This document shows, in pieces, positions 1 through 64,000 of a stretch of 64,000 bases of DNA (position 1 is the first letter of the stretch; each line of letters opens with the position of its first letter). The stretch is taken from positions 1 to 64,000 of the IMG/VR virus record IMGVR_UViG_3300042350_002797; one strand, given 5' to 3'. The notes under the pieces were generated by a model, which was given only the letters and a program-made list of their open reading frames with translations, did no database searches and was not told where the DNA came from. The position numbers were made by a program, and so were the translations under genes.

Positions 1-123
1 TACAGAACCCTACCGTTGAAATTGTACGGACCTTCTAGCCCAGGGTGTGGACAATATGCGTGACAACTATGGTCCACGCCCTGGGCTAGAAGGTCCGTAC
101 AATTTCAACGGTAGGGTTCTGTA
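1..123. repeat. 52-bp inverted repeat (1-52 / 72-123, one T:G mismatch, 19-nt loop) at the window edge
   Basis: Reverse complement of 1-52 equals 72-123 except position 46/78. Confidence 0.95.
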
Positions 124-220
124 CTACGATCCAAAGGAAGGCCAGTACTATGACCCACGCACAGACTTCTACGTCAGCCACTCAGAGTACTTCGAGATGG
201 TAGGCTTTATTGTAAAATAA
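56..220 (+). CDS. Small hypothetical phage protein (54 aa, true 5' end possibly lost in the fold-back)
   Basis: Hand translation MRDNYGPRPGLEGPYNFNGRVLYYDPKEGQYYDPRTDFYVSH..., stop TAA 218-220; below ORF-track cutoff. Confidence 0.65.
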   Translation: MRDNYGPRPGLEGPYNFNGRVLYYDPKEGQYYDPRTDFYVSHSEYFEMVGFIVK

Positions 221-229
221 GGAGTAAAT

Positions 230-403
230 ATGAACTACGCACCGCGACCTTACTATCGTGTAAGCATGAACCGCAAGCGTCAGATCATTGATGCCTGCGT
301 GGACGAGTTGCACAATCAGCAACTGGATATGATTGACGCTGCTGTAGAGTACAGTGATATGCGACAAGCTCGCGAAATTATTGATTATATAAGACAACTA
401 TGA
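230..403 (+). CDS. Small hypothetical protein (57 aa)
   Basis: AAGGAG SD at about 219-224, ATG 230, open to TGA 401-403. Confidence 0.7.
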   Translation: MNYAPRPYYRVSMNRKRQIIDACVDELHNQQLDMIDAAVEYSDMRQAREIIDYIRQL

Positions 404-470
404 CACCTAACACACCTAGATTCCCCGGCGACCCAGCAGACTACGACTTGCCTCCACACACGGACTAGTT

Positions 471-578
471 ATGAATATAACAACCACAGATGCCATAGCC
501 CTGGCCCTACTAATTGTTATAGGAATGTTAACTTTAGTCTACTTGGGCTGGCAGATAGCAGCTCTCTTTTTTGGTTGA
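471..578 (+). CDS. Small membrane peptide (35 aa)
   Basis: MNITTTDAIALALLIVIGMLTLVYLGWQIAALFFG: a single hydrophobic helix; no clear SD. Confidence 0.5.
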   Translation: MNITTTDAIALALLIVIGMLTLVYLGWQIAALFFG

Positions 579-603
579 CAAGTCCACGCTCTGGTGCTAT
601 ACT
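575..603 (+). promoter_or_regulatory. sigma70-type early promoter
   Basis: TTGACA (575-580), 17 bp, TATACT (598-603), extended -10 TG. Confidence 0.9.
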
Positions 604-635
604 ATAGACATAGTAAACAGTAAGGAGCGAAACAA

Positions 636-923
636 ATGCAAAAACATACTTGTCCGGAATGTAACGGATCAACACGTAAACCCTATAACCTAGACCCTAG
701 CTGGAAACGGGTCATTGCTGGCTACGATGCTGCAACAGATACACTACCCTGCCATAACTGCGGTTCACAGTATATGTTCGGCCGTGCTACAGGCTTAGTG
801 GGTCTGAACAGACTGGGCGTACCCTGTACACACATCTACAAAGGTCAGAACGCAGGACGCTGCTTGACAGAGTACACCTGCATCCACTGCGATGATAGAT
901 ATCAAATTGATTCTGGGGATTAA
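636..923 (+). CDS. Zn-finger-like hypothetical protein
   Basis: CPEC, CHNC, CIHC pairs; AAGGAGCG RBS upstream. Confidence 0.8.
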   Translation: MQKHTCPECNGSTRKPYNLDPSWKRVIAGYDAATDTLPCHNCGSQYMFGRATGLVGLNRLGVPCTHIYKGQNAGRCLTEYTCIHCDDRYQIDSGD

Positions 924-930
924 AAAGCGG

Positions 931-959
931 TTGACAATTGGATTGTTTGGTGTTATTAT
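931..959 (+). promoter_or_regulatory. sigma70-type early promoter
   Basis: TTGACA (931-936), 17 bp, TATTAT (954-959), extended -10 TG. Confidence 0.9.
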
Positions 960-989
960 ATACACATACTGAAACATAAGGAGCGTGAA

Positions 990-1178
990 ATGACTGATAC
1001 TAAATTCTACAAAATGATGGGCGTACTGCAACTGCTCATCGCTTTTATTAACTTCTACGTGGCCTTCGGGGCATTGAATACCCTGGCTGTGCTGAACATT
1101 GCTGTGGCTGTTATCTGTACTATGGCTGGCGTGTTCTGCACAGTGTTGGCAGCTAAACTTTTTGGAGCACTAGACTAA
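990..1178 (+). CDS. Small two-helix membrane protein
   Basis: 62 aa, two hydrophobic segments; AAGGAGCG RBS. Confidence 0.75.
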   Translation: MTDTKFYKMMGVLQLLIAFINFYVAFGALNTLAVLNIAVAVICTMAGVFCTVLAAKLFGALD

Positions 1179-1303
1179 TGGGCAAGTTCATACTGGGAGT
1201 AGTAGTAACCTTGGCAGTACTGTACCCAGCTGTGACCAAATACTATTTTGGCAATGCTGTGGACACTACTAATGCTGTGGTTAAAGGCGTAATGGAGAAG
1301 TAA
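1178..1303 (+). CDS. Small membrane/secreted peptide (41 aa)
   Basis: TAATG overlap with the previous stop; MGKFILGVVVTLAVLYPAV... hydrophobic N-terminus. Confidence 0.65.
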   Translation: MGKFILGVVVTLAVLYPAVTKYYFGNAVDTTNAVVKGVMEK

Positions 1304-1304
1304 C

Positions 1305-1685
1305 ATGGACAAAGATACTATGAAGGCCCTACGCGAAGTCGATGTCAACGAACTGTTCGAAGAGTTCGACGCTCAGGGCTATGCTATTGACTGTATCAAC
1401 GGCAACCTAATTCTAGATTACCCCTATGGCAATCAGGACTATTGCACTGGGATCCTAGAGGGAGCAGGCTTTTACAATATCTCTAACGATGAACTAGAAG
1501 CCTGTGAAGCGGGTATACGTGCTAGTTTACAAAGTGTTAACTATCAGCTAGAGCGAATGGATCTAGGCCTAGAAGTAGTCCAGTTAGACCTTACAGACAC
1601 TACCAGCTGGATGATCGTACCCGCAGGTGCTAGCCCAAAAAAGATTGTAAAATCAATCATAAAACGGTTGACAGAAACAGCATAA
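1305..1685 (+). CDS. Acidic hypothetical protein
   Basis: 126-aa ORF with GGAG SD. Confidence 0.75.
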   Translation: MDKDTMKALREVDVNELFEEFDAQGYAIDCINGNLILDYPYGNQDYCTGILEGAGFYNISNDELEACEAGIRASLQSVNYQLERMDLGLEVVQLDLTDTTSWMIVPAGASPKKIVKSIIKRLTETA

Positions 1686-1696
1686 GACTGTATTAT
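1668..1696 (+). promoter_or_regulatory. sigma70-type early promoter
   Basis: TTGACA (1668-1673), 17 bp, TATTAT (1691-1696). Confidence 0.9.
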
Positions 1697-1726
1697 ATAC
1701 ACATACTGTTAAACAAAGGAGCGAAG

Positions 1727-1861
1727 ATGTACACTAAATTTATTATCCGTTTGATTGATGCGATCCCAACACCTACTCCTGAGCAGGGTGATCGTTGGGT
1801 CACATACACTTGTATCTTTGGGTTTGGTTTTATTCTTGGTATGTTGGTAACTGGAGGCTAA
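1727..1861 (+). CDS. Small membrane peptide (44 aa)
   Basis: AAGGAGCGAA RBS then ATG 1727; C-terminal hydrophobic helix; stop TAA 1859-1861. Confidence 0.7.
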   Translation: MYTKFIIRLIDAIPTPTPEQGDRWVTYTCIFGFGFILGMLVTGG

Positions 1862-1863
1862 TC

Positions 1864-2058
1864 ATGCGTACATATGAAAATGTTGTTGAAATCGTAGCAA
1901 ACACACTGAGCCGTGCAGCACTAGGCGGCCCATTTGGATTCTATCTGTCAGATGCACAAATTGCCTACATCTACGGCAAGGACCGTGAAGTAGTAGAGAT
2001 GGACATTCAAATGGCCAAAGATATTGCTAATAAGAGATTGACAGACAGCTTTATCTAA
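1864..2058 (+). CDS. Hypothetical protein (64 aa; start re-called from 1795 to ATG 1864)
   Basis: GGAGG SD before ATG 1864; the longer call overlaps the 1727 ORF. Confidence 0.7.
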   Translation: MRTYENVVEIVANTLSRAALGGPFGFYLSDAQIAYIYGKDREVVEMDIQMAKDIANKRLTDSFI

Positions 2059-2066
2059 GTTATAAT
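2038..2066 (+). promoter_or_regulatory. sigma70-type early promoter (perfect consensus)
   Basis: TTGACA (2038-2043), 17 bp, TATAAT (2061-2066). Confidence 0.92.
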
Positions 2067-2071
2067 ATACA

Positions 2072-2095
2072 CTACACACTAGCAATAGTGTGTAG
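2072..2095 (+). promoter_or_regulatory. 5' leader hairpin, 10-bp stem with GCAA (GNRA) tetraloop
   Basis: CTACACACTA-GCAA-TAGTGTGTAG. Confidence 0.75.
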
Positions 2096-2130
2096 CAATA
2101 TTACACACTTATCAACAGAGCGGAGCTGAA

Positions 2131-2961
2131 ATGAAACATACAATGAACTTTGAAATCCCTAAGCTGAACAAGTCTGTACAAGAAACAGACGAGCAGATCA
2201 AAGAGCGACTGCGTGAGCGTTTTGAGATACTGAACGACATGACCCGTGCTGTAAAGAAGGGTGATGTACGTGCTATGATTGTAACGGGTCCGCCAGGCGT
2301 GGGCAAGAGCTTTGGTGTAGAAGAAGTACTAAGCAAACACGACCTAATGGCCACAGTGGCTAACAACAGCAAGCTTAAGAAGTATGAAGTAGTCAAAGGC
2401 GCTATGAGTGCGCTGGGTCTGTACTCAAAGTTATACGAGTACAAGGACGCTAAGAGTATCCTAGTGTTTGATGACTGCGATAGTGTATTGCAAGATGAAC
2501 TAAGCCTTAACATTCTAAAGGCTGCACTAGACAGTTCTAAGAAGCGTACCATACACTGGAACACTGACAGCAGACTGTTACGTGACCAGGGCGCACCTAA
2601 TAGCTTTGAGTTCAAGGGCGGTGCTATCTTTATCACTAACATTAAGTTTGAGAATGTACGTAGTAAGAAGCTACAGGATCACCTAGCAGCATTAGAGTCA
2701 CGCTGCCACTACTTGGATCTGACTATTGATACAGAGCGCGAGAAGATGCTGCGTATTGAACAGATCATAGAAGACGGCATGCTGTTAGAGTATGAGTTTA
2801 GTCAAGAAGAACAAGCTGAGCTAATCAGCTTTATAGACAACAACAAGAAGAAACTACGCGAACTGTCACTGCGTACAGTACTTAAGATAGCGGACTTGCG
2901 TAAGAGCTTTCCCTATAAGTGGCAAAGTGTAGCAGAGGTTACTTGTATGCGTCGCGGTTGA
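2131..2961 (+). CDS. AAA+/P-loop ATPase
   Basis: Walker A GPPGVGKS, Walker B LVFDD, ALESR arginine-finger-like motif. Confidence 0.85.
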   Translation: MKHTMNFEIPKLNKSVQETDEQIKERLRERFEILNDMTRAVKKGDVRAMIVTGPPGVGKSFGVEEVLSKHDLMATVANNSKLKKYEVVKGAMSALGLYSKLYEYKDAKSILVFDDCDSVLQDELSLNILKAALDSSKKRTIHWNTDSRLLRDQGAPNSFEFKGGAIFITNIKFENVRSKKLQDHLAALESRCHYLDLTIDTEREKMLRIEQIIEDGMLLEYEFSQEEQAELISFIDNNKKKLRELSLRTVLKIADLRKSFPYKWQSVAEVTCMRRG

Positions 2962-3051
2962 TTCGCTCCCAACCAGCATACTAGGTAAGGGCCAAGGTGG
3001 CCCACTTGATCCCCAGTGTCCGATTCGCTCCCGGCTCTGGGGATTTTTTTT
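2956..3051 (+). ncRNA. Candidate structured 3'-UTR/small RNA with two identical AUUCGCUCC loops
   Basis: GGTTG-ATTCGCTCC-CAACC (2956-2974); GGGCC-AAGGT-GGCCC; CCG-ATTCGCTCC-CGG inside the terminator stem ATCCCCAG/CTGGGGAT. Confidence 0.6.
3009..3051 (+). terminator. Rho-independent terminator closing the early region
   Basis: 8-bp GC-rich stem (3009-3016 / 3037-3044) followed by a T run to 3051. Confidence 0.85.
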
Positions 3052-3168
3052 CATCGAGAGATTGAGAAAAAGATTTCGAAAAGATCGGGGGTCGGGGCTT
3101 TATTATTTTGATTTTTTGTTGTTTTTTTGCAACACGTACCGATGCAAAATCACCACCTTGAAAGGAAA

Positions 3169-3250
3169 TAGTAGCTATTTAAAAATTTTCGCAGCTGCCA
3201 AAAACTAACCCCTAGGTACCCGTTTAGTAGCTGTAAAAAATTTTCGCAGC
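3169..3250. repeat. Direct repeat TAGTAGCT-N3/4-AAAAATTTTCGCAGC, two copies
   Basis: Copies at 3169-3195 and 3225-3250; degenerate third copy AAAAATCTTTTGCGGCTGC at 4417-4435. Confidence 0.8.
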
Positions 3251-3278
3251 ACTATTTTTTTATTGTGCAGATACTCTT

Positions 3279-3926
3279 TTACAAGTATCCTGGTCGAACC
3301 ATTGATCGGAAAAATTCACGTTTATGACTAGATTCTTCGCCCCATTCTTTACTAGTTAAATCCTGTATACTAATCTGATTCTCTATGTCCGGAAAGTAGT
3401 TATAAGGTAAAGGGTCTAACGAAAGAGTTAATGTTATTCTTGGTGTAGGGTTATCTTCTGCAAATTCCACACTATGTATTTCCATTGGCCTAATCAAAGT
3501 AGCATCTGTAATTTCACATCGAGTTTGTTCAACTAAATCGTCACGATTATAAGGGTAATATTTCAAGCCATTAGGCAGCATAATTCCACCTTGGTCAACA
3601 TATTCTGGTTTAGGTTCCCAAAATGTAGTCCATGTATTTGCAGTGTTCAATATAGGTATATTAACTCTTATGGGTATCACTGTGCTATCTTTGTGTGGAC
3701 TACCATGTGTGTTATTTTTCATAAAATAAGCACTGACCATAATCACCTTCATATCTAGATGATCAAATGCAGTCAATATTTCTGGAACTGCATCTGTGAA
3801 TTCTTGCCATTTGAAAATGTGAAATGTACTATTATATCTATCTTTAGTTTTACTTATAAATTCTCTAGTTTTAGTCTGTATAGCTTCTAAGTGTTGTACA
3901 GTAATTTTATGCCAATATTTTTTCAT
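3279..3926 (-). CDS. Putative Fe(II)/2OG oxygenase-like or cupin protein
   Basis: HKD (HxD) motif plus distal His in MEIHSVE; TAAATA late-promoter motif and purine-rich leader upstream. Confidence 0.5.
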   Translation of the reverse strand: MKKYWHKITVQHLEAIQTKTREFISKTKDRYNSTFHIFKWQEFTDAVPEILTAFDHLDMKVIMVSAYFMKNNTHGSPHKDSTVIPIRVNIPILNTANTWTTFWEPKPEYVDQGGIMLPNGLKYYPYNRDDLVEQTRCEITDATLIRPMEIHSVEFAEDNPTPRITLTLSLDPLPYNYFPDIENQISIQDLTSKEWGEESSHKREFFRSMVRPGYL

Positions 3927-3962
3927 ATTTCTACTTCTTTCTTTGATTTAATATACGCATAT

Positions 3963-4163
3963 TTATTCCTTAATTCTACACACTGCTTGTATTTGCAATT
4001 CTCTATGATGTATAATGACCTTACGTACTTCTTCGCAAGCAGCATGAGTAGTATACTCATGTTCCCAAGCACGCCATTCACCATCGGCTATGACCAATAC
4101 CCACAGTATCCATACTGTCATTAGTAGAACTCTGCACCTGGACGATATCCACGCTGCTCCCAT
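3963..4163 (-). CDS. Small hypothetical protein (true start probably downstream of 4163)
   Basis: Short ORF with hydrophobic segment and C...C pair, in the - strand gene run. Confidence 0.4.
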   Translation of the reverse strand: MGAAWISSRCRVLLMTVWILWVLVIADGEWRAWEHEYTTHAACEEVRKVIIHHRELQIQAVCRIKE

Positions 4164-4381
4164 TCGCCCAATTTACGGTCATTCCAATATATAAGAAAAT
4201 CGTCTCTACTTTCAAAATATTTTTGGAATTCTTCTGTGATACTTAGACAACTCCACATGTCTTGTCCGCCCAATTCGCCTTTCATGAATTCAGTATCGCA
4301 GTGCCAATACAGTACTTCCAGTTCTTCTCTAGGCAGTTCAGCAGCGTTCAGTGCCACTGTAAGTATAAGTGTTTTGAGCAT
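4121..4381 (-). CDS. Small putative exported protein
   Basis: AAGGAG SD, signal-peptide-like N-terminus, two Cys; TAAATA motif upstream. Confidence 0.6.
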   Translation of the reverse strand: MLKTLILTVALNAAELPREELEVLYWHCDTEFMKGELGGQDMWSCLSITEEFQKYFESRDDFLIYWNDRKLGEWEQRGYRPGAEFY

Positions 4382-4482
4382 GGTTGTGCTCCTTAAATTG
4401 TTATTTATGGGTTGTTAAAAATCTTTTGCGGCTGCGCTGACGCTTCGCGTTAGAGTATCTAGCGCGGTTGCCCTGCAGGTAT

Positions 4483-5337
4483 TCACGCTGGACTGTCTTG
4501 ATCTTTCTGGTCTAGTTTGCGCTTTAACAATGTGCCTAGACCAGTTTTTTTCTTTGGAGTATCCGCAGGTGGTGCAGGCGGCATCATTTTATTAGTACGT
4601 GGTCCAGATTTAATCTCATCATAATCAGGAATACTAGCACCGCCATCACTAATTGGATCCATCAAGACCAGTTGTGGTCCTACACTACTGCCACGCACAC
4701 GTATATTGTTCACGTGCAGATCCACATTCCAGTCTGGGTTTTCCTGTATAATTTTATCAATCAACAACAGTGCTTCTTTAAGTTGATCATCACGTATGTT
4801 TGTGTAGTTACTGCGTTCTACAGCACGATTAATTTGATTGGATATTTCTCTCCATACTGCATATGATTTGTTAGTAGTTCCTTCTAGATAACGCATATTG
4901 AATTCGTCGTTGAACAAACGTTCGTACATGCCAATAAGTGTTCTAGCTGGAAAGCTATCGCCCTGCTGTAGTTTTTCTATACGATAACGTGGACGTTGAT
5001 TACCCTTAGGATCTTGTGTAATGTCTATGTTATAGACCTGTGGAAAGAATGGATTGTGATAGCCCTGCTGTTTTAAGTCACGTATTTCCATAACGTACTT
5101 ATAGTAAGCATCTTTATCCAGTTTAGCAGTAAGATGTGGTTTCTTAATAAATTCGTGTGGATCGCGGGGATTAGTTTGTCCGCCACTGTACCAGCCTGGT
5201 TGTACGCCTTTGTTAAGTTCGCTGTCATTGTCGCGTTCTTGTTTGTCTTTAAGGGCATCAAAGTCAAAGCTAGGTTTACGATATCTTATCTTTTGATCAG
5301 TAGTATCGTATTCTTGTAGTATTTCTATAATTCGCAT
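4483..5337 (-). CDS. Protein-kinase-like (PKL) fold protein
   Basis: GWYSG glycine-loop-like, FIKK lysine, DLHVNN catalytic loop, LMDP metal-binding motif. Confidence 0.6.
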   Translation of the reverse strand: MRIIEILQEYDTTDQKIRYRKPSFDFDALKDKQERDNDSELNKGVQPGWYSGGQTNPRDPHEFIKKPHLTAKLDKDAYYKYVMEIRDLKQQGYHNPFFPQVYNIDITQDPKGNQRPRYRIEKLQQGDSFPARTLIGMYERLFNDEFNMRYLEGTTNKSYAVWREISNQINRAVERSNYTNIRDDQLKEALLLIDKIIQENPDWNVDLHVNNIRVRGSSVGPQLVLMDPISDGGASIPDYDEIKSGPRTNKMMPPAPPADTPKKKTGLGTLLKRKLDQKDQDSPA

Positions 5338-5437
5338 GTGTATATTTAATCGTGATTACCGTAATCTGTATTTTTTAACATAACGACTATAACTGCTATC
5401 ACTATAAGTAGGAGAAATAAATTTATTAGATCAAACA

Positions 5438-5677
5438 TTATTTTAGTCCTTTTTTTCTGTTAGATTCTGCTATACCTGACTGTATCATTTTTTTAAACAT
5501 TAATACTACACGACTTTTTTCTTTTTCGCTGAGTATTTTTACTAGTGTAAGTTTATCGTCATAGCTTTTGGCATTGTCCAGGAATTCAGCCGGTACTGCC
5601 AATTTAGGCTTTTTCTTAGCCATTTCTTTCTTCATATTAGCTAGGGCCTTGTCAGGGTCGTCGTTATCAGTAGTCAT
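5438..5677 (-). CDS. Hypothetical basic protein
   Basis: 79-aa ORF, AAAGGA SD, TAAATA upstream. Confidence 0.65.
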   Translation of the reverse strand: MTTDNDDPDKALANMKKEMAKKKPKLAVPAEFLDNAKSYDDKLTLVKILSEKEKSRVVLMFKKMIQSGIAESNRKKGLK

Positions 5678-5703
5678 AGTGATCCTTTCTAAGTCTATTT
5701 TAT

Positions 5704-6483
5704 TTACTTAGGTTCGCAGTCCACCCAACGTAAATTATTATAGTGTTCATAGGGCCACGTACCCTTAGGTACTAAACAAGTGCCTAATTCAGGTTGGTGT
5801 TCCATGCGTATTTGTACCACAGCCCATATTAACCAAATAAGATATAATATAGCCACAGTACTGCTAGACCAGCACAGTATTTTATATTGTATGCGTTTTT
5901 TGCGACGTGCCCGAATCTTCTTTTGTTCTGCTGTTCGTCGCATCTCTGCAGCAATGACAATACTTTGTTCTTTGCCCACTTTCTTCATCATCTCTTCGAC
6001 ATCAAGATACAATGGACCTAATTCTGGTGGACTTTGATAGACCATAATTTCACGCAATTCTGCGCTCATGTGTTCTAGTTGTTTTTTAAGTAATACTCGC
6101 ATTAATGCACGTTTACCTAAACTGTCTTCGCCGTGATATACTTCAGTTCTGCTGCGACGTTCTTCTTCTTCAAATACTGCTAGACATTTATAATAGTTGT
6201 CAAAATATGTTCCAAGATGTTGGCCAATTTCTGTATAGATGTTAGTAGTTTCGCCACCCTTTTTGTTCAGTTCTATTATGCGATTTTTTTCTGTGATAAA
6301 CTGATTACGTTCAGCCACAGTAGGTTGACGATCCTTGAATTTATTGGCGAATTGGTCGTCAAGGTCTTTAAGGATATCTTTGACATCCCCAGCAGCACCT
6401 TTAATTTCTTTATATAGTTCGCACCCTTTTTTGACCGCCTGGACTGCTCCGTTGGCCAGGGCAAAAAGGGTTAGCGGATCCAA
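5704..6483 (-). CDS. Coiled-coil protein with C-terminal transmembrane helix (TTG start)
   Basis: 259 aa; basic stretch RARRKKR then hydrophobic helix; GGAG upstream of TTG. Confidence 0.75.
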   Translation of the reverse strand: MDPLTLFALANGAVQAVKKGCELYKEIKGAAGDVKDILKDLDDQFANKFKDRQPTVAERNQFITEKNRIIELNKKGGETTNIYTEIGQHLGTYFDNYYKCLAVFEEEERRSRTEVYHGEDSLGKRALMRVLLKKQLEHMSAELREIMVYQSPPELGPLYLDVEEMMKKVGKEQSIVIAAEMRRTAEQKKIRARRKKRIQYKILCWSSSTVAILYLIWLIWAVVQIRMEHQPELGTCLVPKGTWPYEHYNNLRWVDCEPK

Positions 6484-6531
6484 GATCTAGATCTCCGCAT
6501 GGTTCGCTCCAAATTGTTCGCTCAGTAGTAT

Positions 6532-6975
6532 TTACTTGGAGGAGCTATCTTTAGGGTACCATGGTGTCATTCTAGGACTGTTTTGTACACTGTAATTCAT
6601 GCATTCGGCTAAAAATTCAAAATTACGGCTCAGCGTATTGAATAAATGATAGTTGATCTGTTCTGCGTGGCTATAGCTGGCTTTGCCTATTTGATAAAAG
6701 TAATCTTGATTGATGCCACGTCGTTCTAGCATATTAGGAAACACTGCGGCTGCAAACAGTGCTTGATCTCCTAATACCTTAGCTGCATGAGCTGTTTGAA
6801 TAGATAATAGTGTTTCAGCCCAACTAGGCTGAGGTTGCCAGTCAGGTTTATCAGTATAGTTTGCTAATACCGCACTCATATATTGTTCTATATAAGTAGG
6901 TATAGGCCAACCATGACGATGTTTAGCTTGGTCTATGATATCAAACCAAGCTGAATAGTACTCAGGTTCAATCAT
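6532..6975 (-). CDS. Hypothetical helical protein
   Basis: 147-aa ORF directly after TATAAATA (6983-6990). Confidence 0.75.
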   Translation of the reverse strand: MIEPEYYSAWFDIIDQAKHRHGWPIPTYIEQYMSAVLANYTDKPDWQPQPSWAETLLSIQTAHAAKVLGDQALFAAAVFPNMLERRGINQDYFYQIGKASYSHAEQINYHLFNTLSRNFEFLAECMNYSVQNSPRMTPWYPKDSSSK

Positions 6976-6993
6976 ACACTATTATTTATAGTG

Positions 6994-8409
6994 TCATGGG
7001 TCAGTTGGCAGATTACTCAATAGTTGTCTTAATTTACTGCTTTCGACCTGTACTTTACTAACAGACACACTGATACCTTCAGTAGGATCAGAATTAACTG
7101 TACTATTTCTTTGTAAGTTGTTCAATATTTGACTGCTACGGCTAGTGGTATCTGCCTCTGTTTGCCCTTCTTCACCTGGGTCAGTAATTCTCAATGTATC
7201 AATATCAAAGTCTAAGTCAATTTTCATACCTACACCACTGCTGCTACGAGTTTTCATTAATTGAATTTGATACTTACCGCGTTCACGCATAGCACGACTG
7301 GTAAAGATACCAAACACATTATCCGCTGTCTGGATCTTACTAAGTCCGCCTGAAATATGACTGTGATCGTATTCTACTTCTTCTACTGCACCTCGATTCA
7401 ACTGTGCCGCTGTGACCAGCACACACTGTTTCTCCATAGCCAAGTTACGCAGCTCTTCGCTGACATACTTGTCTTTGACAAATAAGTTTTCTGCTGAAAT
7501 TTTTCTACTTTGAGGCATCAACAAGTCTAGATAATCGACTAGCAGTACATCTACCTTACGTCCTAGTTTGATTTCATATTCTTTAAGATAACTTCTTATA
7601 TCATTGGCTGTTTTGCCGCTGGGCATGTATTTGACTTGATACGTTCCAGATTTTTTTCCAATGACCTTAACTTTCATTTCAACATCATCAATATTTTTAA
7701 AAATATCTCTAGTAGGTATTTCAGTAATCATGCTATCAATACGCATACTGACCAATTCCTCACTAAGTTCTAATGTAAGATATACTACATTCATTCCTTG
7801 TAGTGCCCAGTTAACTCCAAGATTAGCTAAGAATAAACTTTTACCTGCACCTGATCCGCCAGCAAAGATATTCAATTCGCCTCGATTCATACCTCCGAAC
7901 AATCTTTTATCCACAGTTTGCCAACCTGTAGTCATTTGTCCATTTTTATCTTTTATTCGCATTAGTCTACTTCTCGGATCTTCAAAGTAGTCAGTGCCCA
8001 TGTCTTTAGTTAGTCCTACTTGCACTGCCTGCTTGACTAATTCTTCTACTGGGCCATATTCTCCTTTTTCTAACAAGTCAGCACTTTTTAAAATAGCCTG
8101 TTCTAATCCTTTATGTCTAATAAAAGTTTCAAAGTCTTGTAACAGCCAATCGTAGTGTTCTTCTTTCAAATCTCCTGGAGATTTTAAATCAGATTTTGTA
8201 GCCGCATTTACTATTTCATATGTAGGTAGTACGCTATGCTCTGATACATAATCGTTAATAAATTTAGCAGTGTTTTGTAATTTTCTATCAAACAACTCAT
8301 GATGAAAAATGCTTTGGCATCTTACAAAAGTTTCTGCATCATTCAACATCATTTCTAAGTAAAGATGTTGTATATCATATCCGTAGTCTGCGTTTTGTCT
8401 TGTAGTCAT
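6994..8409 (-). CDS. gp41: DnaB-family replicative helicase (T4 gp41-like)
   Basis: Walker A GGSGAGKS, LTLELSEE, LLVDYLDL, TAAQLNR, KTRSSSGVG. Confidence 0.93.
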   Translation of the reverse strand: MTTRQNADYGYDIQHLYLEMMLNDAETFVRCQSIFHHELFDRKLQNTAKFINDYVSEHSVLPTYEIVNAATKSDLKSPGDLKEEHYDWLLQDFETFIRHKGLEQAILKSADLLEKGEYGPVEELVKQAVQVGLTKDMGTDYFEDPRSRLMRIKDKNGQMTTGWQTVDKRLFGGMNRGELNIFAGGSGAGKSLFLANLGVNWALQGMNVVYLTLELSEELVSMRIDSMITEIPTRDIFKNIDDVEMKVKVIGKKSGTYQVKYMPSGKTANDIRSYLKEYEIKLGRKVDVLLVDYLDLLMPQSRKISAENLFVKDKYVSEELRNLAMEKQCVLVTAAQLNRGAVEEVEYDHSHISGGLSKIQTADNVFGIFTSRAMRERGKYQIQLMKTRSSSGVGMKIDLDFDIDTLRITDPGEEGQTEADTTSRSSQILNNLQRNSTVNSDPTEGISVSVSKVQVESSKLRQLLSNLPTDP

Positions 8410-9383
8410 ATTTTATTATATTTTATCTCTATGTGTTTAGTATCTTCGTTTGTTTGATAATTTACATGATTTTTAGTATGTGCCAATACTGCTCCAATTG
8501 CACTACTAGCATCGCCTGGCCAAGGTAAACTCCAAATGCCTCTCCATTGGTGTCTTAGTTGTCGATTAAATTTACTATTGTATGCACAGCCGCCCATATA
8601 AACAAGATTTCTAAAATTAGTTAAATTTCTAGCTTTAACCATTATGTAATCCATTTGTTCTTCAAATACTTTTTGAACTGCGGCGGCGATATCGCATTTA
8701 TCTTGATCAGTTAAGTTATAGTCAAAAGGCCAATTATATACACCTTTATGTAGATTATATTTTAGCACTGCTGGTTTTTTAAAATAGTCTAGCACAGTAT
8801 CATAGTATATAAATGGATTACCCTTATCGCTTAATTTTTGTAAAAAATGTTCTTGTGCAGCGGGTCTAAGTCCAATCAAATCTGTAAAGGCACTATAGAA
8901 TATACCTAAACTATTTGGATAGCTTTCGCTCCACAATTTTTCTAAATTCCTGCCATGCCCACTCCATATGCTTATAGTTTCAAATTCTCCTATAGCATCT
9001 ACAACGACCACGGCTGCTCTATTAAAATTACTAGTATAATACCCTGCGGCAGCATGACTATGATGGTGTGGTGTATAGATTATAGGGCAGTCAATATTAA
9101 ATTTTCTAAGATATACACTAGGTATATTGTCAATACTAAATGCTTCTTTATATTGTCCTGCTGTTAGTTGACGTAGTTTTTTTAAAAATGGACGTTCATA
9201 CCAATATACAGTTTCAGGTTCTCCGTATATTGTTATAGCATGATGTATAATTTCTTGATTTAGATAATGATCTCCTTGTATGTGTGTAAAGTCGCTACTT
9301 CTTCTATGCCATACAGGTTCGTTGTCTCTGAACACACATATGCTAGCATCGTGGTTTAGTGCATTAATACCCCATACAATCAT
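8406..9383 (-). CDS. Carbamoyltransferase (NodU/CmcH family), N-terminal Kae1-like domain only
   Basis: GINALNHDAS, HHHSHAAAGY, VVDAIGE, MGGCAYN, GDASSAIGA; no GPRALGNRS C-domain. Confidence 0.8.
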   Translation of the reverse strand: MIVWGINALNHDASICVFRDNEPVWHRRSSDFTHIQGDHYLNQEIIHHAITIYGEPETVYWYERPFLKKLRQLTAGQYKEAFSIDNIPSVYLRKFNIDCPIIYTPHHHSHAAAGYYTSNFNRAAVVVVDAIGEFETISIWSGHGRNLEKLWSESYPNSLGIFYSAFTDLIGLRPAAQEHFLQKLSDKGNPFIYYDTVLDYFKKPAVLKYNLHKGVYNWPFDYNLTDQDKCDIAAAVQKVFEEQMDYIMVKARNLTNFRNLVYMGGCAYNSKFNRQLRHQWRGIWSLPWPGDASSAIGAVLAHTKNHVNYQTNEDTKHIEIKYNKI

Positions 9384-9390
9384 AATTGGC

Positions 9391-9504
9391 CTACTTATAG
9401 ATAAAAGGATCTCTTGCTTTTAGTTCTTGTAAACGTTTTTTCCATTTACGATGTTCTAAGTATCTATTATACGGATACATTAAGATTTCTAAAATTTTTT
9501 TCAT
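9391..9504 (-). CDS. Small basic protein (37 aa)
   Basis: Hand translation MKKILEILMYPYNRYLEHRKWKKRLQELKARDPFIYK fills the gap between primase and carbamoyltransferase. Confidence 0.6.
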   Translation of the reverse strand: MKKILEILMYPYNRYLEHRKWKKRLQELKARDPFIYK

Positions 9505-9505
9505 A

Positions 9506-10474
9506 TTAAGCCTCAAACCATTTTTTTGATAGCAGTTTTATCTTCAATCCTGAAGTTTCTTTAGATCGAATTATACTGTATAATGTTGCTAGTCTTCCGT
9601 ACTTTAATAATGCTTCGTTAGCATCTTTAATATCCGGATCCCAGTTAGGAAAACTTACACTCCAATTATTTTCTATTGCTTGATCTACTAACTTTTTTCC
9701 AGCTGAATCTCTGTCTGGTAAAATAATTACTTCTCTTTTAAGTTGATTAATTAGAGTTTTTTGTTGATCACTTATTTCACTACCTAGTATTGCTACGCCG
9801 TCGATACTAATTGCATCAAACGGTCCTTCGCACACTATTACATATTTACGATTTTCTTTTTGATTATCAAAATTAAACACATATCCTGGTTGTTGTTCCG
9901 AAATGTATTTAGGTTTACCATCACGCAACAGCCTAGCCGTAAACCCTACTAAATTTTTATTAAAGTAAAAAGGAACAATTAATCTATTAGGATATGCAGG
10001 GCTCCAATACCATTCGTAATCATCGAGATAAAATCCTCGATTAGCAATATATTCTATCGCTAAATTCATATCATCGTGATACTCTGCTTCTCCTATTTTT
10101 ACACTATCAGGAGGTAATATTTTATCAATAAATTTTGGTAGAATGTCGAATTTTGATTTGTAATCCGAATTTTCTTTTAATCTAAGTGCTTCTAAACTGC
10201 ATTTTGAAATTAAATCGTCTGGTACATTTAACCAGCGCATCAATTTTCGAAATTTTGTAGTTACTATTCTTCCAGGTTGCCAACTAGTTTTAAATCCGCA
10301 GTTAAAACAATGATAGCTAACTCCTTCATTAATCATCATACCTCCACGCTGTCTAGTATCAGAGGAAGTACCGTTATGATGACAGCAGACAGCATTAAAA
10401 CTTATCCATCCGCTGGGAGTCTTTTTTCTTCTAGAAGGCAAGTGTAAGCTGATTGTATCTATGACTAGACTCAT
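9506..10474 (-). CDS. gp61: DNA primase (T4 gp61-like)
   Basis: Zn-binding CCHH...CFNC; TOPRIM CEGPFD and PDRD. Confidence 0.92.
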   Translation of the reverse strand: MSLVIDTISLHLPSRRKKTPSGWISFNAVCCHHNGTSSDTRQRGGMMINEGVSYHCFNCGFKTSWQPGRIVTTKFRKLMRWLNVPDDLISKCSLEALRLKENSDYKSKFDILPKFIDKILPPDSVKIGEAEYHDDMNLAIEYIANRGFYLDDYEWYWSPAYPNRLIVPFYFNKNLVGFTARLLRDGKPKYISEQQPGYVFNFDNQKENRKYVIVCEGPFDAISIDGVAILGSEISDQQKTLINQLKREVIILPDRDSAGKKLVDQAIENNWSVSFPNWDPDIKDANEALLKYGRLATLYSIIRSKETSGLKIKLLSKKWFEA

Positions 10475-10483
10475 AGATATATT

Positions 10484-11296
10484 TTACGATATTACTAATA
10501 TTTTGTCAATAGATCCGGTGTTCGCTGTATCCGGAAGATATTTAATTCTTAACCAACTTATATTATTACTGTAATCGGTTATTTCATTATACACTTTACT
10601 AACAACATCAGTAGAATTATTGATATTAAAAGTTTCTAAATCTGACCAATTAGTTGCTGCACTAACTACTGCATCGGTAGTTATTTGTACAGTTACTTCA
10701 GCATCGAAGTTAGTTAATCGAAATTCTAATTTAATTTGATGCGTGTCATTGACATCATTTCTTGGATTAACTTCTACAGACGAACTGTAATAAGTGGTTA
10801 TATCTGGGTTTACTGAATCGTCGATTAGGTATATGAATTTGTCTATAATTTGAGCAGGAACAGATTCTGGTACAACACCATTCAGTAAATCAATTATACC
10901 AGTAGCGCCAAACTGACTATCTCCGTATAGCAGTGTTTTTGTACCGTCATCGTTTAAAATGTAAAGGCTAAATTTTAAGAACTGAGGCTTTATATAATCA
11001 ATTTGTTCTGCATAAATTGTCATAGTAGCTAGTCCTGTAGTGTTAATTACAGGCTCTACGTCGACTGTTAAAACTTCGGTATTGTAATGATCTAAAATAA
11101 CACATTTCAGATTATAATTTGTAATTGATATACGTTTTTGATCAGCATTTCGCACGTCAAATTCCACGACGTTTTTCACGCCTTTGTACAATTTTATTCT
11201 TCGTTGGTACACAGGTCTATACTCCACAGGATATGACGCCAAATCGGCAACTACCGAAATTCTATTTGAATATAAATAACTTGAAATTTTTTGCAT
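10484..11296 (-). CDS. Hypothetical beta-rich protein, probably structural (start re-called to ATG 11296)
   Basis: TAAATA at 11305-11310 lies 8 nt before MQKISS; longer call overlaps the opposite gene. Confidence 0.65.
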   Translation of the reverse strand: MQKISSYLYSNRISVVADLASYPVEYRPVYQRRIKLYKGVKNVVEFDVRNADQKRISITNYNLKCVILDHYNTEVLTVDVEPVINTTGLATMTIYAEQIDYIKPQFLKFSLYILNDDGTKTLLYGDSQFGATGIIDLLNGVVPESVPAQIIDKFIYLIDDSVNPDITTYYSSSVEVNPRNDVNDTHQIKLEFRLTNFDAEVTVQITTDAVVSAATNWSDLETFNINNSTDVVSKVYNEITDYSNNISWLRIKYLPDTANTGSIDKILVIS

Positions 11297-11309
11297 CTTA
11301 ACTGTATTT

Positions 11310-11687
11310 ATGGCGAAATTAAGAGAAAACATACAAGAACAATTACCCTTTATTTCTGTGCTTCATTATGGAGAAAGCGAATACGTTGGGATTATAATAA
11401 ATCAAGATCAATACGTAACTAGTTTTTTTGATTTGAGCATGTTAAAAACTGCTGAAGATAAAGCTGGATTATTAGAGATCGGAGAAATTTGGTGGTGGGA
11501 ATCTAACAGACAGGTTCCTATAAACATATTTCTTAGAAAGGAAATAGAACCTTATCGATACGCTATTAAAACCTTTAATAGCAAAGATGTCAGAATAATG
11601 CTCGGGCCAGTAGTGAATTTATTAAATTTAACTATAAAACGAGTTAAAAGAAAAAGTGTTCAGTTAGTAAGAGCCCCAAAACGTTAA
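11310..11687 (+). CDS. Hypothetical protein
   Basis: 125-aa ORF; TATAAATA at 11271-11278 upstream. Confidence 0.7.
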   Translation: MAKLRENIQEQLPFISVLHYGESEYVGIIINQDQYVTSFFDLSMLKTAEDKAGLLEIGEIWWWESNRQVPINIFLRKEIEPYRYAIKTFNSKDVRIMLGPVVNLLNLTIKRVKRKSVQLVRAPKR

Positions 11688-12262
11688 CTAAATTCATAAC
11701 TTACTTTTTCACATATTAAGTTCATTTGTACTACAATTGCCTGAGCATAAGCTATGGCATGCGCCTTTTTAAAATAATATTCATCATTTTCTGGTTTTTT
11801 CCAAACCTCTTCTAAGATCGTCGACCATGGCTCTCCAACTAGGTATCTCTTCGCTGGTCGTATCACTGCTAATACTGCTGCTAATTGTTCTATCGTTATT
11901 GGTTTCATTTGACGTAATATAGAACCATGCCCGTTTACGTGAAAGAGTAAGTCGATGAACTCGTCTTGTTCTAGAAGATCCCATAATGGTTCCGTCTCCA
12001 TCAATTTTTTTAAATGTTCTTCGTTTTTTACATCTTTGTAAACACTAACATTTAGCAAGTCTATTTTAAAATATCCTCGTTCTTCCGCAGTTTTATAATC
12101 AATGTTTGATAGATTTGTTATAGGATTAGAGGGTATAGGTTGCACATAGATACCGGTATTATGTGGTACTAACAAATCATTTTGTAATCGACTAGCTCTA
12201 ATATGTTTAATATGTTTAAGAGCTAATTCACGATCTGCAAAGTCTATATCGATATCAGGCAT
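11684..12262 (-). CDS. Miniature DNA polymerase III alpha (DnaE/family C)-like catalytic-core protein
   Basis: PDIDIDF, PHNTGIYV, GYFKIDLLNV, YYFKKAHAIAYA correspond to DnaE palm/fingers motifs. Confidence 0.75.
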   Translation of the reverse strand: MPDIDIDFADRELALKHIKHIRASRLQNDLLVPHNTGIYVQPIPSNPITNLSNIDYKTAEERGYFKIDLLNVSVYKDVKNEEHLKKLMETEPLWDLLEQDEFIDLLFHVNGHGSILRQMKPITIEQLAAVLAVIRPAKRYLVGEPWSTILEEVWKKPENDEYYFKKAHAIAYAQAIVVQMNLICEKVSYEFS

Positions 12263-12447
12263 TATTGTATAACTTCAGTTTCAAATAAAAGTAAAGGTAA
12301 ATTTTTTGATAAAAATTCTGCATAGTCAGTTGCCTCGTCTATGTTTTCAAAACCTTCTAATTTCACATAGATTGAATCGTCTTTTTCGTTCACTAAAACT
12401 TGCATGGATAATTCTGTGTTAGTGCTTCCTGAAACAACGTAGGTCAT
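12262..12447 (-). CDS. Small acidic hypothetical protein
   Basis: Overlapping start/stop with both neighbours. Confidence 0.55.
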   Translation of the reverse strand: MTYVVSGSTNTELSMQVLVNEKDDSIYVKLEGFENIDEATDYAEFLSKNLPLLLFETEVIQ

Positions 12448-13136
12448 AGTCCAGCCTCCTTAATCACCTGTTTTACCAGCTCTATATCTTGCTTAGAACT
12501 TTTAAATTTTTTAGACCAAAATATAGGGTCTATAATATTACTTATGGCAGATAGCTGAGTATCGTCTAGCTGATCTAAAAGTTTTTTACCTGAATTTGAA
12601 TTTAAAATTAGCCAAGGACTTACTTTTCCATCTTTAATATCAAACATGGCTCTATTTGTGCTAACATAATTAAAATAATGATTCCACATACTGTTATTCT
12701 TTTCAGCCCATAAGCTCATATGTTTGATTGATCTTTCTAATGCAGTTTCTACAGATTCTGTTTGTATTAGATTTACAATGTATTTTTCATAGAGTTCGTC
12801 TCTGCACCAATGATCGATTTTAACTCCGCTCTTAACTATCCATTCTATAAATTTATTTGGATATAACGGATTTATGTTTGAAACAAAACTGCCAAATTTA
12901 ACAAATGCATTATAATACGGACTTTTTGAGAATTCTGAATAAGTTTTTGATTCTGTAGATTTTTGAGCGATTTCATAGAATTTGTTAAAGGTATAAAATC
13001 CCATAACTACATGTTTTTCATTCTGTGCAAGATGTCTTCTTTTTTGCTCGCACATATGTACTATCAAAGTCTTTTCTTTAGTAAACTTTGTTCGACAATG
13101 TACACAAACAAATTCTTGCAAGATTTCTGCTATCAT
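12444..13136 (-). CDS. Hypothetical protein with N-terminal C2H/C zinc finger
   Basis: CVHC...HMC; ATGA coupling. Confidence 0.75.
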   Translation of the reverse strand: MIAEILQEFVCVHCRTKFTKEKTLIVHMCEQKRRHLAQNEKHVVMGFYTFNKFYEIAQKSTESKTYSEFSKSPYYNAFVKFGSFVSNINPLYPNKFIEWIVKSGVKIDHWCRDELYEKYIVNLIQTESVETALERSIKHMSLWAEKNNSMWNHYFNYVSTNRAMFDIKDGKVSPWLILNSNSGKKLLDQLDDTQLSAISNIIDPIFWSKKFKSSKQDIELVKQVIKEAGL

Positions 13137-13612
13137 TTAAAATAGTCTTTAATTTGTTTATCACTATACCCAAACAATTTTGCTTGTTCTATACATTCTT
13201 TTTCGGTAGTTAGTGTAGCAAGTAATTCTAATTCGTCAATTTTTTTAGTTGGGTGAACATCTAATAAGAATTTATATATTTTACTATTAGAATTTTTCTT
13301 TCGTTTAAATCCTATCCATTCATGATAAAAAATCTTTTTTGATTCATGACTACACATGCATAGTAATTGCCAAAGCAATTTTGGATGCTTTTGCAAAACA
13401 TTCCAATGTTTATTAAAATATTCATTGACAGTTAATAGATAGTGTTCTTGTATATTTCTGTCATTAATTTTAACATTACTGATATATCTGTTTAAGATGA
13501 AAAATTCGCTTTTTAATGCTTTTTTTTGATCGTCATTTATGTCATCCCATAAAGACTTTACATTTAAATCTACTGCTGCCAATTTTTCTTTTAATTCAAT
13601 TTTATCACTCAT
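13133..13612 (-). CDS. Possible clamp-loader small subunit (T4 gp62-like)
   Basis: FILNRYIS...HPKLLWQLL...HEWIGFK pattern and size resemble gp62-like proteins; weak. Confidence 0.45.
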   Translation of the reverse strand: MSDKIELKEKLAAVDLNVKSLWDDINDDQKKALKSEFFILNRYISNVKINDRNIQEHYLLTVNEYFNKHWNVLQKHPKLLWQLLCMCSHESKKIFYHEWIGFKRKKNSNSKIYKFLLDVHPTKKIDELELLATLTTEKECIEQAKLFGYSDKQIKDYFK

Positions 13613-14120
13613 AAATCAGTCCTTGACTTAAACACCAATTATACACATCTTGATAGGATAAGTCATCTTTTTCCTGTTCAAAAACTGTGCTAAAAAGATA
13701 TCTTGGTTTTTCAAAATTAATTACACAATGTCGATGCTGAGTATTAAACAGATAAAAATGGCCTACTTCATAATTCAGTTCTGTTATATTATCATTGAAT
13801 CTATCAACCACATCTCCAAATAAGCAATGGCTATTCGAATGTTCGATAAGCATATTAATGGTTACGCCCCTATAAAAGTCTTTGTGCCAATTGTACGATG
13901 TATTTGGAGCCATACGTATTATCATGCAAGTTTTAATAGGATACGCTTCATTAATAGTTTTTAATAAAGATTCTTTTGACCAAATGCCTTTTCTCATTTC
14001 GAGCATATCAAACCCGTCGATGGTTATCCACTGGTCATACAAGTTTATATGTCGAGAAAACTTAATAATCGTTTTAGATTTTAATATAAACTTTTTAAAT
14101 AAATGATTATTTTGGATCAT
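13605..14120 (-). CDS. Putative Fe(II)/2OG oxygenase-like or cupin protein
   Basis: YNWHKD (HxD), FNTQHRHCVIN, RYLFS. Confidence 0.5.
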   Translation of the reverse strand: MIQNNHLFKKFILKSKTIIKFSRHINLYDQWITIDGFDMLEMRKGIWSKESLLKTINEAYPIKTCMIIRMAPNTSYNWHKDFYRGVTINMLIEHSNSHCLFGDVVDRFNDNITELNYEVGHFYLFNTQHRHCVINFEKPRYLFSTVFEQEKDDLSYQDVYNWCLSQGLIYE

Positions 14121-14328
14121 CGATGCTGAGTCTGTATATCATTTTTACTCGGGAAACAGCTTTTTGTAAAGCAGGATTTGTTTTTGCTGCCAATCTAATT
14201 TCATTCCAAAGAATGTGATCTTGTAAATCTTCTATACCTGAAGATTGAATGATTGTTCTTTTTTCTTTGCCAAACTCTCTTTCGTAAACAGTTTTCCCTT
14301 TATCTGGGCTTTCGTAAATTTTTGTCAT
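14107..14328 (-). CDS. Small hypothetical protein
   Basis: 73-aa ORF overlapping both neighbours in-operon. Confidence 0.65.
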   Translation of the reverse strand: MTKIYESPDKGKTVYEREFGKEKRTIIQSSGIEDLQDHILWNEIRLAAKTNPALQKAVSRVKMIYRLSIDDPK

Positions 14329-14885
14329 TTATATGCTACCACTCTACTACACATTGCAGTTTTAGGATATTTATTTGGTTCAACTACTGTTTTACTAAAT
14401 CCTGTATCCTTCAATAGTTTACTTAAACTATCTGCGCTGTATCCCCATTTATGCAGCATTGCAACGTTTTGATATTTTCCTATATTACCAAATATTCCTG
14501 CAACACCTTGCTTTAATATTTTTTTATTATCACTGTAAATTCTACTAGGATCGGATACTATAAACTTACACATTTTTAATAGATCTGGCCATTCTGTGGC
14601 TACTGATCCTCCTGGTTTTAAAATTCTATACCATTCTTTTAACATGCCAGGAACTTGATTTGGCATGATATGTTCTATCACATGAACACTGAGGATTTCG
14701 TCTACGGTGTCGTTAGGTATAGGATATTGATCTGTTAGATTATGTATAGTTATACCAGATTGCCCTATGCAGTAGTCTCCATCTACATTTATCCATCCTT
14801 CGTAAAGATTCGGTCCGCATCCTAGATGCAATCTTATAGGCAATTGTTTTTGTTGATAATTTATTATTTCTTCAGTTAAAGTCAT
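14325..14885 (-). CDS. Class I SAM-dependent methyltransferase
   Basis: LHLGCG motif I, HVIEHI, RILKPGG. Confidence 0.85.
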   Translation of the reverse strand: MTLTEEIINYQQKQLPIRLHLGCGPNLYEGWINVDGDYCIGQSGITIHNLTDQYPIPNDTVDEILSVHVIEHIMPNQVPGMLKEWYRILKPGGSVATEWPDLLKMCKFIVSDPSRIYSDNKKILKQGVAGIFGNIGKYQNVAMLHKWGYSADSLSKLLKDTGFSKTVVEPNKYPKTAMCSRVVAYK

Positions 14886-15837
14886 GTTTAATACTTTTAA
14901 AAAAATTACACCATTTATCTGTAATTTTTTCTACAGAATAATTTTCAACAACATATTTTTGACCATTTGAAATCATTTCTAGAATATGTTTCCTATTATG
15001 TTTATCTAAAGCCCATGCTATTCCTTTGGCATAGTTTTTTGTCCAAATAAAATCTTTGAATTCATCGTAGCTTTGAAGTCTGCTAGTAATTACAAATTTT
15101 CCACTGATTAAAGAATCTATTAAACGTGTAGAACTTTTAGTTATTGTACGGTAATTTTCCTCTACAGGAATTAATACAATATCAGTATCTTTCAAATAAT
15201 GACCTTGCGTTTCCCAGTTCCATTCTACAAAATTAATTTTATCCATGTTAACAAACTGATGATCAGGGTTTTTTAATCTCTGTCTTGTTTTTTCCTCAAA
15301 TCTTTTAGCCTTTCCTGTTACAATAGATAATTTGTATCGTCCAATATTTCTTTCAAGAAAAGACCAAATTTCCGTCCAGTTAACATACCCTAAACTACTA
15401 TTGCTACCAAACCATAAAATTTTTATTGTTTTTCCTGGTGAAAATTCTGGAGTTAATACAGGGCGTTCTACAGGATCAGGGATAACAGTAGCTATTTTTC
15501 CAGTTCTGTTTAGTATTTCATCAGCCATTGTACGACTGTTACAGGTAATATAATCCGCTTCTATTGCACACGGTAGTAGTGCATCATCTTCGTCAAATTT
15601 GTTATCACATATGTCAAATACAGTAATAGCTTTTTTTCTTTTAGATTCTAATATGTTTTCTAATTGAGAAAATTTAATCCATACTGCGATATCATTTTCT
15701 TTAAGATGTGTTGTATTAGTTCCTATAGTAGAACTAATATTTCTTTTTTTTAATTCTTCAGAAATTAATCTTCCTCGCAGACGATGGCTTGCTCTTCTTT
15801 CTGAAAATTTACTAGTTAAAAAATGTACATTACTCAT
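14872..15837 (-). CDS. Glycosyltransferase (GT-B-like)
   Basis: FDICD, LWFGS, DIVLIP, KSSTRLIDSLISGKFVI pattern. Confidence 0.7.
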   Translation of the reverse strand: MSNVHFLTSKFSERRASHRLRGRLISEELKKRNISSTIGTNTTHLKENDIAVWIKFSQLENILESKRKKAITVFDICDNKFDEDDALLPCAIEADYITCNSRTMADEILNRTGKIATVIPDPVERPVLTPEFSPGKTIKILWFGSNSSLGYVNWTEIWSFLERNIGRYKLSIVTGKAKRFEEKTRQRLKNPDHQFVNMDKINFVEWNWETQGHYLKDTDIVLIPVEENYRTITKSSTRLIDSLISGKFVITSRLQSYDEFKDFIWTKNYAKGIAWALDKHNRKHILEMISNGQKYVVENYSVEKITDKWCNFFKSIKHDFN

Positions 15838-16492
15838 CAGGTTTTATAAAAATGAAATCTGCTTTTCCTACTTTTTGTATGTTCTTATACCCTAACGAAT
15901 TTAAAAGTTTTTCTGGATCAGGCATAGTGCTATTTTGTCGAGTGTGTACTCTTACTTTATTTTCAATTAAAATAACAGGGGAGTTATTTTTAAGAAACTC
16001 TGTGGCTCCATCTAATAAATATCCTTCGTGACTGTCTACATCAATTTTAACAAAATCAATATCTTTAAGATTTAGATCATCTAATTTAATAGTATTCACT
16101 TTTATTGTAATCTGATCTGCTAAATCTTTTTCTTCTAATGTTGATACCCATGCGCTAAAATTGTTATTTACAAAATTTTGAATACCATTTTTATTACTGA
16201 TACCAACATTTTCAATTTTGCAATTTCTGATATTGCGAATTTCTAAATTTTTATTACAACACTCAAACATTTCTTGATTAGCTTCGAAACCTAAAACATT
16301 TTTAAATTTGGTCGACATAGCGATAGTCGAGTCTCCGATCCATGTTCCAATATCAATAGCGTTATCAAATTTTCTTACATATTTAAGAGCTTCTGCAATA
16401 GCATTAACACATGGAAAGTTTTCTTCTTCTACCATTAAAGCAACTCTATCTTTAGTAGAATCTGCGCAATACCAATTACCTATTTTTTTCAT
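15830..16492 (-). CDS. FkbM-family methyltransferase
   Basis: IDIGTWIG, GFEAN, DFVKIDVDSHE. Confidence 0.85.
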   Translation of the reverse strand: MKKIGNWYCADSTKDRVALMVEEENFPCVNAIAEALKYVRKFDNAIDIGTWIGDSTIAMSTKFKNVLGFEANQEMFECCNKNLEIRNIRNCKIENVGISNKNGIQNFVNNNFSAWVSTLEEKDLADQITIKVNTIKLDDLNLKDIDFVKIDVDSHEGYLLDGATEFLKNNSPVILIENKVRVHTRQNSTMPDPEKLLNSLGYKNIQKVGKADFIFIKPDE

Positions 16493-16832
16493 TATGGTAT
16501 CCTACAGTTTCTCTTTCAATGTCTTCGTGATCGAATTCCGCCCAATAAAGTTCGAAAGCTACAGTATCTTCTAGTGCCTCAAACTGATGAAATTCACCGG
16601 GGGCAACTTTAGTATACATACCGTTCATCAAAACAGTTTCGTCAACAAGATCATAATTGTTTTTCCAGACACGTATAATTAACGCACCTTTTTCAACAAA
16701 AAATCCATTCCACTTGAACTTGTGTTTATGTTTAGAACAGACACCGCCTTTCTTAATATCGATCCGATGAAATTCTAAAACACCGTTGGCTTCTAAAAGC
16801 TCTGTTTGCCCCCATACTTTTCCTGCAATCAT
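16476..16832 (-). CDS. Cupin (sugar isomerase-like)
   Basis: KVWG, CSKHKH, PGEFHQFEA. Confidence 0.75.
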   Translation of the reverse strand: MIAGKVWGQTELLEANGVLEFHRIDIKKGGVCSKHKHKFKWNGFFVEKGALIIRVWKNNYDLVDETVLMNGMYTKVAPGEFHQFEALEDTVAFELYWAEFDHEDIERETVGYHNEKNR

Positions 16833-16842
16833 AGTTTCCTCT

Positions 16843-17361
16843 TTACAAAATTTTACTTAAATTTATAAGCTCGCATTGTCTACTAATTTCTTTAACAAAA
16901 TAACAGCAGTTAGGTTTAGATGAATCACTAGTAGGCACACTTAATAATTGTCCGTTCTTCATCTTAGGAAAATACCATTTAACATCATTGTAAAAATTTA
17001 CAATTTCTATTGGTTTAAATTCTATTCTAAAACTACTTAACGGATTAAAACAAAATGCTTCGAACCCTCTATCATTTAAACTAGTTAATGGCAATATTTC
17101 TATATCATTGTTACTACTACTATCTCCTACAGCAATGCTCCAATCAATAGGCATAGAGATTTCATCATTGCCTATTCTTAAAACCATTGCAGGACTGTTA
17201 AAACTTTCTAAAAAAATTAATGGTATAAAATAAAAATCTGGATCTATTGGATTACTATTATCTAATACGCTGAATCTCATATTTTCATCTACATCGTCAG
17301 GCAAATTATTTAAGTCAAATGCGGTGTTATCTAAAGTTAAAATTTTCATTTTTGATTCCAA
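16843..17361 (-). CDS. Hypothetical protein
   Basis: 172-aa ORF overlapping the UvsW stop. Confidence 0.75.
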   Translation of the reverse strand: MESKMKILTLDNTAFDLNNLPDDVDENMRFSVLDNSNPIDPDFYFIPLIFLESFNSPAMVLRIGNDEISMPIDWSIAVGDSSSNNDIEILPLTSLNDRGFEAFCFNPLSSFRIEFKPIEIVNFYNDVKWYFPKMKNGQLLSVPTSDSSKPNCCYFVKEISRQCELINLSKIL

Positions 17362-18818
17362 TCAATTTTGTCGAGGGTGAACGGGTACTTAGCATCTTTA
17401 TAATATCTTTTTCGTTCAGTTAAATGTTTTTTAGCGTATTTGCAATTAGAGGTTATATCCCAGATCTGAACGAAGTCTTTGTCTTCAGCTTTTCTAATAC
17501 CTCGCCCAATGCTCTGTATAACGCGGACAAAGCTTTTTCCGGGTTCCAAAAGAACCAAATTAAAAATCCTAGGAATATTAATACCCACAGCGGCCACACC
17601 GTAAGTCGCCACAATAATCTTATTATCGCTTGTTTTAATTTCATCATATTCTTCTTTTCTGTCGGTAGTTTTTACTTTTCCTGAAACAAATACAGATTCG
17701 GGAATCAATTCTGTTAATAAATTACCAGTGTCTATTCTGTTTACTAAAACCAAGGTGTTTCCTGAGTCTGCAATAGTGTTAATGTAATTGGAAATATATT
17801 TGATTCGATCCTTATTTGTTACCAAATATTTTAATTCATCTGCATAAGACTTAAATTCTAAAAAATCACTTAATTGTAATATGTTAACATGCAGATTGCT
17901 GAGTACACCTAGTTCTTGAAGTTCGTAGGCTTTTATACCGCCAATTACTGGGCCTATGCTAGCAAAAATTATTTCAGATTCGTAATCTTGCTTAGGAATA
18001 GTTCCTGTGAGTCCCCAACGTATAGCAGAATTACAAAAATTTTGAGTCAATAAATTTTTTAACACATCTGCTTTAGCCATATGCACTTCGTCGACTATCA
18101 CACATCTTACACCATCTAAAAATTCAGCTAAAGTTATTATCTCGTGTTCTTGATTTTTACTTTTTTTATCTAAAATGTTGAGACTTTGCCATGTGCATAT
18201 TGTGTGAGTTTTACCTAACTCTTTTCTATCCCCATAATATACTCCAACATCTAATCCGACAAGTCGAAAATCTTCTTCTGTTTGTGTAACTAAATCTTTA
18301 TTGGGAACAATAACCATTGTTCTTCCGTACGGTTCGCATAACTGAGCCAAAGTTGCTGTCATAATAGTTTTACCGGCACCAGTTGCTACTTCCTGTAGAC
18401 TTTGCGGATTTTCGATAAATCTATTAACAACATCTACTTGATCGTCACGTAGCATTATAGGGTCGCCTTCGAATCTATGGCCTGATCCCCATACTTTACC
18501 TTGATCTGCCCAGTATGCGTTTGTTACTTTAGTAAAATTTAATTTTAATGATTGTCTCTTATCCTGTATGTCTTCAACAGTTACATTATTTTCTTCTAAT
18601 ATTTCTAAAATTCTAGGTAGTTGATTTATATAACCATTACCGCCAAGGCCAAACAACGTAACACTACCATCCCATCGACCTAATTTAAATGAAGGCCGAT
18701 ATCTAGCTGTTGGATCAATATATTTGAATTTTTTAGAAAGCTTTCGTCGAATTTCAACAGGCAATCCTTCTAATTTTATATTAACTTCGTCTTGAATAAT
18801 TAATTTACAAAATATCAT
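17346..18818 (-). CDS. uvsW: SF2 DNA helicase (UvsW-like)
   Basis: ATGAGKT, DEVH, GLTGT, AVGINIP, QSIGRGIR. Confidence 0.92.
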   Translation of the reverse strand: MIFCKLIIQDEVNIKLEGLPVEIRRKLSKKFKYIDPTARYRPSFKLGRWDGSVTLFGLGGNGYINQLPRILEILEENNVTVEDIQDKRQSLKLNFTKVTNAYWADQGKVWGSGHRFEGDPIMLRDDQVDVVNRFIENPQSLQEVATGAGKTIMTATLAQLCEPYGRTMVIVPNKDLVTQTEEDFRLVGLDVGVYYGDRKELGKTHTICTWQSLNILDKKSKNQEHEIITLAEFLDGVRCVIVDEVHMAKADVLKNLLTQNFCNSAIRWGLTGTIPKQDYESEIIFASIGPVIGGIKAYELQELGVLSNLHVNILQLSDFLEFKSYADELKYLVTNKDRIKYISNYINTIADSGNTLVLVNRIDTGNLLTELIPESVFVSGKVKTTDRKEEYDEIKTSDNKIIVATYGVAAVGINIPRIFNLVLLEPGKSFVRVIQSIGRGIRKAEDKDFVQIWDITSNCKYAKKHLTERKRYYKDAKYPFTLDKIDWNQK

Positions 18819-19980
18819 AATGTTTCTCTGAAGCAGGCTTGTGTGAGCTATAATGAGTAATTAAATCTACTCTTTGACAAAATGCAGAAGTTTTAGATCC
18901 GTTAAAAGTCGGAGAAAAATTTATCACAGATAATGGGTACCAGTTGGTGTTTAACAAAAATTTAGGCAATAACGCACTAGCTATACCTGCAATTTTTGTT
19001 TCTGAAGTCAATTTTTTGTTTAAATTATTATTTTTTATAAATTCATTAAATTCTTTGTTTACTGGTAATGAGTTGTCTACTCTAAAATAAATTCCTATGC
19101 TATCATTAAACGTTTTCTCTGAATAATTTTTTAGTAAATTTAGTATTCTTAATGAGGATACTACATCGTGTTTATCGAATACGAACAAGCAAGGAAATCT
19201 ATTCAAACTGCTAAAAGATTCTAAAATTTCTTCTAATGTATAATTTGTTTCATCAATCCAAATATTTGTTTTTGATCTATTCGCAATTTTAAATTTGAGA
19301 GAATTTTCTACCTTTTTTGACGAAAAAGAATATTGATACTTAATTCGCCTATCCAATAAAATTAAATCTTTATCAGACTCATTAATAATTTCATCTGTTA
19401 CTTGAGATAAAATTTTATTATTATGTGGATTATGTATGTCTAAATAGTTAGAATTATTTTTTACTAATTCAGTAATTTTTTTATATAAATTTTTAACATC
19501 ATCGCTAACAATAAAATCTTCCTTTGAAAAGAAATCAACAACAGTTATTAGATTAAATTCGTTGCATAAAATTTTATAAAGTGTCGGAGAAATATTGATT
19601 GTGTTTCCTGATACAACTTTTTTTAATTTATTAATTTTATCTTTAAACGACTTATCATGAGTCGATTCTACTATTAAATACTTAAAATCCAAGTCTGAAA
19701 AATATATTCTTTTAGTAGGAATTATCTCTCTAAAATCTTTACTCCACAAAGGATTTTCAATTAATGATACTTCTTCTGCGTTCATAATCTTTAAGTTTTC
19801 TTTGTTTGATGACAATATATTGATTAACAGATTTGCTTGTTTTTTGGTCAAAAATATGTCCCTTTTTAACTGATGTGATAAACTTAATAGAATCTTCTTT
19901 TCTTTTTTTGGGAAAGAGTCGTTGTCTTGAAATGACAATGTTTCGGTAAGAGTAATCAGTAAAGCATCAGTAGTTAACAT
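18805..19980 (-). CDS. Hypothetical protein (start re-called to ATG 19980)
   Basis: Long ORF; longer call runs into the promoter -10 box. Confidence 0.7.
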   Translation of the reverse strand: MLTTDALLITLTETLSFQDNDSFPKKEKKILLSLSHQLKRDIFLTKKQANLLINILSSNKENLKIMNAEEVSLIENPLWSKDFREIIPTKRIYFSDLDFKYLIVESTHDKSFKDKINKLKKVVSGNTINISPTLYKILCNEFNLITVVDFFSKEDFIVSDDVKNLYKKITELVKNNSNYLDIHNPHNNKILSQVTDEIINESDKDLILLDRRIKYQYSFSSKKVENSLKFKIANRSKTNIWIDETNYTLEEILESFSSLNRFPCLFVFDKHDVVSSLRILNLLKNYSEKTFNDSIGIYFRVDNSLPVNKEFNEFIKNNNLNKKLTSETKIAGIASALLPKFLLNTNWYPLSVINFSPTFNGSKTSAFCQRVDLITHYSSHKPASEKHYDIL

Positions 19981-19987
19981 TTTATAA

Positions 19988-20016
19988 ATTATAAACAAAT
20001 TTTACACGAATGTCAA
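19988..20016 (-). promoter_or_regulatory. sigma70-type promoter
   Basis: TTGACA (20016-20011), 17 bp, TATAAT (19993-19988). Confidence 0.8.
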
Positions 20017-20870
20017 ATATTAGACAAGAAAATTCTCTTTAATGGTATTCCCTGAGCAATTTCATCGAGAGTCCATTCGGTATGACAAAACTTTTCAAAC
20101 CACAACTCTCTCTTAGGTCTGATTGGACTATCTATTGTTGAAAAATCTGTGTTACCTACAGGTGCTGCTAAACTTTCATTACCTACAAATGCTGGGACAC
20201 CATTAATTATACTTAAAATTCCGGTATTTGAGCTAGGATTTACTACGGCCCAAGCATTTTTTAAATCTTCATCGAAGTCGAAATCATCATAAGTATTCGA
20301 TATATGTTTTGGTATTCTAATTTTTACATCTTTGTATTTAAAATTTGCTGCCCAGGACCAATCGCGAGGGTGGGGCCTGAATACGATAGGTTTATCAGAG
20401 TAAGATTTTATGGAATCTATAGTTGATTTTAACCAGAGGACAGGGTCGGCTCGATGTACCCATTGTTCGCTTTTAGTATGCTGTCCACATATCAAAATAT
20501 TATAGCCACTATACTGCCAAGGCTTTAATTCAATACCTAATGCTTTTGATCTTTCTGGTATAAGATTAGTTTCGTTAGCAAAAAAACCTAAATTATTAAC
20601 ATGATTAAGGCCTACTCTCCATGTTTCTCCTCTCTTAATACATCCTATCTCTAACACCAATAGTTTTTTTCTCTGCTGATGAGCATGTTCCCATATGGGT
20701 CTATTTTGTAACATTCTTCCATGCCATAAGACTGACCATATTACTAGTATATCGGCTGACATATCGTGTTCTACTAAGTCGAACCCTAAATTTTTTGCAC
20801 CTTTTTCGAGAGCAGCAAATACAGGTCGAGAGTTTTGAGCACCAAATCGAGGAAAAATTGACAGTTTCAT
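20013..20870 (-). CDS. KpsS/KpsC-like polysaccharide biosynthesis protein
   Basis: FRPHP, AWAVVNPSSNTGILSIINGVP motifs. Confidence 0.55.
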   Translation of the reverse strand: MKLSIFPRFGAQNSRPVFAALEKGAKNLGFDLVEHDMSADILVIWSVLWHGRMLQNRPIWEHAHQQRKKLLVLEIGCIKRGETWRVGLNHVNNLGFFANETNLIPERSKALGIELKPWQYSGYNILICGQHTKSEQWVHRADPVLWLKSTIDSIKSYSDKPIVFRPHPRDWSWAANFKYKDVKIRIPKHISNTYDDFDFDEDLKNAWAVVNPSSNTGILSIINGVPAFVGNESLAAPVGNTDFSTIDSPIRPKRELWFEKFCHTEWTLDEIAQGIPLKRIFLSNI

Positions 20871-20908
20871 ATAGTTGATAAGTAATGTATGTATTTAACG
20901 GAGTAACA

Positions 20909-21718
20909 ATGCCAAAGTATGCAGTCGTAACAACTTTTCATGCCAAAGGTTATGAGCAATATGCTCAAAAGTTCATAAAAACTTTCTTAAAAACATGGCC
21001 TCAGTCGGTTGTTTTATATGTGTACACCGAAGATTGCGAGATTGCCGAGACCGGTGTTAACTTAATTGTAAGAGATTTACATTCAGCTAGTCAACCTTTA
21101 GTGGATTTTAAAAATAAGTGGAAAAATGTCCCTAAAGCCAATGGTGATGTTAGTCAAGACCCAGTTAGAAGCAAAAGAAGAGATGCCGGAAAAGGTTTCA
21201 AATGGGATGCGGTAAGATTTAGTCACAAAGTTTACAGTATTTTTCATTGTGCAGCTAATTGCGATGCAGATATTTTAATTTGGATGGATGCAGACATGAT
21301 TTGTCATAGTCCCGTTGACGAAAATGTGTTAAATTCTCTAATTCCTGAAGAAAACGATCTTTGCTTTTTAGGAAGGGAAGGAAAATTTAGTGAATGTGGT
21401 TTGTATTCGTTAAATCTTCATAAGAAACAGACAAAAAGATTTTTAAAAAGGTTTCAAGAGTATTATGATAAAGCCGAAAACGGTATTTTTACCTTAGACG
21501 AGTGGCACGACAGTTTTGTGTTCGACGCTGTAAGGAAAGATGTTCCTTTAAACTCGTTAGATTGGTCAAAAAATCTTATTAAAGGAGAAGGTCACCCTTT
21601 AATCAATAGTGCTTGGGGTGCATACCTCGATCATCTTAAAGGAGCACGTAAAAAAACCGGTAAAAGTATGCCTACGGACCTTGTAGTTAAAAGAAACGAA
21701 AAATATTGGACAAATTAA
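20909..21718 (+). CDS. Putative glycosyltransferase (GT-A-like; start re-called to ATG 20909)
   Basis: WMDAD DxD motif, RFSHKV, WHDSFVFD; GGAG SD before MPKYAVV. Confidence 0.6.
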   Translation: MPKYAVVTTFHAKGYEQYAQKFIKTFLKTWPQSVVLYVYTEDCEIAETGVNLIVRDLHSASQPLVDFKNKWKNVPKANGDVSQDPVRSKRRDAGKGFKWDAVRFSHKVYSIFHCAANCDADILIWMDADMICHSPVDENVLNSLIPEENDLCFLGREGKFSECGLYSLNLHKKQTKRFLKRFQEYYDKAENGIFTLDEWHDSFVFDAVRKDVPLNSLDWSKNLIKGEGHPLINSAWGAYLDHLKGARKKTGKSMPTDLVVKRNEKYWTN

Positions 21719-22378
21719 ATGGGATTAAAAGAATATCACGGGTTTTATTTTCCGGCTTACGACGATCATTTTCCAAAGATGCTGGATAAAAGCTTAAAGA
21801 AAGATAATGTGTTACGATATCAGTGGCGAGCTAGAGATGCTGCTGTAAAAATTTGTGAAAAAAGAAGATATTGTATAGATATTGGTGCGAACGTAGGATT
21901 GTGGGCTTGCGATTTAGTAAAAGAATTTAATCATGTCATTGCGTTTGAACCAGTGCGTGATTTTAGAAAATGTTTTGTGAAAAATGTTAAATTAAAAAAT
22001 TATACGCTATATGATAACGCATTAGGCAAAGAAGAAACATTAATTAACATGAATATTGTTGCAGGTAATACAGGACACAGTCATGTTGATCTAACTTCTT
22101 ATGGAAAAGGTGAAATATCTATGAAAACTTTAGACAGTTTTAATTTCAAAGATATAGATATGATTAAGATTGACGTCGAAGGATTTGAAGAACAAATATT
22201 ACTGGGTGCGCAACAAACAATAGAAAATAATCTTCCAATCCTTGTTATTGAACAACAAAAACACGAGTATCAAGACGACATGAAAGATTTAACTAGTATT
22301 AAACTTTTAAATAAATGGGGATATGAGGTTATAGAACAATATAATAAAGATTGGATTCTTAAATCAAAAAAGGCCTAA
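21719..22378 (+). CDS. FkbM-family methyltransferase
   Basis: IDIGANVG, AFEP, MIKIDVEGFE. Confidence 0.9.
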   Translation: MGLKEYHGFYFPAYDDHFPKMLDKSLKKDNVLRYQWRARDAAVKICEKRRYCIDIGANVGLWACDLVKEFNHVIAFEPVRDFRKCFVKNVKLKNYTLYDNALGKEETLINMNIVAGNTGHSHVDLTSYGKGEISMKTLDSFNFKDIDMIKIDVEGFEEQILLGAQQTIENNLPILVIEQQKHEYQDDMKDLTSIKLLNKWGYEVIEQYNKDWILKSKKA

Positions 22379-23264
22379 ATTTTTGGTAAATTCTACCAGT
22401 TTTTCCATCGTCGTCGTTCCAGTGCGCTGCGGCTAAGTCAAATAACCATTGATCTCTTTCAAACATTTCAGGATTTTCGATATTTTTTATAGACATATTA
22501 GCAACTGCTTTTGCTACACAACTTGAATCATCGATAAAAATAGGAATACCTTCGCATATAGCTGCTACTGCACTAGAACTATTAAAAAATACTGCGGCCC
22601 ATGCCTTATGCATACTATGAGTTAACGGAACTGATTTACTATCCATAACTGTAATATTACTTTGTACAAATTTTGAAAAATCTTGAGGTTTTCCTGGATG
22701 AGGTCTAATTATTATAGGTCTGTCTGTATATTGACGTATTTCTTTTATTTTTTGATCTAACCATACCACGGGATCTAGATTTTTCATACTAAATCCTCCG
22801 TCTCTTTGCATACAAATTAAAATATGTCTACCTTTTGTCCTCCAAGGTTTGATATCTATTTGCAATGATTTACTAATTTTTTTCCATGGTTTAGAATCGC
22901 TGTGTTTATTAGCATATTCCGCTTGATCATAAAATGGTCCGTCTAAACTATATCTTAAAAACCTATTTTCTAGATCTGCATATTTCCAACAACCTGCATC
23001 AATACACATAGTTCGACCGCCTATCTTTTTTTGTTCTTCTACAATCTGTTGTCGTAAAAGAACATTAGGAGTAGTTTTGTCTTGTGTGACCCATCCAAGA
23101 ATAACTGCTAACTTACTAGGAGTATACTTATAAGAATTTTCAACATGAACATTAGCTCCTAATAATTTTGCACCATCTGCAAAACTTTGTAAACAACTTT
23201 CTTTTCTTGGGTGCTTGTTTAAATTTAACACACTACTTTTATAAACTATGACATCATGTTTCAC
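22359..23264 (-). CDS. KpsS/KpsC-like polysaccharide biosynthesis protein
   Basis: IRPHP, AWAAVFFNSSSAVAAICEGIP. Confidence 0.55.
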   Translation of the reverse strand: MKHDVIVYKSSVLNLNKHPRKESCLQSFADGAKLLGANVHVENSYKYTPSKLAVILGWVTQDKTTPNVLLRQQIVEEQKKIGGRTMCIDAGCWKYADLENRFLRYSLDGPFYDQAEYANKHSDSKPWKKISKSLQIDIKPWRTKGRHILICMQRDGGFSMKNLDPVVWLDQKIKEIRQYTDRPIIIRPHPGKPQDFSKFVQSNITVMDSKSVPLTHSMHKAWAAVFFNSSSAVAAICEGIPIFIDDSSCVAKAVANMSIKNIENPEMFERDQWLFDLAAAHWNDDDGKTGRIYQKFRPFLI

Positions 23265-24921
23265 TTACAATTCTCCAAGCTAATCCTGATCGCATTTCGT
23301 CTACGGTAAATTGTGCGTATGCTAAATGACATGCCCAGTGATGCACTTCATCGAGTGTTGGTATGTAAGGTGTTTCAATTTTTGACAAATCTGACAGGCA
23401 AAGGCTTTGTGCAGCATTTGGTCCTAAAGTAAATGCAGGTTTTCCTAACAATAATGCTTCTGTAGCAGCTATACTGTTAAAAGTCACTAAACAATGCACA
23501 TCACGAGATAACGCCATTTCCATTGTGTCAGTAGTTACTCTTTCTGCACGACCTTTTTTAATTCTTGTTATTATCGGCCTATCAGTATACTGTTTTATAG
23601 TGTTAATAGTAGTAGTCAACCATTCGTCTAAATCTAATTCATAAAATGCCATCGCCTTAGCACTAGGCGGACAAAGAAGAATACTAGATCCTCTTCTAAA
23701 CTTTGTTAAGCTCATTCCGGTGGCTTCGAATCTGTCTGCTGGTCTATCTAACACAGGTCCTATATTTTGCATGGAGTTTTTTGTAACCCTATGATATAAT
23801 TTTTTACGACCGTTTCCAAAATATCCTGTATCTATATAATAGAAATCTCTTCCAATTTCTTGACAGCTTTTCATTTGTTTACGTTTAGTAATTCCTCTTA
23901 AAAGTACAGGTTGAGATTTAGGCTCGGCGATGTCCCAAGTACTAATTTGACCTCCAGCTCCTAATACAAAATTTTGTAAAATAGGGTCGTACATATGTCC
24001 TTTCTCCAAATATTTTACTTCGTTACTATCTGAATTAACAGAAATTATAGAATCTACTGTTAAATTTTTAATTTGTTCTACTATGCTTTTTGTAGTAATA
24101 TTATAATAACTTCCGGATGGGTCCACCCTATATTTCAATATACTGTCAAAAATATTTTTAATTTCATCTGGAACAGATTCGTACGGGCTTAGTAGAGGAG
24201 CTGGTGCAGTATGTTTTAAATATTCATATTTTTCTTGAAGCCATGTAGCACCGTATTCGCAATTAAGATAATTAGGAAACCAAGGACCGCCTTCAGTATA
24301 ATGAATAGCTTTAGGCGAACCGTCTTTAGGTTCGTGGTACCAATTTACTAACCAGTTCCATTCATGGTTGATTGTACCTATCTCTTCATCTTTAAGCCAT
24401 TGAAATCTATGTAAGAATGCTCCAGTTTGACTGTTAACTAGTTCTGGAGTTAGTAGTTGATTCGAAGGATGTTGACAGTTAAACAAAATCAACGAGCTCC
24501 AATTTTTTCTAGGATATAAATGTTGTGTTTGATTATCCATCTTGGTAGAATTTGTTGGATTATATTCGTGATGAACACACATTACAGCATATTGCTGATT
24601 TTCCTTTCTCCAAGCAACTTCAAATAATTTAGTTATATCTTCTAAAAACAAAAAATCACAATCACAAAATATGGCCCATCCTTTATATTCGGAAAGATAA
24701 GGAACTAAAAATCTTGTAAAAGTAAATTCCGTTGAACTTAATGGATCTACTTCCCTTGTATAGATTTTTTGTTCTCTAAGTTCTTGCTGATCTAAAGGTT
24801 CGACTTGTACACCCGAACTTCTTCTATGAATAGAATATTTACAAATTTCATAGGCAATATCTTCTCTAGAATCGTACCCAACATATACTTTCATTTTCTT
24901 TCTATGTCCTCTTCTACACAA
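23254..24921 (-). CDS. GT8-like glycosyltransferase fused to a KpsS-like domain
   Basis: VYVGYDSRE, STEFTFTRF, FCDCD, PRKNWSS, IHYTEGGPW; C-terminal LVTFNSIAATEALLLGKP. Confidence 0.7.
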   Translation of the reverse strand: MCRRGHRKKMKVYVGYDSREDIAYEICKYSIHRRSSGVQVEPLDQQELREQKIYTREVDPLSSTEFTFTRFLVPYLSEYKGWAIFCDCDFLFLEDITKLFEVAWRKENQQYAVMCVHHEYNPTNSTKMDNQTQHLYPRKNWSSLILFNCQHPSNQLLTPELVNSQTGAFLHRFQWLKDEEIGTINHEWNWLVNWYHEPKDGSPKAIHYTEGGPWFPNYLNCEYGATWLQEKYEYLKHTAPAPLLSPYESVPDEIKNIFDSILKYRVDPSGSYYNITTKSIVEQIKNLTVDSIISVNSDSNEVKYLEKGHMYDPILQNFVLGAGGQISTWDIAEPKSQPVLLRGITKRKQMKSCQEIGRDFYYIDTGYFGNGRKKLYHRVTKNSMQNIGPVLDRPADRFEATGMSLTKFRRGSSILLCPPSAKAMAFYELDLDEWLTTTINTIKQYTDRPIITRIKKGRAERVTTDTMEMALSRDVHCLVTFNSIAATEALLLGKPAFTLGPNAAQSLCLSDLSKIETPYIPTLDEVHHWACHLAYAQFTVDEMRSGLAWRIVSET

Positions 24922-25655
24922 TTAGTTCCATACTGTATTTCTACTATTTTTAAAGGAGTAGACGACGGATTACATAATTGGTGCCATTCTTCTTTTTTAA
25001 TATGTAATGATTGATGTTTATGAAAGGTTCCTACAAATTCGTGATCGCTTTTGCGATTTATAGTATATACTTCCGCTGTACCTTCGACAATAAACCAATG
25101 TTCTGATCTATCTTGATGCTTTTGCATAGACAACGATTGTCCGGGATTTACAGTAAGTTCTTTTACTTTAACTTCTGTATTGTTTTCATGCAATATTCGA
25201 TAATATCCCCAAGGCCTCTGTGTTGTAGGATATTTCCATTCTTCTAATATCCATGAACTAGAATTTTTCTTATCAGATCCGCCGACACCAAAGGCAAACT
25301 CTAGGTGATTGTCTGTGATATCCATTTCTGGAATATTTAATGCTGTGCGATCGCCACCGTTAGCAAAAATAATATGATCTTGAGGATAACTTTGTCTGAC
25401 CATCCATATAGCATGGTTAGCTGTATTGTCGTTATCATCAAAATCGATGACAAAATCGACCCCTTTAATATTACGCAAAATATTAGCACGTTCCATTAAA
25501 GGCATAAAACATTTACCTTTTTTACGAGCTAACCATTGATCGGAATTTACACCAATAACTAGTAAATCTCCTAGTTTACTGGCTTCTTGAATGTAAGATA
25601 TATGTCCAGAATGGATCGGATCAAATCCACCTGTTATCAACACGATTTTTTTCAT
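24891..25655 (-). CDS. Cytidylyltransferase-family domain fused to a mannose-6-phosphate-isomerase-type cupin
   Basis: TGGFDPIHSGH (HIGH-like), NGGDR; QRPWGYY, SMQKHQDRSEHW, EIQYG. Confidence 0.85.
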   Translation of the reverse strand: MKKIVLITGGFDPIHSGHISYIQEASKLGDLLVIGVNSDQWLARKKGKCFMPLMERANILRNIKGVDFVIDFDDNDNTANHAIWMVRQSYPQDHIIFANGGDRTALNIPEMDITDNHLEFAFGVGGSDKKNSSSWILEEWKYPTTQRPWGYYRILHENNTEVKVKELTVNPGQSLSMQKHQDRSEHWFIVEGTAEVYTINRKSDHEFVGTFHKHQSLHIKKEEWHQLCNPSSTPLKIVEIQYGTNCVEEDIERK

Positions 25656-25673
25656 GCTGATATTTATATTGGG

Positions 25674-26129
25674 TCAAAGACTAGCGTCTTCCATTCCGGC
25701 TACTCGAAGTTTGATTATGTTAGATAACTGCCATTGTTTAATGTCTAAAGCTTTAGTGATTCCTAACCATTTATTTCTAAGTAAGGCAAACTCATTGATT
25801 ATCTTTTCAAAATCAACCACATCTGACTCACCTTCGACATATTTTTCGCAATCTCGAGAGCTTAATGCTCGTTGATAGTTTTCTAAATATTTGCGAAAAT
25901 GTTGACTTTTTAGTCTTCGAAGTTCAATATTAAGATATTCTAATACTGCTTCAATTTCTTGTAGTTGACTATATCTTAATTCCACGATGCCTGGCATATT
26001 AGCAGCTGCCTTTTCAATATTACCCGCGATACGGCTATCATTCCTTGCTGCCTCCAATTCGGCTTCATAATACACTACGGCATCTGGAATATAAGATATA
26101 TCTTTACTTATTTTTGAATACCAGGACAT
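25674..26129 (-). CDS. uvsY: Recombination mediator UvsY-like
   Basis: Helical 151-aa protein, YVEGE..., KALDIKQWQLSNIIKLRVAGMED C-terminus; near uvsX. Confidence 0.75.
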   Translation of the reverse strand: MSWYSKISKDISYIPDAVVYYEAELEAARNDSRIAGNIEKAAANMPGIVELRYSQLQEIEAVLEYLNIELRRLKSQHFRKYLENYQRALSSRDCEKYVEGESDVVDFEKIINEFALLRNKWLGITKALDIKQWQLSNIIKLRVAGMEDASL

Positions 26130-26131
26130 AA

Positions 26132-26386
26132 TTAATTTTCGTAATCGTCCCAGTCGTCTTCTGAATCTTCATCGTCGTGGTCTTCTGAATCTTCATCTAA
26201 GTAATACTCAATAGCTTCGTCTAATGCTTCATCGAAACCAATAGCTGAGTGAAGTACTTTATCACTAATACCGTTATCTGCTAACAAATCCACATATCGT
26301 TCGGCTGCTAATTCTATTGTTTTTTTATCTAAATATTCTTTAAACAGCATCCAAATATCTGCAATCTGATTTTCATTCATGTTCAA
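26132..26386 (-). CDS. Small acidic hypothetical protein
   Basis: 84-aa ORF with D/E-rich tail. Confidence 0.7.
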   Translation of the reverse strand: MNMNENQIADIWMLFKEYLDKKTIELAAERYVDLLADNGISDKVLHSAIGFDEALDEAIEYYLDEDSEDHDDEDSEDDWDDYEN

Positions 26387-27422
26387 CTAACTCCTCTGAT
26401 ATAGTTACTTTTATTTTATCAAAATCTACCATTAATTTATCTAAGCAGTTTTCTTCGTTACGTTCCCATTCTTTTCGATAATATTTAAGTATTTCTCCAT
26501 CGTTTGTTGTAAATGAAAGTCGGTTACCATCTTTTTTAAGATACCCTTTGGCTTCAGATAGATCTACTAATCCGCTGTAAGGATTCATACCTGTTTCATA
26601 AGGAATTTTTACTTGTACACTTTCAAAAGGTTTTGCGTATCGTGTTTTCATTACTTTACAAGCTGCACGAATTCCTCGTACTTCACTGATTTTATTGCCA
26701 TCTTCGTCCTCTTTTAGTTTCAACTTTTTCATGGCAACCACAATAGAACTTGCGTAAATGAATCCTTGTCCTCCTGAAATCTTGTCGTCAGGATCGAACA
26801 TATCTTGACTAGCATATGTGTGATTTGTAGCGATAAGACCAACATTAGCACTACCAAACATATTAACACAATTACGAACCAGCGCCGTGAGCGCCTTAGG
26901 TTTTCTGCCCATATCACCTTTTAAATCTCCTGCTTCAAATTGATTAACATCTGTAGGTGTTAACAACATTCCAAGACTGTCAATTACAAACAAGACTTTT
27001 GGACGATCCTCCATTGTTCTATATTCCTTCATAAACTCATTTATAGTTTTTGCTACATCGTCAATCATAGCCATATTAAGTTTAAGAAGTTTTTCTTCGC
27101 TAGTATCTACGCCAAGTGCCTTCAACCAATCTTCATCAAGTGCATTTTCACTATCAATTAAAATTACATATATGCCTTGTTCTTGTGCATGTCTGACTAA
27201 ATTACCCGAACAAATGTAACTTTTGCCAGCGCCACTTTCTCCTGCAAATACAGTAACTTTGCCCAGCGGAACGCCTTTGTTAAAGTCTCCGCTAATAAGA
27301 TAGTTCAATGCATAATTTCCTGTTGAAACCCAATCTGTAGGATCGTTGAATCCTACACCCAACCCGTCAATACTTTTAGTTAATGTCTTACGAAATTTTG
27401 TTAAATCAAATGCTTTTGCCAT
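26373..27422 (-). CDS. uvsX: RecA-like recombinase UvsX
   Basis: GESGAGKS, IDSENA, VIDSLG, TNHTY, GGQG. Confidence 0.93.
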   Translation of the reverse strand: MAKAFDLTKFRKTLTKSIDGLGVGFNDPTDWVSTGNYALNYLISGDFNKGVPLGKVTVFAGESGAGKSYICSGNLVRHAQEQGIYVILIDSENALDEDWLKALGVDTSEEKLLKLNMAMIDDVAKTINEFMKEYRTMEDRPKVLFVIDSLGMLLTPTDVNQFEAGDLKGDMGRKPKALTALVRNCVNMFGSANVGLIATNHTYASQDMFDPDDKISGGQGFIYASSIVVAMKKLKLKEDEDGNKISEVRGIRAACKVMKTRYAKPFESVQVKIPYETGMNPYSGLVDLSEAKGYLKKDGNRLSFTTNDGEILKYYRKEWERNEENCLDKLMVDFDKIKVTISEELVEHE

Positions 27423-27440
27423 ATTAGTTCTCCCTATGTA

Positions 27441-27469
27441 ATAATAAAATAATAATTAATGCCTGTCAA
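27441..27469 (-). promoter_or_regulatory. sigma70-type promoter for uvsX
   Basis: TTGACA (27469-27464), 17 bp, TATTAT (27446-27441), GGGAG SD. Confidence 0.85.
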
Positions 27470-27478
27470 AGTTTTTGA

Positions 27479-28906
27479 TTATCTGCCGGCCTTAGTTTCT
27501 AATATTGTTTTGTACTGTTTGAACAATCGTTGTTCGTGATCGTACACATCTCCAAAATTGTTATAAACATACGAAATATCTTTATTGATACAATCCGTCA
27601 TGTTTATTCCGATAGTTTTAAAACTTCCTAAATTCCACATTGAAAATTTAGAATGTGCATCTACTACTCTGTTTAACAGTGCAGCAGTATTATATGCTTT
27701 AGTATAATTCCATTCGTTCCACTCCCAATTAAAAGGATTTTTTGGATCTTTCCATGTTATTTCGAATTGTTCTGAATTTTTTTCCCATAATCCTTGTTTT
27801 TGATCCTGCATCATGATCAAGGGTATAAACCAGTAAAATCCTAATTTTGTATTCTTTAACCAGTTAGCTGTTTCTAAAAGATGTTCAATATTTTCTCCTG
27901 GAAGACCAGCTATAAAATGACAATCTATGTGTGTATTTTTCCACTTATCTTGAATTTCTAATAAAAAGTCTTTACCGCGACGAGCACTCCAAGGTTTAGA
28001 TATTTTTTTAGCTGCATCTGGGTGAAATGTTTCTATACCGAATAATGCGCCTCTTTGTCCGCAATGATATAAAATATCTTGAGTATGAGAGTGCTTATCT
28101 AATAAATCTGCCCTATTATATGCTAAAAATTCTAATTTAAAAGGTAACTTATTATAAACTTTTTCTAAAGATTCTAACCTGTCCAAACTTGCGTTAAATG
28201 TATCATCTAAAAAATAATAACTAGTAGTTCCGAATCTTTCATACATTTCCACAAATTCGTCCACCATTAAGTTAATATCTTTTTCATCTGTTCCTGGTCT
28301 TTTTCCTAATCCAGGGTCTCTGCAGAATGTACATTGAAAGATACACCCTCGACCCCATTCAATAGGTAAACATTCACCAGGTAAAATACAATCATGATCT
28401 TTGTAAACGAATCTGTGATTACTTATATTAAAACTTTTTCGTTTAATCTTAGTTGCAAGACTTTGATTGCTTAATTCATCTAATAATTTTAGTAAGCTAT
28501 TTTCTGCATAAGGATCAAAATTTCTAAAATCAAAAATTTCAATATTTTGTGTTCGATAGCTTACCGGCCCACCTGCAATAGTTTTAATTTTAGGAAATTC
28601 TTTTTTTATTTCTCTAATAGCATATTCTATATTTTCAGGAACTGTAGGAATTCTAGCATTGTTCATTTTTAATTGCGAGTCCCAAGTAGTCCACATTGTA
28701 GTACTTGCGCCTATTAATAAAGTACCATCATCTATGAACATTTTAGTATATTCTAATAATTCTTGTGGGCTAAACAGATGTGTAAATTCTATTACCTGAC
28801 AAGTATAACCGTGTTCTTCTAACCATCTAGCTAAAGTATAACAAGCAATTGGTCTCCAAATAAAAGGTCTATACCCAATCTGACTGTAAAAAATTACATT
28901 TGCCAT
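27479..28906 (-). CDS. Cobalamin-binding-domain radical SAM enzyme
   Basis: GRGCIFQCTFC (CxxxCxxC), N-terminal B12-binding-like domain (IGASTT, AGGP), FLDDTF, FGIET, FIAGLPGE. Confidence 0.85.
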   Translation of the reverse strand: MANVIFYSQIGYRPFIWRPIACYTLARWLEEHGYTCQVIEFTHLFSPQELLEYTKMFIDDGTLLIGASTTMWTTWDSQLKMNNARIPTVPENIEYAIREIKKEFPKIKTIAGGPVSYRTQNIEIFDFRNFDPYAENSLLKLLDELSNQSLATKIKRKSFNISNHRFVYKDHDCILPGECLPIEWGRGCIFQCTFCRDPGLGKRPGTDEKDINLMVDEFVEMYERFGTTSYYFLDDTFNASLDRLESLEKVYNKLPFKLEFLAYNRADLLDKHSHTQDILYHCGQRGALFGIETFHPDAAKKISKPWSARRGKDFLLEIQDKWKNTHIDCHFIAGLPGENIEHLLETANWLKNTKLGFYWFIPLIMMQDQKQGLWEKNSEQFEITWKDPKNPFNWEWNEWNYTKAYNTAALLNRVVDAHSKFSMWNLGSFKTIGINMTDCINKDISYVYNNFGDVYDHEQRLFKQYKTILETKAGR

Positions 28907-29664
28907 TAAAAAGAATAATTCATTTGAATAATAAGATCCCAGTACTTTTCTCTAGCTTTAATTGCCTGTAATGCTGCTTCGGTAGCTTCAGTTTGACGTT
29001 CTGTGTTATTATCACACAATTCTTCTAACAGCTTTCTTGCAGCTGGTCCATGTTCGTTACCATCTATTTCTACATGTCTTTTTAGATACCATTTAAATGT
29101 GTGGCTAGGTAAATCTGCATTTTCCAACTGATTTAATACTGATTGGAACTGTTCTGGCAATAAATCCTCACGTCCTAGTGCCAGAGCTGCACATATTATC
29201 CACGGTTTATCACTATCGACAAATTGTTTAGTCTGAGTCATGAAGTATTTTGCTGGATTAGGTACACGAGGGTGCTGAATAGCATTACTCCATCCTATAT
29301 TTTTAACTAAATTAGGCCATTGTTCTATCCATTCAGTATCAATGCCTATTTCCTTCATGGCAACAACATAACTTTCAAAATGACTTAGATGGCCAGTACC
29401 GTCTATTGTAATATCGCTCTCTTCTCCTAGAACGATTTCATTGATCCACCGTCTTGCACTAGCAGAATATTTTGGAGTCCAAGGACTTCCGCTAGGGGCT
29501 AAGTGTTGTTGTAATTGTTTAGTGAGACACATGAAATCCCAGACTGCATATACATGATTTTCCATAAAGATTTTAAGATCTTCAATACAACCAATGCTTT
29601 GTCTTGAGGTCAAGGGATGCTGTCGTAACTTCCACTGAGCAGATTCGATTAATTTCCAGTCCAT
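28906..29664 (-). CDS. DUF3050 / heme-oxygenase-like diiron protein (start re-called to ATG 29664)
   Basis: FMENHVYAVWDFM, INEIVLGEESD, SHFESY, GREDL, RHVEIDGNEHGP; longer call overlaps a terminator. Confidence 0.75.
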   Translation of the reverse strand: MDWKLIESAQWKLRQHPLTSRQSIGCIEDLKIFMENHVYAVWDFMCLTKQLQQHLAPSGSPWTPKYSASARRWINEIVLGEESDITIDGTGHLSHFESYVVAMKEIGIDTEWIEQWPNLVKNIGWSNAIQHPRVPNPAKYFMTQTKQFVDSDKPWIICAALALGREDLLPEQFQSVLNQLENADLPSHTFKWYLKRHVEIDGNEHGPAARKLLEELCDNNTERQTEATEAALQAIKAREKYWDLIIQMNYSF

Positions 29665-29669
29665 GATAT

Positions 29670-29698
29670 AAAAAAGGGTGCGGGAAAGCCGCACCCTT
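29670..29698 (-). terminator. Rho-independent terminator after gp32
   Basis: 10-bp stem AAGGGTGCGG/CCGCACCCTT, U tract on - strand. Confidence 0.85.
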
Positions 29699-29704
29699 CT
29701 AGTA

Positions 29705-30679
29705 TTACTTATTACGATTGCGAATCATTGCAAGAATATCTTCTGCCTTGCTAGATCCTCCACTGGTAGGAGGAGTCGCATCTTTTTTAGGTGACGATGT
29801 CGTAGTTGGTTCTTCAAAATCGTCTTCTAAGTCTGGACTAGTTTGTGGGTTAGCAGGCGCTGATATTTTAGCAACAGGGTCTCCTGTTGATTGACTCATT
29901 CCTGCTGGTTTGAAATATTGACCCCAGCGTTCCATATCAAACGGTTCGCCATCGACACTGGCCTCAAACATTTCTTTGATTACTTTAAGTTCTACTTCTG
30001 TAGGCTTCTTTGGCAAGTAATCTTTAAGTGCAAACAAGCCGTGTGTTTCTAAAGCTGAGACTTCTTTGTCATCAAGTGGACGACTACGACGACTCCACTT
30101 ACTGGTGCTATAATCTGCATAACCTCCTTTACTAGTCTTGATTAATTTAAAATCAACACCATTAATAGGATCAGTTGGTAGATCATCCATTTCTGGATCC
30201 AGCAATGCACCGCGAATAAGTTGGAATATCTGAGGTCCAATAATAAATCTACGAATTGGATTCTCTGGATGTTCAGTTTCCTTTAAACCATCTTCAACAA
30301 CAAAGCCTTGGAAAATATAACTGCGTTTTTTCCAGTATTTACGACCTTGATCTTCGAGACTTGGATCTTTAAACCACCCACGTACTTCATTAAGTATCGG
30401 ACAAGCTTCACCGTACATTTCCATACATGGAACATTTACTGTGACCTGTTTGCTTTCTGTTTGACCTTTAATTCCTGCGAAAGGAAGTTTGATCATTGCA
30501 CGTTCTACCCAGAAGAATGTGTTGTCTGAATTGCCATCTGGAAGGAAACGTACTGTGGATTCGGAACCTTCTTTTAAGTTCCAGAACGGATAAATTGAAT
30601 TATCTCCGCCTTTTGATTCGCCGCTGCTGCGGGTTTCTTGTTCTTTTAATTTCGCTCTGATTTCAGCTAAAGTTGCCAT
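29705..30679 (-). CDS. gp32: Single-stranded DNA-binding protein (T4 gp32-like)
   Basis: VRFLP, CPIL, YWKKRSY, DFKLIKTSKGGYADYSTSKW, acidic tail. Confidence 0.88.
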   Translation of the reverse strand: MATLAEIRAKLKEQETRSSGESKGGDNSIYPFWNLKEGSESTVRFLPDGNSDNTFFWVERAMIKLPFAGIKGQTESKQVTVNVPCMEMYGEACPILNEVRGWFKDPSLEDQGRKYWKKRSYIFQGFVVEDGLKETEHPENPIRRFIIGPQIFQLIRGALLDPEMDDLPTDPINGVDFKLIKTSKGGYADYSTSKWSRRSRPLDDKEVSALETHGLFALKDYLPKKPTEVELKVIKEMFEASVDGEPFDMERWGQYFKPAGMSQSTGDPVAKISAPANPQTSPDLEDDFEEPTTTSSPKKDATPPTSGGSSKAEDILAMIRNRNK

Positions 30680-30739
30680 GATTATCTCCTATTGTTAGCC
30701 TATATTTGCCTTTAGTTTGCTTTAGTACCCACTAAAACA

Positions 30740-30785
30740 AAAAACGCATACGGTGTATTGTATGCGTTTTTATTTAGTCTTGCAA
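30740..30785 (-). promoter_or_regulatory. Overlapping sigma70 promoter, late TAAATA motif and hairpin upstream of gp32
   Basis: TTGCAA (30785-30780), 17 bp, TACAAT (30762-30757); TAAATA in the spacer; 12-bp stem AAAAACGCATAC/GTATGCGTTTTT. Confidence 0.65.
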
Positions 30786-30821
30786 GAGATTTAACACTCT
30801 TTTTTTGATTTATTTTACCAA

Positions 30822-33278
30822 TTATTTAAGCCCTGCAATTCTAAGCATAGCTGCTAATTCGGAACTCTCTAATGAACGTAGGTTTCTATCTTGTTTTGTA
30901 ATACCTGGTCCCATTTTAGGCTGAGCCATTTGTCCACTTTGTGGTTTAGGTTGGGGTTGACCACCTTGTCCCATTTTTGGCGGTGGCTGAATTTTTTTAG
31001 GAGCCTGGTATCCTTTGCCAAAGGCACCACGATCGATTGGAAATTTTTGACTGGATTCTGGATCAACTTCGTCAGGTGTCTGAAATGACCCTGGTCCAGG
31101 TCCAGGATCTCTGAGAGTACCTTGCTGACCTGCTTGCTGACCTGCTTGGAAATTAGTTGCTAAATCTGATACACCTTGACGAATATTGCCAACTGTATCT
31201 CTTACACCTTTTTGTACTTTTCCAACTGCACTACCTGCCTTGTAGGCCAGATCGTCACCGAAGCCTTCTTCAAAATCATCTTTGGTGTTTACTGCTTTTG
31301 ACCCTTTATCTAATGCTTTGGTATCTTTGTCATGTGGATTTACATATGTTGATTTGGGATCAAATTGGGTTGCTATCTCTTTTCTGTTAGCCTTGTCAAC
31401 ATCGTACATACTAGGTGATGTTTTAGTTTGTGTTGTTTTTGACGCAGAAGAATTTCCTACTTCACCTAAACCAGATAATTCTTGAATTCGACGCATTTCT
31501 GCTTGTGTCATTAATTCATTCATAATGTGCTTGGCTTTACCTAAAGCTTCTTCACCAAATTTTTTCTCTACTGAAATTAATACGCCAGTTGGTCCTTTTG
31601 GTGTGTTGCCGTTTTCGTCAAACATACTTTTAACAAATTCTACTACTTCGTCGCCACTATCTGCATATCCTTGATCGAAAAATTCATTTACATTTAATCC
31701 AGCTCGTTGTATAGCATCTGCTAACGATACTTCTTCTCCAAATAATGTAAATGTATCTTCTGCTGTCATACCTGCTCTTTTTGCACGTTCTACTACTCGT
31801 TTAATATTTTCAGCCATGGCTACTCCTGGTGTTGTTGGCATACTAGGTGGTACAGCAGGAGCTGCTGCTTCTGGCGGAGGTGCGGCAGGTGCTGGCTCTG
31901 CTGTTGGTTCAGGTGCTGGTTCTGCTGAAAAATTAAGTTTACTTAAAACATCCGTTCCGTTTTCTTGATCTTTAATAGTAACATAATCTTTGATAATATT
32001 TCTTACATCCGAATCAGGGTTAATATCAGCTAATTCTTTAAACACATCGACAAGCTCTTTATCATCTATAATTTCTGACAAACTTTCAATGGCATTTGTG
32101 CCATCTGTTCCTACTGGAAATTCTTGAGCTAGCAAACTGTTTAATTTTTCAATAGCCACCGATTGTTCTTCTTGATTATTACTAAAAATATCGGGACCTT
32201 CACCTAAAATTTTGTTAAGATAATTTTCAAATTGTTGTTCTACATCTAAAGAATGTTTTTCAATAGATACTGGTGCGGAAGATAAATTGCCAGTTTCTTC
32301 TACTGAAACAAATTCGTCAAAATTCATTTCTTTTATTGGATCAATATCTTGGCCGACTATTTTATAAATGTAAGGAAATACACCTTTTAATTCTTCATTA
32401 AATGTCTTAATTGTTAACCTGTCTACCCAATCGTTAATAATGTCTTCTGGAATTTCTTGTACTTCTGATTTAGTAAACGATTCACTAAAACTCTGATAAT
32501 AAGAGTGTTTTTGTAACTGATTTATTTCTTTTTTAACTTCTTCTATTCTTTCAATTACTCTTACAGTAATGTCACTCATTGCTTCTGACACAACCGGAGT
32601 TCTTCCTACATAACCCTTAAATTTTCTAAGATTAGACAATTCTTCGCTGAGACTAACAATATATTGACCGATATCGTCGTAAGGAATGCCGCCGTTTCTA
32701 ATATGTTCGGCCATAGCCCTTGCACCGTTAATATGGCGCATTGGGTATTTAAATCTTTCCCCTTGAGCATTTTCAATATAAATGCTTTCGATGTGCATGG
32801 TTCTACCAGCTGGGATGTTTGGATTAATTGGCTGAGTATGTCTAATAATTAACTTAGTCTCTCCTAAGTCCTGATAACTGGTTTTTAAACTACCCTGCAA
32901 CTTACTTTCAGTCATTTGTGAATCTCCACGTTTTTGAATATTTGTTAGGTTCAAATCTCTCACTTCAAAATTAAGAATCTTTTGTTTAGCAAATTTTCGT
33001 AATTCTTCTATAAAATTAAACCATATAGTTTTTATTCTGCTGGATTGATCTTTAATTACATCATTGCTAAACATTACTGTAAGACCGTCTTCTTCGGTAA
33101 GATCAATTCTAATACTGCCCAACGATATATTATTCTTTTTGAATTCAAAATCGAACTGACGAGCTAATTTTTCTTCGTCAGTAGGGTTTCCTTCTGCATC
33201 TTTTAAGCTGACCTTAGGAAAGGTGGATCTTAATTTTGCAAACAGTTCTTGAGCAGCTAAATCTAAGTTTTTTTCCAT
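30822..33278 (-). CDS. Large acidic hypothetical protein, probably virion/head-associated
   Basis: 818 aa, Pro/Ala linker, Q/P/G-rich tail, late promoter, next to terminase. Confidence 0.7.
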   Translation of the reverse strand: MEKNLDLAAQELFAKLRSTFPKVSLKDAEGNPTDEEKLARQFDFEFKKNNISLGSIRIDLTEEDGLTVMFSNDVIKDQSSRIKTIWFNFIEELRKFAKQKILNFEVRDLNLTNIQKRGDSQMTESKLQGSLKTSYQDLGETKLIIRHTQPINPNIPAGRTMHIESIYIENAQGERFKYPMRHINGARAMAEHIRNGGIPYDDIGQYIVSLSEELSNLRKFKGYVGRTPVVSEAMSDITVRVIERIEEVKKEINQLQKHSYYQSFSESFTKSEVQEIPEDIINDWVDRLTIKTFNEELKGVFPYIYKIVGQDIDPIKEMNFDEFVSVEETGNLSSAPVSIEKHSLDVEQQFENYLNKILGEGPDIFSNNQEEQSVAIEKLNSLLAQEFPVGTDGTNAIESLSEIIDDKELVDVFKELADINPDSDVRNIIKDYVTIKDQENGTDVLSKLNFSAEPAPEPTAEPAPAAPPPEAAAPAVPPSMPTTPGVAMAENIKRVVERAKRAGMTAEDTFTLFGEEVSLADAIQRAGLNVNEFFDQGYADSGDEVVEFVKSMFDENGNTPKGPTGVLISVEKKFGEEALGKAKHIMNELMTQAEMRRIQELSGLGEVGNSSASKTTQTKTSPSMYDVDKANRKEIATQFDPKSTYVNPHDKDTKALDKGSKAVNTKDDFEEGFGDDLAYKAGSAVGKVQKGVRDTVGNIRQGVSDLATNFQAGQQAGQQGTLRDPGPGPGSFQTPDEVDPESSQKFPIDRGAFGKGYQAPKKIQPPPKMGQGGQPQPKPQSGQMAQPKMGPGITKQDRNLRSLESSELAAMLRIAGLK

Positions 33279-33286
33279 ACTGATAT

Positions 33287-34885
33287 TTATCCAAGCATAC
33301 TTGAAACAAAAATGGGCATAGGAAGCTCGTAATCCTCATCCTCTAAGCCCTCATTAGAACTGAAAGTATCAAAGACTCTGCTATCCCAATCTGCTAAAAC
33401 TTGGCTCATACGTACAATAAGCAGTAATGCACTTACTAAATCGTCTTGTTCTCCAGCTTTAGCTTTAAATGTAATACCGGCGGCTACAAATGCTTTAAGC
33501 TCCGATATAAGAGGTTTAGAGTGAATCTTCATTTTACCTGATTCTACAAGGTATTTTAATCTTGCTGCCGCAGAAATTTTAGTTTTATGTGTAGTATTGA
33601 ACCCTTTTCTAAATTTTCTCACATGCCCTTTTCTTATAGGTTCGCTGACAAAAAGACCTGGAAAATGTTCTTCTCCTATGTCTCTAATACAGATTAGTCC
33701 AGCTTCTCCAATATTGTTATTTTCTAAGCTCCAATATATATTTCGACTATTATCATCGCCTACACAATCTTGTAAGTATTTTAATATTTCTTTTAAAATT
33801 TTTATTTGTCCTTGAATAGGAGTCAAATTATGCTGCCATTCGGCAACCTGAATGAAACTAGGTAGTTCGAACACTTGAATGCCTGCACTATTGCCACCAG
33901 TGCCTAAACTTGGATCTAACGCAATTGCATAAATGTGATCTTTGCTAGGAGTCTTGTACCAGCGTGTTTGCCCCATGTTCATTATAGGTTGCTTGCCGTC
34001 TAATCCGGCAAGACAAATACTGCTAATTAGAGTTTCGTCATAAATTAAGAATTCGCAATTATATTCTCTACGAAATCGTTCTTCACCAATGCGTCCACGT
34101 TCTTGTGAAGCCCATGCATCGTCACGATCTGGATGTTCATCCCAAGTACATGTAAAAGGAAAAAAGCCGTTAACTCCTACATCTTGTTCATTGCCAAATT
34201 CGTCAAATTTTTTGTTAGCTTCTTTCCAAATTGTAGCAAAGGTATCTTCGTCACTGTTAGGGGTACTAGTGATAATAGCTTTACCACCAGTAGCCAATGT
34301 CGGAGAAATTGATGTCCAAAATTCGTCAGCAATATTAGGTGGTACAAAAGCAAACTCATCACAGTATAGTAATGAAATACTCATACCACGACCTGTATTA
34401 CCTGTAGTAGTAGTTGATATAATACGACTACCATTATCAAACTCAATACTGCCTTTGTTATAGTTAATTACACCGCAGCGTATATGGTCTGGACAAAGCT
34501 CGTAGGCATAACGAACACGTTGCATGATTTCCTGCGAACCTGTATATTTGTGTGCAGAGATTAATATAGTCTGGTCCGGGTGAAACATAGCATACCACAA
34601 TAAGTATCCGGCGGCACAGGTAGTTTTACCCATTTGCCTAGGTAACATATTAATATTAAATCTATGCCCGTGATATGCATCTAATAATCTTGACTGATAG
34701 TCATACGGCTCGAACAGCATTTTTCCTTTTACAGGGTGCTGTATGTAAAAAAAGTTGTCGCAAAAATAATGATACCCGTTGTCAGTATCTGCACATTTTA
34801 ACAGATCCTCTATTTGAAGTTCTGTAAAGGTTTCTTTTGTGTGTGCCTTTTTAGTTAGGACACCATCCAAACTTTTGCTTGCCAT
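33287..34885 (-). CDS. gp17: Terminase large subunit (T4 gp17-like)
   Basis: PRQMGKTT Walker A, LYCDEFAF Walker B, ITSTPN, ALDPSLG nuclease, QDDLVSA. Confidence 0.95.
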   Translation of the reverse strand: MASKSLDGVLTKKAHTKETFTELQIEDLLKCADTDNGYHYFCDNFFYIQHPVKGKMLFEPYDYQSRLLDAYHGHRFNINMLPRQMGKTTCAAGYLLWYAMFHPDQTILISAHKYTGSQEIMQRVRYAYELCPDHIRCGVINYNKGSIEFDNGSRIISTTTTGNTGRGMSISLLYCDEFAFVPPNIADEFWTSISPTLATGGKAIITSTPNSDEDTFATIWKEANKKFDEFGNEQDVGVNGFFPFTCTWDEHPDRDDAWASQERGRIGEERFRREYNCEFLIYDETLISSICLAGLDGKQPIMNMGQTRWYKTPSKDHIYAIALDPSLGTGGNSAGIQVFELPSFIQVAEWQHNLTPIQGQIKILKEILKYLQDCVGDDNSRNIYWSLENNNIGEAGLICIRDIGEEHFPGLFVSEPIRKGHVRKFRKGFNTTHKTKISAAARLKYLVESGKMKIHSKPLISELKAFVAAGITFKAKAGEQDDLVSALLLIVRMSQVLADWDSRVFDTFSSNEGLEDEDYELPMPIFVSSMLG

Positions 34886-34897
34886 AGTTTTATTTAC

Positions 34898-34926
34898 AAA
34901 AAAATAGCCCCTTAATGGGGCTATTT
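34898..34926 (-). terminator. Rho-independent terminator
   Basis: AAATAGCCCC-TTAAT-GGGGCTATTT with adjacent A run (U tract on -). Confidence 0.8.
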
Positions 34927-34944
34927 GGTTAGTAGCGTATGTTT

Positions 34945-35583
34945 TTAACTGCGATTTTTTATGTCTTCATACATTGCATGAAGTTTTGTTTTGTAGCTTT
35001 CTAAAGCCATAGGATTATCACCTCTATATGGTTTATCGCTGTAGCTGTCTTTTGATTTGTGAAGATCGTCACCGTGATCTATAGGAAAATTATCTTGTCC
35101 TAGTTGAACGTCTGGACTATTAGCATATTCATCACCTAGTACCGGTTCTTTCTTCATTACCATCATACCTGGCATGTCAATGCCAGGAGAATCCATGTCA
35201 TGGTCTCCATGATCGTGATCTATAGAATCGTCGCCCTTTTCTAAGTTTCTAAGAATATTCATTAGGTCCCTAATTCCGCCGCTGCCTGATCCGTTCATAC
35301 TAACATTCATGCTAACATTATCTTGTTGCTTGTTCATGCTAGGCATACTCATTGGTCCCATGCCACATTCGTCCATATCTTGTTCTAATTGATCTGCTAA
35401 AACATCAAGACTCTCGTCTTTTTTACCCATTGCCTGTTTGATAGCTTTGTCTTTAGATCCCATGTACTCGTCTTTGCCTGATTCAATTTCGCCGTCACCG
35501 TCGTAATCTTTATCTGCTTTATCTGATTCTTGCACTGGCTGGTCTAATTCAGCCATGCGAGCCATTAATTCTTGAAAATTCAT
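34945..35583 (-). CDS. Acidic low-complexity protein, probably prohead core/internal
   Basis: D/E/M/G-rich, DKDYDGDGEIES motif, located in the packaging block. Confidence 0.6.
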   Translation of the reverse strand: MNFQELMARMAELDQPVQESDKADKDYDGDGEIESGKDEYMGSKDKAIKQAMGKKDESLDVLADQLEQDMDECGMGPMSMPSMNKQQDNVSMNVSMNGSGSGGIRDLMNILRNLEKGDDSIDHDHGDHDMDSPGIDMPGMMVMKKEPVLGDEYANSPDVQLGQDNFPIDHGDDLHKSKDSYSDKPYRGDNPMALESYKTKLHAMYEDIKNRS

Positions 35584-36185
35584 TTTGTTTTTCCTTTTAA
35601 CACACTTTGCGAAGCAGAAACTTTTTCTGTCGATGATGCTTTTTCTTTTGGTGAAGATTTAGCAAGTATTTTATCATTTACACCCTTGTATTGTGTTGGC
35701 TGAGTTTCTTTACTAATCTTAGCTAATTCTTTGAGCAGACTGCTGATCTTTTTCTCTCCTACTAACTCTTGATTATTTTCTTTTTGATAATCTTGACTTA
35801 GTAATGCAGATTTTTTACTGTCGTCAGACATATGTTCATTGTTTAATTCAACTTCATCTTCTTCTTTTAAACTACGCACACGTAAGCAGCAGGGATCTAT
35901 ACCTGTTTGTTCTGACATGTAAGCAGTTAGCACTTGACTAGTTGTAGGATAATCTAATTCTACATCAAAAATGGTCATGTGGGTGTTTTCTAGTGTAGGA
36001 AAATCTGACAATTTTGCCTGTATTGGTGTAGTTTTTCCTTTGCTAAAACTAGACACTTTATACTTGTCCAAAGCAGCCTTCATAGTATCTTCTATATGCT
36101 CGGGTAATTCCCCAGCAATTTTAATTTTAAAAGAGTACTTTTTTTCTTCTACACTTTCAGTAAGATATTCTTTAAACGATTTCAT
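35580..36185 (-). CDS. Hypothetical late protein
   Basis: MKSFKEYLTE N-terminus; TAAATA plus AGGA leader. Confidence 0.7.
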   Translation of the reverse strand: MKSFKEYLTESVEEKKYSFKIKIAGELPEHIEDTMKAALDKYKVSSFSKGKTTPIQAKLSDFPTLENTHMTIFDVELDYPTTSQVLTAYMSEQTGIDPCCLRVRSLKEEDEVELNNEHMSDDSKKSALLSQDYQKENNQELVGEKKISSLLKELAKISKETQPTQYKGVNDKILAKSSPKEKASSTEKVSASQSVLKGKTK

Positions 36186-36206
36186 ATAGCAGTCCTAATA
36201 GTGTAT

Positions 36207-36677
36207 TTATTTCATATTCTTCAGTTTTTCCAACAAGCTATTTCTATCTGAGATAATAACGCTGGAATTTGTAATATCTTGGCTTTCATCGCCTTTATCA
36301 TTGTCTAGCTTTTGTTTCTTTAATTGTAATTCTACCATTTTGAGCTTTTTGTCTATTTTTGCTGCTTTAGCATCAATGGCATTCTTTAACATAGTGCTTG
36401 CAACTTCGAATACTCGCCCACTATATCTAGCTTCTACATTCATGCCTAAATCCATTAAGTCATCAAATGCATCTGTAGCTCGTTGAGCAAGCTCGTCAAA
36501 TTCTTTATCGCTGATGTCGCCTAATCCTTTAACTTGCGGCAAAGCCGCTGCAATCTTATCAAACTCGCTGATATCTCTTAACAAAGGTTGTGTGGCTTCT
36601 ACAGCTTTACTCTTTTCTTCTTTTTTAATTAGCTTTTTGCTTTCTGGTAAATTTAAGACTTCTTCTAGCTTTTTCAT
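36207..36677 (-). CDS. gp16: Terminase small subunit (T4 gp16-like)
   Basis: Helical, RVFEVASTMLK motif and coiled coil typical of gp16-like TerS; near TerL. Confidence 0.6.
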   Translation of the reverse strand: MKKLEEVLNLPESKKLIKKEEKSKAVEATQPLLRDISEFDKIAAALPQVKGLGDISDKEFDELAQRATDAFDDLMDLGMNVEARYSGRVFEVASTMLKNAIDAKAAKIDKKLKMVELQLKKQKLDNDKGDESQDITNSSVIISDRNSLLEKLKNMK

Positions 36678-36685
36678 ATAATTAC

Positions 36686-37123
36686 TTATCTTAAACGACC
36701 GTTATAAAATAAATCTTGTTCATTTAAAACTCTAAATTTTATGCCTTGCTTTGAGCACCACGATTGAGCTGCTCTCCATTTAACTTGATTCTTAGCCCAT
36801 TGTAATTGATTATTACGATTTTTGCCGGCTTTTTCGAGCAAGGTTTGACTTTGAGGTTTAATTTCTATTAGCTCGACTTGCATTATACCTTTTTTATCTG
36901 CATATTGTATAAAGAAGTCTGGAACATATACAGTTTGGCGACCAGTAAACGGATCTTTGTAAGGAATTTTTACTGCTTCGCTAGCCCATTTTAATATTCT
37001 AGGATCTTTATCACAAAAATTCATAAAGTTCCATTCCCAACTACTTCTATATGTAGGAGAACTATTACCTACATACTTTTCTACGTTAGTGACTGTAAAC
37101 TTTCCTCTTGCAAATTTGGACAT
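36686..37123 (-). CDS. gp4: Head completion nuclease (T4 gp4 / TnsA-like)
   Basis: YRSSWE, WASE, YVPDF, IEIKP, AKNQVKWRAA. Confidence 0.85.
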   Translation of the reverse strand: MSKFARGKFTVTNVEKYVGNSSPTYRSSWEWNFMNFCDKDPRILKWASEAVKIPYKDPFTGRQTVYVPDFFIQYADKKGIMQVELIEIKPQSQTLLEKAGKNRNNQLQWAKNQVKWRAAQSWCSKQGIKFRVLNEQDLFYNGRLR

Positions 37124-37497
37124 TATTGTGCAATATTTCTGCTTTCATATGTAACTTCAGAAGTCAATGTCTTATAACCTAGAAAGCTTGTTTTTTCTCT
37201 ATATAAATTTATAATCTCAGTGACTACTTGACTAAGCTGAGCACCATTTAATCCTTTCAAGGTATCTATAAGTTGCATAGGATTAACGTTGTCGATTCTA
37301 GCTTGATTTAATAAAACTATAGCAGTGCTTTTTGCGGCTTGCTCATCAAACCCATTCTTTAAGAAAAACCCTAACACTGCATCTATTTGATTGCTAGGAA
37401 AGCTTACTTGATGAGTAAAATATTTGTTAAAAAATGTTTTTACTTCGTCTGCACTATCTGTAGGAGACTGCGGTGGTAGATTCGTTCTAGTGTTCAT
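37123..37497 (-). CDS. Hypothetical protein
   Basis: 124-aa ORF coupled to gp4. Confidence 0.7.
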   Translation of the reverse strand: MNTRTNLPPQSPTDSADEVKTFFNKYFTHQVSFPSNQIDAVLGFFLKNGFDEQAAKSTAIVLLNQARIDNVNPMQLIDTLKGLNGAQLSQVVTEIINLYREKTSFLGYKTLTSEVTYESRNIAQ

Positions 37498-37498
37498 A

Positions 37499-38557
37499 TT
37501 ATGGATTTAAATTTCTAGGCTGAGCAACTGTAGGAACTGATGAATCACTTACTGGAAATGTTGTATTTCTTACAGCGCCGGCACTATTTCCAGTTACTGT
37601 GGATAAACTTCGATTGGTCACGTTAGTTAATTCTTCTGTTATACCAGTTCTACTTAATTGTTGTGAATTATTATAAGTGTTTACCGCAGTTATTGCAGTA
37701 GCTACAAAATTTGCAGGACTAGAAAATGCCTGACCGGATGCTACAGATCCAAACACAGAACTTGCTCCTGCTAGTACTCCGCCTGCGCCAAATAAAGATC
37801 TGGTGCCGCCACCAGCTAACGATATAGGACTCGGCACTGTATCATAATGATCGACTCCGAATCCTAACGGATTTCCTTGAGACACTAAACCATTTTCGTA
37901 GTATACTGACTCATAAGCTAATGTCATTGATTGCTCACCTGTGTTATTACTGGTATAATCTAATGAATCGTGATTCCAGGAAGTAATTAATGGATTTACT
38001 AAAGTATAACTGTTCCAATACTTTCTGGCCATTTGGTATATAACCACACTGTCAAAAAAAGGTATAGAACTGTTATTATCTAGTCCAAATGGAGATTTAA
38101 TGTAATTCTTTCCTAGAGTGGCTGTTCTAAAATAATTACCTTGAATTTTTGATGCTATTGGATCGGCATAATAATAACTAAAATAGTTTTCCCATAATTG
38201 TCGTGTAACGCCTAGGTTGTCATCGTGAAATTTAATACTAACTGGTTGATAATCAATTTTTGTTTGAACAACTTTTTTTCTATTGTATTGATTAGCAGTT
38301 TCGGAACTTATTGTAAATTTTGGTAAGTCAGCTGATTTTACTAGGATACCTATTTCATTTTGATGTTGGAATTTAAAGTTTAAACTTTTAAGAGCGTTAG
38401 TGTTTATTTTAAAAAACACATGAAATAAAAATTTAGATTTAGGTGCTAATCTAAAATTATCATCGACAAAGGTTCTAGCAGCGTGTCTAAAATCTCCAAG
38501 GTTTCCCTTAGGATTGAAGAATCCACTAACAAACTGACGTAAGGCTTTATTAGACAT
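37499..38557 (-). CDS. Tail tube-like / baseplate-tube initiator protein
   Basis: VKSADLPKF, NQYNRK, PVSIKFHDD, LTLAYE-like pattern of the gp19/gp54 fold; next to tube gene. Confidence 0.5.
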   Translation of the reverse strand: MSNKALRQFVSGFFNPKGNLGDFRHAARTFVDDNFRLAPKSKFLFHVFFKINTNALKSLNFKFQHQNEIGILVKSADLPKFTISSETANQYNRKKVVQTKIDYQPVSIKFHDDNLGVTRQLWENYFSYYYADPIASKIQGNYFRTATLGKNYIKSPFGLDNNSSIPFFDSVVIYQMARKYWNSYTLVNPLITSWNHDSLDYTSNNTGEQSMTLAYESVYYENGLVSQGNPLGFGVDHYDTVPSPISLAGGGTRSLFGAGGVLAGASSVFGSVASGQAFSSPANFVATAITAVNTYNNSQQLSRTGITEELTNVTNRSLSTVTGNSAGAVRNTTFPVSDSSVPTVAQPRNLNP

Positions 38558-38576
38558 ACAATTATTTATCGAACAA

Positions 38577-38596
38577 TATTAACTACGTAGTTAATA
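38577..38596. repeat. Perfect 20-bp palindrome
   Basis: TATTAACTAC-GTAGTTAATA. Confidence 0.9.
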
Positions 38597-38605
38597 CAAA
38601 GTCAT

Positions 38606-38633
38606 AAAAAAGCAGCTTTTCAGCTGCTTTTTT
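38606..38633 (-). terminator. Rho-independent (possibly bidirectional) terminator after tail tube
   Basis: AAAAAAGCAGCT-TTTC-AGCTGCTTTTTT. Confidence 0.85.
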
Positions 38634-38634
38634 A

Positions 38635-39264
38635 TTAACGTCTTCCGCTGCCTGTAGCTAATACACCTAGTGCTCTTGCTACATTAGTGCCTACTCCAGT
38701 GCCTTGTGGTGTTTGTACACAGTTGTCTGGTTGAATTGTTAAATCGATCATAGCAGGTCCTTGTTCACCGTAGCCTAAACTTTGATAGTTTACAGTTGTT
38801 AGGTAACAACCATAACATTCCCAAGTTTCTAGAACAGTAACGGTGTCGGCGCCGTTACCACCGTCTAACATTTCAAGACGCAGATTAAACTTATAATCAA
38901 TAGCACTTGCTGCACTACTCTGCTCAAGAAAGTCAAATTGTTTCTGTAATTGTTCACCAACAAGTTTTTGCACATTATTACTAACATCATCACGTAATGT
39001 AATTGCAATAGGTTGCCATGTGTGCTTGCCTGCATAATTGATTTTACTGTTGTAAATTTCAATTACTTGGTTTGCAAACTGTACTTGTGGTCGAGCCGCA
39101 GTTTGTACTTGTTTAGTTAGTTCAGTAGTAGGAGTAGAAACACCAAAATTTTCAAACATCACTCTAAAGCGATATTTTAGTTTTGGCATCAACATCCCTT
39201 GCGATGATGCAGACGCATCGCTTGCTAGAGGAACTGTAAATTTTGATAATGATGAAATTGCCAT
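38635..39264 (-). CDS. gp19: Tail tube protein (T4 gp19-like)
   Basis: PKLKYRFRV, YAGKHTWQPIAITLRDD, WECYGC; directly downstream of sheath. Confidence 0.85.
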   Translation of the reverse strand: MAISSLSKFTVPLASDASASSQGMLMPKLKYRFRVMFENFGVSTPTTELTKQVQTAARPQVQFANQVIEIYNSKINYAGKHTWQPIAITLRDDVSNNVQKLVGEQLQKQFDFLEQSSAASAIDYKFNLRLEMLDGGNGADTVTVLETWECYGCYLTTVNYQSLGYGEQGPAMIDLTIQPDNCVQTPQGTGVGTNVARALGVLATGSGRR

Positions 39265-39281
39265 ATTTTAATCCTTTTATT

Positions 39282-42200
39282 TTAACCTAACGATGCGATT
39301 TCGCCAGTATTCTTTAAACGCAATGGAATATAAATGAATTCAATCGCCTTAACCGGTTCAATAGCAATATCGATATACAGCTCGTTACGATCAATTCTGC
39401 TTGGAGTATTATTGCTTTCATCGCAAACAACAATGTAATCATAAATTGCTCTTTGTCCTACTAATTCTAACATCAAGCTTTCAACTGCTGCCTTAATTTC
39501 ATCTCTGGTAATCTTATCATTTGGTTCAAAGATGTAAGGTTTGGCTAACGCATTTAACTGTCTACGTAGATAAACTACTAATCGAGCTACATTAATTCTG
39601 TCTAATGCACTAGTGCTTCTTGATCTAGTTTTTTGACCATAGTTAACTAATCCTGTACCTGTTAAGAAAGTTAAAGGATTAATCTTTTGTGAATACAATG
39701 TGTCACGTTGTCCGGTGTTAAGCGAAACTGAAGTGAATTCCCCTTCGCTAGTTACATAACCAACTGATGTCGCATTAGTAATGCCACCTCTACGTACACC
39801 TGCTGGTGCGAACCAAGGATAAGCCACTTGATCATTTAAAGCAATAGTTCTTAGCATCATGTGACTTGGTGGAACAACAACATTGTTTCCAAAGTTATCG
39901 CTGGTAAAGCCCCATGGGTAAAACATAGCCATATATTCGTCAAAGCTAACTGCTCCGACGTCATTATCTTCAGTTGCACCATTTTCATTGCTTGCCCAAC
40001 TTAGTAGACTCGTAGCATCTGAAGTCAATCTAGGAGGTGTGTCGCCTACTACAAATGCTGTAAGTCCTCTATCATAATTTAGAGTAATTAATTCACCGAT
40101 TAGTTCAGGATATCCTGGACAAGCGATTAAGTTAAACACCCTGCTTTCTTCGTCTCTAATTTGTTGATTACTGTTTACTAGAGCTTGAAGTGCTCTGACA
40201 ACCACTGCACGTTGGGATTTACGTCCTAAACTGGCAGTACCGTCCGCTTGATTTGGACTTTCAGTTACCCATCTGTGCGGATAGTAACTAGTCATTGCTT
40301 CATCACCGAATCTTCCATTAGTATCGGTAGTGTCAATATAGTTACGTACAAATCTCTTTACATTGAATCCGCTTCTACGTGTATTCCATAGCAGCATACC
40401 TCTTGGATACAGTGCAGGATCAGGAGCATCTGGATCTATGTATTCGCTGCCTAATAGATCCGAAATAGTTGATGCAGTGTCACTATCCTCTCCTGTTACA
40501 CTCCATCGAGCATCTGCAAATAAAATACCATCTTCACTGGTTTGATCGCTAGTATCCACTAGTACCCATTTGTTTCCTGAAGGAATAGAAGCATTGTACT
40601 TGTAGATAGTTGGGAAATTTTCTAAATCGCTAGTATCGATCCAAAGATCTCCTGTTACTAAAGCACTGGTCCCATCGCTTTGTGTTTCTGGTTTAGTAGC
40701 ACTGACAATTGGACCAGCTGCATCTGTGCCTGTATAAGGATTTCCGCCGGATCCAAATTTATATCCAACCCAGCTGGTACCATCATGAATTAAAATATCG
40801 ACTTCGTCAATTACAGAATTATACCATAGAGTTCCGTCTTCTGTTAAACTTCCTGGTGCATCTACGTTTGCAACATAAACTAGCGGATGCCATAACGTTG
40901 CAATAAAACCACCAATGTGAACACTATCGCCTGCTGGTACACTTTGTAGATTAGCAGTACCAGTACCAAAACTAGGACTACTTGGCTCGTAAACATAGGC
41001 AACAAATCCAGCTTGTGTTAGTGTACTATCAGTAACATCAACTAATCTAAAATCGCCGCCCTGTGCGTGACTGATTACAACTTTGTTCAACACATCGACT
41101 TCTGCTTCGATGTTAGCGAACCCTGCTGCGTTAATTGCTGCTGCAAGTGTTGCAGCATCTGCACTTGTACCGGCAGCAGTCCATGTTACACTAATTGATG
41201 ATAGTATATCGGATCCTGCATCAGATTCTGAAATTGTAAAAGTTTTAGAACCAGAAGTAAAAGTTCCTGTTTCAACACTTGAAGTTTTAATACTAGTAGA
41301 ACCTGTAGCTGATCTACGGAATAGTTTAAAGTTTGCTTTAGTTGGAGTAGCATCTGCTCCTAAATCTTCTGTATAGTTAGTTTGTACGTAGCAAGTTCCT
41401 GCGGCTAAATTTGCGCCGCCGCCTGCACTATCTAAACCATACAATGCTGAATGTCCGTTGGCATATAACGCTGCTGATACAATTTCCCATAAACTTGTTG
41501 CCGAATTATAACGTTTTAATTTTAAATCTGCTCCCAAATTTGGTGTTGTTGTCTTAATCCACACACTTCCGGTTGGGCGTACAGATTGACCAGCTGCTGG
41601 AGATAATTTCCAAACAGGAACTTGAGTATGTTTACTGATCTGTAGTTCAGGAGCATAGTAAGTTCCAGCAGTAATACCAATATCTGTTAAAATAGTTCCT
41701 GAAATTGATTGAATATTAATTGCATTACTTTGACTGCTGTCTTCGGGATTTAAACCTATCTCAGCATTACTTGTAATTTCTACTTTTCCGTTAGTAATTA
41801 GTGCTTTGACACCGTCCACATTAGCAGCATTAATTGCTGTTGCTAGTTGAGATACAGTAGTTCCGCTAAAAACAATATTAACTCCATTAATTCTAATCGT
41901 TCCGCTAGATAACGTAGGATTAGATTCTGTTCCTGTTAATACTGGCCAAGAAGCTGCCCAATCACCTGATCCTACTTCTACCCAAGTACCTGCACTAATA
42001 CCGTATTCTGAATTTCCTCTGCTCTTATACCATACAGTCATCGGATGAGTAGTTGCTAGAGCAGGTGTATCCGCAGTACCGTCTGCTGCTACAATAGCGT
42101 AATCGCCAATTGATCCAATACTAGCTACAGGACCACCGGTGCCTAAGTCGACTTGACTAAGTGCATTAATAATTCTTGGAACTTTATTTGTAAATTTTTG

Positions 42201-42677
42201 TCCACCGGTTACAGAAGCTGCTGCACCATTCCATTCAAAAATACCAAATTTACTTGCGGCTAAATCTAACCAATGTGTTCCATTTGCAGCATCGGCAGTT
42301 GGTTCGTCTGCTGATGCAGTTAGTGCGTCTAGATCTACATCAGCACGTACAACATATGCACGATTGCTAACGCCTAATAAGCTATAGGCCGCTTGTAAAC
42401 CATATTCATTTTGTTCTCCTGCATGTACAGGATTATTATTTGCATCGGTCTTGAATACCGGATCACCAAATGTATCCACTAAGTCTTTTTGACTTGTCAT
42501 TAGATAGACTGTGCCAGCATTTGCTTTTAAGGTTCCTGGTGCAGTTCCGGTGCCTGCGCCATTTAATTTATTCTGAGCAGAAGCCACAACAATTAAAGGA
42601 ACGGTTCCTGGTTCTGCTGGTGTGTAAAACGATTCGTCAATAACGCTGACTTCTACGCCTGGTGATGTTAATGCCAT
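39282..42677 (-). CDS. gp18: Contractile tail sheath protein (T4 gp18-like; start re-called to MALTSPGV)
   Basis: SPGVEVSVIDES N-terminus, PWFAPAGVRRG, INPLT, DRINVARL, FEPND, EFIYIP; AAGGAG SD before ATG 42677. Confidence 0.93.
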   Translation of the reverse strand: MALTSPGVEVSVIDESFYTPAEPGTVPLIVVASAQNKLNGAGTGTAPGTLKANAGTVYLMTSQKDLVDTFGDPVFKTDANNNPVHAGEQNEYGLQAAYSLLGVSNRAYVVRADVDLDALTASADEPTADAANGTHWLDLAASKFGIFEWNGAAASVTGGQKFTNKVPRIINALSQVDLGTGGPVASIGSIGDYAIVAADGTADTPALATTHPMTVWYKSRGNSEYGISAGTWVEVGSGDWAASWPVLTGTESNPTLSSGTIRINGVNIVFSGTTVSQLATAINAANVDGVKALITNGKVEITSNAEIGLNPEDSSQSNAINIQSISGTILTDIGITAGTYYAPELQISKHTQVPVWKLSPAAGQSVRPTGSVWIKTTTPNLGADLKLKRYNSATSLWEIVSAALYANGHSALYGLDSAGGGANLAAGTCYVQTNYTEDLGADATPTKANFKLFRRSATGSTSIKTSSVETGTFTSGSKTFTISESDAGSDILSSISVTWTAAGTSADAATLAAAINAAGFANIEAEVDVLNKVVISHAQGGDFRLVDVTDSTLTQAGFVAYVYEPSSPSFGTGTANLQSVPAGDSVHIGGFIATLWHPLVYVANVDAPGSLTEDGTLWYNSVIDEVDILIHDGTSWVGYKFGSGGNPYTGTDAAGPIVSATKPETQSDGTSALVTGDLWIDTSDLENFPTIYKYNASIPSGNKWVLVDTSDQTSEDGILFADARWSVTGEDSDTASTISDLLGSEYIDPDAPDPALYPRGMLLWNTRRSGFNVKRFVRNYIDTTDTNGRFGDEAMTSYYPHRWVTESPNQADGTASLGRKSQRAVVVRALQALVNSNQQIRDEESRVFNLIACPGYPELIGELITLNYDRGLTAFVVGDTPPRLTSDATSLLSWASNENGATEDNDVGAVSFDEYMAMFYPWGFTSDNFGNNVVVPPSHMMLRTIALNDQVAYPWFAPAGVRRGGITNATSVGYVTSEGEFTSVSLNTGQRDTLYSQKINPLTFLTGTGLVNYGQKTRSRSTSALDRINVARLVVYLRRQLNALAKPYIFEPNDKITRDEIKAAVESLMLELVGQRAIYDYIVVCDESNNTPSRIDRNELYIDIAIEPVKAIEFIYIPLRLKNTGEIASLG

Positions 42678-42784
42678 CTGAATCTCCTTGGAGTTTTGTT
42701 CAGTAGTATTTATTGTCAAAACCAAAAATTAACTGGTTATAAGTAGTAGAAAAGGGATAAAAAAGGTGTGGTATAAATAAAATT

Positions 42785-43126
42785 ATGACCAGACCATTGT
42801 GTTTATGTGGATTCCGACCAGCAGCAATTAACTATATTAAGAATAATAAAACTTATTATAGAAAAAAATGTGAGGCATGTTTAAAGGCCGGAGGAATCGC
42901 TGCTGGAGTACCAAAATGGTACCTAAGTGGTTATAGAAAAAAACTAGTCTGTGACAAGTGTAATTTCAAAGGTAGACATTTAGAACAATTTAATGTGTTT
43001 TATATTGATGGAAATCTAAACAATGTTAAGCACACAAATTTAAAAACAGTATGTGCTAATTGTCAAAGAGTGCTACACAAAGAAGGAATCATTTGGAAAC
43101 AAGGTGATCTTCGACCTGATTTTTAA
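42785..43126 (+). CDS. Zn-binding HNH-like protein
   Basis: CLC, CEAC, CDKC, YIDGNLNN, CANC; TATAAATA 5 nt before ATG. Confidence 0.65.
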   Translation: MTRPLCLCGFRPAAINYIKNNKTYYRKKCEACLKAGGIAAGVPKWYLSGYRKKLVCDKCNFKGRHLEQFNVFYIDGNLNNVKHTNLKTVCANCQRVLHKEGIIWKQGDLRPDF

Positions 43127-43736
43127 GTTGTAAAAACAACTCATCTATAGTCCCGTTATTATCTATATCGCCATCGATGTCTTTATGTCCTACCCAACTA
43201 TATTCACTAGCATGAATTTGCGCTTGATTAAGATGCATTTTACTTAACGCCCATTTCATATTAGTCGGGCCTTGATTGTGTGAAAGTGCATATTCATACC
43301 AATCAGGATCTAATCCTCGTTTTATTCTGAATACTTTGCCTCCTGCATTTTTAATCGCAGAAATTTCGTTGGGGAAACGAACATCAGTAATTACTACATT
43401 GTCGTTGGTTTTTCTTATTTTATTTTCTAAACTAGCGATCCAGATGTCGTTATGAAATCCATTGCGGCAAACTTCAGTTCCCCAAAATTGAAGTATATAT
43501 CGAGGAGTAATTGATTTTCCTAATCGTTCGCTCCACCATATATCGGGTTGTTCTCTCCATTCTCTGCTTTCTTTAGTACGACCTTCTAGTAATGTTCTGT
43601 CCCACCCAAATACACAAGCCACAGCATCTTTTAATGTAGAAGCAAATGAGTCTCTTCTAAAACCGTGAAAATTTACAAGATAGTCTGCGGCAGTGTCTTT
43701 ACCTGAACCAATGAATCCTAAAAACCCAATAATCAT
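43089..43736 (-). CDS. Deoxynucleoside monophosphate kinase (T4 gp1-like; likely start MIIGFLG)
   Basis: GFIGSGKDT, LQFWGTEVCR, ITDVRFPNE, HASE; AGGAG SD before the second Met. Confidence 0.88.
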   Translation of the reverse strand: MIIGFLGFIGSGKDTAADYLVNFHGFRRDSFASTLKDAVACVFGWDRTLLEGRTKESREWREQPDIWWSERLGKSITPRYILQFWGTEVCRNGFHNDIWIASLENKIRKTNDNVVITDVRFPNEISAIKNAGGKVFRIKRGLDPDWYEYALSHNQGPTNMKWALSKMHLNQAQIHASEYSWVGHKDIDGDIDNNGTIDELFLQLKNQVEDHLVSK

Positions 43737-43787
43737 AGTGTCTCCTAACACTATAATTTATTATATTTTTGTTACAATGTCAATAGA

Positions 43788-44144
43788 TTAGACGCCGTAT
43801 TTGTTTCGTTTAGGCTGAGCTACCGGACTTACAGTATTGATAGACTTTAATTCGGAACTAGGACCTTTTGCTACCAGTGTCTTTCCTGTTATTCCTTGAT
43901 TTTTGGCTGCTCTATTAACAATTTCTTCGTCAGCATCGGTGTACATCCAAACTGCTGGAACGTCTTTTGCTGGTCCTTCCTTGGGTGCAGATTTCTCAGG
44001 TTCACCGGCCATGGCAATACCCAGTCTGTACATTTGATAATACTGATCTATGCCTGTAAATTGTTTGGCATGAGGAGCTGCTTCTCTTGAGCTTTTACTT
44101 AATTTCTTTTCAGCAGCTTCGTTAATTACTTCTAATATCTTCAT
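43788..44144 (-). CDS. Small late protein, possibly capsid-internal
   Basis: MKILEVINE N-terminus; coupled to gp13. Confidence 0.6.
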   Translation of the reverse strand: MKILEVINEAAEKKLSKSSREAAPHAKQFTGIDQYYQMYRLGIAMAGEPEKSAPKEGPAKDVPAVWMYTDADEEIVNRAAKNQGITGKTLVAKGPSSELKSINTVSPVAQPKRNKYGV

Positions 44145-44145
44145 G

Positions 44146-44907
44146 TTAACCTATGACAAATGTATAACCTGTACCACCAGCAACTAATAATTCTAATTCT
44201 TTTTCTAATTTTTCTATTTCTTCTTTGCCTGCTGCTTTTAAATCGCCACCGTTTAGTTGTCCTGATCCGCCTGGACCAGCAATAGCGCCAAATTTGCTAC
44301 GTGCTTCACCTAACATCATTTTACAGTTTGCTAGAGTATAATCTCTAATCCATTGTTTGGCTAGGTAATCCTCCATAATTACGTAGTCAGGTCTATAATT
44401 CTGACATCTTAACATAATCACTTCGCCTTCTGTAAAGGGACGTTGTAGAATTCTTAAAGTATGAGTGGTTGGAATCCATTGAAACTCAATATAGCTACCA
44501 AAAATTCTTCCTACCATTTCTTGATAGCTGGCAAACATATAATAAGTGGCTATACCTCCTAACATGGTGCTGTTTAAAAGATAAGTGTTAGTATATGCTA
44601 AATTAAAAGGCTCAAAATTTGTGCCTGTGCCACCGCCAGTTCTAGACCCTAATGTGCGTCTAAACACACTTTGAACATTTACGATTTCCTCAGGAAGTTT
44701 ATAATCATTTTTATCTTTTTCTAAGGTCAAGAACATATAGCTTTCTTCAACACTGTTAGGGCTTCTTTGCCTAAATTTGCTCATTGTTCTTTCTAGTGCA
44801 GTTTGATAATGTATAGGATCTAATTCTACATCGACCATACCGTCGCCCAGCATGGTACGACAAAAATCATATATATTTTGCTTGATTTCTTCAGGATTAT
44901 TTGCCAT
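44146..44907 (-). CDS. gp13: Neck protein (T4 gp13-like)
   Basis: VDVELDPIHY, WIRDYTLA, KMMLGEARSKF, GPGG..LNG, FVIG C-terminus. Confidence 0.85.
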   Translation of the reverse strand: MANNPEEIKQNIYDFCRTMLGDGMVDVELDPIHYQTALERTMSKFRQRSPNSVEESYMFLTLEKDKNDYKLPEEIVNVQSVFRRTLGSRTGGGTGTNFEPFNLAYTNTYLLNSTMLGGIATYYMFASYQEMVGRIFGSYIEFQWIPTTHTLRILQRPFTEGEVIMLRCQNYRPDYVIMEDYLAKQWIRDYTLANCKMMLGEARSKFGAIAGPGGSGQLNGGDLKAAGKEEIEKLEKELELLVAGGTGYTFVIG

Positions 44908-44946
44908 ACGAATCTCCAGTAGTATTTATTCGCTAAATATTATACT

Positions 44947-46254
44947 ATGCCGCGTTTATCATTATTTCGTCCTGAAAAGGGCAATGACTACAAATTTATA
45001 GATCGTCAGATTTCTGAAATGTTTCAAGTTGGTGGAACTGATGTTTATCTACACAAATATTTAGGTCCGAAGAATACCAGCGAAGCTGAAGCTACAGCAG
45101 ACCAACCTCATTATGACGTAGTGAAAGAAACAAATATTCAGGATCTGTTGTTTTTAGAAAATCGCGATAGAAAATACAGCGAAGATATCTATAGAATTAG
45201 AGGGCACTATCAAGTTCAGGACATTGACTTTAATTTAAGTCAGTTTGGGTTATTCTTAGATAATGATATGGTTTACATGACTGTGCATATTAACAATTTT
45301 GTAAGCACTGTCGGACGTAAGCCGTTAGCAGGTGATGTTTTTGAATTTTTACACTTAAAAGATGAATATGCATTAAACGAATTTGATACTGCTATGCCAA
45401 GATATTTTGTTATTGAAGATGTTGGTAGGGCAGCAGAAGGATTTAGTGCTACGTGGTGGCCGCACCTATATAGATTAAAATTAAAGAAAATATCCGACAG
45501 TCAACAGTATGCAGATATTTTAAACAAACCGGCTAATCAAGATGCTAATTTTGTAGGCGATTATGATAGTTCTACTACCTACCAAGTAGGTCAGATTGTA
45601 AGATACGAAGGAACACTGTACACGGTTACAGCAGAAACTACAGGTAACGTTCCTCCTAACGCTAGCTATTTTTCAGTGTACAGTGGAAATACTATCGAAA
45701 ATATTGTTAGTAATAGAGTAAAAAATTTAGAAATCAATGATGCAATTTTATCACAAGCGGAGGCAAATACTCCAAAAAGTGGTTACGAAACACAACAATT
45801 TTATACTCTAGCAATAGACACTAACACTGGACTACCTTTATTACGCACTGCTGACGAAACAGATATCGATGTTAGTCAAGAAACTAGTCATAGTCCAGAT
45901 GCTAGTGCTATTCATGCTAGACCACAAAGATCTGGTTATACTGGTTATCTATTAGGAGACGGTGTTCCTAGTAACGGCGCAGATTTTGGCCATGGTATAG
46001 CTTTTCCTACTACTGCAAGAGATGGGGACTTTTTCTTGAGAACAGATTTTTTTCCTAATAGACTGTTTAGATTCAATGGAAGCAGTTGGGTTAAAAAAGA
46101 AGATGCTGTGCGACATACATTAACTAACACTGATACTCGTTCGACACATAGGACCAGTTTTATTAATAATACTAATACTGCTGTAATAAATGACGAAGTT
46201 GTCGAAGAGCGTCAAAGTTTAAGTAAAGCATTAAAACCTAAGGCGGATTTTTAA
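44947..46254 (+). CDS. gp14: Neck protein (T4 gp14-like) with internal extension
   Basis: GGTDVYLHKY, LFLENRDRKY, LSQFGLF, WWPHLY; divergent from gp13. Confidence 0.75.
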   Translation: MPRLSLFRPEKGNDYKFIDRQISEMFQVGGTDVYLHKYLGPKNTSEAEATADQPHYDVVKETNIQDLLFLENRDRKYSEDIYRIRGHYQVQDIDFNLSQFGLFLDNDMVYMTVHINNFVSTVGRKPLAGDVFEFLHLKDEYALNEFDTAMPRYFVIEDVGRAAEGFSATWWPHLYRLKLKKISDSQQYADILNKPANQDANFVGDYDSSTTYQVGQIVRYEGTLYTVTAETTGNVPPNASYFSVYSGNTIENIVSNRVKNLEINDAILSQAEANTPKSGYETQQFYTLAIDTNTGLPLLRTADETDIDVSQETSHSPDASAIHARPQRSGYTGYLLGDGVPSNGADFGHGIAFPTTARDGDFFLRTDFFPNRLFRFNGSSWVKKEDAVRHTLTNTDTRSTHRTSFINNTNTAVINDEVVEERQSLSKALKPKADF

Positions 46255-47655
46255 ATGCAGTTTTTCTACGATGGTCAGATAAGACGTTACTTATTACAAA
46301 TAATAAGATTATTCAGTAATTTCACAGTCAAATACAGTGACGGAACTTTAAGAAGAGTTCCAGTTTCTTATGGAGATGCTGATAGACAAGCAGCATCCGT
46401 GATTAATCAAAATAGTGAAAACACTCTGGCTAGTGCTCCTAAAATTGCTGTTTATATTACTGACTTAGATTTAGACAGAACACGTTTGGGTGATCATAGT
46501 TTTGTTAGCAAAGTACACATTAGAGAACGAGATGTCGAAAACGGAAATTATACTGGAACACAAGGAGCCAATTATACTATAGAAAGATTAATGCCTACTC
46601 CGTTCATAATGACTGTAAAAGTAGACATATGGTCTACTAGCACCGAACAAAAACTGCAACTATTAGAACAAATTTTAACTTTTTTTAATCCTAGTCTTGA
46701 GATACAAAGCACTGATAATTATTTAGATTGGACTAGTTTAACTGTAGTAGAATTAGAAGATGTGGCATTTACCAGTAGAACTGTTCCTCAAGGTACAAGT
46801 ATATCTATTGACATTGCTACTATAACTTTAAAAACTCCAATCTACTTAACACCACCAGCTAAAGTTAAAAAGTTAGGAATTGTAACAAATATTATTGCCA
46901 ACGTTTTTAATTCAGGACAAGATTTAGAACCAGGATACATAGAAGGGTTAGGCATTGATACTAATGTAGGACAACAGAGTTTAACAGGATTTTTAGGATC
47001 TGAAAAAGTTAATGCAGGCAATTTATCAGTAGTAGTTTCTGGTAATGATATAAGACTCACTAATCCTACTGCAAGCTCTGGATACATAAGTTGGACTGTT
47101 TTGTTAGACATGCATCCTGGAAAATATCAAGCAGGATTAAGTAAAGTATTTTTATATCAAGAAGACGGAACCGAAGTAGTTGGCTATATTACCATAAATC
47201 CTATAACAGGAGACGAAACGGTAATGACCGCTAACTGGGATGTAGATACTTATCCAACCAATGATGCTATACCTGGGCCTTCAAGAGCATCGGCTAGTTG
47301 GGGAACGTTTGATGCCGTAGTAGATCCGCTAAATGCTGGGCCAAATGGTTCAGGACTTTCGCCTGTCGCAGGTACTAGATATCTAATAATTGACGATATT
47401 GGGCACGTTAATAATAGCGATGGAGCAGATGCATGGAAAAATTCTGACAATTCTGATTTCGTTGCCCTGGCTAACGACATAATTGAATGGGACGGCAGCG
47501 AGTGGCACATCGTATTTTCTGCTCAAGATAATTCAGATAACTTGATTTATCAAACTAATATCTATACACTAGTACAATATAAGTGGAATGGTATTAGTTG
47601 GGTAAAGAGTTTCGAAGGCGAATACCCAAGAGGCGAATGGAGACTAGAACTATAA
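46255..47655 (+). CDS. gp15: Tail terminator / sheath stabiliser (T4 gp15-like)
   Basis: FFYDGQIRRY, VPVSYGD, MPTPF, QILEQIL-type LLEQILTFFNP. Confidence 0.8.
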   Translation: MQFFYDGQIRRYLLQIIRLFSNFTVKYSDGTLRRVPVSYGDADRQAASVINQNSENTLASAPKIAVYITDLDLDRTRLGDHSFVSKVHIRERDVENGNYTGTQGANYTIERLMPTPFIMTVKVDIWSTSTEQKLQLLEQILTFFNPSLEIQSTDNYLDWTSLTVVELEDVAFTSRTVPQGTSISIDIATITLKTPIYLTPPAKVKKLGIVTNIIANVFNSGQDLEPGYIEGLGIDTNVGQQSLTGFLGSEKVNAGNLSVVVSGNDIRLTNPTASSGYISWTVLLDMHPGKYQAGLSKVFLYQEDGTEVVGYITINPITGDETVMTANWDVDTYPTNDAIPGPSRASASWGTFDAVVDPLNAGPNGSGLSPVAGTRYLIIDDIGHVNNSDGADAWKNSDNSDFVALANDIIEWDGSEWHIVFSAQDNSDNLIYQTNIYTLVQYKWNGISWVKSFEGEYPRGEWRLEL

Positions 47656-48086
47656 AAGATTCGATTGAATGCTCGGGTGCATTTATTTTTGCAAGATCGA
47701 CTCGCAGATTTTTGTTTCTACAAAAGCGTCACGGAAAGCACAGTGATAACTGGGTGCTAGTCGGAGGCACTAACAATCAGGGAGAGACTATTTTTCAAGG
47801 TTTACAAAGAGAAATAGAAGAAGAATTAGGACATGTTCCTGATATTTTAAAAACAATACCTTTAGAAAAATTCGTAAGTAATGATAGCCTTTTCAATTTT
47901 CATACATTTTTTTGTCTAGTAGAAAATGAATTTATTCCTATTTTAAGTGACGAACATCAAGCATGGGGATGGTTTCAATTAGATTCGCCTCCTAAACCTT
48001 TACATAAGGCATTGGATCTTAGTCTTCGCAATAAAATAATTCAGACTAAGATCCAATCAATCATAGATATTTCTGACAGTCTTTAA
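47637..48086 (+). CDS. Nudix hydrolase (start re-called to ATG 47637)
   Basis: Nudix box GGTNNQGETIFQGLQREIEEELG. Confidence 0.88.
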   Translation: METRTIKDSIECSGAFIFARSTRRFLFLQKRHGKHSDNWVLVGGTNNQGETIFQGLQREIEEELGHVPDILKTIPLEKFVSNDSLFNFHTFFCLVENEFIPILSDEHQAWGWFQLDSPPKPLHKALDLSLRNKIIQTKIQSIIDISDSL

Positions 48087-51000
48087 GCTTGCGCCTCACC
48101 CCAACGTAAAATAATATTAGAATTAACAGTTGTACCAGACGCTTTATAAACGTTAATTGCTAACACATCAGGCCCATTTGGATAAGTTCCTCTGCCACCC
48201 AATGTAGTATTAGTAAGTTCTTTTAATTCTGCTAGATCCAGTTCGCCGCTTTCTCCAGGTTGTGAAATAAATGAAAATACTGTTTCTCCTGGTAGTGCAT
48301 ATGGTGGTTGACCAAATCTGAAGGTAATTACTTCTGCTGGAGATTGAGCAGAAATACTAGTTTGATTAAATTGAACCCTATAGTAAGTTGTTCCATTAAA
48401 TGTTTGTTCTGTGCTTACATTACTAATTCTAGTACCTGCTGGAAAATCACTTAATAATGTAGTTGTTCCTAAAGTTGTTGTTAATGTTCCGGCTACAACT
48501 GATGTCGAAACAACAAAAGTAAATGTAGTTGCACCCACAGTTGCTACAGTCCAAGTTCCATTAAGTTTAGTCTGTTCTGTTCCTGTAGCACCTGATATAG
48601 TAATTCTATTACCTACTCCGATTACGTTAGCAGTAGCGGCTATAGTACCAGTTACAGTTGTTGTTCCGTTGCCAATAAAATTAGTTATTGTTAAACTACT
48701 ATCTATAGAAACTTCTGTACCTACTCCTGCACCATTAGTATTCACTAAATTAGTCCAGCTTGCACTAGTAAAAAAAACAAAGTTTGTGTTACCTGTACTT
48801 TGTCTTACACTTAGCTGCACGTTAGCAGCAGCATTTACTGAGCTAGTACTGTTTAAACTTGTATTGACTTGATAGTAAGGAGTGTGGCTAAAAGTTATTG
48901 TTCTACTGCCTGAAATACTAGCCGCTACTCCACTAAAGACAACTCTTGTATAAGTTATTCCTGCAAATGATCTTCCAGTGTTAATTGTATTGATCGTTCT
49001 AGGTGTAGGAAAGGTAGTTGCATCATTAGTAGTTGCTCCTACTATACTACAATCTAAAGGCAAATTATTCCAACTTGAAGAAGTAAAATATAAATTGTCT
49101 AAATTATTTGAATAAGTTCCGCCTAGACTAAAAGTAGCATTGCTATCTCTACTTGCTCCAAAAGTACTTGCACTCATTGTCAAAGTATAATATGTTCTGC
49201 CACTGGCTGAACTTGGTCCTGATACATTGGTCACATATGTTCCGCTTGGGAAGCCACCGCCGTTGATGGTCATTCCAACTGTGGAGACAGGATTTACATT
49301 GTTGGACCATTCAAAGGCTCTAGCATAATAAAGATTAGTGCCAAAGGATATATCAAATTCTAACCTCACATTACCAGTAGTAAGTTGGTCAATAGTTGTG
49401 GCTGTAGGACTGCTGCTAGCAGAAATAGTAGTAATAGTTGTTCCAGAAGGATACTTACCGTCGTTTATGGTTGATCCGGTGGTAGCACCAATACTAGTCC
49501 AACTAGCCTGCGTCGCGTAAAAGAAACTAGACCCTGATGATCTGTTAAATACCGAATTGTTGGGTACAGTTAAATTACCGTTGATATCTGTTTGTAATGT
49601 TGCTCCTGCTGTTGTTTGCGATCCACTGTTCCATGTTACTGATCCGCCGGGTGCTATTTGTGCAAAGCTAGGCTGGCCACCAGCTGCTAGACTGCTTAGT
49701 CCGCCCCACGAAATTTGGCTAGGATCAGTAGGATAGTTGCTAGGATTTAATACACCCTCAACAACTATACCACCAGACCCTGTATCAGATGTAATCGCTA
49801 TACCTTTTAACAATAGTTGCGCACGGTTTAATAATTCTCGTTCTCCTAAATCTCCAACAATAGCATTACTAATACTTGGTGCAAGTCTAATCAGAAACGC
49901 TGTCTGTTTAGTAGTACTGACTGATACACCAGTACTTGCATAACTGAAAATATATCCTCGATCTTCATCAAATAATCCGTCCATTAGGAATGCACTACCC
50001 CAATGACTAATAATTGGGCTAGTTGTACAGCTGACTAAGATTACTCCTGTATTAAATTCGTGTGTGCTTGCTGGTCCCGCAGTAAATGTTCGTAATGACC
50101 CTGCTATAAAACTAGTCAGTGATGCAGCTCTTGTACAATTTAGCAAAGTATTTCCAGATTTTCCGTTATATGAAATGAGTTCATTGTCTATATACACAAT
50201 CGCTGTCTCATTAGGAAAATCCCTAGCATCTACTAACGGTATACTAGTAGCTAGAGCACTTATAGAACTGGCTAATTTATCTCTTGCTGACTCATTATGT
50301 ACTTCGTAGCGAACAGGTTGGTTACCTGTTCTCATATAGGCTTCTGTGTTAACGTTACTATTTCTCATTCTATGAAAGAAAATAAAATTGCCGTCACTGC
50401 CTCGTAACATAAAATCAATAAAACCTACAGCATACCAAGACCATTGCATACCAATCATCTGCATTTTAGTAATATCAATGTTAAATCCGCTAGGGCCTGT
50501 TCCATCTAATCTATCAATATTAAAATCCTGTTGTTTAACTACATAATCTGATACTAGACAAATTTTAGAAGCCACAGCATCTACTGCTCCTCTATAATCT
50601 GGAGCAACAGTCATTGATGTTTGACTGGTAATACGTGTAACTACATGTGTCATTCCTTTAATAACAATTCTATCTCCTGCCTTAATCTGATCTCTAAATC
50701 TAGTATTAACTCCTGTCATTAAATTAGTATCTTTGGTAATATTGACTACACCGGCTAATTGTTGAGTAGAACTACGTCTAACCACAGCAAAATCGTTACC
50801 ATCATATTGGAAAAACAATCCATTTTGATCGTCATGTGTGCCTGCTCGGACAGTGGCGCCGTGCCATTGATACGTAGACATTAATGCATTTGGACCTAAT
50901 ACAGCAGTTGTATTCGCTAGGACTGTTTGTGCTAAGACCTTGAACTGACGTTCATTAATTATTTCAGTAACTGTATAAGTTCCGTTGTAACCAAAAGTTT

Positions 51001-54000
51001 CAATTCCTATAATTTTTATTCTACTACCAATTTGTAATCCATGATCAACATCATCCATTACAAAAGTAATATCCGATCCTATAGTTACATCTTCTGCTGT
51101 AGCACTTTGAATGTTTACACTAGGTGCAAACAAAGCGCCTGTACAGTAATTTACACCTTTACCTGATTGATAACGAATATATTTTTTACTCATACGAATC
51201 GCTTGCGAACCGTGCTGTGGACCGCCTGTGCCTAACTGTACACCACCATCATATGGTCGATGTACAAAGTATGCATCAGATCGTGTATAAATTGTTCCGG
51301 TAAGAGCAACTGCTGTATCAACAGTTCCAGCAGTTCTTGCTGTATACCTTAAACTTGTTACAGAAGGAACTTGCTCTACAAAAAATGGCCCTGCTGCTAA
51401 TGAATGATTAGATCCGGCGCTGGTTATCCGTGTTGTTATACTTGCTCCTGGAAGTAATCCATGAGCTGTAGAAAAACTAACCTCTATTAACGCTATTCCA
51501 CTATAATTTAAAGTTGTACTTGTTGGAATAGTTGCTGTTGTTACACTGCTTAATAAAAGAACAGAATAAAATGATATGCTACTACCTAATGTAGCTGTTC
51601 CAGTTACTACGGCTGCTGAACTCACTCCAGACCCACTTATTCCTGATACCGAGATAATTAAGTCGTTAGTCGGACTGGTGCCTCCTAAACTTGTTCCTAG
51701 AATTAGTATTCTATTTCCTACTCTATAATTTGTTCCAGCCGCAGAGACTGCACTAACTGTATAAGATCCCGCAGATTTACTAATAGTAAATTGTGCTCCT
51801 GATCCATTATTAGCTACGTTATTTGCGGTTAAAGATGTAAATGTAGCATCAGTGCCTACAGCGTTACCGTCATAGCTAAATGACACAATCGATCCGCTTA
51901 CACCTAAAGTTATCACAGTAATTTCTAAATCATTAGCAGGACTAGCGCCACCTAAGTTTGTACCTAAAATTGTAATTACATCACCAATATTATAATCAAT
52001 ACCAGAATTATTCAAAGAAACGGCATAAGTACCTGCTGAAGAATCGCCTAAATCACTGCGTAGAATATTCCAAGTAGCACCTGTTCCTGTTGCTGTTGAA
52101 TCTATAGCTGTAACAAAATCTTGAGATACATTGCTATAAGTAAATGTTTTTACTACTGAAGTTCCAGTAAAAGTTATGGCAGTAATTTCACCTGCTCCTC
52201 CTATACTAGAGACTGTAACTGTTATATCATTAGTTGGACTTGTACCTTCTAAGAATGTACCTTCTATCGTAAGTTGGTCACCAATATTATAACCTGTTCC
52301 TGCATTGTTTATGACCACTGTATCATAAACGTTGTTAGTTCGTGTAACATTAAAGGTAGCACTAGTTCCTGAAGCTGCTACAGTAGTACCTGATACAGAC
52401 AAATAGCTAGCAGTGCCTCCGGTAAACCCTGTTGTTGTTGGTCCTGATAACGATACTGTTGATCCTACTATCTGAGTAACAAATATAGAAGTGCCTGAAC
52501 CATTATCAATAGCAGATCCTTCTACTATTCCAGAAACTGAATCAAATATAATACTAGTAGCACCTGAACTAACAGTTGTATTCACAGTCTGAGTTGCAAC
52601 TACACCACCAGATCCTATCACTCCTGATACTTGTGTACCAGTATCTATACCTGTTCCGGTTATTGGAGATCCAGTTGAAGGAGCGGTGCCAGTAAAGGCT
52701 AATCTATTAGAAGATATTGTTGTAGAAAAAACTGTATTAATTGTGCCAGTAGTACCATTAGAAAACACGCTGAATACTGGATTACCAACAGGTGCTCCTG
52801 TATAAAATTCTGCTTTTCTTAACTGTGTATATGTAGTTGCTAGCACTTGACCATTGCTACTTCCTACTTTAGCTGTGGCATAATAAGTAAATGTTGTTGC
52901 GCTAGGAACAGAATTCACTAAAAAAGTGCCTTCGGCTCTACTAAATCCTGTAATAGTATTTGCTAATGCTTTAATTGTAAAAGGCATACCTACTGTAAAT
53001 CCATGTGCTCCAGCAGTAGTCACTGTAATCAGACTAGAACCTACACCAGTAATTGCATTACCAGTACTAGCATCAGTAGTAACATTTAGTACAGAAGTAT
53101 CTGATCCTGGTACTTCATATGAACTAGGATATCCTCGTAAAAGACCAATGGCTTGCCATTTAGTAGGCTGTAGTCCATATTCAAAGTCAGCATCAAGCAT
53201 ACTCTGAGATGCAGCAACTCGCATACGTTCGATTGCATCTGTTCCGTAATCGTATGGCCGTACTCTAGTTTCCTTTTCTTCTACAAAAATTTGTATGTCA
53301 TCAAACGCTGTCGCAGTAGACGTATCTGCTTCTAAATAAATTGTAGTTACGTAATCTGCACGATCTCTAAATGCTCCAAAATTATCATCTTTATAGAAAA
53401 AATTACTAACATAACCTGTGTCTACTATAACCGATGCCCCTAAACTTGGTGCAGCAAAATTAAAAAGAACTGTATTGCTGGTCGAGTTAGTAATTAAAAG
53501 TAAGTCATTTATATCAAATTTGCCTAAAAGTCTAATTGTAGAAACTCCATTAGACAATACAGGTAAACTGCTTAATCCGTTTTGTAAAACTGCTATAAAA
53601 CTGTTAGATAATGATGTGATTCTTGATGCTGCGCCAGCTTCGCCAGCTGTTCCAGTAGTGACTTGAGCTTCCGTCACAGGACTTTGTTCTGAAGTATAAA
53701 CTGATTTAGTAATTACGTAGTTATTAATTAAATTACGTACAAATGTTTGTGCAGTAATTTCAGGTAACCGATCTCCGCTTAGTTGTGAAACACTGCCATT
53801 CCAGAATCTTGATGAAATGTAGTAAGTCTTAGCATTACCTCCATATCTTAAATCATGCAAGTAAGCATCTATAACTAATCCTATGTCTCGATCACATTTA
53901 GAGTCATCATACACATACCCAGCGTAATTGTAAACTGATGAAACAACAGCAGGTAGTGTAGACAAGCCGCCATCTATAACATCTATAATAATAGGTTTTA

Positions 54001-54583
54001 AATTGTTAGTGATAGAAGTAGCAACACCTGCTTCAGCATTTGCACCTGTTAAATTTTGAGTGCTTGTTACAGGACTTTGATCACTAGAGTAAGCTACACC
54101 TGGTAAGATATAATCTGTGATGATTGTAAATATTTGTTCAAATCCTAAAATTTCCTGGGTAGGACTTATGAGTTGTGCTACACCACCTTGCCAAAAATTT
54201 CTAGCAATGTCAATAGTTTTTTCGTTACCACCATATCTGACATCATATGTAATTGCATCGAGTAGCAATCCTGTGTCTCTTCTACACGAAGCTTCACTGT
54301 AAGTGTATCCGGACCAAATAGGGCCGCCGCCTGCTACTTGTGCTGCTACCCAAGCAATAATTTCATCTATTATGAATTGTTTATTATTAGTTAATCTTAG
54401 TACTGCGTTAGGATAAAGATTTTCAGCATTATCTTCTGTTATTCTAGCATTAATGTACGCAACTGCTTCTGCTTTAATAAATTCTTTATTTGATTGAATC
54501 AAAGCATATGCATTAGGATAGGCGTTAGAGGAGTATGATACCCCTGGTGAAAATACATAGTCGTCTATCTTTCTTTTTCCCAT
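48083..54583 (-). CDS. Very large virion structural / tail-fibre protein (2166 aa)
   Basis: Two helical repeats C.RD.GL..DA...D.RYGGN.KT, DADFEYGLQPTKW domain, long S/T/G-rich beta repeats. Confidence 0.75.
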   Translation of the reverse strand: MGKRKIDDYVFSPGVSYSSNAYPNAYALIQSNKEFIKAEAVAYINARITEDNAENLYPNAVLRLTNNKQFIIDEIIAWVAAQVAGGGPIWSGYTYSEASCRRDTGLLLDAITYDVRYGGNEKTIDIARNFWQGGVAQLISPTQEILGFEQIFTIITDYILPGVAYSSDQSPVTSTQNLTGANAEAGVATSITNNLKPIIIDVIDGGLSTLPAVVSSVYNYAGYVYDDSKCDRDIGLVIDAYLHDLRYGGNAKTYYISSRFWNGSVSQLSGDRLPEITAQTFVRNLINNYVITKSVYTSEQSPVTEAQVTTGTAGEAGAASRITSLSNSFIAVLQNGLSSLPVLSNGVSTIRLLGKFDINDLLLITNSTSNTVLFNFAAPSLGASVIVDTGYVSNFFYKDDNFGAFRDRADYVTTIYLEADTSTATAFDDIQIFVEEKETRVRPYDYGTDAIERMRVAASQSMLDADFEYGLQPTKWQAIGLLRGYPSSYEVPGSDTSVLNVTTDASTGNAITGVGSSLITVTTAGAHGFTVGMPFTIKALANTITGFSRAEGTFLVNSVPSATTFTYYATAKVGSSNGQVLATTYTQLRKAEFYTGAPVGNPVFSVFSNGTTGTINTVFSTTISSNRLAFTGTAPSTGSPITGTGIDTGTQVSGVIGSGGVVATQTVNTTVSSGATSIIFDSVSGIVEGSAIDNGSGTSIFVTQIVGSTVSLSGPTTTGFTGGTASYLSVSGTTVAASGTSATFNVTRTNNVYDTVVINNAGTGYNIGDQLTIEGTFLEGTSPTNDITVTVSSIGGAGEITAITFTGTSVVKTFTYSNVSQDFVTAIDSTATGTGATWNILRSDLGDSSAGTYAVSLNNSGIDYNIGDVITILGTNLGGASPANDLEITVITLGVSGSIVSFSYDGNAVGTDATFTSLTANNVANNGSGAQFTISKSAGSYTVSAVSAAGTNYRVGNRILILGTSLGGTSPTNDLIISVSGISGSGVSSAAVVTGTATLGSSISFYSVLLLSSVTTATIPTSTTLNYSGIALIEVSFSTAHGLLPGASITTRITSAGSNHSLAAGPFFVEQVPSVTSLRYTARTAGTVDTAVALTGTIYTRSDAYFVHRPYDGGVQLGTGGPQHGSQAIRMSKKYIRYQSGKGVNYCTGALFAPSVNIQSATAEDVTIGSDITFVMDDVDHGLQIGSRIKIIGIETFGYNGTYTVTEIINERQFKVLAQTVLANTTAVLGPNALMSTYQWHGATVRAGTHDDQNGLFFQYDGNDFAVVRRSSTQQLAGVVNITKDTNLMTGVNTRFRDQIKAGDRIVIKGMTHVVTRITSQTSMTVAPDYRGAVDAVASKICLVSDYVVKQQDFNIDRLDGTGPSGFNIDITKMQMIGMQWSWYAVGFIDFMLRGSDGNFIFFHRMRNSNVNTEAYMRTGNQPVRYEVHNESARDKLASSISALATSIPLVDARDFPNETAIVYIDNELISYNGKSGNTLLNCTRAASLTSFIAGSLRTFTAGPASTHEFNTGVILVSCTTSPIISHWGSAFLMDGLFDEDRGYIFSYASTGVSVSTTKQTAFLIRLAPSISNAIVGDLGERELLNRAQLLLKGIAITSDTGSGGIVVEGVLNPSNYPTDPSQISWGGLSSLAAGGQPSFAQIAPGGSVTWNSGSQTTAGATLQTDINGNLTVPNNSVFNRSSGSSFFYATQASWTSIGATTGSTINDGKYPSGTTITTISASSSPTATTIDQLTTGNVRLEFDISFGTNLYYARAFEWSNNVNPVSTVGMTINGGGFPSGTYVTNVSGPSSASGRTYYTLTMSASTFGASRDSNATFSLGGTYSNNLDNLYFTSSSWNNLPLDCSIVGATTNDATTFPTPRTINTINTGRSFAGITYTRVVFSGVAASISGSRTITFSHTPYYQVNTSLNSTSSVNAAANVQLSVRQSTGNTNFVFFTSASWTNLVNTNGAGVGTEVSIDSSLTITNFIGNGTTTVTGTIAATANVIGVGNRITISGATGTEQTKLNGTWTVATVGATTFTFVVSTSVVAGTLTTTLGTTTLLSDFPAGTRISNVSTEQTFNGTTYYRVQFNQTSISAQSPAEVITFRFGQPPYALPGETVFSFISQPGESGELDLAELKELTNTTLGGRGTYPNGPDVLAINVYKASGTTVNSNIILRWGEAQA

Positions 54584-54594
54584 TTATTTCTCCG

Positions 54595-55578
54595 TTATCC
54601 GCCTAATGCTATTGCTAAGGCGGCAGCTATATTGTCGACGTAATCTTTACGTGTTGCTTTAGATGCATCCGACGGTGCATCGTTGATTGTAACTTCGTCT
54701 ACTGTTATGTTTGTTGTAGATATGCTAGTTGCCGTTAAAGTTGTTATTGTACTAGTCGAAGCTGTTAGATCTGTGAATATAGCTTCGCCGGCTACTGTTT
54801 GACCAATATTAACATTATCAATAGTTCCTACGCTAGATGGATTTATAGTAATCGAGCCTGATACACCTGTAGGTGAAATATTGATAGTTGCATTATTACC
54901 AGAAAATGTTACATTATCGGCTACTTGTAAACTATTTAGATTGGCTAATCCGGTGGTAGCTACTGTAGTAAATGAGCCACTACTAGGAACTGTTGTTCCG
55001 ATGCTCATATTGTTAATTTCGCCTGGACTTCCTGTTTTATTAGTTATTGATATAACACCATCTAGAACAGTTAAATTATTTTGTCCAACTAATAAGTTAG
55101 TAGCAGTTAACGTGTCTGATACTTCAAATCCATATTCAGATTTTAGCGGACTTTGTATAATAGTAGTCGGTCCAGAATAAGGAGATAGTTCTCCTATAGT
55201 TTCTGTATAATTAGCTCTGAATATTAATTTTGCGCCTTGGAATTCTGTAGCTGCTGTAGCCAGTAAAGTTACATAACTGTTATTGACAGCTACAGAGAAT
55301 GTAGCAACATTAGTTGCTGTACCTACTCTTCCATAGTTTAAAATATTAACAGTATTAGGACTAGCTGTTAATAATATTTTTAAAGTTTCTTTTACATTGC
55401 TGCTATACTCTATAGTAATAGTATAGTCTGCACTAGAAAAATCGCCAACAAACCACCTATCTATTTCTGTATTGTTGAATACCTGAATCCACTTGCCTTT
55501 ATGAGACCAAGCAGTTCCAGACTTTATTCTTAAAGTTGAATTAGGGCCTTGACTAAAATAGTCCGAAAATGTTAACAT
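54595..55578 (-). CDS. Tail-fibre-associated structural protein
   Basis: S/T-rich, INNMSIG / IDNVNIG repeats, ATRKDYVD motif. Confidence 0.6.
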   Translation of the reverse strand: MLTFSDYFSQGPNSTLRIKSGTAWSHKGKWIQVFNNTEIDRWFVGDFSSADYTITIEYSSNVKETLKILLTASPNTVNILNYGRVGTATNVATFSVAVNNSYVTLLATAATEFQGAKLIFRANYTETIGELSPYSGPTTIIQSPLKSEYGFEVSDTLTATNLLVGQNNLTVLDGVISITNKTGSPGEINNMSIGTTVPSSGSFTTVATTGLANLNSLQVADNVTFSGNNATINISPTGVSGSITINPSSVGTIDNVNIGQTVAGEAIFTDLTASTSTITTLTATSISTTNITVDEVTINDAPSDASKATRKDYVDNIAAALAIALGG

Positions 55579-55632
55579 TTAAATCTACCAATATAACAGT
55601 ATTTATCACAAAATATATCGGCAAACCAATGC

Positions 55633-57447
55633 TTAAACATTAGCTATTTTAATTAATTTTCCGTGTTCAGGCAAATACAAGTATTCTATATCACTACGTA
55701 CTAGCGTATCAATAGCATCATCCAGTGTTTCGACTAACGGATCTCCACCTAGATTAAAGCTAGTGTTAAACAAAATAGGAATATTTGTTTTTTTGTAGAA
55801 TGCCGTAATTAGATTGTAAAAGTGATAGTTTTGATCTTCTGTTACTGTTTGAATTCGACAGGTACCGTCTACATGAATAATACTTGGTATTTTTTCATCT
55901 TTGCCAGGTTGACAATTTACAGCATACATCATATGAGGACTTTCATCTTTACCTCGTAGATCAAACCACTCGTGTACATGTTCTTTTAAAATAGTTCCTG
56001 CAAATGGTCTAAAATATTCTCTACGTTTTACTGCATTAACAAAATCTTTACCATCGGCATAAGTTGGGTCAAATAAAATACTACGATTTCCTAATGCTCT
56101 AGGACCGTTTTCACTACGTCCTTGGAATATAGTAACAATATTTTTACTAGTCAATAAATCAACTACATCTTCATAGGTAGCGTCTACTACTTCCCCGTCA
56201 AGAGGTTTAATTTTTTCAATTATTTCTTGTTCAGTATATGAATACACAGGTCCTAAGTATAGACTATTATCCTTTTGTTTTGTACTACTTTGCGACAATT
56301 GATGATAAAACATTAATGCAGCACCGATAGCAGTTCCTGCATCATTGCTGATTGGCTCTACATATAATTCGATGCCATCTTTACGTAATTGTTCCAAATA
56401 ATAATAATTTGCCACACAATTAAGACCGTAGCCTCCACTTAATACAACTTGTTTTTTTCCGGTAAGTTCTACAGCTTTATAAATTAATTTTAGTACTTGT
56501 TCTTGGCTTTGAGTTTGAACTGCGTATGCTAGATCTCTACGACTTTGTAAATGTGTAACATCTGTCTTCTCATCTAGAACTTGTTCATCTAAAAAATTAT
56601 ATAACTCTGAATTTACCTTAGCGCCATTGGGGTAATTAGGAACAATTAAATTTCTATTACTTAGAGAAAATTTACCTGAATCGTCAAACAATTTTGGAAA
56701 ACTATTATTTTCTTTTCCGTATGGAAACAACCCCATAGTTTTTCCTGCTTCTATACTAGAGAAACCACAAAACTCTGTTACAGCTTCATATACTTTTACT
56801 ATGCCTGCTCTATCTGAAAGTAAAGCTTCGTGTACTGAGTCTTTCTCTCCAAAAATTCCTGAATCTAAATTTAGATAATGAGCACCTAGCACAGTTTCGC
56901 TTGTACCATAATTTTTATAACGTGTTTTGAATGTAGAAGGATATTCACAATCAATAATACTTTCTACTTCCCAAACTGTCATTGGTTGATCGTTATAAGA
57001 AATATTGATAAAAGTGCCTGCACCGTCCACAATAAGACTAACAGCACTATCAAATCCTGATCTATAGAATGCACATGCACTGTGCAGCTTATGATGAATA
57101 AAACTTAAATCAATAACCTGAGGGTGTGCATATATGTTTTCTTTTCTACTAATTAATCCTAATTTTCTAGCCAAGCCAGTATAAACATCGTCGCCAGTGT
57201 AGTCTACTCTGCCTGCGGTTTCATTTAGTTTTTGAGTATGGGCAATTACAAGATAGTCGATCTTATCTGTGTATTCTAAAATTTTCATCATAGATGCATA
57301 AGGACCGCCGTCGTATTTGTGACGACTTAATCTTTCTTCTTCTATGCTAAAAACAATTTCGCCATCTTTTAACAAACAGACTCCTGAATTATGTCCTCTG
57401 GCGATAGCTGCTATATATCCGGTTTTCAATTGTGGCGTATTATTCAT
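55633..57447 (-). CDS. Full-length carbamoyltransferase (NodU/CmcH/TobZ family)
   Basis: EEERLSRHK, HHKLHSACAF, VDGAG, EAGKTMGL, SGGYGLNC, NDAGTAIGA, GPRALGNRS, RREYFRPFA, NTSFN. Confidence 0.92.
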   Translation of the reverse strand: MNNTPQLKTGYIAAIARGHNSGVCLLKDGEIVFSIEEERLSRHKYDGGPYASMMKILEYTDKIDYLVIAHTQKLNETAGRVDYTGDDVYTGLARKLGLISRKENIYAHPQVIDLSFIHHKLHSACAFYRSGFDSAVSLIVDGAGTFINISYNDQPMTVWEVESIIDCEYPSTFKTRYKNYGTSETVLGAHYLNLDSGIFGEKDSVHEALLSDRAGIVKVYEAVTEFCGFSSIEAGKTMGLFPYGKENNSFPKLFDDSGKFSLSNRNLIVPNYPNGAKVNSELYNFLDEQVLDEKTDVTHLQSRRDLAYAVQTQSQEQVLKLIYKAVELTGKKQVVLSGGYGLNCVANYYYLEQLRKDGIELYVEPISNDAGTAIGAALMFYHQLSQSSTKQKDNSLYLGPVYSYTEQEIIEKIKPLDGEVVDATYEDVVDLLTSKNIVTIFQGRSENGPRALGNRSILFDPTYADGKDFVNAVKRREYFRPFAGTILKEHVHEWFDLRGKDESPHMMYAVNCQPGKDEKIPSIIHVDGTCRIQTVTEDQNYHFYNLITAFYKKTNIPILFNTSFNLGGDPLVETLDDAIDTLVRSDIEYLYLPEHGKLIKIANV

Positions 57448-58385
57448 TATTTTTTCTTTTTATCTAAAATTGTATTAATAACGTAATCTTGAATTTCTGC
57501 GGTCATGGTCATAATATTTTCATGCTTTCGATCAATTCTTTCATCTACAGTTATTCTTATAGGACTATATTCTCTAGTGTCCTCACCCATGTCTAATATA
57601 TTAAAAAACGAGCAATTTGGGTAGCTGACATTAATAGGAAAAGTCGATCCCATTACTACAGTAGATTGCTTTCCTACGGCATACGCTAAATGTTGACCTA
57701 CACTGTCGCAGCCAAAAAAATGATTTGCATATTTGATTACTGCTGCCCACTGTCTTAAATTTAGATTTTCAGGCGCAGCAACATCATCTTTATATTTTTC
57801 TTCTCTTAGATCCAATTTAATTTCGCTCATCATAATCACAGCGTAATTATTTTCTTGTAGTTTTTTAATTAAAGCTTTGACATCTTTATATTCTATACTA
57901 CGGCTTGTAGTATCAACAAAGCTTTCGTCTATATATTGTATGCCTCTTCCAAAAGGCTGAAACACTATTACTTTTTCTTTTTTTAAAGTTTTTTTGACTT
58001 CTGATACTAGTTGTCTGCCTGTAACTAGTTCTTCTTTAGATAATAAAAGAGTAGGTTTTGGTAATTCTCTAATACCTTTTTTATTAATTTCTATATCAAA
58101 TGCTTGTGCCAAACTGCATTGCTGATTGTAGTATTCCCAAACTCTGTAAGGTTCAAGACTAATGATATCTTTATCTTTGAGCTTTTCTGCGAACAGATTT
58201 TTGTGCCATACATCATAAGTTCTTTTATCTAAAGTCGGGTGACCTTTATAAAATTCAGTGCCGCCTTCGCAAACTATAATAAAATCTGTATCCCCGGATT
58301 CTTGCTCGTATTTTTCAAAAGCAGGAATTGAACAAATAACACGACCGGCGCCGCCATTAATAAAAAATGCTTTAGATCTACTCAT
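57447..58385 (-). CDS. GT9 (heptosyltransferase)-like glycosyltransferase
   Basis: INGGAGRV N-terminus, FQPFG, FFGCDSVGQHLAYAVGK motif. Confidence 0.65.
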   Translation of the reverse strand: MSRSKAFFINGGAGRVICSIPAFEKYEQESGDTDFIIVCEGGTEFYKGHPTLDKRTYDVWHKNLFAEKLKDKDIISLEPYRVWEYYNQQCSLAQAFDIEINKKGIRELPKPTLLLSKEELVTGRQLVSEVKKTLKKEKVIVFQPFGRGIQYIDESFVDTTSRSIEYKDVKALIKKLQENNYAVIMMSEIKLDLREEKYKDDVAAPENLNLRQWAAVIKYANHFFGCDSVGQHLAYAVGKQSTVVMGSTFPINVSYPNCSFFNILDMGEDTREYSPIRITVDERIDRKHENIMTMTAEIQDYVINTILDKKKK

Positions 58386-58401
58386 TGAAACTCCAAAAAA
58401 A

Positions 58402-58444
58402 AGTCTAACGTTACTATATATCTGTTGCTAAGTAACGTTAGACT
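58402..58444. repeat. 14-bp perfect inverted repeat with 15-nt loop, followed on - by a U run and SD
   Basis: AGTCTAACGTTACT (58402-58415) / AGTAACGTTAGACT (58431-58444). Confidence 0.85.
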
Positions 58445-58457
58445 AGTTTAGAATTTA

Positions 58458-59090
58458 TCAGTAGTATTTTGGAGGATTTGCTGGAAATGGAATTTTCCAA
58501 TGATCTATTCCGTCGTACGTAGTTTCTAGATTTCGTAACCAATCAATATAATCAGTCAACGCTTGACGTTCTTCGTCGGTATAATCATTGTTAGCTAGTG
58601 ATTGTTCCATAGCTCCAATCAACAATGTTGAACCTTGAATTACACTTTCTCTAGTAAGATTATGTGTTCTAAAACTTGGTCGAGTAAATTGACCGTTGAT
58701 ATATTTTATATCAAATGATTGATAATTTTGATCTATCGCGCCGCCAGAATAAGTATAGGTGTACGTACCTTTGTTGTCAGGTAGTGTCTCTTCATAGTCG
58801 GGTACGTCATCATTTTCATATTGATGTGTAATATAAGCAGCTTCAAATGTATGTTCGCTAGCATCAATAACTACAAAATCTGTTTCTGGATCATTGTCCA
58901 CTAACAGTTCGGTACGTAAGTCAGCTTGTGATTCGGCTGATGCAGCTACATATCTAATTTCTCCAGTGGGTGTATGTACACACAAAGCTAAAAATCTTGG
59001 TCCGAAGTATGTGGCTTGCACTGTTTTATTTAAATTTGTTGTTGTCTTATATGGCTCATCTGATAAAGCTATCGTAAAAAACTTACGCAT
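58458..59090 (-). CDS. Possible tail-fibre assembly chaperone-like protein
   Basis: C-terminal ALTDYIDWLRNL...WKIPFPANP resembles the Y..LRD.P..WP.P chaperone motif; follows the fibre genes. Confidence 0.5.
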   Translation of the reverse strand: MRKFFTIALSDEPYKTTTNLNKTVQATYFGPRFLALCVHTPTGEIRYVAASAESQADLRTELLVDNDPETDFVVIDASEHTFEAAYITHQYENDDVPDYEETLPDNKGTYTYTYSGGAIDQNYQSFDIKYINGQFTRPSFRTHNLTRESVIQGSTLLIGAMEQSLANNDYTDEERQALTDYIDWLRNLETTYDGIDHWKIPFPANPPKYY

Positions 59091-59112
59091 TTTTAAACTC
59101 CTATTTTTTTAA

Positions 59113-60093
59113 TTAACTAATAAATCTTATTCTAACTGCGCCCATACCGCCACGATAACCATTGTCTCTAACGCTGTCGCAAACACCAATCCCTGGAGCT
59201 CCCCACCCGTAAGGCATAAAAGATACACATCCAGTGGCTTCATAGCAGCCGCATGGTCTGTTACTAACCCAACAATAATTAGCCATACCAGCTGCGCCGG
59301 ATTGTGAATTAACACCTAATCCCATTTGTGCTCCGGTAAGTCCTTGGCCAGGAATTGGAGCTTCTGGAGCATCATCTCCGAATACATGATTAATCATAGG
59401 AGGACTAACACAACTCCATACACCACCAGGTCCTGGAATATGCATAAGGGTACAGCATCTTGATACAGCCATACCTGCACAACAATAAAAAGTAGCACAA
59501 CTTAATGCACCATTTACATTTACATCTCCACCAACAGCTGATGCCACAAATGTTTGGCTAGATCCTATATTACATATAGTGCCGCAAAAGCCGCTTAATC
59601 CATTGTTAGTGCCGCAATAGCCTGCTGCAATGAAACAACAGTATCCTCCATTGCTAGTAGAGCATATACTACAGCCGCCGCGGCCACCTTGGGCACAAAT
59701 ACAACCGTTAGTGCCGTTACCAAACCAGCATATACAAGTAGGTTCAGAACATCCTCTAAAATTTATAGTACTAGCATCACCGCAGGCAAATCCTATTGTT
59801 CCAGTAACATAGCAACCCGATGTAACACTGATACATTTCTTAGAATAAGCTGCTGCATTACCTGGTAAACCAAATCCGCAACAACACATACGAGCACTGC
59901 TGCCTCCTGCGCCCCATACTTCTATAATAGCAGTACCTGTTCCAGGAGCTCGCCAGCAAAATCCGCCGCAAAAATTAGTTCTTATATTACCAGGCGTAAA
60001 GGTATAAATCTCACCTTGATCTAAGTTTTCCTCTGTAAATGTTCCAGTTTGGTATAATCTTTGAGCTAACAGTGTTTTCAATTGTGTTGGCAT
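59113..60093 (-). CDS. Cys/Gly-rich tail-fibre-like protein, paralogue 3
   Basis: EVWGAGG, CCCG, CAQGGRGG, GGDVN, GGMGAVRIRFIS; about 30 Cys by my count. Confidence 0.7.
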   Translation of the reverse strand: MPTQLKTLLAQRLYQTGTFTEENLDQGEIYTFTPGNIRTNFCGGFCWRAPGTGTAIIEVWGAGGSSARMCCCGFGLPGNAAAYSKKCISVTSGCYVTGTIGFACGDASTINFRGCSEPTCICWFGNGTNGCICAQGGRGGCSICSTSNGGYCCFIAAGYCGTNNGLSGFCGTICNIGSSQTFVASAVGGDVNVNGALSCATFYCCAGMAVSRCCTLMHIPGPGGVWSCVSPPMINHVFGDDAPEAPIPGQGLTGAQMGLGVNSQSGAAGMANYCWVSNRPCGCYEATGCVSFMPYGWGAPGIGVCDSVRDNGYRGGMGAVRIRFIS

Positions 60094-60095
60094 TC

Positions 60096-61076
60096 TTAAC
60101 TCGCAATAAATTTTATTCTAATTGCTCCTGAGCCGCCTCTAGTAGCAAAATCGCATACGCTGGCACAAGGACTCGGAGCCATTCCTGGAAATCCTGGTGG
60201 AAAATGAGAGACACAGCCGTGTGCTTGATAGCAACCACACCCATATGCACTTGCATAACAGTTTGATTCGTGCGGTAAACCGTTATGAGGATGTCTGCTA
60301 GCAGCATTTAGTGCATTAAGATATTGATGGATGCCTTGACCTGAAGTATTAGCGAATTCATTGGTGTTTTCTGTGGCAAAAACTAACACTCCGCCATTTT
60401 TAGAAAAATATCCTGCAGGTGTTCTGACAAAATATGTTGTGCTACAAGTACAGTTTGGTACACAACCAAAAAATCCTGCACAACTGAACCCTCCTCGACA
60501 ATTTACATCGCCGCCGAATGCTTCTGCACAACAACTAGCTATAGAAGCACCTGCGCCAAAATTACAAATCACTCCGCAATTGGTATTAACTACTGTTCCG
60601 CAAAATCCTGCATTTAAAAAACAGCAGAACAAACTAGTTCCTGAAGAACAAAAACTAACGCCGCCGCGGCCTCCTTGGGCACAAATACAAGAATTGCCTG
60701 CTGTGCTTTGATAACAAACTCCTGTGGGCTCTGAACATCCTCTAAAACAGGCAGTTGATGGATTTCCGCAAGCAAGTCCAATACAGCCAAGAACTGTACA
60801 TCCTGTAACTACATTAAAAGTTTTTTTACTATACGCACCTGGATTTCCTGGGATTCCGCCGCCGCAGCAGGCTATCATTCCTCCGCTGCCGCCAGCACCC
60901 CATACTTCTAAAACTACTTGTCCTGCTGACGGTGCTGTCCAGCATACACATGCAAATTGCTTAGTTCGAACATTTGGTTCTGCAAACATCCAAATTTGTC
61001 CTTTTTCAAGGTTTATCTCAGTGTCTGCAATACTGCTTAATTTATTAGTTACTAAATTTCTAAATGATGTTGGCAT
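60096..61076 (-). CDS. Cys/Gly-rich tail-fibre-like protein, paralogue 2
   Basis: Same motifs and length (326 aa) as neighbours. Confidence 0.7.
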   Translation of the reverse strand: MPTSFRNLVTNKLSSIADTEINLEKGQIWMFAEPNVRTKQFACVCWTAPSAGQVVLEVWGAGGSGGMIACCGGGIPGNPGAYSKKTFNVVTGCTVLGCIGLACGNPSTACFRGCSEPTGVCYQSTAGNSCICAQGGRGGVSFCSSGTSLFCCFLNAGFCGTVVNTNCGVICNFGAGASIASCCAEAFGGDVNCRGGFSCAGFFGCVPNCTCSTTYFVRTPAGYFSKNGGVLVFATENTNEFANTSGQGIHQYLNALNAASRHPHNGLPHESNCYASAYGCGCYQAHGCVSHFPPGFPGMAPSPCASVCDFATRGGSGAIRIKFIAS

Positions 61077-61078
61077 TA

Positions 61079-62077
61079 TTAACTCGCAATAAACTTAATT
61101 TTCACAGCGGCGTTGCCTCCTTGCATGCCATTATCTCTTACACCGGCTTCAAATACTGCGTTATGTCCACCAAATCCTGGCGGACTCATAGATGTGCATC
61201 CCCACTGCTCATAACAGCCGCAGCCTCTGTTACTGTTCCAACAACTAACAAATGGAATGCCTCCGGCTGGTTTTCTGCTCACTGCATTCTGCATGTACAT
61301 TTGCTGATGACGTCCTGTGCCTGAGTAGTCACTGAATTCATTAGTATATTCGTGAAATACTTCTAATACAACACCCTTTTCTGAAATAATTCCTGACGGT
61401 CCTGGAATATAAGCTGTTGTGCAACAAGCAGCATTTGCATTGCATCCAAACCATCTTATACAACTGAAGTGTCCGCAACAATTTACGTCTCCGCCGTAGC
61501 CGCAGGCAATTTGTAAAGTTGATGTTATGTTGCAGATTAATCCGCAGTTAGCATTTACTGGTCCTGTGCCACAGTATCCTGCTGCGAGATAACAGCACCA
61601 AGCACTGCTACCAGTAGAACAAAAACTTATGCCGCTACGACCGCCTTGAGCACATAAACAACCGTTATTGCCTGTAGTTGATGATCTAAACCAACATCCA
61701 AATGCCCTAGGGCCGCAGCCACTATCACACAGGGCTGCAGGATTTCTTGTAGCACTGTGTGCTTCTATACAACCACAAACAAATGCAGAACAAGACTCAG
61801 CAGCAGTGATTGTAAAAGATTTTTTAACATATGCGCCTGCATTTCCTGGCATACCAAATCCGCAACAACACATACGAGAACCGCCGCCGCCGCCGCCCCA
61901 CATTTCAATAACTACTGTACCAGCTTGTCCTCCTGGTGGGCACCATCTAAAAATATTAGGAGTAACTGATGTTGCTGGTGTATACACCCATATTTTTCCC
62001 TGTTCTAAATCATTTTCTGACGGCCCGACTATGGTGTCGTTTTTCGTACTAACTAACGTTCTTAATGATGTAGGCAT
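61079..62077 (-). CDS. Cys/Gly-rich tail-fibre-like protein, paralogue 1
   Basis: Same motifs, 332 aa. Confidence 0.7.
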   Translation of the reverse strand: MPTSLRTLVSTKNDTIVGPSENDLEQGKIWVYTPATSVTPNIFRWCPPGGQAGTVVIEMWGGGGGGSRMCCCGFGMPGNAGAYVKKSFTITAAESCSAFVCGCIEAHSATRNPAALCDSGCGPRAFGCWFRSSTTGNNGCLCAQGGRSGISFCSTGSSAWCCYLAAGYCGTGPVNANCGLICNITSTLQIACGYGGDVNCCGHFSCIRWFGCNANAACCTTAYIPGPSGIISEKGVVLEVFHEYTNEFSDYSGTGRHQQMYMQNAVSRKPAGGIPFVSCWNSNRGCGCYEQWGCTSMSPPGFGGHNAVFEAGVRDNGMQGGNAAVKIKFIAS

Positions 62078-62089
62078 TTCTTTTTCCGA

Positions 62090-62422
62090 TTAAGCAGATG
62101 CCACTATCCAACCATATGTTGCACCACTATAGATAAGTGTAACAATAGCGCCATTAGTATCAATAGTTAAGTCATCCGATACGTTTTGAATTTTAGCACC
62201 ATTTCGCCCTACTGTAATATTGTTTGTGCCTGCTGTTGCGGACACATCTATAATTTGTATAGTGTCGTTGACTAGTACACCACCTACTGCTGGCAATGTT
62301 ATGGTAATTGCACCAGATGTTGTATTGCATAATACTCTATCATTAACTACTGCACTATAATTCGTAGATGTTTCACGAAAGGTTGCCGATGCTGTTCCAG
62401 TAGTTGTAATATATCTTCCCAT
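62090..62422 (-). CDS. Small tail-associated structural protein
   Basis: ITITLP, IQIID, NNITVGRNG, LIYSGATYGW beta module seen in phage fibre genes. Confidence 0.6.
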   Translation of the reverse strand: MGRYITTTGTASATFRETSTNYSAVVNDRVLCNTTSGAITITLPAVGGVLVNDTIQIIDVSATAGTNNITVGRNGAKIQNVSDDLTIDTNGAIVTLIYSGATYGWIVASA

Positions 62423-62442
62423 TTATTTCCCCTGACTGATTA

Positions 62443-62763
62443 TCATGTTGTTAAAGTTTCTATGCCGTATGCCATTGCACTTACGTTTGCAACAGATGAT
62501 CTGACAACGACTAATTTGTTAGCATCTATAACTATTCCTGAACGTTCTAGAACTCCTTTTGCACCAACTTCTGTATCATATTCGATATATTCTGCATCTG
62601 TTGGCGTAGAAGATGATGCTACTGCTAATCTTATTAGCGCAGGAACGTTACCTCTATTACAAACCGATACTGTAACAACCGAAAATGTGCTAGCCGGAAC
62701 AGTGTATAAAGTTGCATCTGTAGCTGCTGTTAAATTTGCTGTTCCTAATCTTCCTGTAGCCAT
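62443..62763 (-). CDS. Small tail-associated structural protein
   Basis: LYTVPA...VSVCNR beta-sandwich pattern; GGAG SD. Confidence 0.6.
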   Translation of the reverse strand: MATGRLGTANLTAATDATLYTVPASTFSVVTVSVCNRGNVPALIRLAVASSSTPTDAEYIEYDTEVGAKGVLERSGIVIDANKLVVVRSSVANVSAMAYGIETLTT

Positions 62764-62774
62764 TTAAATCTCCG

Positions 62775-64000
62775 TTAATTAAATAAGGTGTGTGCAAGAA
62801 TATATCCGTCAACGCCGCTTTTAAAATTCATCTTAGTATTTATATTTATTTGGGCACCGGTGGTTGTTGTGATAGTATCACCAGAAATAAACACAATTCC
62901 TGCTGTTACACTATTTACGTTCAACGAACTAGCTCCGCTACCAATTTGAGCACTAATATAAGCTTTAATTGCTCTTTGAGTTGGTACAATAGCATCACTA
63001 TCTGCTGTAAAGAATGGATCTGTGCTAAATTCGCTGATAGCTGCGCCGCCTCCACCTAGAGCTACTGATCCTAACTGTAATTCTTGCAAGCCTGCTATAC
63101 TAAATGCATCAGCATTTAATGTAGCTATACCTGTGCTTTGTTCTACGCTAAAAATGTCGCCGACTCTAAAATTACCATCTTGATCGGTACTAGTATAAAA
63201 TACTCTACCGCCACCAAATTCATTAATTTCTTTAGTAGGGTCAGGATCAATTAATGGAGTATCAGGATAATTGGTGTTGGCAAAGTTACCTGTTCCAATA
63301 TCTAAGAAGTCGTGTCCTGTTAATCGAACCTGACTATAACGAATTCTAATTTCGGTAGTTTCTTCGTGTTCAGGCGATTCTGCTACACCTAATCCTGGGC
63401 TTAATTGCAAGACCGCAGAATAATAATCTCCTTGTTGAGTGAGTTGTGATACACTGACTAGCTTGTATACTACGTCATTGATGCCAGTGATTCTAACATT
63501 AGATCCTGCTTTTGGAATTCCTGTTAATCGTTTGAAAGCTATGTATGTACCTGTCTGATATAAGTCTGCATATCCGTTACCAGTCACTGTTGCCGAAGCA
63601 GTTACATAATTTGTTCCTCTATTAGTAAATGTTGGATTGGCTAACACTCCTTTGCCTTTTCTAACTTGTGTGCTCGCTTCGCTGATATTATTAGGATCAA
63701 CAATAGTCATAGTAGGGGCACTTGCATATCCTGAGCCTGGTTCAATTATTCTAATAGATGTAATTTTTTCATCATTTACAACTGCTCTAGCCTTAGTAGT
63801 AGATCCAGTTAATACACTCGATGCTACTGTACCTGCTGCGCCAGCTTGAACTGCGGCCCAGACGCCAGTTTCATTTGAATTTCCAAAAGTAATTGCACTA
63901 TATCCGTTAGCACTGGTACTCATTGTGCGTGTAGTCCAGTTAATACCATCTTCTGATGTTGCTGCGGCAGTTGTACTACTCACAGCAAAGAACACACCTT
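62775..64000 (-). CDS. Large tail/baseplate structural protein, 5' part outside window
   Basis: GSGYASAP repeats, SQVRLTGHDFLDIGTG, STDQDGNFRVG; frame open to window end. Confidence 0.7.
   Translation of the reverse strand, partial: GVFFAVSSTTAAATSEDGINWTTRTMSTSANGYSAITFGNSNETGVWAAVQAGAAGTVASSVLTGSTTKARAVVNDEKITSIRIIEPGSGYASAPTMTIVDPNNISEASTQVRKGKGVLANPTFTNRGTNYVTASATVTGNGYADLYQTGTYIAFKRLTGIPKAGSNVRITGINDVVYKLVSVSQLTQQGDYYSAVLQLSPGLGVAESPEHEETTEIRIRYSQVRLTGHDFLDIGTGNFANTNYPDTPLIDPDPTKEINEFGGGRVFYTSTDQDGNFRVGDIFSVEQSTGIATLNADAFSIAGLQELQLGSVALGGGGAAISEFSTDPFFTADSDAIVPTQRAIKAYISAQIGSGASSLNVNSVTAGIVFISGDTITTTTGAQININTKMNFKSGVDGYILAHTLFN

What the first reader, a model, noticed from the sequence alone, without database searches (positions are those of the whole stretch)
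2956..3051. Candidate anti-Shine-Dalgarno antisense RNA: two hairpins display the same loop, complementary to the early RBS
Seen directly: hairpin 1 GGTTG-[ATTCGCTCC]-CAACC (2956-2974, over the ATPase stop codon), a middle hairpin GGGCC-AAGGT-GGCCC, and hairpin 3 CCG-[ATTCGCTCC]-CGG nested in the terminator stem. The stems differ but the 9-nt loops are identical, which points to selection on the exposed sequence. AUUCGCUCC is the reverse complement of GGAGCGAAU, an 8-nt match to the RBSs at 624-631 and 1718-1725, a 6-nt match at 980-985, and matches two sites at 6501-6523. With its flank, GAUUCGCUCC also matches the 16S tail GAUCACCUCC at 7 of 10 positions. Inference: the last early transcript yields a trans-acting RNA that masks early RBSs (negative feedback or early-to-late switch), loosely analogous to the multi-loop C4 antisense RNA of phage P1. 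Leaderless late mRNAs would be immune.
Basis: partly seen in the sequence, partly recalled or inferred. Interest (0 to 1): 0.9.

Follow-up and report, generated by a model that had tools for sequence, protein, structure and literature searches.

The report
Anti-ribosome-site hairpin loops ending early operon
At the end of this uncultivated jumbo phage's early operon sit RNA hairpins whose loop never changes across more than 200 related phage contigs and is the exact complement of an unusual ribosome-binding site on the phage's early genes, so it probably masks those sites; this is untested.

Summary
The repeat is the 11-mer G-AUUCGCUCC-C at 2960-2970 and 3022-3032. It forms the loop of a hairpin over the ATPase stop codon and the loop of the intrinsic terminator.

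- **Conservation:** In IMG/VR relatives the loop is invariant in more than 200 distinct hairpins.
- **Stem covariation:** 98.6% of cells pair against 68% in shuffles, and all 8 outer pairs covary.
- **Strand:** G·U outnumbers A·C 24 to 2, which points to a + strand RNA.
- **Loop core:** Rare loop variants leave only UCGCUCC untouched.
- **Target:** That core is the exact complement of GGAGCGA. GGAGCGA is the extended Shine-Dalgarno of the first gene behind nearly every sigma-70 early promoter in these phages (577 of 628), and it is absent from convergent non-early genes.

The likeliest mechanism is a 3'-UTR anti-Shine-Dalgarno RNA that pairs with early ribosome sites (7-9 bp, about -14 kcal/mol) and damps early translation, in trans or in cis.

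Not shown:
- a discrete RNA species;
- repression;
- loop-RBS covariation, which cannot be tested because the loop core never varies.

There is no match in Rfam (including P1 C4), no cultured relative, and the host is unknown. I class it as a new variant of a known regulatory kind. Interest 0.7.

The parts
2945..2981 (+). Hairpin 1: outer stem GTATGC/GCATAC, apical stem GGTTG/CAACC, 9-nt loop AUUCGCUCC (2961-2969). The ATPase stop codon (2959-2961) lies inside it.
   Evidence: Sequence; folds. In relatives, folding each 5' arm with its own 3' arm gives -9.6 kcal/mol against -3.9 with a swapped arm.
2989..3003 (+). Middle hairpin GGGCC-AAGGT-GGCCC. It carries no conserved loop. In many relatives this position holds an A-run / GC hairpin / T-run terminator.
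3011..3051 (+). Hairpin 3, the intrinsic terminator: CCCCAG/CTGGGG outer stem, CCG/CGG apical stem, loop AUUCGCUCC (3023-3031), T8 tract (3044-3051).
   Evidence: Covariance-model hit at 3009-3046, 43 bits. Covariation statistics. G·U 24 against A·C 2.
624..631 (+). Extended Shine-Dalgarno GGAGCGAA of ORF 636-923, behind promoter 575-603. Predicted target, -14.3 kcal/mol.
980..985 (+). GGAGCG Shine-Dalgarno of ORF 990-1178, behind promoter 931-959. A 6-nt match, -11.2 kcal/mol.
1718..1725 (+). Extended Shine-Dalgarno GGAGCGAA of ORF 1727-1861, behind promoter 1668-1696. Predicted target, -14.1 kcal/mol.
2116..2124 (+). Degenerate RBS GAGCGGAGC of the ATPase gene, behind promoter 2038-2066. In most relatives this RBS is a full AGGAGCGAAC.
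2131..2961 (+). AAA ATPase gene (T4 NrdC.10-like, phrog_1250), the last gene of the early operon.
6498..6534 (-). A late-type TAAATA promoter followed by two tandem copies of the target motif (GAGCGAAC, then GGAGCGAAC) and the ATG of a 9-codon mini-ORF. Candidate two-site partner for the two loops.
   Evidence: Conserved only in the closest relatives.

Best explanation
The hairpins are a conserved 3'-UTR RNA module of the early operon. It displays one to three copies of an anti-Shine-Dalgarno loop with the core UCGCUCC.

Early transcripts start at sigma-70 promoters about 13 nt upstream of a private extended Shine-Dalgarno, AGGAGCGA(A). This site still binds ribosomes through AGGAG, but it also carries a CGA(A) tag.

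The loops pair with that tag plus GGAG (7-9 bp). The pairing could occur in trans, after the structured 3' end outlives the mRNA body, or in cis within each co-terminated transcript. Either way it occludes the ribosome site and lowers translation of early genes specifically. Middle and late messages lack the tag, or lack a leader altogether, and are left untouched.

What is shown: the conserved structure, the strand, the complementarity, the co-occurrence and the early specificity. What is inferred: that pairing happens, the direction of the effect, and whether it acts in trans or in cis.
For: **1. The loop 11-mer is conserved across the family.**
- It is exact in 113 IMG/VR stretches as a pair and in more than 120 as the single 15-mer.
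- There are 208-248 distinct hairpin contexts.
- The loop columns are invariant in 91 distinct terminator hairpins.

**2. The stems covary.**
- 98.6% of cells pair against 68% in shuffles.
- 322 cells have changes on both sides against 85.
- The covariation score is 0.69 against 0.16, with slid controls at or below 0.12. All 8 outer pairs covary.
- Folding own arms against swapped arms gives -18.1 against -8.2 kcal/mol.

**3. The folded molecule is the + strand RNA.**
- G·U 24 against A·C 2, and the T-tract lies on the + strand.

**4. Rare loop variants spare only UCGCUCC.**
- Variants seen: GAAUCGCUCCC, GACUCGCUCCC, an A..U closing pair, and 7-nt loops G-UCGCUCC-C.
- One variant is C to U, which still allows a G·U pair.

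**5. The target is conserved and early-specific.**
- In 739 GGAG-N4-10-ATG contexts upstream of the element, the next base is C in 77%, and CGA follows in 316.
- CGA follows in 0 of 55 convergent downstream genes.
- 577 of 628 GGAGCGA sites lie behind a TTGACA-N16-18-TAnnnT promoter, with the -10 hexamer ending a median 20 nt upstream.
- C after GGAG is a mismatch to the canonical 16S CCUCC. This rests on established knowledge of the anti-SD, not on a test run here. Ribosome binding therefore does not explain its conservation.

**6. Loops and tagged RBSs co-occur on the same strand in other operons of related contigs** (193 same strand against 13 opposite).

**7. Energetics.**
- Duplex energies are -14.3, -14.1 and -14.1 kcal/mol for full targets, against -6 to -10 for other starts.
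- Only 13 of 2134 ATG contexts in the window reach -12.
- The loops are 96-98% unpaired.

**8. The loop contains a YUNR-type UUCG turn.** This is read from the sequence and is only a weak argument.
Against: - The loop core never varies, so there is no loop-RBS covariation. The complementarity is one fixed observation, although it is repeated over many RBSs.
- In this phage only 3 of 8 early RBSs match 8 nt and the rest match 6 nt (GGAGCG-UG/UA). The ATPase RBS itself is degenerate.
- In some relatives (L020, L080) most early RBSs share only GGAGC.
- No separate promoter was found for a small RNA. The loops are made 1:1 with early mRNAs, so action in trans requires the 3' end to be more stable than the mRNA body, which is unknown.
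- There are two loops per genome region against many RBSs.
- Seven to nine base pairs without a known chaperone is a modest interaction.
- Part of the complementarity (CUCC against GGAG) is what any C-rich loop would give.
- There are no expression data, no cultured relative and no known host.
Confidence: 0.5

Rival explanations
1. The loops are a sequence-specific binding site for a protein, from the phage or the host. Candidates include a factor controlling mRNA stability, 3'-end processing, termination efficiency or localisation. On this reading the complementarity to the early RBS is incidental, or reflects competition rather than direct RNA-RNA pairing.
For: An invariant 7-11 nt loop presented on variable stems, with a fixed closing pair and a conserved 5' bulge (RUAARY, with an R-Y pair that covaries GC:44 / AU:35), is typical of protein-recognised hairpins. 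The loop is far more conserved than any single RBS. The hairpin always sits right after a stop codon.
Against: It does not explain why the conserved 7-nt loop core is the exact reverse complement of the conserved 7-nt early RBS core on the same transcripts. It also does not explain the anti-optimal C after GGAG. No linked candidate RNA-binding gene was found: the neighbouring genes differ between contexts (an AAA ATPase, a winged-helix protein, an unknown protein).
Confidence: 0.2
2. The same loop-RBS pairing occurs but serves a positive or protective role. For example, it could join the 5' and 3' ends of early mRNAs to shield them from 5'-end-dependent or Shine-Dalgarno-directed RNases (a RegB-like activity or a host defence), or to delay decay, rather than to repress translation.
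For: Every tagged RBS is the 5'-proximal one, about 13 nt from the predicted transcript start. In the window all four promoters co-terminate at hairpin 3, so each transcript carries both partners. In most relatives the ATPase's own RBS carries the full tag.
Against: Pairing over the Shine-Dalgarno necessarily competes with 30S binding. Operons ending in the winged-helix or the unknown gene place the loop about 1.9 kb from the tagged RBS. There is no evidence of an SD-directed nuclease in the window.
Confidence: 0.15
3. The motif acts at the DNA level. It could be a recombination or shuffling site of PeSL-type promoter/terminator cassettes, a protein operator used in both orientations, or part of an adjacent replication origin.
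For: The early genes are organised as PeSL-like cassettes of terminator, sigma-70 promoter and Shine-Dalgarno (PMC2839356, PMC4122927). The 15-mer occurs in both orientations in viral contigs. A conserved G-rich / AT-rich / hairpin region follows the terminator.
Against: Stem covariation with G·U 24 against A·C 2 requires a folded + strand RNA, not duplex DNA. PeSL stem-loops conserve their stems (GGGG...CCCC), not their loops (PMC2839356). The reverse-orientation hits are simply ribosome sites. The other operon-end contexts are followed by ordinary genes, not the origin-like region.
Confidence: 0.07

Closest known systems
icaR mRNA 3'-UTR anti-SD motif of Staphylococcus aureus (PMC3868564; review PMC5502269)
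   Same: A C-rich anti-Shine-Dalgarno motif in the 3'-UTR of an mRNA is complementary to the ribosome site at the 5' end of the same transcript and is thought to block initiation.
   Different: Here the motif sits in hairpin loops, in 1-3 identical copies, one of them in the terminator loop. It matches a private extension shared by many early genes, a regulon rather than one gene. It is in a lytic jumbo phage. RNase III processing and repression are untested.
Multi-hairpin sRNAs with identical C-rich loops that mask SD sequences (S. aureus RNAIII and Rsa RNAs with UCCC loops); from my own knowledge, not checked here
   Same: Several hairpins display the same unpaired C-rich loop complementary to the Shine-Dalgarno regions of several target mRNAs.
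   Different: No own promoter, and located at an operon's 3' end. The loop is longer and specific for GGAGCGA rather than generic GGGA/GGAG. There is no homology.
Phage P1/P7 C4 antisense RNA (Rfam RF01695)
   Same: A phage RNA with two exposed segments complementary to two sites at a ribosome-binding region. The tandem sites at 6498-6522(-) echo this.
   Different: No sequence or structure match. C4 is processed from the 5' part of its own target transcript in a temperate phage's immunity region and controls one operon.
T4 RegB shut-off of early mRNAs through GGAG in early SD sequences (PMC3014915)
   Same: Early genes carry a distinctive Shine-Dalgarno that allows their selective post-transcriptional silencing. 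The phage is distantly T4-like (NrdC.10-like ATPase, TAAATA late-type promoters).
   Different: The proposed effector here is an RNA loop, not an endonuclease. No RegB homologue was seen.
PeSL promoter/terminator/SD cassettes of T4-type phages (PMC2839356, PMC4122927)
   Same: The early region is built from repeated near-consensus sigma-70 promoters at a fixed distance from a conserved Shine-Dalgarno, often just after a stem-loop and T-run.
   Different: PeSL stem-loops conserve GC stems and have no conserved loop complementary to the Shine-Dalgarno. Their proposed role is recombination.

Membership tests
Intrinsic (Rho-independent) terminator | GC-rich hairpin immediately followed by a U-tract on the transcribed strand | tested here: met
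   3011-3042 followed by T8 at 3044-3051. A T-run follows hairpin 3 in nearly all relatives.
Trans-acting anti-SD sRNA | Unpaired loop complementary to the SD region of target mRNAs | tested here: met
   Loops are 96-98% unpaired. There are 8-nt matches at 624, 1718 and 6503(-), with duplexes of about -14 kcal/mol. The complement GGAGCGA is found family-wide.
Trans-acting anti-SD sRNA | A discrete, stable RNA species with its own promoter or a defined processing site | not testable with these tools
   No promoter is visible upstream of hairpin 1, which lies in coding sequence. No transcript data are available.
Trans-acting anti-SD sRNA | Repression of targets that is restored by compensatory mutations | not testable with these tools
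   This needs an experiment.
Trans-acting anti-SD sRNA | Covariation between the regulator seed and its target sites across lineages | tested here: inconclusive
   The loop core is invariant. The variable loop positions (A1, U2) face the variable RBS positions 8-9, and one C-to-U variant remains G·U-compatible. This is suggestive, not a test.
cis 3'-UTR/5'-UTR anti-SD pairing (icaR type) | Anti-SD motif and its SD partner on the same transcript | tested here: met
   Four promoters (575, 931, 1668, 2038) have no intervening terminator before 3011-3051. The ATPase RBS is tagged in most relatives.
P1 C4 antisense RNA (RF01695) and any other Rfam family | A match to the family covariance model | tested here: not met
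   No hit at gathering thresholds in 64 kb. Over 2850-3350 only chance-level hits (E of 0.96 or more) to unrelated families.
PeSL cassette | Stem-loop with a conserved GC stem next to a sigma-70 promoter and an SD | tested here: inconclusive
   The promoter-plus-SD part fits. The hairpins in question instead have variable stems and a conserved loop.
Lambdoid nut site (boxA/boxB) | Single-stranded boxA CGCUCUUUA upstream of a boxB hairpin, placed ahead of the terminators it overrides | tested here: not met
   The motif reads UCGCUCC(C), shares only CGCUC with boxA, lies inside hairpin loops, and one copy is in the terminator's own loop. The consensus is recalled from my own knowledge.
tRNA-like T-loop or tRNA fragment | A tRNA or tmRNA gene call, or a UUCRANY 7-nt T-loop | tested here: not met
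   ARAGORN finds nothing in the window. The loop is 9 nt and has C where A58 would be.

The most novel reading that the evidence does not exclude
A large clade of uncultivated freshwater jumbo phages uses a private RNA code. Every sigma-70-driven early message carries a tagged Shine-Dalgarno (GGAGCGA), and structured 3' ends of early operons carry the matching loop. Together these form a phage-wide anti-SD regulon that times or caps early translation. It would be an RNA-only counterpart of T4 RegB, and the first 3'-UTR-derived global regulator described in a lytic phage.
Probability: 0.35. Interest if true: 0.85.

Novelty: new variant of a known kind. Interest (0 to 1): 0.7.

Why it matters
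If the pairing is functional, it shows how a large lytic phage can switch off a whole temporal class of genes with a short RNA loop and a private extension of the ribosome-binding site.

It would add a conserved structured RNA family, absent from Rfam, from phages known only from metagenomes.

It is also directly testable in E. coli reporters, because the promoters and the AGGAG core are E. coli-like.

The tag and loop pair would be a compact orthogonal translation-control device.

Even if the loops turn out to bind a protein, an 11-nt loop frozen across hundreds of phage genomes marks an important unknown interaction.

Tried and rejected
- **Cultured phages:** megablast and blastn of 1-6000 and 1-3300 against cultured phage genomes found no match. 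There is therefore no annotated or experimental relative.
- **Protein neighbours:** a tblastn search with the ATPase only places it with T4 NrdC.10-like and PA5oct proteins at 49% identity or less.
- **Rfam:** nothing at gathering or permissive thresholds.
- **tRNA scan:** none found.
- **Bacterial and archaeal genomes:** scanning for the double motif gave 72 hits, but on inspection they are tandem repeats that happen to contain the 11-mer. Only L343, a freshwater MAG contig, is a true element. This gave no host clue.
- **Covariation by plain alignment:** MAFFT plus RNAalifold on hairpin 3 aligned only the 3 apical pairs, because the bulges shift the register. I replaced this with a covariance-model alignment and an own-versus-swapped arm folding test.
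- **Loop variants for a covariation test:** only peripheral variants exist.
- **Reverse-orientation 15-mer hits:** these are ribosome sites in a small hairpin behind TAAATA promoters in one homologous locus, and are compatible with chance given how common the RBS is.
- **Antisense late promoter:** a TAAATA promoter at 3186-3181(-) points into the element, but it is present in only 10 of 95 relatives, so it is not part of the conserved system.
- **16S idea:** I considered that the loop might target GGAGCGAAC in 16S helix 24. This was recalled from memory, was not tested, and I judged it unlikely.
- **Literature:** a search for the motif returned only primers and other unrelated uses.

Full report
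**What is in the window.** The window is the first 64 kb of a 364-kb IMG/VR contig. It is a low-GC myovirus-type jumbo phage encoding a 1147-aa tail sheath, a large terminase and a DnaB-like helicase. It has no DNA relative among cultured phages.

Positions 1-3051 form a rightward early region with 45% GC, against 29-40% elsewhere. It has four near-consensus sigma-70 promoters at 575, 931, 1668 and 2038. Each is followed after about 20 nt by a Shine-Dalgarno and a small ORF. The last gene is a T4 NrdC.10-like AAA ATPase at 2131-2961. From 3279 onward the genes run leftward, so the element lies at a convergent boundary.

The repeated unit is 11 nt, G-AUUCGCUCC-C, at 2960-2970 and 3022-3032. The first copy overlaps the ATPase stop codon. 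The second is the apical loop of an intrinsic terminator (CCCCAG/CTGGGG followed by T8).

Within the window alone, the pair of 11-mers is only modestly improbable. GGAGCGAA is clearly enriched, at 7 sites against 0.8 expected.

**Conservation of the hairpins.**
- The pattern GATTCGCTCCC-N40-70-GATTCGCTCCC is exact in 113 viral contig stretches. These give 95 distinct elements whose ATPase is 73-100% identical to ours.
- The spacing, the middle hairpin and all stems differ between elements. The 11-mer does not.
- The apical stems include CCG/CGG, GUG/CAC, CUG/CAG, UUG/CAA, UUUA/UAAA and CUAG/CUAG.
- Folding each 5' arm with its own 3' arm gives -18.1 kcal/mol for hairpin 3 and -9.6 for hairpin 1. 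Swapped arms give -8.2 and -3.9.
- A covariance model of hairpin 3 recovered 107 hits in 100 sources.
- On that alignment 98.6% of cells pair (68% in shuffles), 322 cells changed on both sides (85 expected), and the covariation score is 0.69 (0.16 in shuffles; 0.12 or less when partners are slid). All eight outer pairs covary. The alignment was fitted to the model's structure, which favours that structure. The arm-swap test does not depend on the alignment.
- G·U pairs outnumber A·C 24 to 2, and the T-tract follows on the + strand. The folded molecule is therefore the + strand transcript.
- Rare loop variants change or delete only the first two loop bases, or swap the closing G-C for A-U. One changes a C to U. 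The invariant core is UCGCUCC.

**The partner sequence.**
- In relatives, the first gene after almost every early promoter has AGGAGCGA(A/C) as its ribosome site.
- Without pre-selecting for the motif, 739 GGAG-N4-10-ATG contexts upstream of the element have C at the next position in 77%, and CGA follows in 316. None of 55 such contexts in the convergent downstream genes has CGA.
- Of 628 distinct GGAGCGA sites, 577 lie behind a TTGACA-N16-18-TAnnnT promoter whose -10 hexamer ends a median 20 nt upstream. The tag therefore sits about 13 nt from the 5' end of early transcripts.
- The leader between the -10 hexamer and the tag is variable (A/C-rich), so the conservation is specific to the tag.
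- C after GGAG mismatches the canonical 16S CCUCC (established knowledge). Ribosome affinity therefore does not explain it.
- GGAGCGA is the exact reverse complement of the loop core.
- The conservation gradients mirror each other. The variable loop bases A1 and U2 face the variable RBS positions 8 and 9.
- The loop is much more conserved than any single RBS, as expected for one regulator with many targets.

**The motif in other operons.**
- The 15-mer CCGATTCGCTCCCGG also follows the stop codons of two other small genes in related contigs: a winged-helix protein and a protein of unknown function. It sits upstream of a separate terminator. Some of these contigs also carry the ATPase-type element.
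- In those contigs tagged RBSs are again abundant on the same strand (193 against 13 on the opposite strand).
- The module is thus [stop codon]-[loop hairpin(s)]-[terminator] at the ends of early operons.

**This phage in particular.**
- A 98.9%-identical contig (L137) extends 9 kb further upstream. It shows eight promoter-RBS cassettes feeding towards the element.
- Three of the RBSs are GGAGCGAA and five are GGAGCG-UG/UA. Only the two loop sites are present.
- Predicted duplexes are -14.3 kcal/mol (624), -14.1 (1718), -14.1 (6503, - strand), -11.2 (980) and -10.4 (ATPase RBS). Other starts give -6 to -10. Only 13 of 2134 ATG contexts in the window reach -12.

**Late genes.**
- Many leftward genes have ordinary GGAG sites with AT-rich spacers.
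- Several follow TAAATA-N5-ATG, consistent with leaderless late messages from T4-type late promoters.
- One TAAATA promoter at 6534(-) drives a leader with two tandem copies of the target motif and a 9-codon ORF. This is a possible two-site partner for the two loops, but it is conserved only in the closest relatives.

**Mechanism.** I consider direct loop-RBS pairing that occludes the early Shine-Dalgarno the best explanation (confidence 0.5).
- Shown: a conserved + strand RNA structure, exposed invariant loops, exact complementarity to a conserved early-specific tag, and co-occurrence of the two.
- Inferred: that they pair, that the result is repression, and whether the 3' end acts as a released sRNA or in cis.

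Rivals are protein recognition of the loop (0.2), pairing with a protective role (0.15) and a DNA-level role (0.07). The G·U asymmetry argues against the DNA-level role.

**Comparison with known systems.** It works like the icaR 3'-UTR anti-SD pairing (PMC3868564) and like multi-loop C-rich sRNAs. It would achieve what T4 RegB achieves for early mRNAs (PMC3014915). It is not a member of the P1 C4 family or of any other Rfam family. The promoter-SD cassettes resemble PeSLs (PMC2839356, PMC4122927), but PeSL stem-loops conserve their stems, not their loops.

**Verdict.**
- It is a new variant of a known regulatory kind and a new conserved RNA motif of uncultivated phages.
- Interest 0.7.

Noticed in passing
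window 1-122: The first ~60 bases are a perfect inverted copy of 62-122. A 98.9%-identical contig (L137) instead has an ordinary early promoter-RBS cassette there. The foldback looks like an assembly artefact at the contig end.
   Followed up: partly
window 3085-3135; relatives: Downstream of the terminator's T-tract (3044-3051), most relatives share a G-rich box (GGGGGTCGGGG), an AT-rich stretch and a TTGTTG-T-run-CAACA hairpin. It could be an origin or a special promoter at the early/convergent boundary. Function unknown.
   Followed up: partly
window 3170-3196 and 3219-3245: Two copies of TAGTAGCT..AAAA(A)TTTTCGCAGC. On the - strand the first contains a late-type TAAATAgctact promoter (3186-3181) pointing into the terminator and the ATPase gene as an antisense transcript. 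It is not conserved (10 of 95 relatives).
   Followed up: partly
window - strand: 34896, 38568, 33289, 25666, 6988, 5348: TAAATA followed 5-7 nt later by the ATG of large ORFs (terminase, structural genes). This suggests T4-type late promoters producing leaderless mRNAs. Others (44928, 42712, 36209) have TAAATAct.. leaders with ordinary SD sites.
   Followed up: partly
window 6471-6534 (-): A TAAATA promoter, tandem GAGCGAAC/GGAGCGAAC motifs and a 9-codon mini-ORF (MRRSRSWIR) overlapping the TTG start of ORF 5704-6483, then a long CCCTTTTT..AAAAAGGG hairpin. The 93% relative has three motif copies.
   Followed up: partly
window 545-603 and L137 upstream region: Early promoters are often preceded by a hairpin plus T-run (for example 545-564 plus TCTTTTTTGG before TTGACA at 575). 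This gives PeSL-like terminator/promoter/SD cassettes. There are eight cassettes in 9.7 kb of this phage.
   Followed up: partly
window 1-3051 versus the rest: The early region has 45% GC, against 29-40% for the rest of the window.
   Followed up: no
window 636-923 (+): The first tagged early ORF (95 aa) is Cys-rich with several CxxC pairs, like a zinc ribbon. It has no Pfam or PHROG match.
   Followed up: no
window 48083-54583 (-), 55633-57447 (-): A 2166-aa ORF of unknown function, and a Nol-like carbamoyltransferase (phrog_1601, E = 1.7e-169).
   Followed up: no
relatives, e.g. L043, L063, L070 middle hairpin: In one subgroup the middle hairpin carries its own conserved inner motif (..CGCC-AACAA-GGCAA..) inside covarying stems. 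It may be a second conserved RNA feature.
   Followed up: no

What the first reader, a model, noticed from the sequence alone, without database searches (positions are those of the whole stretch)
5337..44947. Many late genes appear leaderless: TAAATA exactly 5 nt before ATG, no SD
Spacing from TAAATA/TAAGTA to ATG is 5 nt for genes starting at 5337, 25655, 33278, 34885 (TerL), 36677 (TerS), 38557 and 42785, 7 nt at 6975 and 44947, and 8 nt at 11296. With T4-type late promoter geometry (motif ending near -6) the transcript would start at or within 3 nt of the A of ATG. Bulk structural genes (sheath, tube, gp13) instead keep AGGA/GGAG leaders. Two translation modes in one late programme could set stoichiometry and would make packaging genes insensitive to SD masking or anti-SD damage.
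Basis: partly seen in the sequence, partly recalled or inferred. Interest (0 to 1): 0.7.

Follow-up and report, generated by a model that had tools for sequence, protein, structure and literature searches.

The report
Late promoters fused to start codons
In this 364-kb lake-water jumbo phage and about 80 relatives, a T4-style late promoter box sits 4-5 bases before the ATG of about 7% of genes, including both terminase subunits, so these late messages probably start at the start codon with no ribosome-binding leader; four cultured relatives checked lack this layout.

Summary
All ten sites check out. Genome-wide, 27 of 385 called genes have TAA[AG]TA 4-7 nt before their first ATG, against 4.5 ± 2.05 in shuffles. 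At exactly 5 nt the count is 15 against 1.1.

- **Distance distribution:** it is bimodal. One peak is at 4-7 nt with no SD. A second mode is at 15-24 nt, mostly with an SD. Between 9 and 13 nt there is almost nothing.
- **The motif:** (G/A)ATAAATA is the most enriched upstream 7-mer, is depleted elsewhere, and precedes tail-fibre, baseplate, sheath and packaging genes. The genome encodes a gp55-family late sigma.
- **Geometry:** the T4 box spans -13 to -6, so a 5-nt spacing puts +1 on the A of ATG.
- **Conservation:** in about 45-50 unique ortholog sequences per gene (four genes), the 4-5 nt spacing is kept while the spacer sequence varies. The base before the ATG is a pyrimidine in 132/132 cases, as expected at a start site.
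- **Extra support:** terminator hairpins abut two of these promoters.
- **Controls:** T4, PA5oct, CBB and Vibrio phage 2.275.O show no such class.

Transcript 5' ends could not be mapped, so "leaderless" remains a well-supported inference. It is a new variant of T4-type late expression. The stoichiometry and anti-SD ideas are untested.

The parts
34891..34896 (-). TAAATA late-promoter box, 5 nt before the TerL ATG at 34885
   Evidence: In 47 of 50 unique ortholog upstream sequences the box lies 4-5 nt from the ATG, with 34 distinct spacers.
34902..34926 (-). Terminator-like hairpin (10 pairs plus a T-run) abutting the TerL promoter box
   Evidence: The stem sequence differs between relatives while pairing is kept. 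Any TerL-specific promoter must therefore lie in the ~16 nt between the stem and the ATG.
33287..34885 (-). Large terminase gene, near-ATG class, no SD
   Evidence: Pfam Terminase_6N and Terminase_6C. 56% identical to PA5oct TerL.
33284..33289 (-). ATAAATA box whose TAA is the TerL stop codon, 5 nt before the ATG at 33278
   Evidence: The box is at 4-6 nt in 36 of 42 unique ortholog sequences.
30822..33278 (-). 818-aa virion structural protein gene, near-ATG class
   Evidence: phrog_13484.
36683..36688 (-). TAAGTA variant box, 5 nt before the ATG at 36677; its TAA is the stop of the upstream gene
   Evidence: The G variant is kept in orthologs, with the box at 4-5 nt in 47 of 51.
36207..36677 (-). 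Probable small terminase gene, near-ATG class
   Evidence: phrog_445, E = 5e-6.
38563..38568 (-). TAAATA box, 5 nt before the ATG at 38557
   Evidence: The box is at 4-6 nt in 42 of 43 orthologs.
38604..38635 (-). Terminator-like hairpin (14 pairs) after the tail-tube gene and upstream of the 38557 promoter box
37499..38557 (-). Tube-like paralog gene (352 aa), near-ATG class
   Evidence: phrog_13438 and phrog_4542, E about 1e-13. Weak Pfam gp19 match.
25661..25666 (-). TATAAATA box, 5 nt before the ATG at 25655 (cytidylyltransferase/cupin sugar-nucleotide enzyme, 24891-25655)
5343..5348 (-). TAAATA box, 5 nt before the ATG at 5337 (284-aa protein of unknown function, 4483-5337)
6983..6988 (-). 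TATAAATA box, 7 nt before the ATG at 6975 (147-aa protein of unknown function)
9392..9397 (-).
11305..11310 (-). TAAATA box, 8 nt before the ATG at 11296; doubtful site
   Evidence: An in-frame ATG at 11332 lies upstream and the base before the ATG is G.
42774..42779 (+). TATAAATA box, 5 nt before the ATG at 42785 (113-aa gene, first gene of a + strand unit)
44934..44939 (+). TAAATA box, 7 nt before the ATG at 44947 (435-aa virion structural protein, first gene of a + strand unit)
42707..42712 (-). Leadered comparison: TAAATA box 30 nt before the sheath ATG at 42676, with an AAGGAG SD in the leader
36204..36209 (-). Leadered comparison: TAAATA box 18 nt before the ATG at 36185, with an AGGA SD
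   Evidence: Orthologs keep 18-19 nt in 36 of 51.
44923..44928 (-). Leadered comparison: TAAATA box 15 nt before the ATG at 44907, with a GGAG SD

Best explanation
(G/A)ATAA(A/G)TA is this phage's late promoter. It is a T4-type extended -10 box with no -35 element, read by host RNA polymerase carrying the phage's gp55-family sigma.

The box is used in two layouts.
- **Leadered layout (about 45 genes).** The box lies 15-24 nt before the ATG. This gives a minimal 10-19 nt leader that carries little more than an SD. Tail fibres and baseplate proteins are in this class; the sheath is leadered too, with its box 30 nt upstream. The capsid and tube genes also have SD leaders.
- **Near-ATG layout (about 27 genes; 11 in this window).** The box ends 4-7 nt, usually 5 nt, before the ATG. 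Transcription then starts on or within about 3 nt of the A of the ATG. The message is leaderless and must be translated by the SD-independent pathway that recognises a 5'-terminal AUG. TerL, TerS, a tube-like paralog and two virion structural proteins are in this class.

**Shown here:** the motif, its enrichment and depletion, its link with structural genes, the sigma gene, the bimodal spacing, its conservation, the pyrimidine at -1, the lack of an SD or alternative starts, and the adjacent terminators.

**Inferred:** that the gp55-like sigma reads the box, that the start site lies 5-6 nt downstream as in T4, and that the resulting leaderless RNAs are translated.
For: - **Motif identity.** ATAAATA is the most enriched 7-mer in the 120 nt upstream of genes, found before 55 genes against 4.2 expected. 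It is depleted elsewhere. Both layouts share the same flanks: G or A at -2, A at -1, and non-G after the box.
- **Late genes.** Leadered copies precede tail fibres, baseplate wedge proteins, virion proteins and the sheath.
- **Sigma.** The gp55 homolog matches phrog_12791 at 2.4e-80 and phrog_234 at 1.3e-24, and T4 gp55 at E = 1.7e-6.
- **Geometry.** The T4 box spans -13 to -6 (PMC2988020), so the modal 5-nt spacing puts +1 on the A of the ATG.
- **Distribution.** 27 genes at 4-7 nt against 4.5 ± 2.05 in shuffles. There is a near-empty gap at 9-13 nt, where a leader would be too short to hold an SD, and a second mode at 15-24 nt.
- **Conservation.** The box is at 4-5 nt in 47/50 TerL, 34/42 g33278, 47/51 TerS and 39/43 tube-like ortholog sequences, with 18-34 different spacers per gene. 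Across 790 unique starts in relatives' loci, 156 have the box at 5 nt and 35 at 4 nt.
- **Start-site signature.** The base before the ATG is a pyrimidine in 25/25 near-class genes with spacing of 5 nt or more, against 49% of all genes. It is a pyrimidine in 132/132 ortholog sequences at 5 nt.
- **Start codons.** No near-class gene has an SD. Only 1 of 28 has a downstream SD-led alternative start. Most have a stop within 1-27 codons upstream and no upstream start.
- **Terminators.** Terminator hairpins lie 20-53 nt upstream of the ATG of TerL, the tube-like gene and the gene at genome 264445.
- **Heads of transcription units.** Several near-class genes head strand-switched units: 42785, 44947 and 247073 among others.
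Against: - No 5' end was mapped. RNA contigs from four metatranscriptomes cover the region at only about 2-3x, in pieces of 150-290 nt.
- The sigma is 273 aa against 185 aa in T4, with an extra N-terminal part, so its start-site geometry could differ.
- No gp33 or gp45 homolog was found by sequence.
- TAAATA at -11 to -6 occupies the same position as the SD core, so a role at the RNA level is conceivable.
- 14 of 28 near-class genes lie 20 nt or less behind a same-strand gene and would also sit on read-through transcripts. In 4 of 28 the box contains the upstream stop codon.
- The host is unknown. If it resembles E. coli, leaderless translation is usually inefficient.
- The orthologs are related to each other, so their counts are not independent events.
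Confidence: 0.66

Rival explanations
1. The box next to the ATG acts in the RNA, not the DNA. These cistrons would be translated from longer polycistronic late transcripts that start upstream. The AU-rich UAAAUA at the SD position, sometimes supplying the upstream stop codon, would promote SD-independent initiation or termination-reinitiation, for instance through an unstructured AU-rich entry site or ribosomes altered by the phage's bS21.
For: - TAAATA occupies -11 to -6, the same position as AGGAGA in SD-led genes.
- 14 of 28 near-class genes follow a same-strand gene by 20 nt or less, and 4 of 28 boxes contain that gene's stop codon.
- The genome encodes a bS21 directly downstream of two near-class genes.
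Against: - The same box with the same flanks sits 15-24 nt upstream of SD-led late genes, where it cannot serve as a ribosome site.
- The modal spacing equals the T4 box-to-+1 distance.
- The invariant pyrimidine at -1 is a start-site signature, not a known translation signal.
- Terminators directly precede two boxes in the window.
- Several near-class genes head strand-switched units with no upstream same-strand gene.
- bS21 is also encoded by PA5oct and Vibrio phage 2.275.O, which lack the near-ATG class.
Confidence: 0.15
2. The boxes are real late promoters, but they mainly serve the genes downstream. Genome compaction has squeezed them against the next ATG. The first cistron would then be translated poorly or not at all from these transcripts, and the exact spacing would have no translational meaning.
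For: - The genome is compact, with about 90% coding by a crude gene call.
- Leadered late promoters here are also unusually close to the ATG, at 15-21 nt against 21-33 nt in T4, CBB and the Vibrio phage.
Against: - Compaction alone predicts a spread of spacings. It does not predict a peak at 5 nt with a near-empty gap at 9-13 nt.
- It does not predict 4-5 nt being kept in more than 90% of orthologs of three of the four genes, and 81% of the fourth, while the spacer sequence drifts.
- It does not predict a fixed pyrimidine at -1.
- TerL and TerS are essential genes and have no SD or alternative start.
Confidence: 0.12
3. The pattern is a chance or compositional artefact of an AT-rich genome, or comes from wrongly chosen start codons.
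For: - The genome is 36% G+C, and upstream regions are A/T-rich.
- The gene calls used here are home-made.
Against: - Shuffles and control hexamers show no peak.
- The same script finds no such peak in four genomes of similar G+C: T4, PA5oct, CBB and Vibrio phage 2.275.O.
- The motif-first scan does not depend on gene calls.
- Ortholog alignments reach residue 1 at these ATGs.
- A first-ATG rule cannot favour 5 nt, because the TAA of the box is out of frame at that spacing (read directly from the sequence).
Confidence: 0.02

Closest known systems
T4 late promoters (TATAAATA; gp55 sigma, gp33 co-activator, gp45 sliding clamp)
   Same: An A/T-rich extended -10 box with no -35 element lies upstream of structural and late genes. 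A gp55-family sigma is encoded. The segment after the box is AT-rich (PMC2988020).
   Different: - In T4 no TAAATA lies 4-8 nt from a first ATG, and no ATAAATA or TATAAATA lies closer than 12 nt. The mode is 21-29 nt, so messages are leadered and SD-dependent.
- Here about 27 genes have the box at 4-7 nt.
- The consensus here is (G/A)ATAAATA with a tolerated TAAGTA variant.
- The sigma is 273 aa.
- No gp33 or gp45 homolog was detected.
Predicted ATAAATA late motif of Rak2-like jumbo phages (Pectobacterium phage CBB, Cronobacter phage GAP32)
   Same: The same core motif was reported before structural genes at 35 sites in CBB, together with a gp55-like sigma and no detectable gp33 or gp45 (PMC5259590). 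This phage's TerL groups with PA5oct among cultured phages, and a preprint on PA5oct describes it as related to the Rak2-like phages.
   Different: In CBB the motif lies 12 nt or more from the ATG, mostly 23-35 nt, and none lies at 4-7 nt. PA5oct and Vibrio phage 2.275.O also lack the near-ATG class.
Leaderless transcripts of Thermus phages phiYS40 and Lalka27a
   Same: Phage transcripts whose 5' end is the A or G of the start codon, with a -10-like element just upstream (bioRxiv 10.64898/2026.04.20.719267, citing Sevostyanova et al. 2007).
   Different: - Those phages infect Thermus, in a phylum where leaderless expression is common (PMC12340547).
- Their promoter consensus is different (TAGGGT in Lalka27a), and they are not gp55-type.
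- Most of their transcripts are leaderless. Here only about 7% of genes are, alongside SD-led late genes.
- Their start sites are mapped experimentally. Here they are inferred.
Host-type leaderless genes with a -10 element next to the ORF (Deinococcus-Thermus, mycobacteria, lambda cI from PRM)
   Same: A -10 element lies a fixed short distance before the start codon, there is no SD, and an ATG start is used (PMC12340547; PMC4633059 listed).
   Different: Those use the housekeeping sigma. Here the box belongs to a phage late sigma, and the layout is a conserved trait of one phage clade.

Membership tests
T4-type (gp55-dependent) late promoter | TATAAATA-like extended -10 box with no conserved -35 element | tested here: met
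   The consensus is (G/A)ATAA(A/G)TA. Positions -10 to -3 before the box show no conservation in either class. It is the top enriched upstream 7-mer.
T4-type (gp55-dependent) late promoter | The phage encodes a gp55-family sigma factor | tested here: met
   Genome 97406-98227 (-): T4 gp55 matches at E = 1.7e-6. phrog_12791 matches at 2.4e-80 and phrog_234 'late sigma transcription factor' at 1.3e-24. There is no Pfam hit.
T4-type (gp55-dependent) late promoter | Located upstream of late (virion, packaging) genes | tested here: met
   The box precedes tail fibres, baseplate wedge proteins, sheath, virion proteins, TerL and TerS. Timing of expression was not measured.
T4-type (gp55-dependent) late promoter | gp33 co-activator and gp45 sliding-clamp activator | tested here: inconclusive
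   T4 gp33 and gp45 give no match in the genome. These proteins diverge quickly, and CBB authors also found none.
T4-type (gp55-dependent) late promoter | Transcription starts 5-6 nt downstream of the box | not testable with these tools
   RNA contigs were too sparse. The pyrimidine at -1 with A at +1 on the ATG is indirect support.
Leaderless mRNA | The transcript 5' end lies at, or within a few nt of, the start codon | tested here: inconclusive
   Two read-laying attempts on four metatranscriptomes each gave 150-290-nt contigs at depth about 2-3, and none ended at a candidate ATG.
Leaderless mRNA | No Shine-Dalgarno sequence, and no room for one | tested here: met
   0 of 28 near-class genes have an SD-like word, against about half of the other genes.
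Leaderless mRNA | A promoter -10 element lies a fixed 5-8 nt before the start codon | tested here: met
   The mode is 5 nt. It is conserved in orthologs.
Leaderless mRNA | AUG start codon, the true start of the protein | tested here: met
   All near-class starts are ATG, although the scan looked only for ATG. They have no upstream start, a nearby upstream stop, and only 1 of 28 has a downstream SD-led alternative. Ortholog alignments reach residue 1.

The most novel reading that the evidence does not exclude
A whole freshwater clade of gp55-type jumbo phages would have evolved a promoter-encoded translational switch. By placing the late box so that +1 falls on the start codon, it would run a defined subset of late genes (DNA packaging, minor virion parts, accessory genes) through SD-independent leaderless initiation, while bulk virion proteins stay SD-driven. 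In a host that uses SD, this would imply that late infection changes the translation machinery to favour 5'-terminal AUGs, or that these genes are kept deliberately low and immune to host or phage interference with the anti-SD.
Probability: 0.15. Interest if true: 0.8.

Novelty: new variant of a known kind. Interest (0 to 1): 0.6.

Why it matters
T4-type late transcription is a textbook system, and its messages are thought of as leadered and SD-dependent. This work shows a large, abundant and uncultured freshwater clade in which the same kind of promoter is locked 4-5 nt from the start codon of essential genes such as both terminase subunits.

- **Biology.** If the start sites are confirmed, this would be the first gp55-type phage found in this search with a systematic leaderless late class. 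It would be a natural case of two initiation modes within one temporal class.
- **Annotation.** In these phages a (G/A)ATAAATA box followed by 4-7 nt and an ATG marks a true gene start that SD-based gene callers may misplace. The sheath shows that start calls here need checking: the mechanical ORF list begins it at a TTG at 42725, but the real start is the ATG at 42676.
- **Testability.** The sigma, the promoter and a reporter could be tested in vitro or in E. coli without culturing the host.

Tried and rejected
- **RNA evidence.** No start site could be read from them, and they do not even prove transcription.
- **Host identification.**
  - The closest bS21 proteins carry no organism names.
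  - A genome-collection scan with bS21 gave only one distant Saccharimonadales match.
  - Upstream words argue for a host that uses sigma-70 promoters and SD, and against Bacteroidota: TTGAC-N16-19-TAnnnT occurs 38 times against 2 expected, and TAnnTTTG is not enriched.
- **Link between bS21 and the leaderless class.** Rejected as a specific link, because PA5oct and Vibrio phage 2.275.O also encode bS21 but lack the near-ATG class.
- **Other phage-encoded translation factors.** No IF3 or S1 domain was found.
- **Stop-codon or translational-coupling explanation.** Only 4 of 28 boxes contain the upstream stop codon.
- **Terminators as a general feature.** Only 3 of 28 near-class genes have a terminator-like hairpin in the 80 nt upstream, so this supports a few sites only.
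- **The freshwater bS21 phages of Chen et al. 2022.** They differ in gene layout (their bS21 lies next to TerL and the capsid gene) and in predicted host (Bacteroidetes), so they are not the same group.
- **The PA5oct paper.** It lists only sigma-70-like promoters and gives no late-promoter or start-site data usable here.
- **The phiYS40 primary paper.** It is not held in the library and is cited only through papers that refer to it.

Full report
**What the window is.**
- The window is bases 1-64000 of a 364,554-bp virus record, rated 100% complete.
- The sequence is held at full length by many lake-water metagenomes.
- It is 36% G+C.
- Its large terminase is 56% identical to that of Pseudomonas jumbo phage PA5oct. 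More distant matches are Sinorhizobium phage Phosso, Agrobacterium phage Atu_ph07 and Vibrio phage 2.275.O.
- No near-identical record is in the phage collection.
- IMG/VR holds at least 598 contigs that encode a related TerL. The best 80 (75-100% identity) were fetched with flanks as L003-L082.

**Checking the observation.**
- The extended motif is (G/A)ATAA(A/G)TA.
- TAAATA is strongly avoided overall. The window has 55 copies against 124.6 ± 11.2 expected. The genome has 281 copies, against 646-935 for four of five similar AT-rich hexamers.
- A motif-first scan that does not depend on gene calls shows a peak at 5 nt in the distance from TAAATA to an ATG opening an ORF of 60 aa or more. Five control hexamers show no such peak.
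- Most of these ATGs are the first possible start of their ORF, with a stop a few codons upstream.
- With a crude gene call (385 genes, about 90% of the genome), 27 genes have TAA[AG]TA at 4-7 nt. Five hundred dinucleotide shuffles of the upstream regions give 4.5 ± 2.05 (maximum 12). At exactly 5 nt the count is 15 against 1.1 (maximum 5).
- The distribution is bimodal. One mode is at 4-8 nt (28 genes, none with an SD). The range 9-13 nt is almost empty. A second mode lies at 15-24 nt, where most genes have an SD.
- At positions -11 to -6, TAAATA is second only to the SD word AGGAGA.

**What the motif is.**
- ATAAATA is the most enriched 7-mer in the 120 nt upstream of genes, at 55 genes against 4.2 expected.
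- Leadered copies precede tail fibres, baseplate wedge proteins, virion structural proteins and the sheath.
- The near-ATG and leadered classes share the same flanking preferences, so it is one signal used in two layouts.
- The genome encodes a gp55-family late sigma at 97406-98227 (-). T4 gp55 matches it at E = 1.7e-6, phrog_12791 at 2.4e-80 and phrog_234 at 1.3e-24.
- T4 gp33 and gp45 find nothing.
- The same situation was described for the Rak2-like phage CBB. Its authors predicted an ATAAATA late motif at 35 sites before structural genes, found a gp55-like sigma, and found no gp33 or gp45 (PMC5259590).

**Geometry.** Geiduschek and Kassavetis number the first T of the T4 TATAAATA box as -13, so the box spans -13 to -6 and five bases separate it from +1 (PMC2988020).

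**Independent support for a start site on the ATG.**
1. **Conservation of spacing.**
   - In unique ortholog upstream sequences the box is 4-5 nt from the ATG in 47/50 (TerL), 34/42 (the 818-aa protein), 47/51 (TerS) and 39/43 (tube-like paralog).
   - The spacers are variable, with 18-34 distinct spacers per gene, while the box itself is invariant.
   - Most apparent exceptions are artefacts of my start picking.
   - A few relatives (L067, L074, L082, L068) carry an AAGGAAG-type SD instead of the box before TerL.
   - Over 790 unique ORF starts in the relatives' loci, 156 have the box at 5 nt, 35 at 4 nt, and 49 at 18-19 nt.
2. **Pyrimidine at -1.**
   - The base before the ATG is a pyrimidine in 25/25 near-class genes with spacing of 5 nt or more, against 49% of all genes.
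   - It is a pyrimidine in 132/132 ortholog sequences at 5 nt and in 156/156 at the clade level.
   - Pyrimidine at -1 with purine at +1 is the usual preference of bacterial RNA polymerase at start sites (my own knowledge).
3. **Terminators.**
   - Terminator-like hairpins sit directly upstream of the TerL box (34902-34926) and the tube-like gene's box (38604-38635).
   - The TerL hairpin keeps its pairing in relatives with different stem sequences.
   - Only about 16 nt lie between that stem and the ATG, so a promoter serving TerL must start transcription essentially at the ATG.
4. **Heads of transcription units.** Several near-class genes (42785, 44947 and others outside the window) are the first gene after a strand switch.
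5. **No alternative starts.** Only 1 of 28 near-class genes has a downstream in-frame start with an SD. That gene (genome 166322) is probably a leadered case.

**Controls in other phages.** The same script was run on T4, PA5oct, CBB and Vibrio phage 2.275.O, all 33-38% G+C. None has a near-ATG class; each has 0-1 genes at 4-7 nt. Their motif-to-ATG modes lie at about 21-33 nt, compared with 15-21 nt for the leadered class here. The layout is therefore specific to this freshwater clade. It is not a general property of AT-rich phages or of gp55-type phages.

**Which genes fall in which class.**

| Class | Genes |
|---|---|
| Near-ATG | TerL, probable TerS, a tube-like paralog, virion structural proteins of 818 and 435 aa, a sugar-nucleotide enzyme, a carbamoyltransferase-like protein, a radical-SAM protein, a peptidase, many proteins of unknown function |
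| Near-ATG, inside or beside the tRNA array | Several small genes |
| SD-led | Major capsid protein (AGGAG), true tail tube (AAGGA), sheath (AAGGAG), fibres, baseplate |

The near-ATG class is broader than packaging genes, however.

**Rival explanations.**
- **A role at the RNA level, or translational coupling.** This is the main rival. The box occupies the SD position, half of the near-class genes (14 of 28) follow another gene by 20 nt or less, and four boxes contain the upstream stop codon. It does not explain the identity with the leadered promoter box, the match to T4 geometry, the pyrimidine at -1, the terminators, or the genes that head their own units.
- **A specific link to the phage's ribosomal protein bS21.** The bS21 gene lies at genome 274907-275131. 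The link is unlikely, because PA5oct and the Vibrio phage also encode bS21 but lack the near-ATG class.
- **Genome compaction alone.** It does not predict the sharp peak, the gap at 9-13 nt, or the conservation.
- **Chance or wrong start codons.** Both are rejected.

**What is known.**
- Leaderless phage transcripts with mapped 5' ends are described for Thermus phages phiYS40 and Lalka27a. Their host phylum commonly places a -10 element next to ORFs (PMC12340547).
- phiKZ has no leaderless transcripts (PMC8244752).
- AR9 has 5' UTRs of 26-491 nt (PMC5312081).
- My searches found no report of leaderless late genes driven by a gp55-type promoter. The library is incomplete, so this is not proof that none exists.

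**Limits.**
- No transcript 5' end was seen.
- The host is unknown. Upstream words point to a host that uses sigma-70 promoters and SD, not to Bacteroidota.
- The gene calls are home-made.
- Ortholog counts are not phylogenetically independent.

**Verdict.** The promoter identity is very likely. Leaderless (or at most 3-nt leader) late messages are the best-supported reading, at about two in three. This is a new variant of a known kind.

Noticed in passing
Outside the window: genome 274907-275131 (-), which is L119:12907-13131: The phage encodes a ribosomal protein bS21 (Pfam PF01165, E = 7.4e-17). The gene is SD-led (GAGGA) and lies directly downstream of two near-ATG-class genes. bS21 is also present in PA5oct and Vibrio phage 2.275.O but not in T4, so it is a wider clade trait and is not tied to the leaderless-type promoters.
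   Followed up: partly
Outside the window: genome 350196-350271 (+), which is L123:16196-16271: There is a tRNA with a CUA anticodon, which would read TAG (ARAGORN calls it tRNA-Pyl). TAG is the rarest stop in the crude gene set, at 13 of 385 against 267 TAA and 105 TGA. This could be an amber suppressor. The genome is about 90% coding under the standard code, so no recoding is needed to read it.
   Followed up: partly
Outside the window: genome about 244200-252000 (-) and 361939-362186 (+): The genome carries about 27 tRNA genes in a large array. Several small near-ATG-class genes (ATGs at 247073, 249732, 251113, 252668) are interspersed in or beside it. Late promoters may therefore also drive tRNA expression.
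   Followed up: no
window 42676-42725 (-): The mechanical ORF list starts the sheath ORF at a TTG at 42725. The real start is almost certainly the ATG at 42676, preceded by AAGGAG, with a TAAATA box 30 nt upstream. The 42677-42784 gap is a divergent late-promoter region.
   Followed up: yes
Whole genome, upstream regions: Classical sigma-70-type promoters (TTGAC-N16-19-TAnnnT) occur in 38 upstream regions against about 2 expected. The Bacteroidota -7 motif TAnnTTTG is not enriched. About half of the genes have an SD. The unknown host is therefore probably a bacterium that uses sigma-70 promoters and SD.
   Followed up: partly
window 48083-54583 (-): There is a 2166-aa ORF, by far the longest in the window. 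It was not examined.
   Followed up: no
Loci L067, L074, L082 and L068 (TerL upstream): A few relatives have replaced the TerL TAAATA-N5-ATG layout with an AAGGAAG or AAGG SD and no box. Switching between the two initiation modes therefore occurs within the clade.
   Followed up: partly
Outside the window: genome 166322 (-): This gene was counted in the near-ATG class, but it has GGAG within its first codons and a second ATG 12 nt downstream. It may really be a leadered gene with the box 17 nt from the true start.
   Followed up: partly

What the first reader, a model, noticed from the sequence alone, without database searches (positions are those of the whole stretch)
4483..5337. Late, possibly capsid-packaged kinase-like effector
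The protein has recognisable PKL motifs (GWYSG, FIKK, DLHVNN, LMDP), a Pro/Lys-rich tail, a TAAATA motif 5 nt before ATG, and the N-terminus MRIIEILQE, reminiscent of the T4 capsid-targeting sequence MKTYQEFIAE with an I/L-X-E protease site. A kinase made late and injected with the DNA would act before any phage transcription, unlike the early-expressed T7 gp0.7 kinase.
Basis: partly seen in the sequence, partly recalled or inferred. Interest (0 to 1): 0.6.

Follow-up and report, generated by a model that had tools for sequence, protein, structure and literature searches.

The report
Late-promoter T7-kinase relative in jumbo phage
A 364-kb lake-water phage carries a short relative of the phage T7 protein kinase (a known anti-defence enzyme), here behind a late-gene promoter that abuts its start codon; packaging of the enzyme into the capsid for injection is possible but not shown.

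Summary
No Pfam, PHROG or PDB sequence match exists. A profile of 132 relatives aligns to the T7 gp0.7 kinase (T7K): hhalign 93%, E 3e-7. G48, K65, DLHxxN and D227-P228-I229-S230 align with T7K's G76, K93, DMHxxN and DPV-S216. AlphaFold models (pLDDT 90) match only kinases. The domain stops about ten residues after the DP motif. T7K's shut-off domain is absent, and a disordered Pro/Lys tail takes its place. The clade is large (1,167 clusters at 50% identity) and almost wholly metagenomic. "TAAATA 5 nt before ATG" is a genome-wide rule: 11 genes have it, including terminase and tail tube, and replication genes lack it. The spacing recurs before orthologues in unrelated contexts, and the phage encodes a gp55-like sigma. 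Late, probably leaderless, transcription is therefore well supported by inference. For packaging, the phage has a T4 gp21-type protease, and 11 unrelated ORFs share the N-terminal M-[KR]-Φ-x-E-Φ-Φ leader (0.63 expected). Against it, non-packaged T7K and the Munch kinase start similarly. Packaging remains untested (about 0.25).

The parts
4483..5337 (-). CDS of 284 aa: a stand-alone T7K-like protein kinase. The core is residues about 10-240, followed by a tail.
   Evidence: ORF. hhalign against T7 gp0.7: 93%, E 3.3e-7. Profile hit on T7 gene 0.7: E 6.9e-7. AlphaFold pLDDT 89.8. Fold hits are all kinases.
5311..5337 (-). N-terminal nine residues, MRIIEILQE. They fit the pattern M-[KR]-Phi-x-E-Phi-Phi-x-E and contain two Phi-x-E sites (I3-I4-E5 and L7-Q8-E9).
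   Evidence: 87 of 132 family members fit the pattern. E5 is present in 116 of 132. pLDDT for residues 1-10 is only 62. The same pattern occurs on 11 ORFs of the genome against 0.63 expected.
5182..5196 (-). GWYSG, the glycine-rich ATP loop. G48 aligns with T7K G76.
   Evidence: G48 is present in 125 of 132 members. Alignment. G76F is the catalytically dead T7K mutant (PMC13645617).
5140..5151 (-). FIKK. K65 is the beta-3 ATP-binding lysine and aligns with K93 in T7K's VIKV.
   Evidence: K65 is present in 118 of 132 members. Alignment. It lies in strand 62-67 of the model.
4705..4722 (-). DLHVNN, the catalytic loop. D206 is the catalytic base and N211 the Mg-binding Asn, with the same D-to-N spacing as HRDLKxxN.
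   Evidence: D206 is present in 131 of 132 members and N211 in 132 of 132. It aligns with T7K's DMHSGN.
4648..4659 (-). D227-P228-I229-S230, the DFG-equivalent DP-Phi motif plus a Ser at the position of T7K Ser216.
   Evidence: D and P are present in 132 of 132 members, and position 229 is L, I, V or F. It aligns with T7K's DPVS. DPV and Ser216 are described in PMC13645617.
4486..4605 (-). Pro/Lys-rich tail (residues 245-284), disordered, with a short basic helix (GLGTLLKRKL). It is present in only part of the close relatives.
   Evidence: pLDDT is about 52, with a helix at 268-276. The alignment shows the tail is facultative. The family median length is 236 aa.
5343..5348 (-). TAAATA, the core of a T4-type late promoter. 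The 5-nt spacer at 5338-5342 would place the transcript start at or next to the A of the ATG.
   Evidence: Genome-wide spike at 5 nt. Conserved before orthologues. gp55-like sigma. ATAAATA is described as the late motif in the related phages CBB and GAP32 (PMC5259590).

Best explanation
The gene encodes an active-looking, stand-alone Ser/Thr(/Tyr) protein kinase of the phage T7 gp0.7 (T7K) superfamily. It keeps the ATP-binding and phosphotransfer residues: G48, K65, D206, N211 and the DP-Phi motif that replaces DFG. It lacks the whole C-terminal substrate-binding subdomain of ordinary kinases and also T7K's DNA-binding shut-off domain. In their place it carries a disordered Pro/Lys-rich tail. 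It belongs to a very large, unannotated clade found almost only in uncultured phages, several of them T4-like jumbo phages. Unlike T7K, which is an early gene, this gene sits directly behind a T4-type late-promoter core. The spacing would start the mRNA at the ATG (leaderless), the same arrangement the phage uses for its terminase, tail tube and other virion genes. The most likely mechanism is that the gp55-like sigma directs late transcription, and the kinase then phosphorylates many host and phage proteins late in infection. Plausible roles are blunting defences that respond to late proteins or tuning late host physiology. Shown here: homology, conserved catalytic residues, predicted fold, promoter pattern and its conservation. 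Inferred: kinase activity, substrates, timing and the leaderless start.
For: Homology: hhalign of the 132-sequence profile against T7 gp0.7 gives 93%, E 3.3e-7, over 149 columns with all motifs in register. The same profile finds gene 0.7 in a six-frame scan of T7 (E 6.9e-7). It also finds the T7K-like ORF of phage Munch (hhalign 93.3%, E 2.7e-7), which T7K itself hits (E 1.6e-9). The ESM-Atlas fold search is topped by a viral cluster carrying PF27024 Phage_T7_kinase (TM 0.57/0.69). The feature search gives 0.94 with 189 of 256 shared features. Fold: two AlphaFold models (pLDDT 82.9 and 89.8); all 50 top VIA rows are kinases (Z 4.7-6.1), and the listed Foldseek rows are all kinase-fold proteins. 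Conservation. Late promoter: 52 of 69 ATAAATA copies lie within 60 nt upstream of ORFs, and 11 ORFs have TAAATA exactly 5 nt from the ATG, including terminase, tail tube and a virion protein. Replication genes lack the motif. TAAATA lies 4-7 nt before the ATG in 10 of 12 distinct orthologue loci, despite unrelated flanks and gene contexts. A gp55-like sigma is present. The literature identifies ATAAATA as the late motif in the relatives CBB and GAP32.
Against: No Pfam, PHROG or PDB sequence hit was found, and none of the 132 relatives matched a kinase Pfam family. Fold scores are modest: Foldseek E is at best 2.8e-3 and Z is at most 6.1. There is no conserved alpha-C glutamate (position 84 is Glu in 10 of 132 members). 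The promoter copy here reads TTAAATA, not the commoner ATAAATA, and its first three bases are the stop codon of a small upstream ORF. No terminator separates the gene from upstream replication genes on the same strand, so earlier read-through transcription is possible. No RNA evidence covers the gene. Activity and substrates are untested, and a late role for a promiscuous kinase has no known precedent.
Confidence: 0.65

Rival explanations
1. The kinase is made late, carried into the prohead by its N-terminal leader, possibly trimmed by the gp21-type protease at a Phi-x-E site, and injected with the DNA. It would then act before any phage transcription.
For: The gene has a late promoter of the kind used for virion genes. 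The phage encodes a Peptidase_S77 (T4 gp21-type) prohead protease (E 1.3e-25). The leader M-[KR]-Phi-x-[ED]-Phi-Phi heads 11 mutually unrelated ORFs against 0.63 expected, with 0 of 5000 column shuffles reaching 11. Comparison jumbo phages have only 0-3. Most leaders have Glu at positions 5 and 9, which makes (I/L)-x-E sites like T4's FIAE. T4 head-core proteins start in a similar way. In PA5oct, one of its two leader-bearing ORFs is a 73-aa virion protein detected by mass spectrometry, encoded right after the portal gene. Residues 1-10 are the least confident conserved part of the model, as expected for a free peptide.
Against: T7K, which is early and not packaged in a phage without a T4-type (gp21-like) prohead protease, starts MNITDIM. 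The Munch kinase starts MTKQEIF. The N-terminus therefore looks like a trait of the kinase superfamily. Glu9 is found in only a few of the 132 relatives (11 of 132 fit the pattern with a Glu at position 9). Other leader-bearing ORFs look like cytoplasmic enzymes: a cytidylyltransferase-like protein, a HAD/polynucleotide-kinase-like plus GH19 fusion, and a DUF6267 protein. The gene lies among replication genes. No virion proteome exists for any carrier.
Confidence: 0.25
2. The gene is not specifically late. The TAAATA is incidental (it contains the stop codon of the upstream small ORF), and the gene is co-transcribed with the helicase/primase block as a middle gene. It would then act like T7K during takeover.
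For: The gene is on the same strand as the DnaB helicase and primase, with tight spacing and no predicted terminator. The motif is TTAAATA rather than ATAAATA, and TAA is the small ORF's stop codon.
Against: The spacing is kept before orthologues where the small ORF is absent and the flank is GC-rich (L004, L012). It is also kept in different gene contexts (L002, L024) and directly after a terminator hairpin in L025. Even non-A-preceded TAAATA is enriched at 5 nt (4 copies against about 0.55 expected).
Confidence: 0.2
3. It is not a protein kinase. It would instead be a small-molecule or nucleic-acid kinase (like APH, FN3K or PsiK), or a pseudokinase with another chemistry such as AMPylation.
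For: The best Foldseek rows include PsiK, FN3K and APH(2''). D-L-H-x-x-N resembles the loop of small-molecule kinases. The gene has no substrate-binding lobe. DNA-modification-type genes lie nearby: a carbamoyltransferase, methyltransferases, and a 2OG oxygenase in relatives.
Against: The only relatives detectable by sequence are T7K and the Munch kinase. T7K is a proven protein kinase with the same truncated build (PMC13645617). All 50 VIA rows are kinase entries, nearly all of them protein kinases or pseudokinases. All catalytic residues are retained, so a pseudokinase is unlikely. Synteny with modification genes is not kept in distant relatives.
Confidence: 0.1

Closest known systems
Phage T7 gp0.7 protein kinase (T7K; Pfam PF27024 Phage_T7_kinase)
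   Same: The kinase cores are homologous, with the Gly loop, beta-3 Lys, D-x-H-x-x-N loop, DP-Phi in place of DFG, and a Ser right after it all in register. Both lack the usual C-terminal kinase subdomain. Both start with a similar short N-terminal motif.
   Different: Identity is about 21% and is detectable only with profiles. The shut-off/DNA-binding domain is absent, and a Pro/Lys tail takes its place. A late-type promoter abuts the ATG here, whereas T7K is a class I early gene. The carrier is a 364-kb T4-like myovirus, not a 40-kb podovirus.
Jumbophage T7K homologues (Salmonella phage Munch, Escherichia phage G17; Nature 2026, PMC13645617)
   Same: These are stand-alone kinases of about 213 aa that lack the shut-off domain. 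The residue after DP is variable. They occur in jumbo myoviruses, and their function is unknown.
   Different: This is a different clade. The Munch ORF is nearer to T7K (E 1.6e-9) than to this family's profile (E 5e-5). BLAST finds this family in only two cultured phages. The related jumbo phages GAP32 and PA5oct, scanned here, have no TAAATA spike at 5 nt. This clade adds a 47-residue N-terminal extension and a longer helical insert before the catalytic loop.
Kinase-PolyVal domain of polyvalent proteins (Iyer et al. 2017, PMC5512222; PF18762)
   Same: It is a phage or conjugative-element kinase that has lost the entire C-terminal subdomain but keeps the active site. It is proposed to modify host proteins in conflicts. 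A PF18762-bearing cluster appeared at rank 29 of the feature search, with a score of 0.91.
   Different: No Pfam match was found. This protein is stand-alone and not part of a multidomain polyvalent protein. The family's distinguishing features could not be aligned or tested here.
T4 internal proteins and Alt with the capsid-targeting sequence
   Same: They share a short N-terminal leader with acidic and hydrophobic periodicity and a (L/I)-x-E protease site. The phage has a gp21-type protease. The leader is shared by unrelated proteins.
   Different: The resemblance is in pattern only. Packaging and cleavage are untested, and similar N-termini occur in non-packaged kinase homologues.

Membership tests
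T7 gp0.7 (T7K)-like phage protein kinases | Sequence homology to the T7K kinase domain | tested here: met
   hhalign gives 93%, E 3.3e-7, over 149 columns. The HMM hits T7 gene 0.7 at E 6.9e-7. Atlas clusters carry PF27024.
T7 gp0.7 (T7K)-like phage protein kinases | A DP(V) motif in place of DFG | tested here: met
   D227-P228-I229 is present. D and P occur in 132 of 132 members, and the next residue is L, I, V or F. It aligns with T7K DPV 213-215.
T7 gp0.7 (T7K)-like phage protein kinases | The Gly-loop glycine equivalent to G76, the beta-3 Lys, and the D-x-H-x-x-N catalytic loop | tested here: met
   G48 (125/132), K65 (118/132), D206 (131/132) and N211 (132/132) are conserved and align in register with T7K.
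T7 gp0.7 (T7K)-like phage protein kinases | A serine directly after DPV (the Ser216 autophosphorylation site) | tested here: met
   S230 is present here and invariant in the 32 close relatives. It is Ser in only 36 of 132 members of the wider clade.
T7 gp0.7 (T7K)-like phage protein kinases | A C-terminal shut-off (SO) DNA-binding domain | tested here: not met
   The protein ends in a 40-residue disordered Pro/Lys tail. The family median length is 236 aa. The published jumbophage homologues also lack this domain.
T7 gp0.7 (T7K)-like phage protein kinases | Early expression | tested here: not met
   This rests on sequence inference only: a late-type TAAATA lies 5 nt from the ATG and is conserved before orthologues. 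There are no transcript data.
T7 gp0.7 (T7K)-like phage protein kinases | Ser/Thr/Tyr phosphotransfer activity | not testable with these tools
   This needs enzyme assays or phosphoproteomics.
Protein-kinase-like (PKL) fold | An N-lobe sheet with helix C, a hinge, a catalytic loop and Mg-binding residues | tested here: met
   The AlphaFold model has pLDDT 89.8. All 50 top VIA rows are kinases, with Z 4.7-6.1 and 122-149 residues aligned. The listed Foldseek rows are all PKL.
Protein-kinase-like (PKL) fold | A C-terminal helical subdomain (helices F to I) and an activation segment | tested here: not met
   The conserved domain ends about 10 residues after D227, and structural matches stop at model residue about 232-236.
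T4-type capsid-targeted internal proteins | A prohead protease of the gp21 type in the genome | tested here: met
   PF03420 Peptidase_S77 matches at G000 84820-85278(-), E 1.3e-25.
T4-type capsid-targeted internal proteins | An N-terminal leader shared by unrelated proteins of the same phage and ending in (L/I)-x-E | tested here: met
   11 ORFs carry it against 0.63 expected, and they are not paralogues. Comparison phages have 0-3. L7-Q8-E9 is present here.
T4-type capsid-targeted internal proteins | A leader specific to packaged proteins | tested here: not met
   Early, non-packaged T7K starts MNITDIM and the Munch kinase starts MTKQEIF. 87 of 132 family members carry the motif.
T4-type capsid-targeted internal proteins | Protein present and N-terminally processed in virions | not testable with these tools
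   No virion proteome exists for any carrier. PA5oct, which has one, lacks the gene.
Kinase-PolyVal (PF18762) | A match to the family model and a location inside a polyvalent multidomain protein | tested here: not met
   No Pfam family matches at E up to 10, and the ORF is stand-alone. Only the loss of the C-terminal subdomain is shared.
T4-type late promoter | A TATAAATA-like core about one helical turn before the start, a gp55-type sigma, and association with virion genes | tested here: inconclusive
   The core here is TTAAATA, matching 6 of 7 bases of the genome's ATAAATA. A gp55-like ORF is present (E 1.7e-6). The motif precedes terminase, sheath, tube and virion proteins but not replication genes. 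The transcript start is not mapped.

The most novel reading that the evidence does not exclude
This phage group pre-loads its capsid with a T7K-type, broadly acting protein kinase. Other enzymes carrying the same nine-residue N-terminal leader would be packaged too, via a T4-like capsid-targeting and gp21-protease route. The kinase would enter the next host with the DNA and disarm defences before any phage gene is expressed. That would make it the first packaged protein kinase of a bacteriophage.
Probability: 0.22. Interest if true: 0.85.

Novelty: new variant of a known kind. Interest (0 to 1): 0.55.

Why it matters
T7K was recently shown to be a hyper-promiscuous kinase that disarms bacterial defences. 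Its few jumbophage homologues were left as "function unknown" (PMC13645617). This finding shows that the T7K superfamily has a much larger hidden branch: 1,167 clusters at 50% identity, with no Pfam model in the copy used and only two cultured carriers. It also shows that this branch is wired the opposite way in time, to a late and probably leaderless promoter of the kind used by virion genes. That raises a testable question: is a promiscuous kinase used late, or pre-packaged for the next infection? It also names cultured phages (Stenotrophomonas RAS14 and CM1) in which the question can be tested.

Tried and rejected
- **Sequence searches.** Pfam, PHROG and PDB searches with the protein and with its profile gave nothing usable. 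None of the 132 relatives matched a kinase Pfam family; four single, unrelated hits appeared at E up to 0.01. T7 gp0.7 itself also has no hit in this Pfam copy, so the copy lacks PF27024.
- **Big representative search.** I used it because the family scans left the protein open.
- **Foldseek.** No match was below E 1e-3, so I rely on the uniformity of the hits rather than their scores.
- **PA5oct virion proteome.** Using it to test packaging failed. PA5oct, GAP32 and Phosso lack the gene, and PA5oct has only two leader-bearing ORFs.
- **Transcription evidence.** One metatranscriptome contig lies on the neighbouring 79-aa gene (5450-5663) and none lies on the kinase. All runs are contigs, so no 5' ends can be read.
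- **Terminators and sigma-70 promoters.** Around the gene they are no better than shuffles.
- **Rfam on 1-12000.** The only hit is a sub-threshold miRNA-model match, which I dismiss.
- **Paralogy.** It does not explain the shared leader: there is no second kinase in the genome and no similarity among the leader-bearing ORFs.
- **An mRNA-level cause of the leader.** This is unlikely, because the leader-bearing ORFs have varied upstream regions, some with Shine-Dalgarno sites.
- **AMPylation or a pseudokinase.** I found no supporting feature.
- **Complex prediction.** I did not use it, because no specific binding claim is made.

Full report
**Observation.** The ORF at 4483-5337 lies on the minus strand and encodes 284 aa. 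The motifs GWYSG (48-52), FIKK (63-66), DLHVNN (206-211) and LMDP (225-228) are all present. So are the Pro/Lys-rich tail (245-284) and the N-terminus MRIIEILQE. TAAATA lies at 5343-5348, then five bases, then the ATG. T4 IPII and IPIII do begin MKTYQEFIAE.

**Genome.** The window is the first 64 kb of a 364,554-bp viral record with 36% GC. About 19 lake-water metagenome runs hold it, 14 of which may be the assembly's own source. It is a T4-superfamily jumbo myovirus:
- Its terminase is 56% identical to that of PA5oct and 44% to those of GAP32 and CBB.
- It encodes a DnaB helicase, primase, UvsX, gp32-like SSB, tail sheath and tail tube.
- It has a gp21-type prohead protease (PF03420, E 1.3e-25) and a gp55-like sigma (E 1.7e-6).

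**What the protein is.**
- Pfam, PHROG and PDB sequence searches are blank.
- The word search found 50 relatives. One, UFOVP257_182, is named "Protein kinase domain-" by UniRef.
- Because the family scans left the protein open, I ran the exhaustive profile search. It found 1,167 clusters at 50% identity with E up to 1e-3. Among 132 aligned relatives the median length is 236 aa, and none matches a kinase Pfam family.
- Across those 132 sequences P99, N211, V224, D227 and P228 are invariant. G48, K65, D76, N95, E121, D206 and R215 are 89-99% conserved.
- AlphaFold gives pLDDT 82.9 with 32 sequences and 89.8 (pTM 0.82) with 132. Residues 10-245 are confident and the tail is disordered.
- Foldseek scores are weak (best E 2.8e-3), but every listed row is a kinase-fold protein. 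All 50 top rows of the Foldseek-independent search are kinases, with Z 4.7-6.1.
- The ESM-Atlas fold search is topped by a viral 230-aa cluster (TM 0.57/0.69) in which 10% of members carry PF27024 Phage_T7_kinase. The feature search agrees, at 0.94 with 189 of 256 shared features.

**Link to T7K.**
- hhalign of the family profile against T7 gp0.7 gives 93% probability and E 3.3e-7 over 149 columns.
- The aligned pairs are G48/G76, K65/K93, NPFFPQVY/RPGIPNVY, DLHVNNIRV/DMHSGNIMF and LMDPIS/ITDPVS.
- The profile also finds gene 0.7 in a six-frame scan of T7 (E 6.9e-7).
- It finds the 213-aa T7K-like ORF of phage Munch, which T7K itself hits.
- The 2026 Nature paper on T7K (PMC13645617) reports that G76F is catalytically dead, that DPV (213-215) replaces DFG, and that Ser216 is an autophosphorylation site. 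It also reports that jumbophage homologues lack the shut-off domain and have unknown function.
- The protein is therefore a T7K-superfamily kinase of a new, large clade. BLAST finds cultured carriers only in Stenotrophomonas phages CM1 and RAS14.
- The domain ends about ten residues after the DP motif. Iyer et al. noted the same loss of the C-terminal subdomain for Kinase-PolyVal (PMC5512222).

**Promoter.**
- Of 69 ATAAATA copies in the genome, 52 lie within 60 nt upstream of ORF starts.
- TAAATA sits either 15-30 nt upstream of the ATG, with a GGAG-type site in between, or exactly 5 nt upstream with none. The second arrangement occurs at 11 ORFs.
- The 5-nt class includes the terminase, the tail tube, an 818-aa virion protein and the small gene after the portal. 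The replication genes lack the motif.
- CBB and GAP32 use ATAAATA before structural genes (PMC5259590).
- From established knowledge of T4, the late core is centred about 10 bp before the transcript start. A 5-nt spacer would therefore start the mRNA at the A of the ATG. That step is an inference.
- Before orthologues, TAAATA lies 4-7 nt from the ATG in 10 of 12 distinct loci. These include loci with GC-rich flanks, loci in different gene contexts, and one placed right after a terminator hairpin and just upstream of the terminase. RAS14 has the motif 24 nt upstream with a Shine-Dalgarno site.
- The 5-nt spike is shared with RAS14 (7 ORFs) but not with GAP32 (0) or PA5oct (1).
- Caveats: the copy here reads TTAAATA, and its TAA is the stop codon of a 30-aa ORF. 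No terminator isolates the gene, and no RNA evidence covers it.

**Packaging.**
- The pattern M-[KR]-[ILVA]-x-[ED]-[ILVF]-[ILVFT] heads 11 ORFs against 0.63 expected, and 0 of 5000 column shuffles reach 11. These ORFs are mutually unrelated. Comparison genomes have 0-3.
- Most of these leaders have Glu at positions 5 and 9, which creates gp21-like sites.
- One PA5oct example is a virion protein detected by mass spectrometry, encoded next to the portal gene.
- Against packaging: 87 of 132 kinase relatives carry the motif. T7K (MNITDIM) and the Munch kinase (MTKQEIF) begin alike. Several leader-bearing ORFs look like ordinary enzymes.
- I rate packaging at about 0.25.

**Verdict.** The kinase identity is firm, at the level of homology and fold. 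Late, leaderless expression is probable. Packaging is open. This is a new variant of a known kind.

Noticed in passing
window 33287-34885, 37499-38557, 30822-33278, 24891-25655, 42785-43126; also G000 86884-87123 and others: A class of genes has the late-promoter core TAAATA exactly 5 nt before the ATG and no Shine-Dalgarno site, which predicts leaderless late mRNAs. There are 11 such ORFs here and 7 in Stenotrophomonas phage RAS14, against 0-1 in GAP32 and PA5oct. A full-text search for TATAAATA, leaderless and phage found no paper.
   Followed up: partly
window 43788-44144; G000 174115-179172, 291648-298080, 266155-266763, 303846-304181, 338610-338885, 86884-87123, 92342-93328: A shared N-terminal leader, M-[KR]-Phi-x-E-Phi-Phi(-x-E), occurs on at least 11 unrelated ORFs. 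Two clusters of four neighbouring genes carry it. The set includes a 607-aa HAD/polynucleotide-kinase-like plus GH19 lysin fusion, a cytidylyltransferase-like protein and a DUF6267 protein.
   Followed up: partly
window 5346-5438 (-): An unannotated 30-aa hydrophobic ORF (MFDLINLF...). It overlaps the stop codon of the 79-aa gene upstream, and its own stop codon is the TAA of the kinase's TAAATA. Its C-terminus (KN-T/I-DY...) is kept, with synonymous changes, in relatives L010, L011, L013 and L014. In L004 and L012 a GC-rich spacer replaces it.
   Followed up: partly
window 404-635, 2962-3278, 4382-4482, 6418-6531: Intergenic patches of 64-67% GC occur in a 36% GC genome, around the small late-promoter gene cluster at 3279-6975. 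Similar GC-rich spacers lie upstream of the kinase gene in L004 and L012. They gave no Rfam hit and no significant fold.
   Followed up: partly
window 3279-6975 (-): Five consecutive genes of unknown function each have their own TAAATA-type motif, at 7, 23, 5, 20 and 33 nt from the ATG. They form a late-looking island between the DnaB helicase and an AAA ATPase gene.
   Followed up: partly
window 8406-9383 (-): The carbamoyltransferase ORF next to the helicase is 325 aa and has only the N-terminal domain. The orthologue in L004 is 486 aa and has both domains, and a 2OG-Fe(II) oxygenase follows the helicase there. This may be a nucleotide or DNA-modification module, truncated or split here.
   Followed up: no
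L026 2-1202: Two kinase-family genes lie in tandem. The upstream ORF ends in ...GTQLVITDPLN and is directly followed by a second family member.
   Followed up: no
L025 3636-5880: In a distant relative, the kinase gene sits between a terminator hairpin and the terminase large-subunit gene. Its stop codon abuts the terminase ATG, so the kinase and terminase would be co-transcribed.
   Followed up: no
window 5450-5663: A 214-nt contig from an aquatic metatranscriptome run is identical to part of the 79-aa gene just upstream of the kinase. DNA carry-over cannot be excluded.
   Followed up: no
window 11684-12262 (-): A 192-aa ORF matches only a DNA polymerase fragment family (phrog_11778). The polymerase may be split into several ORFs.
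   Followed up: no
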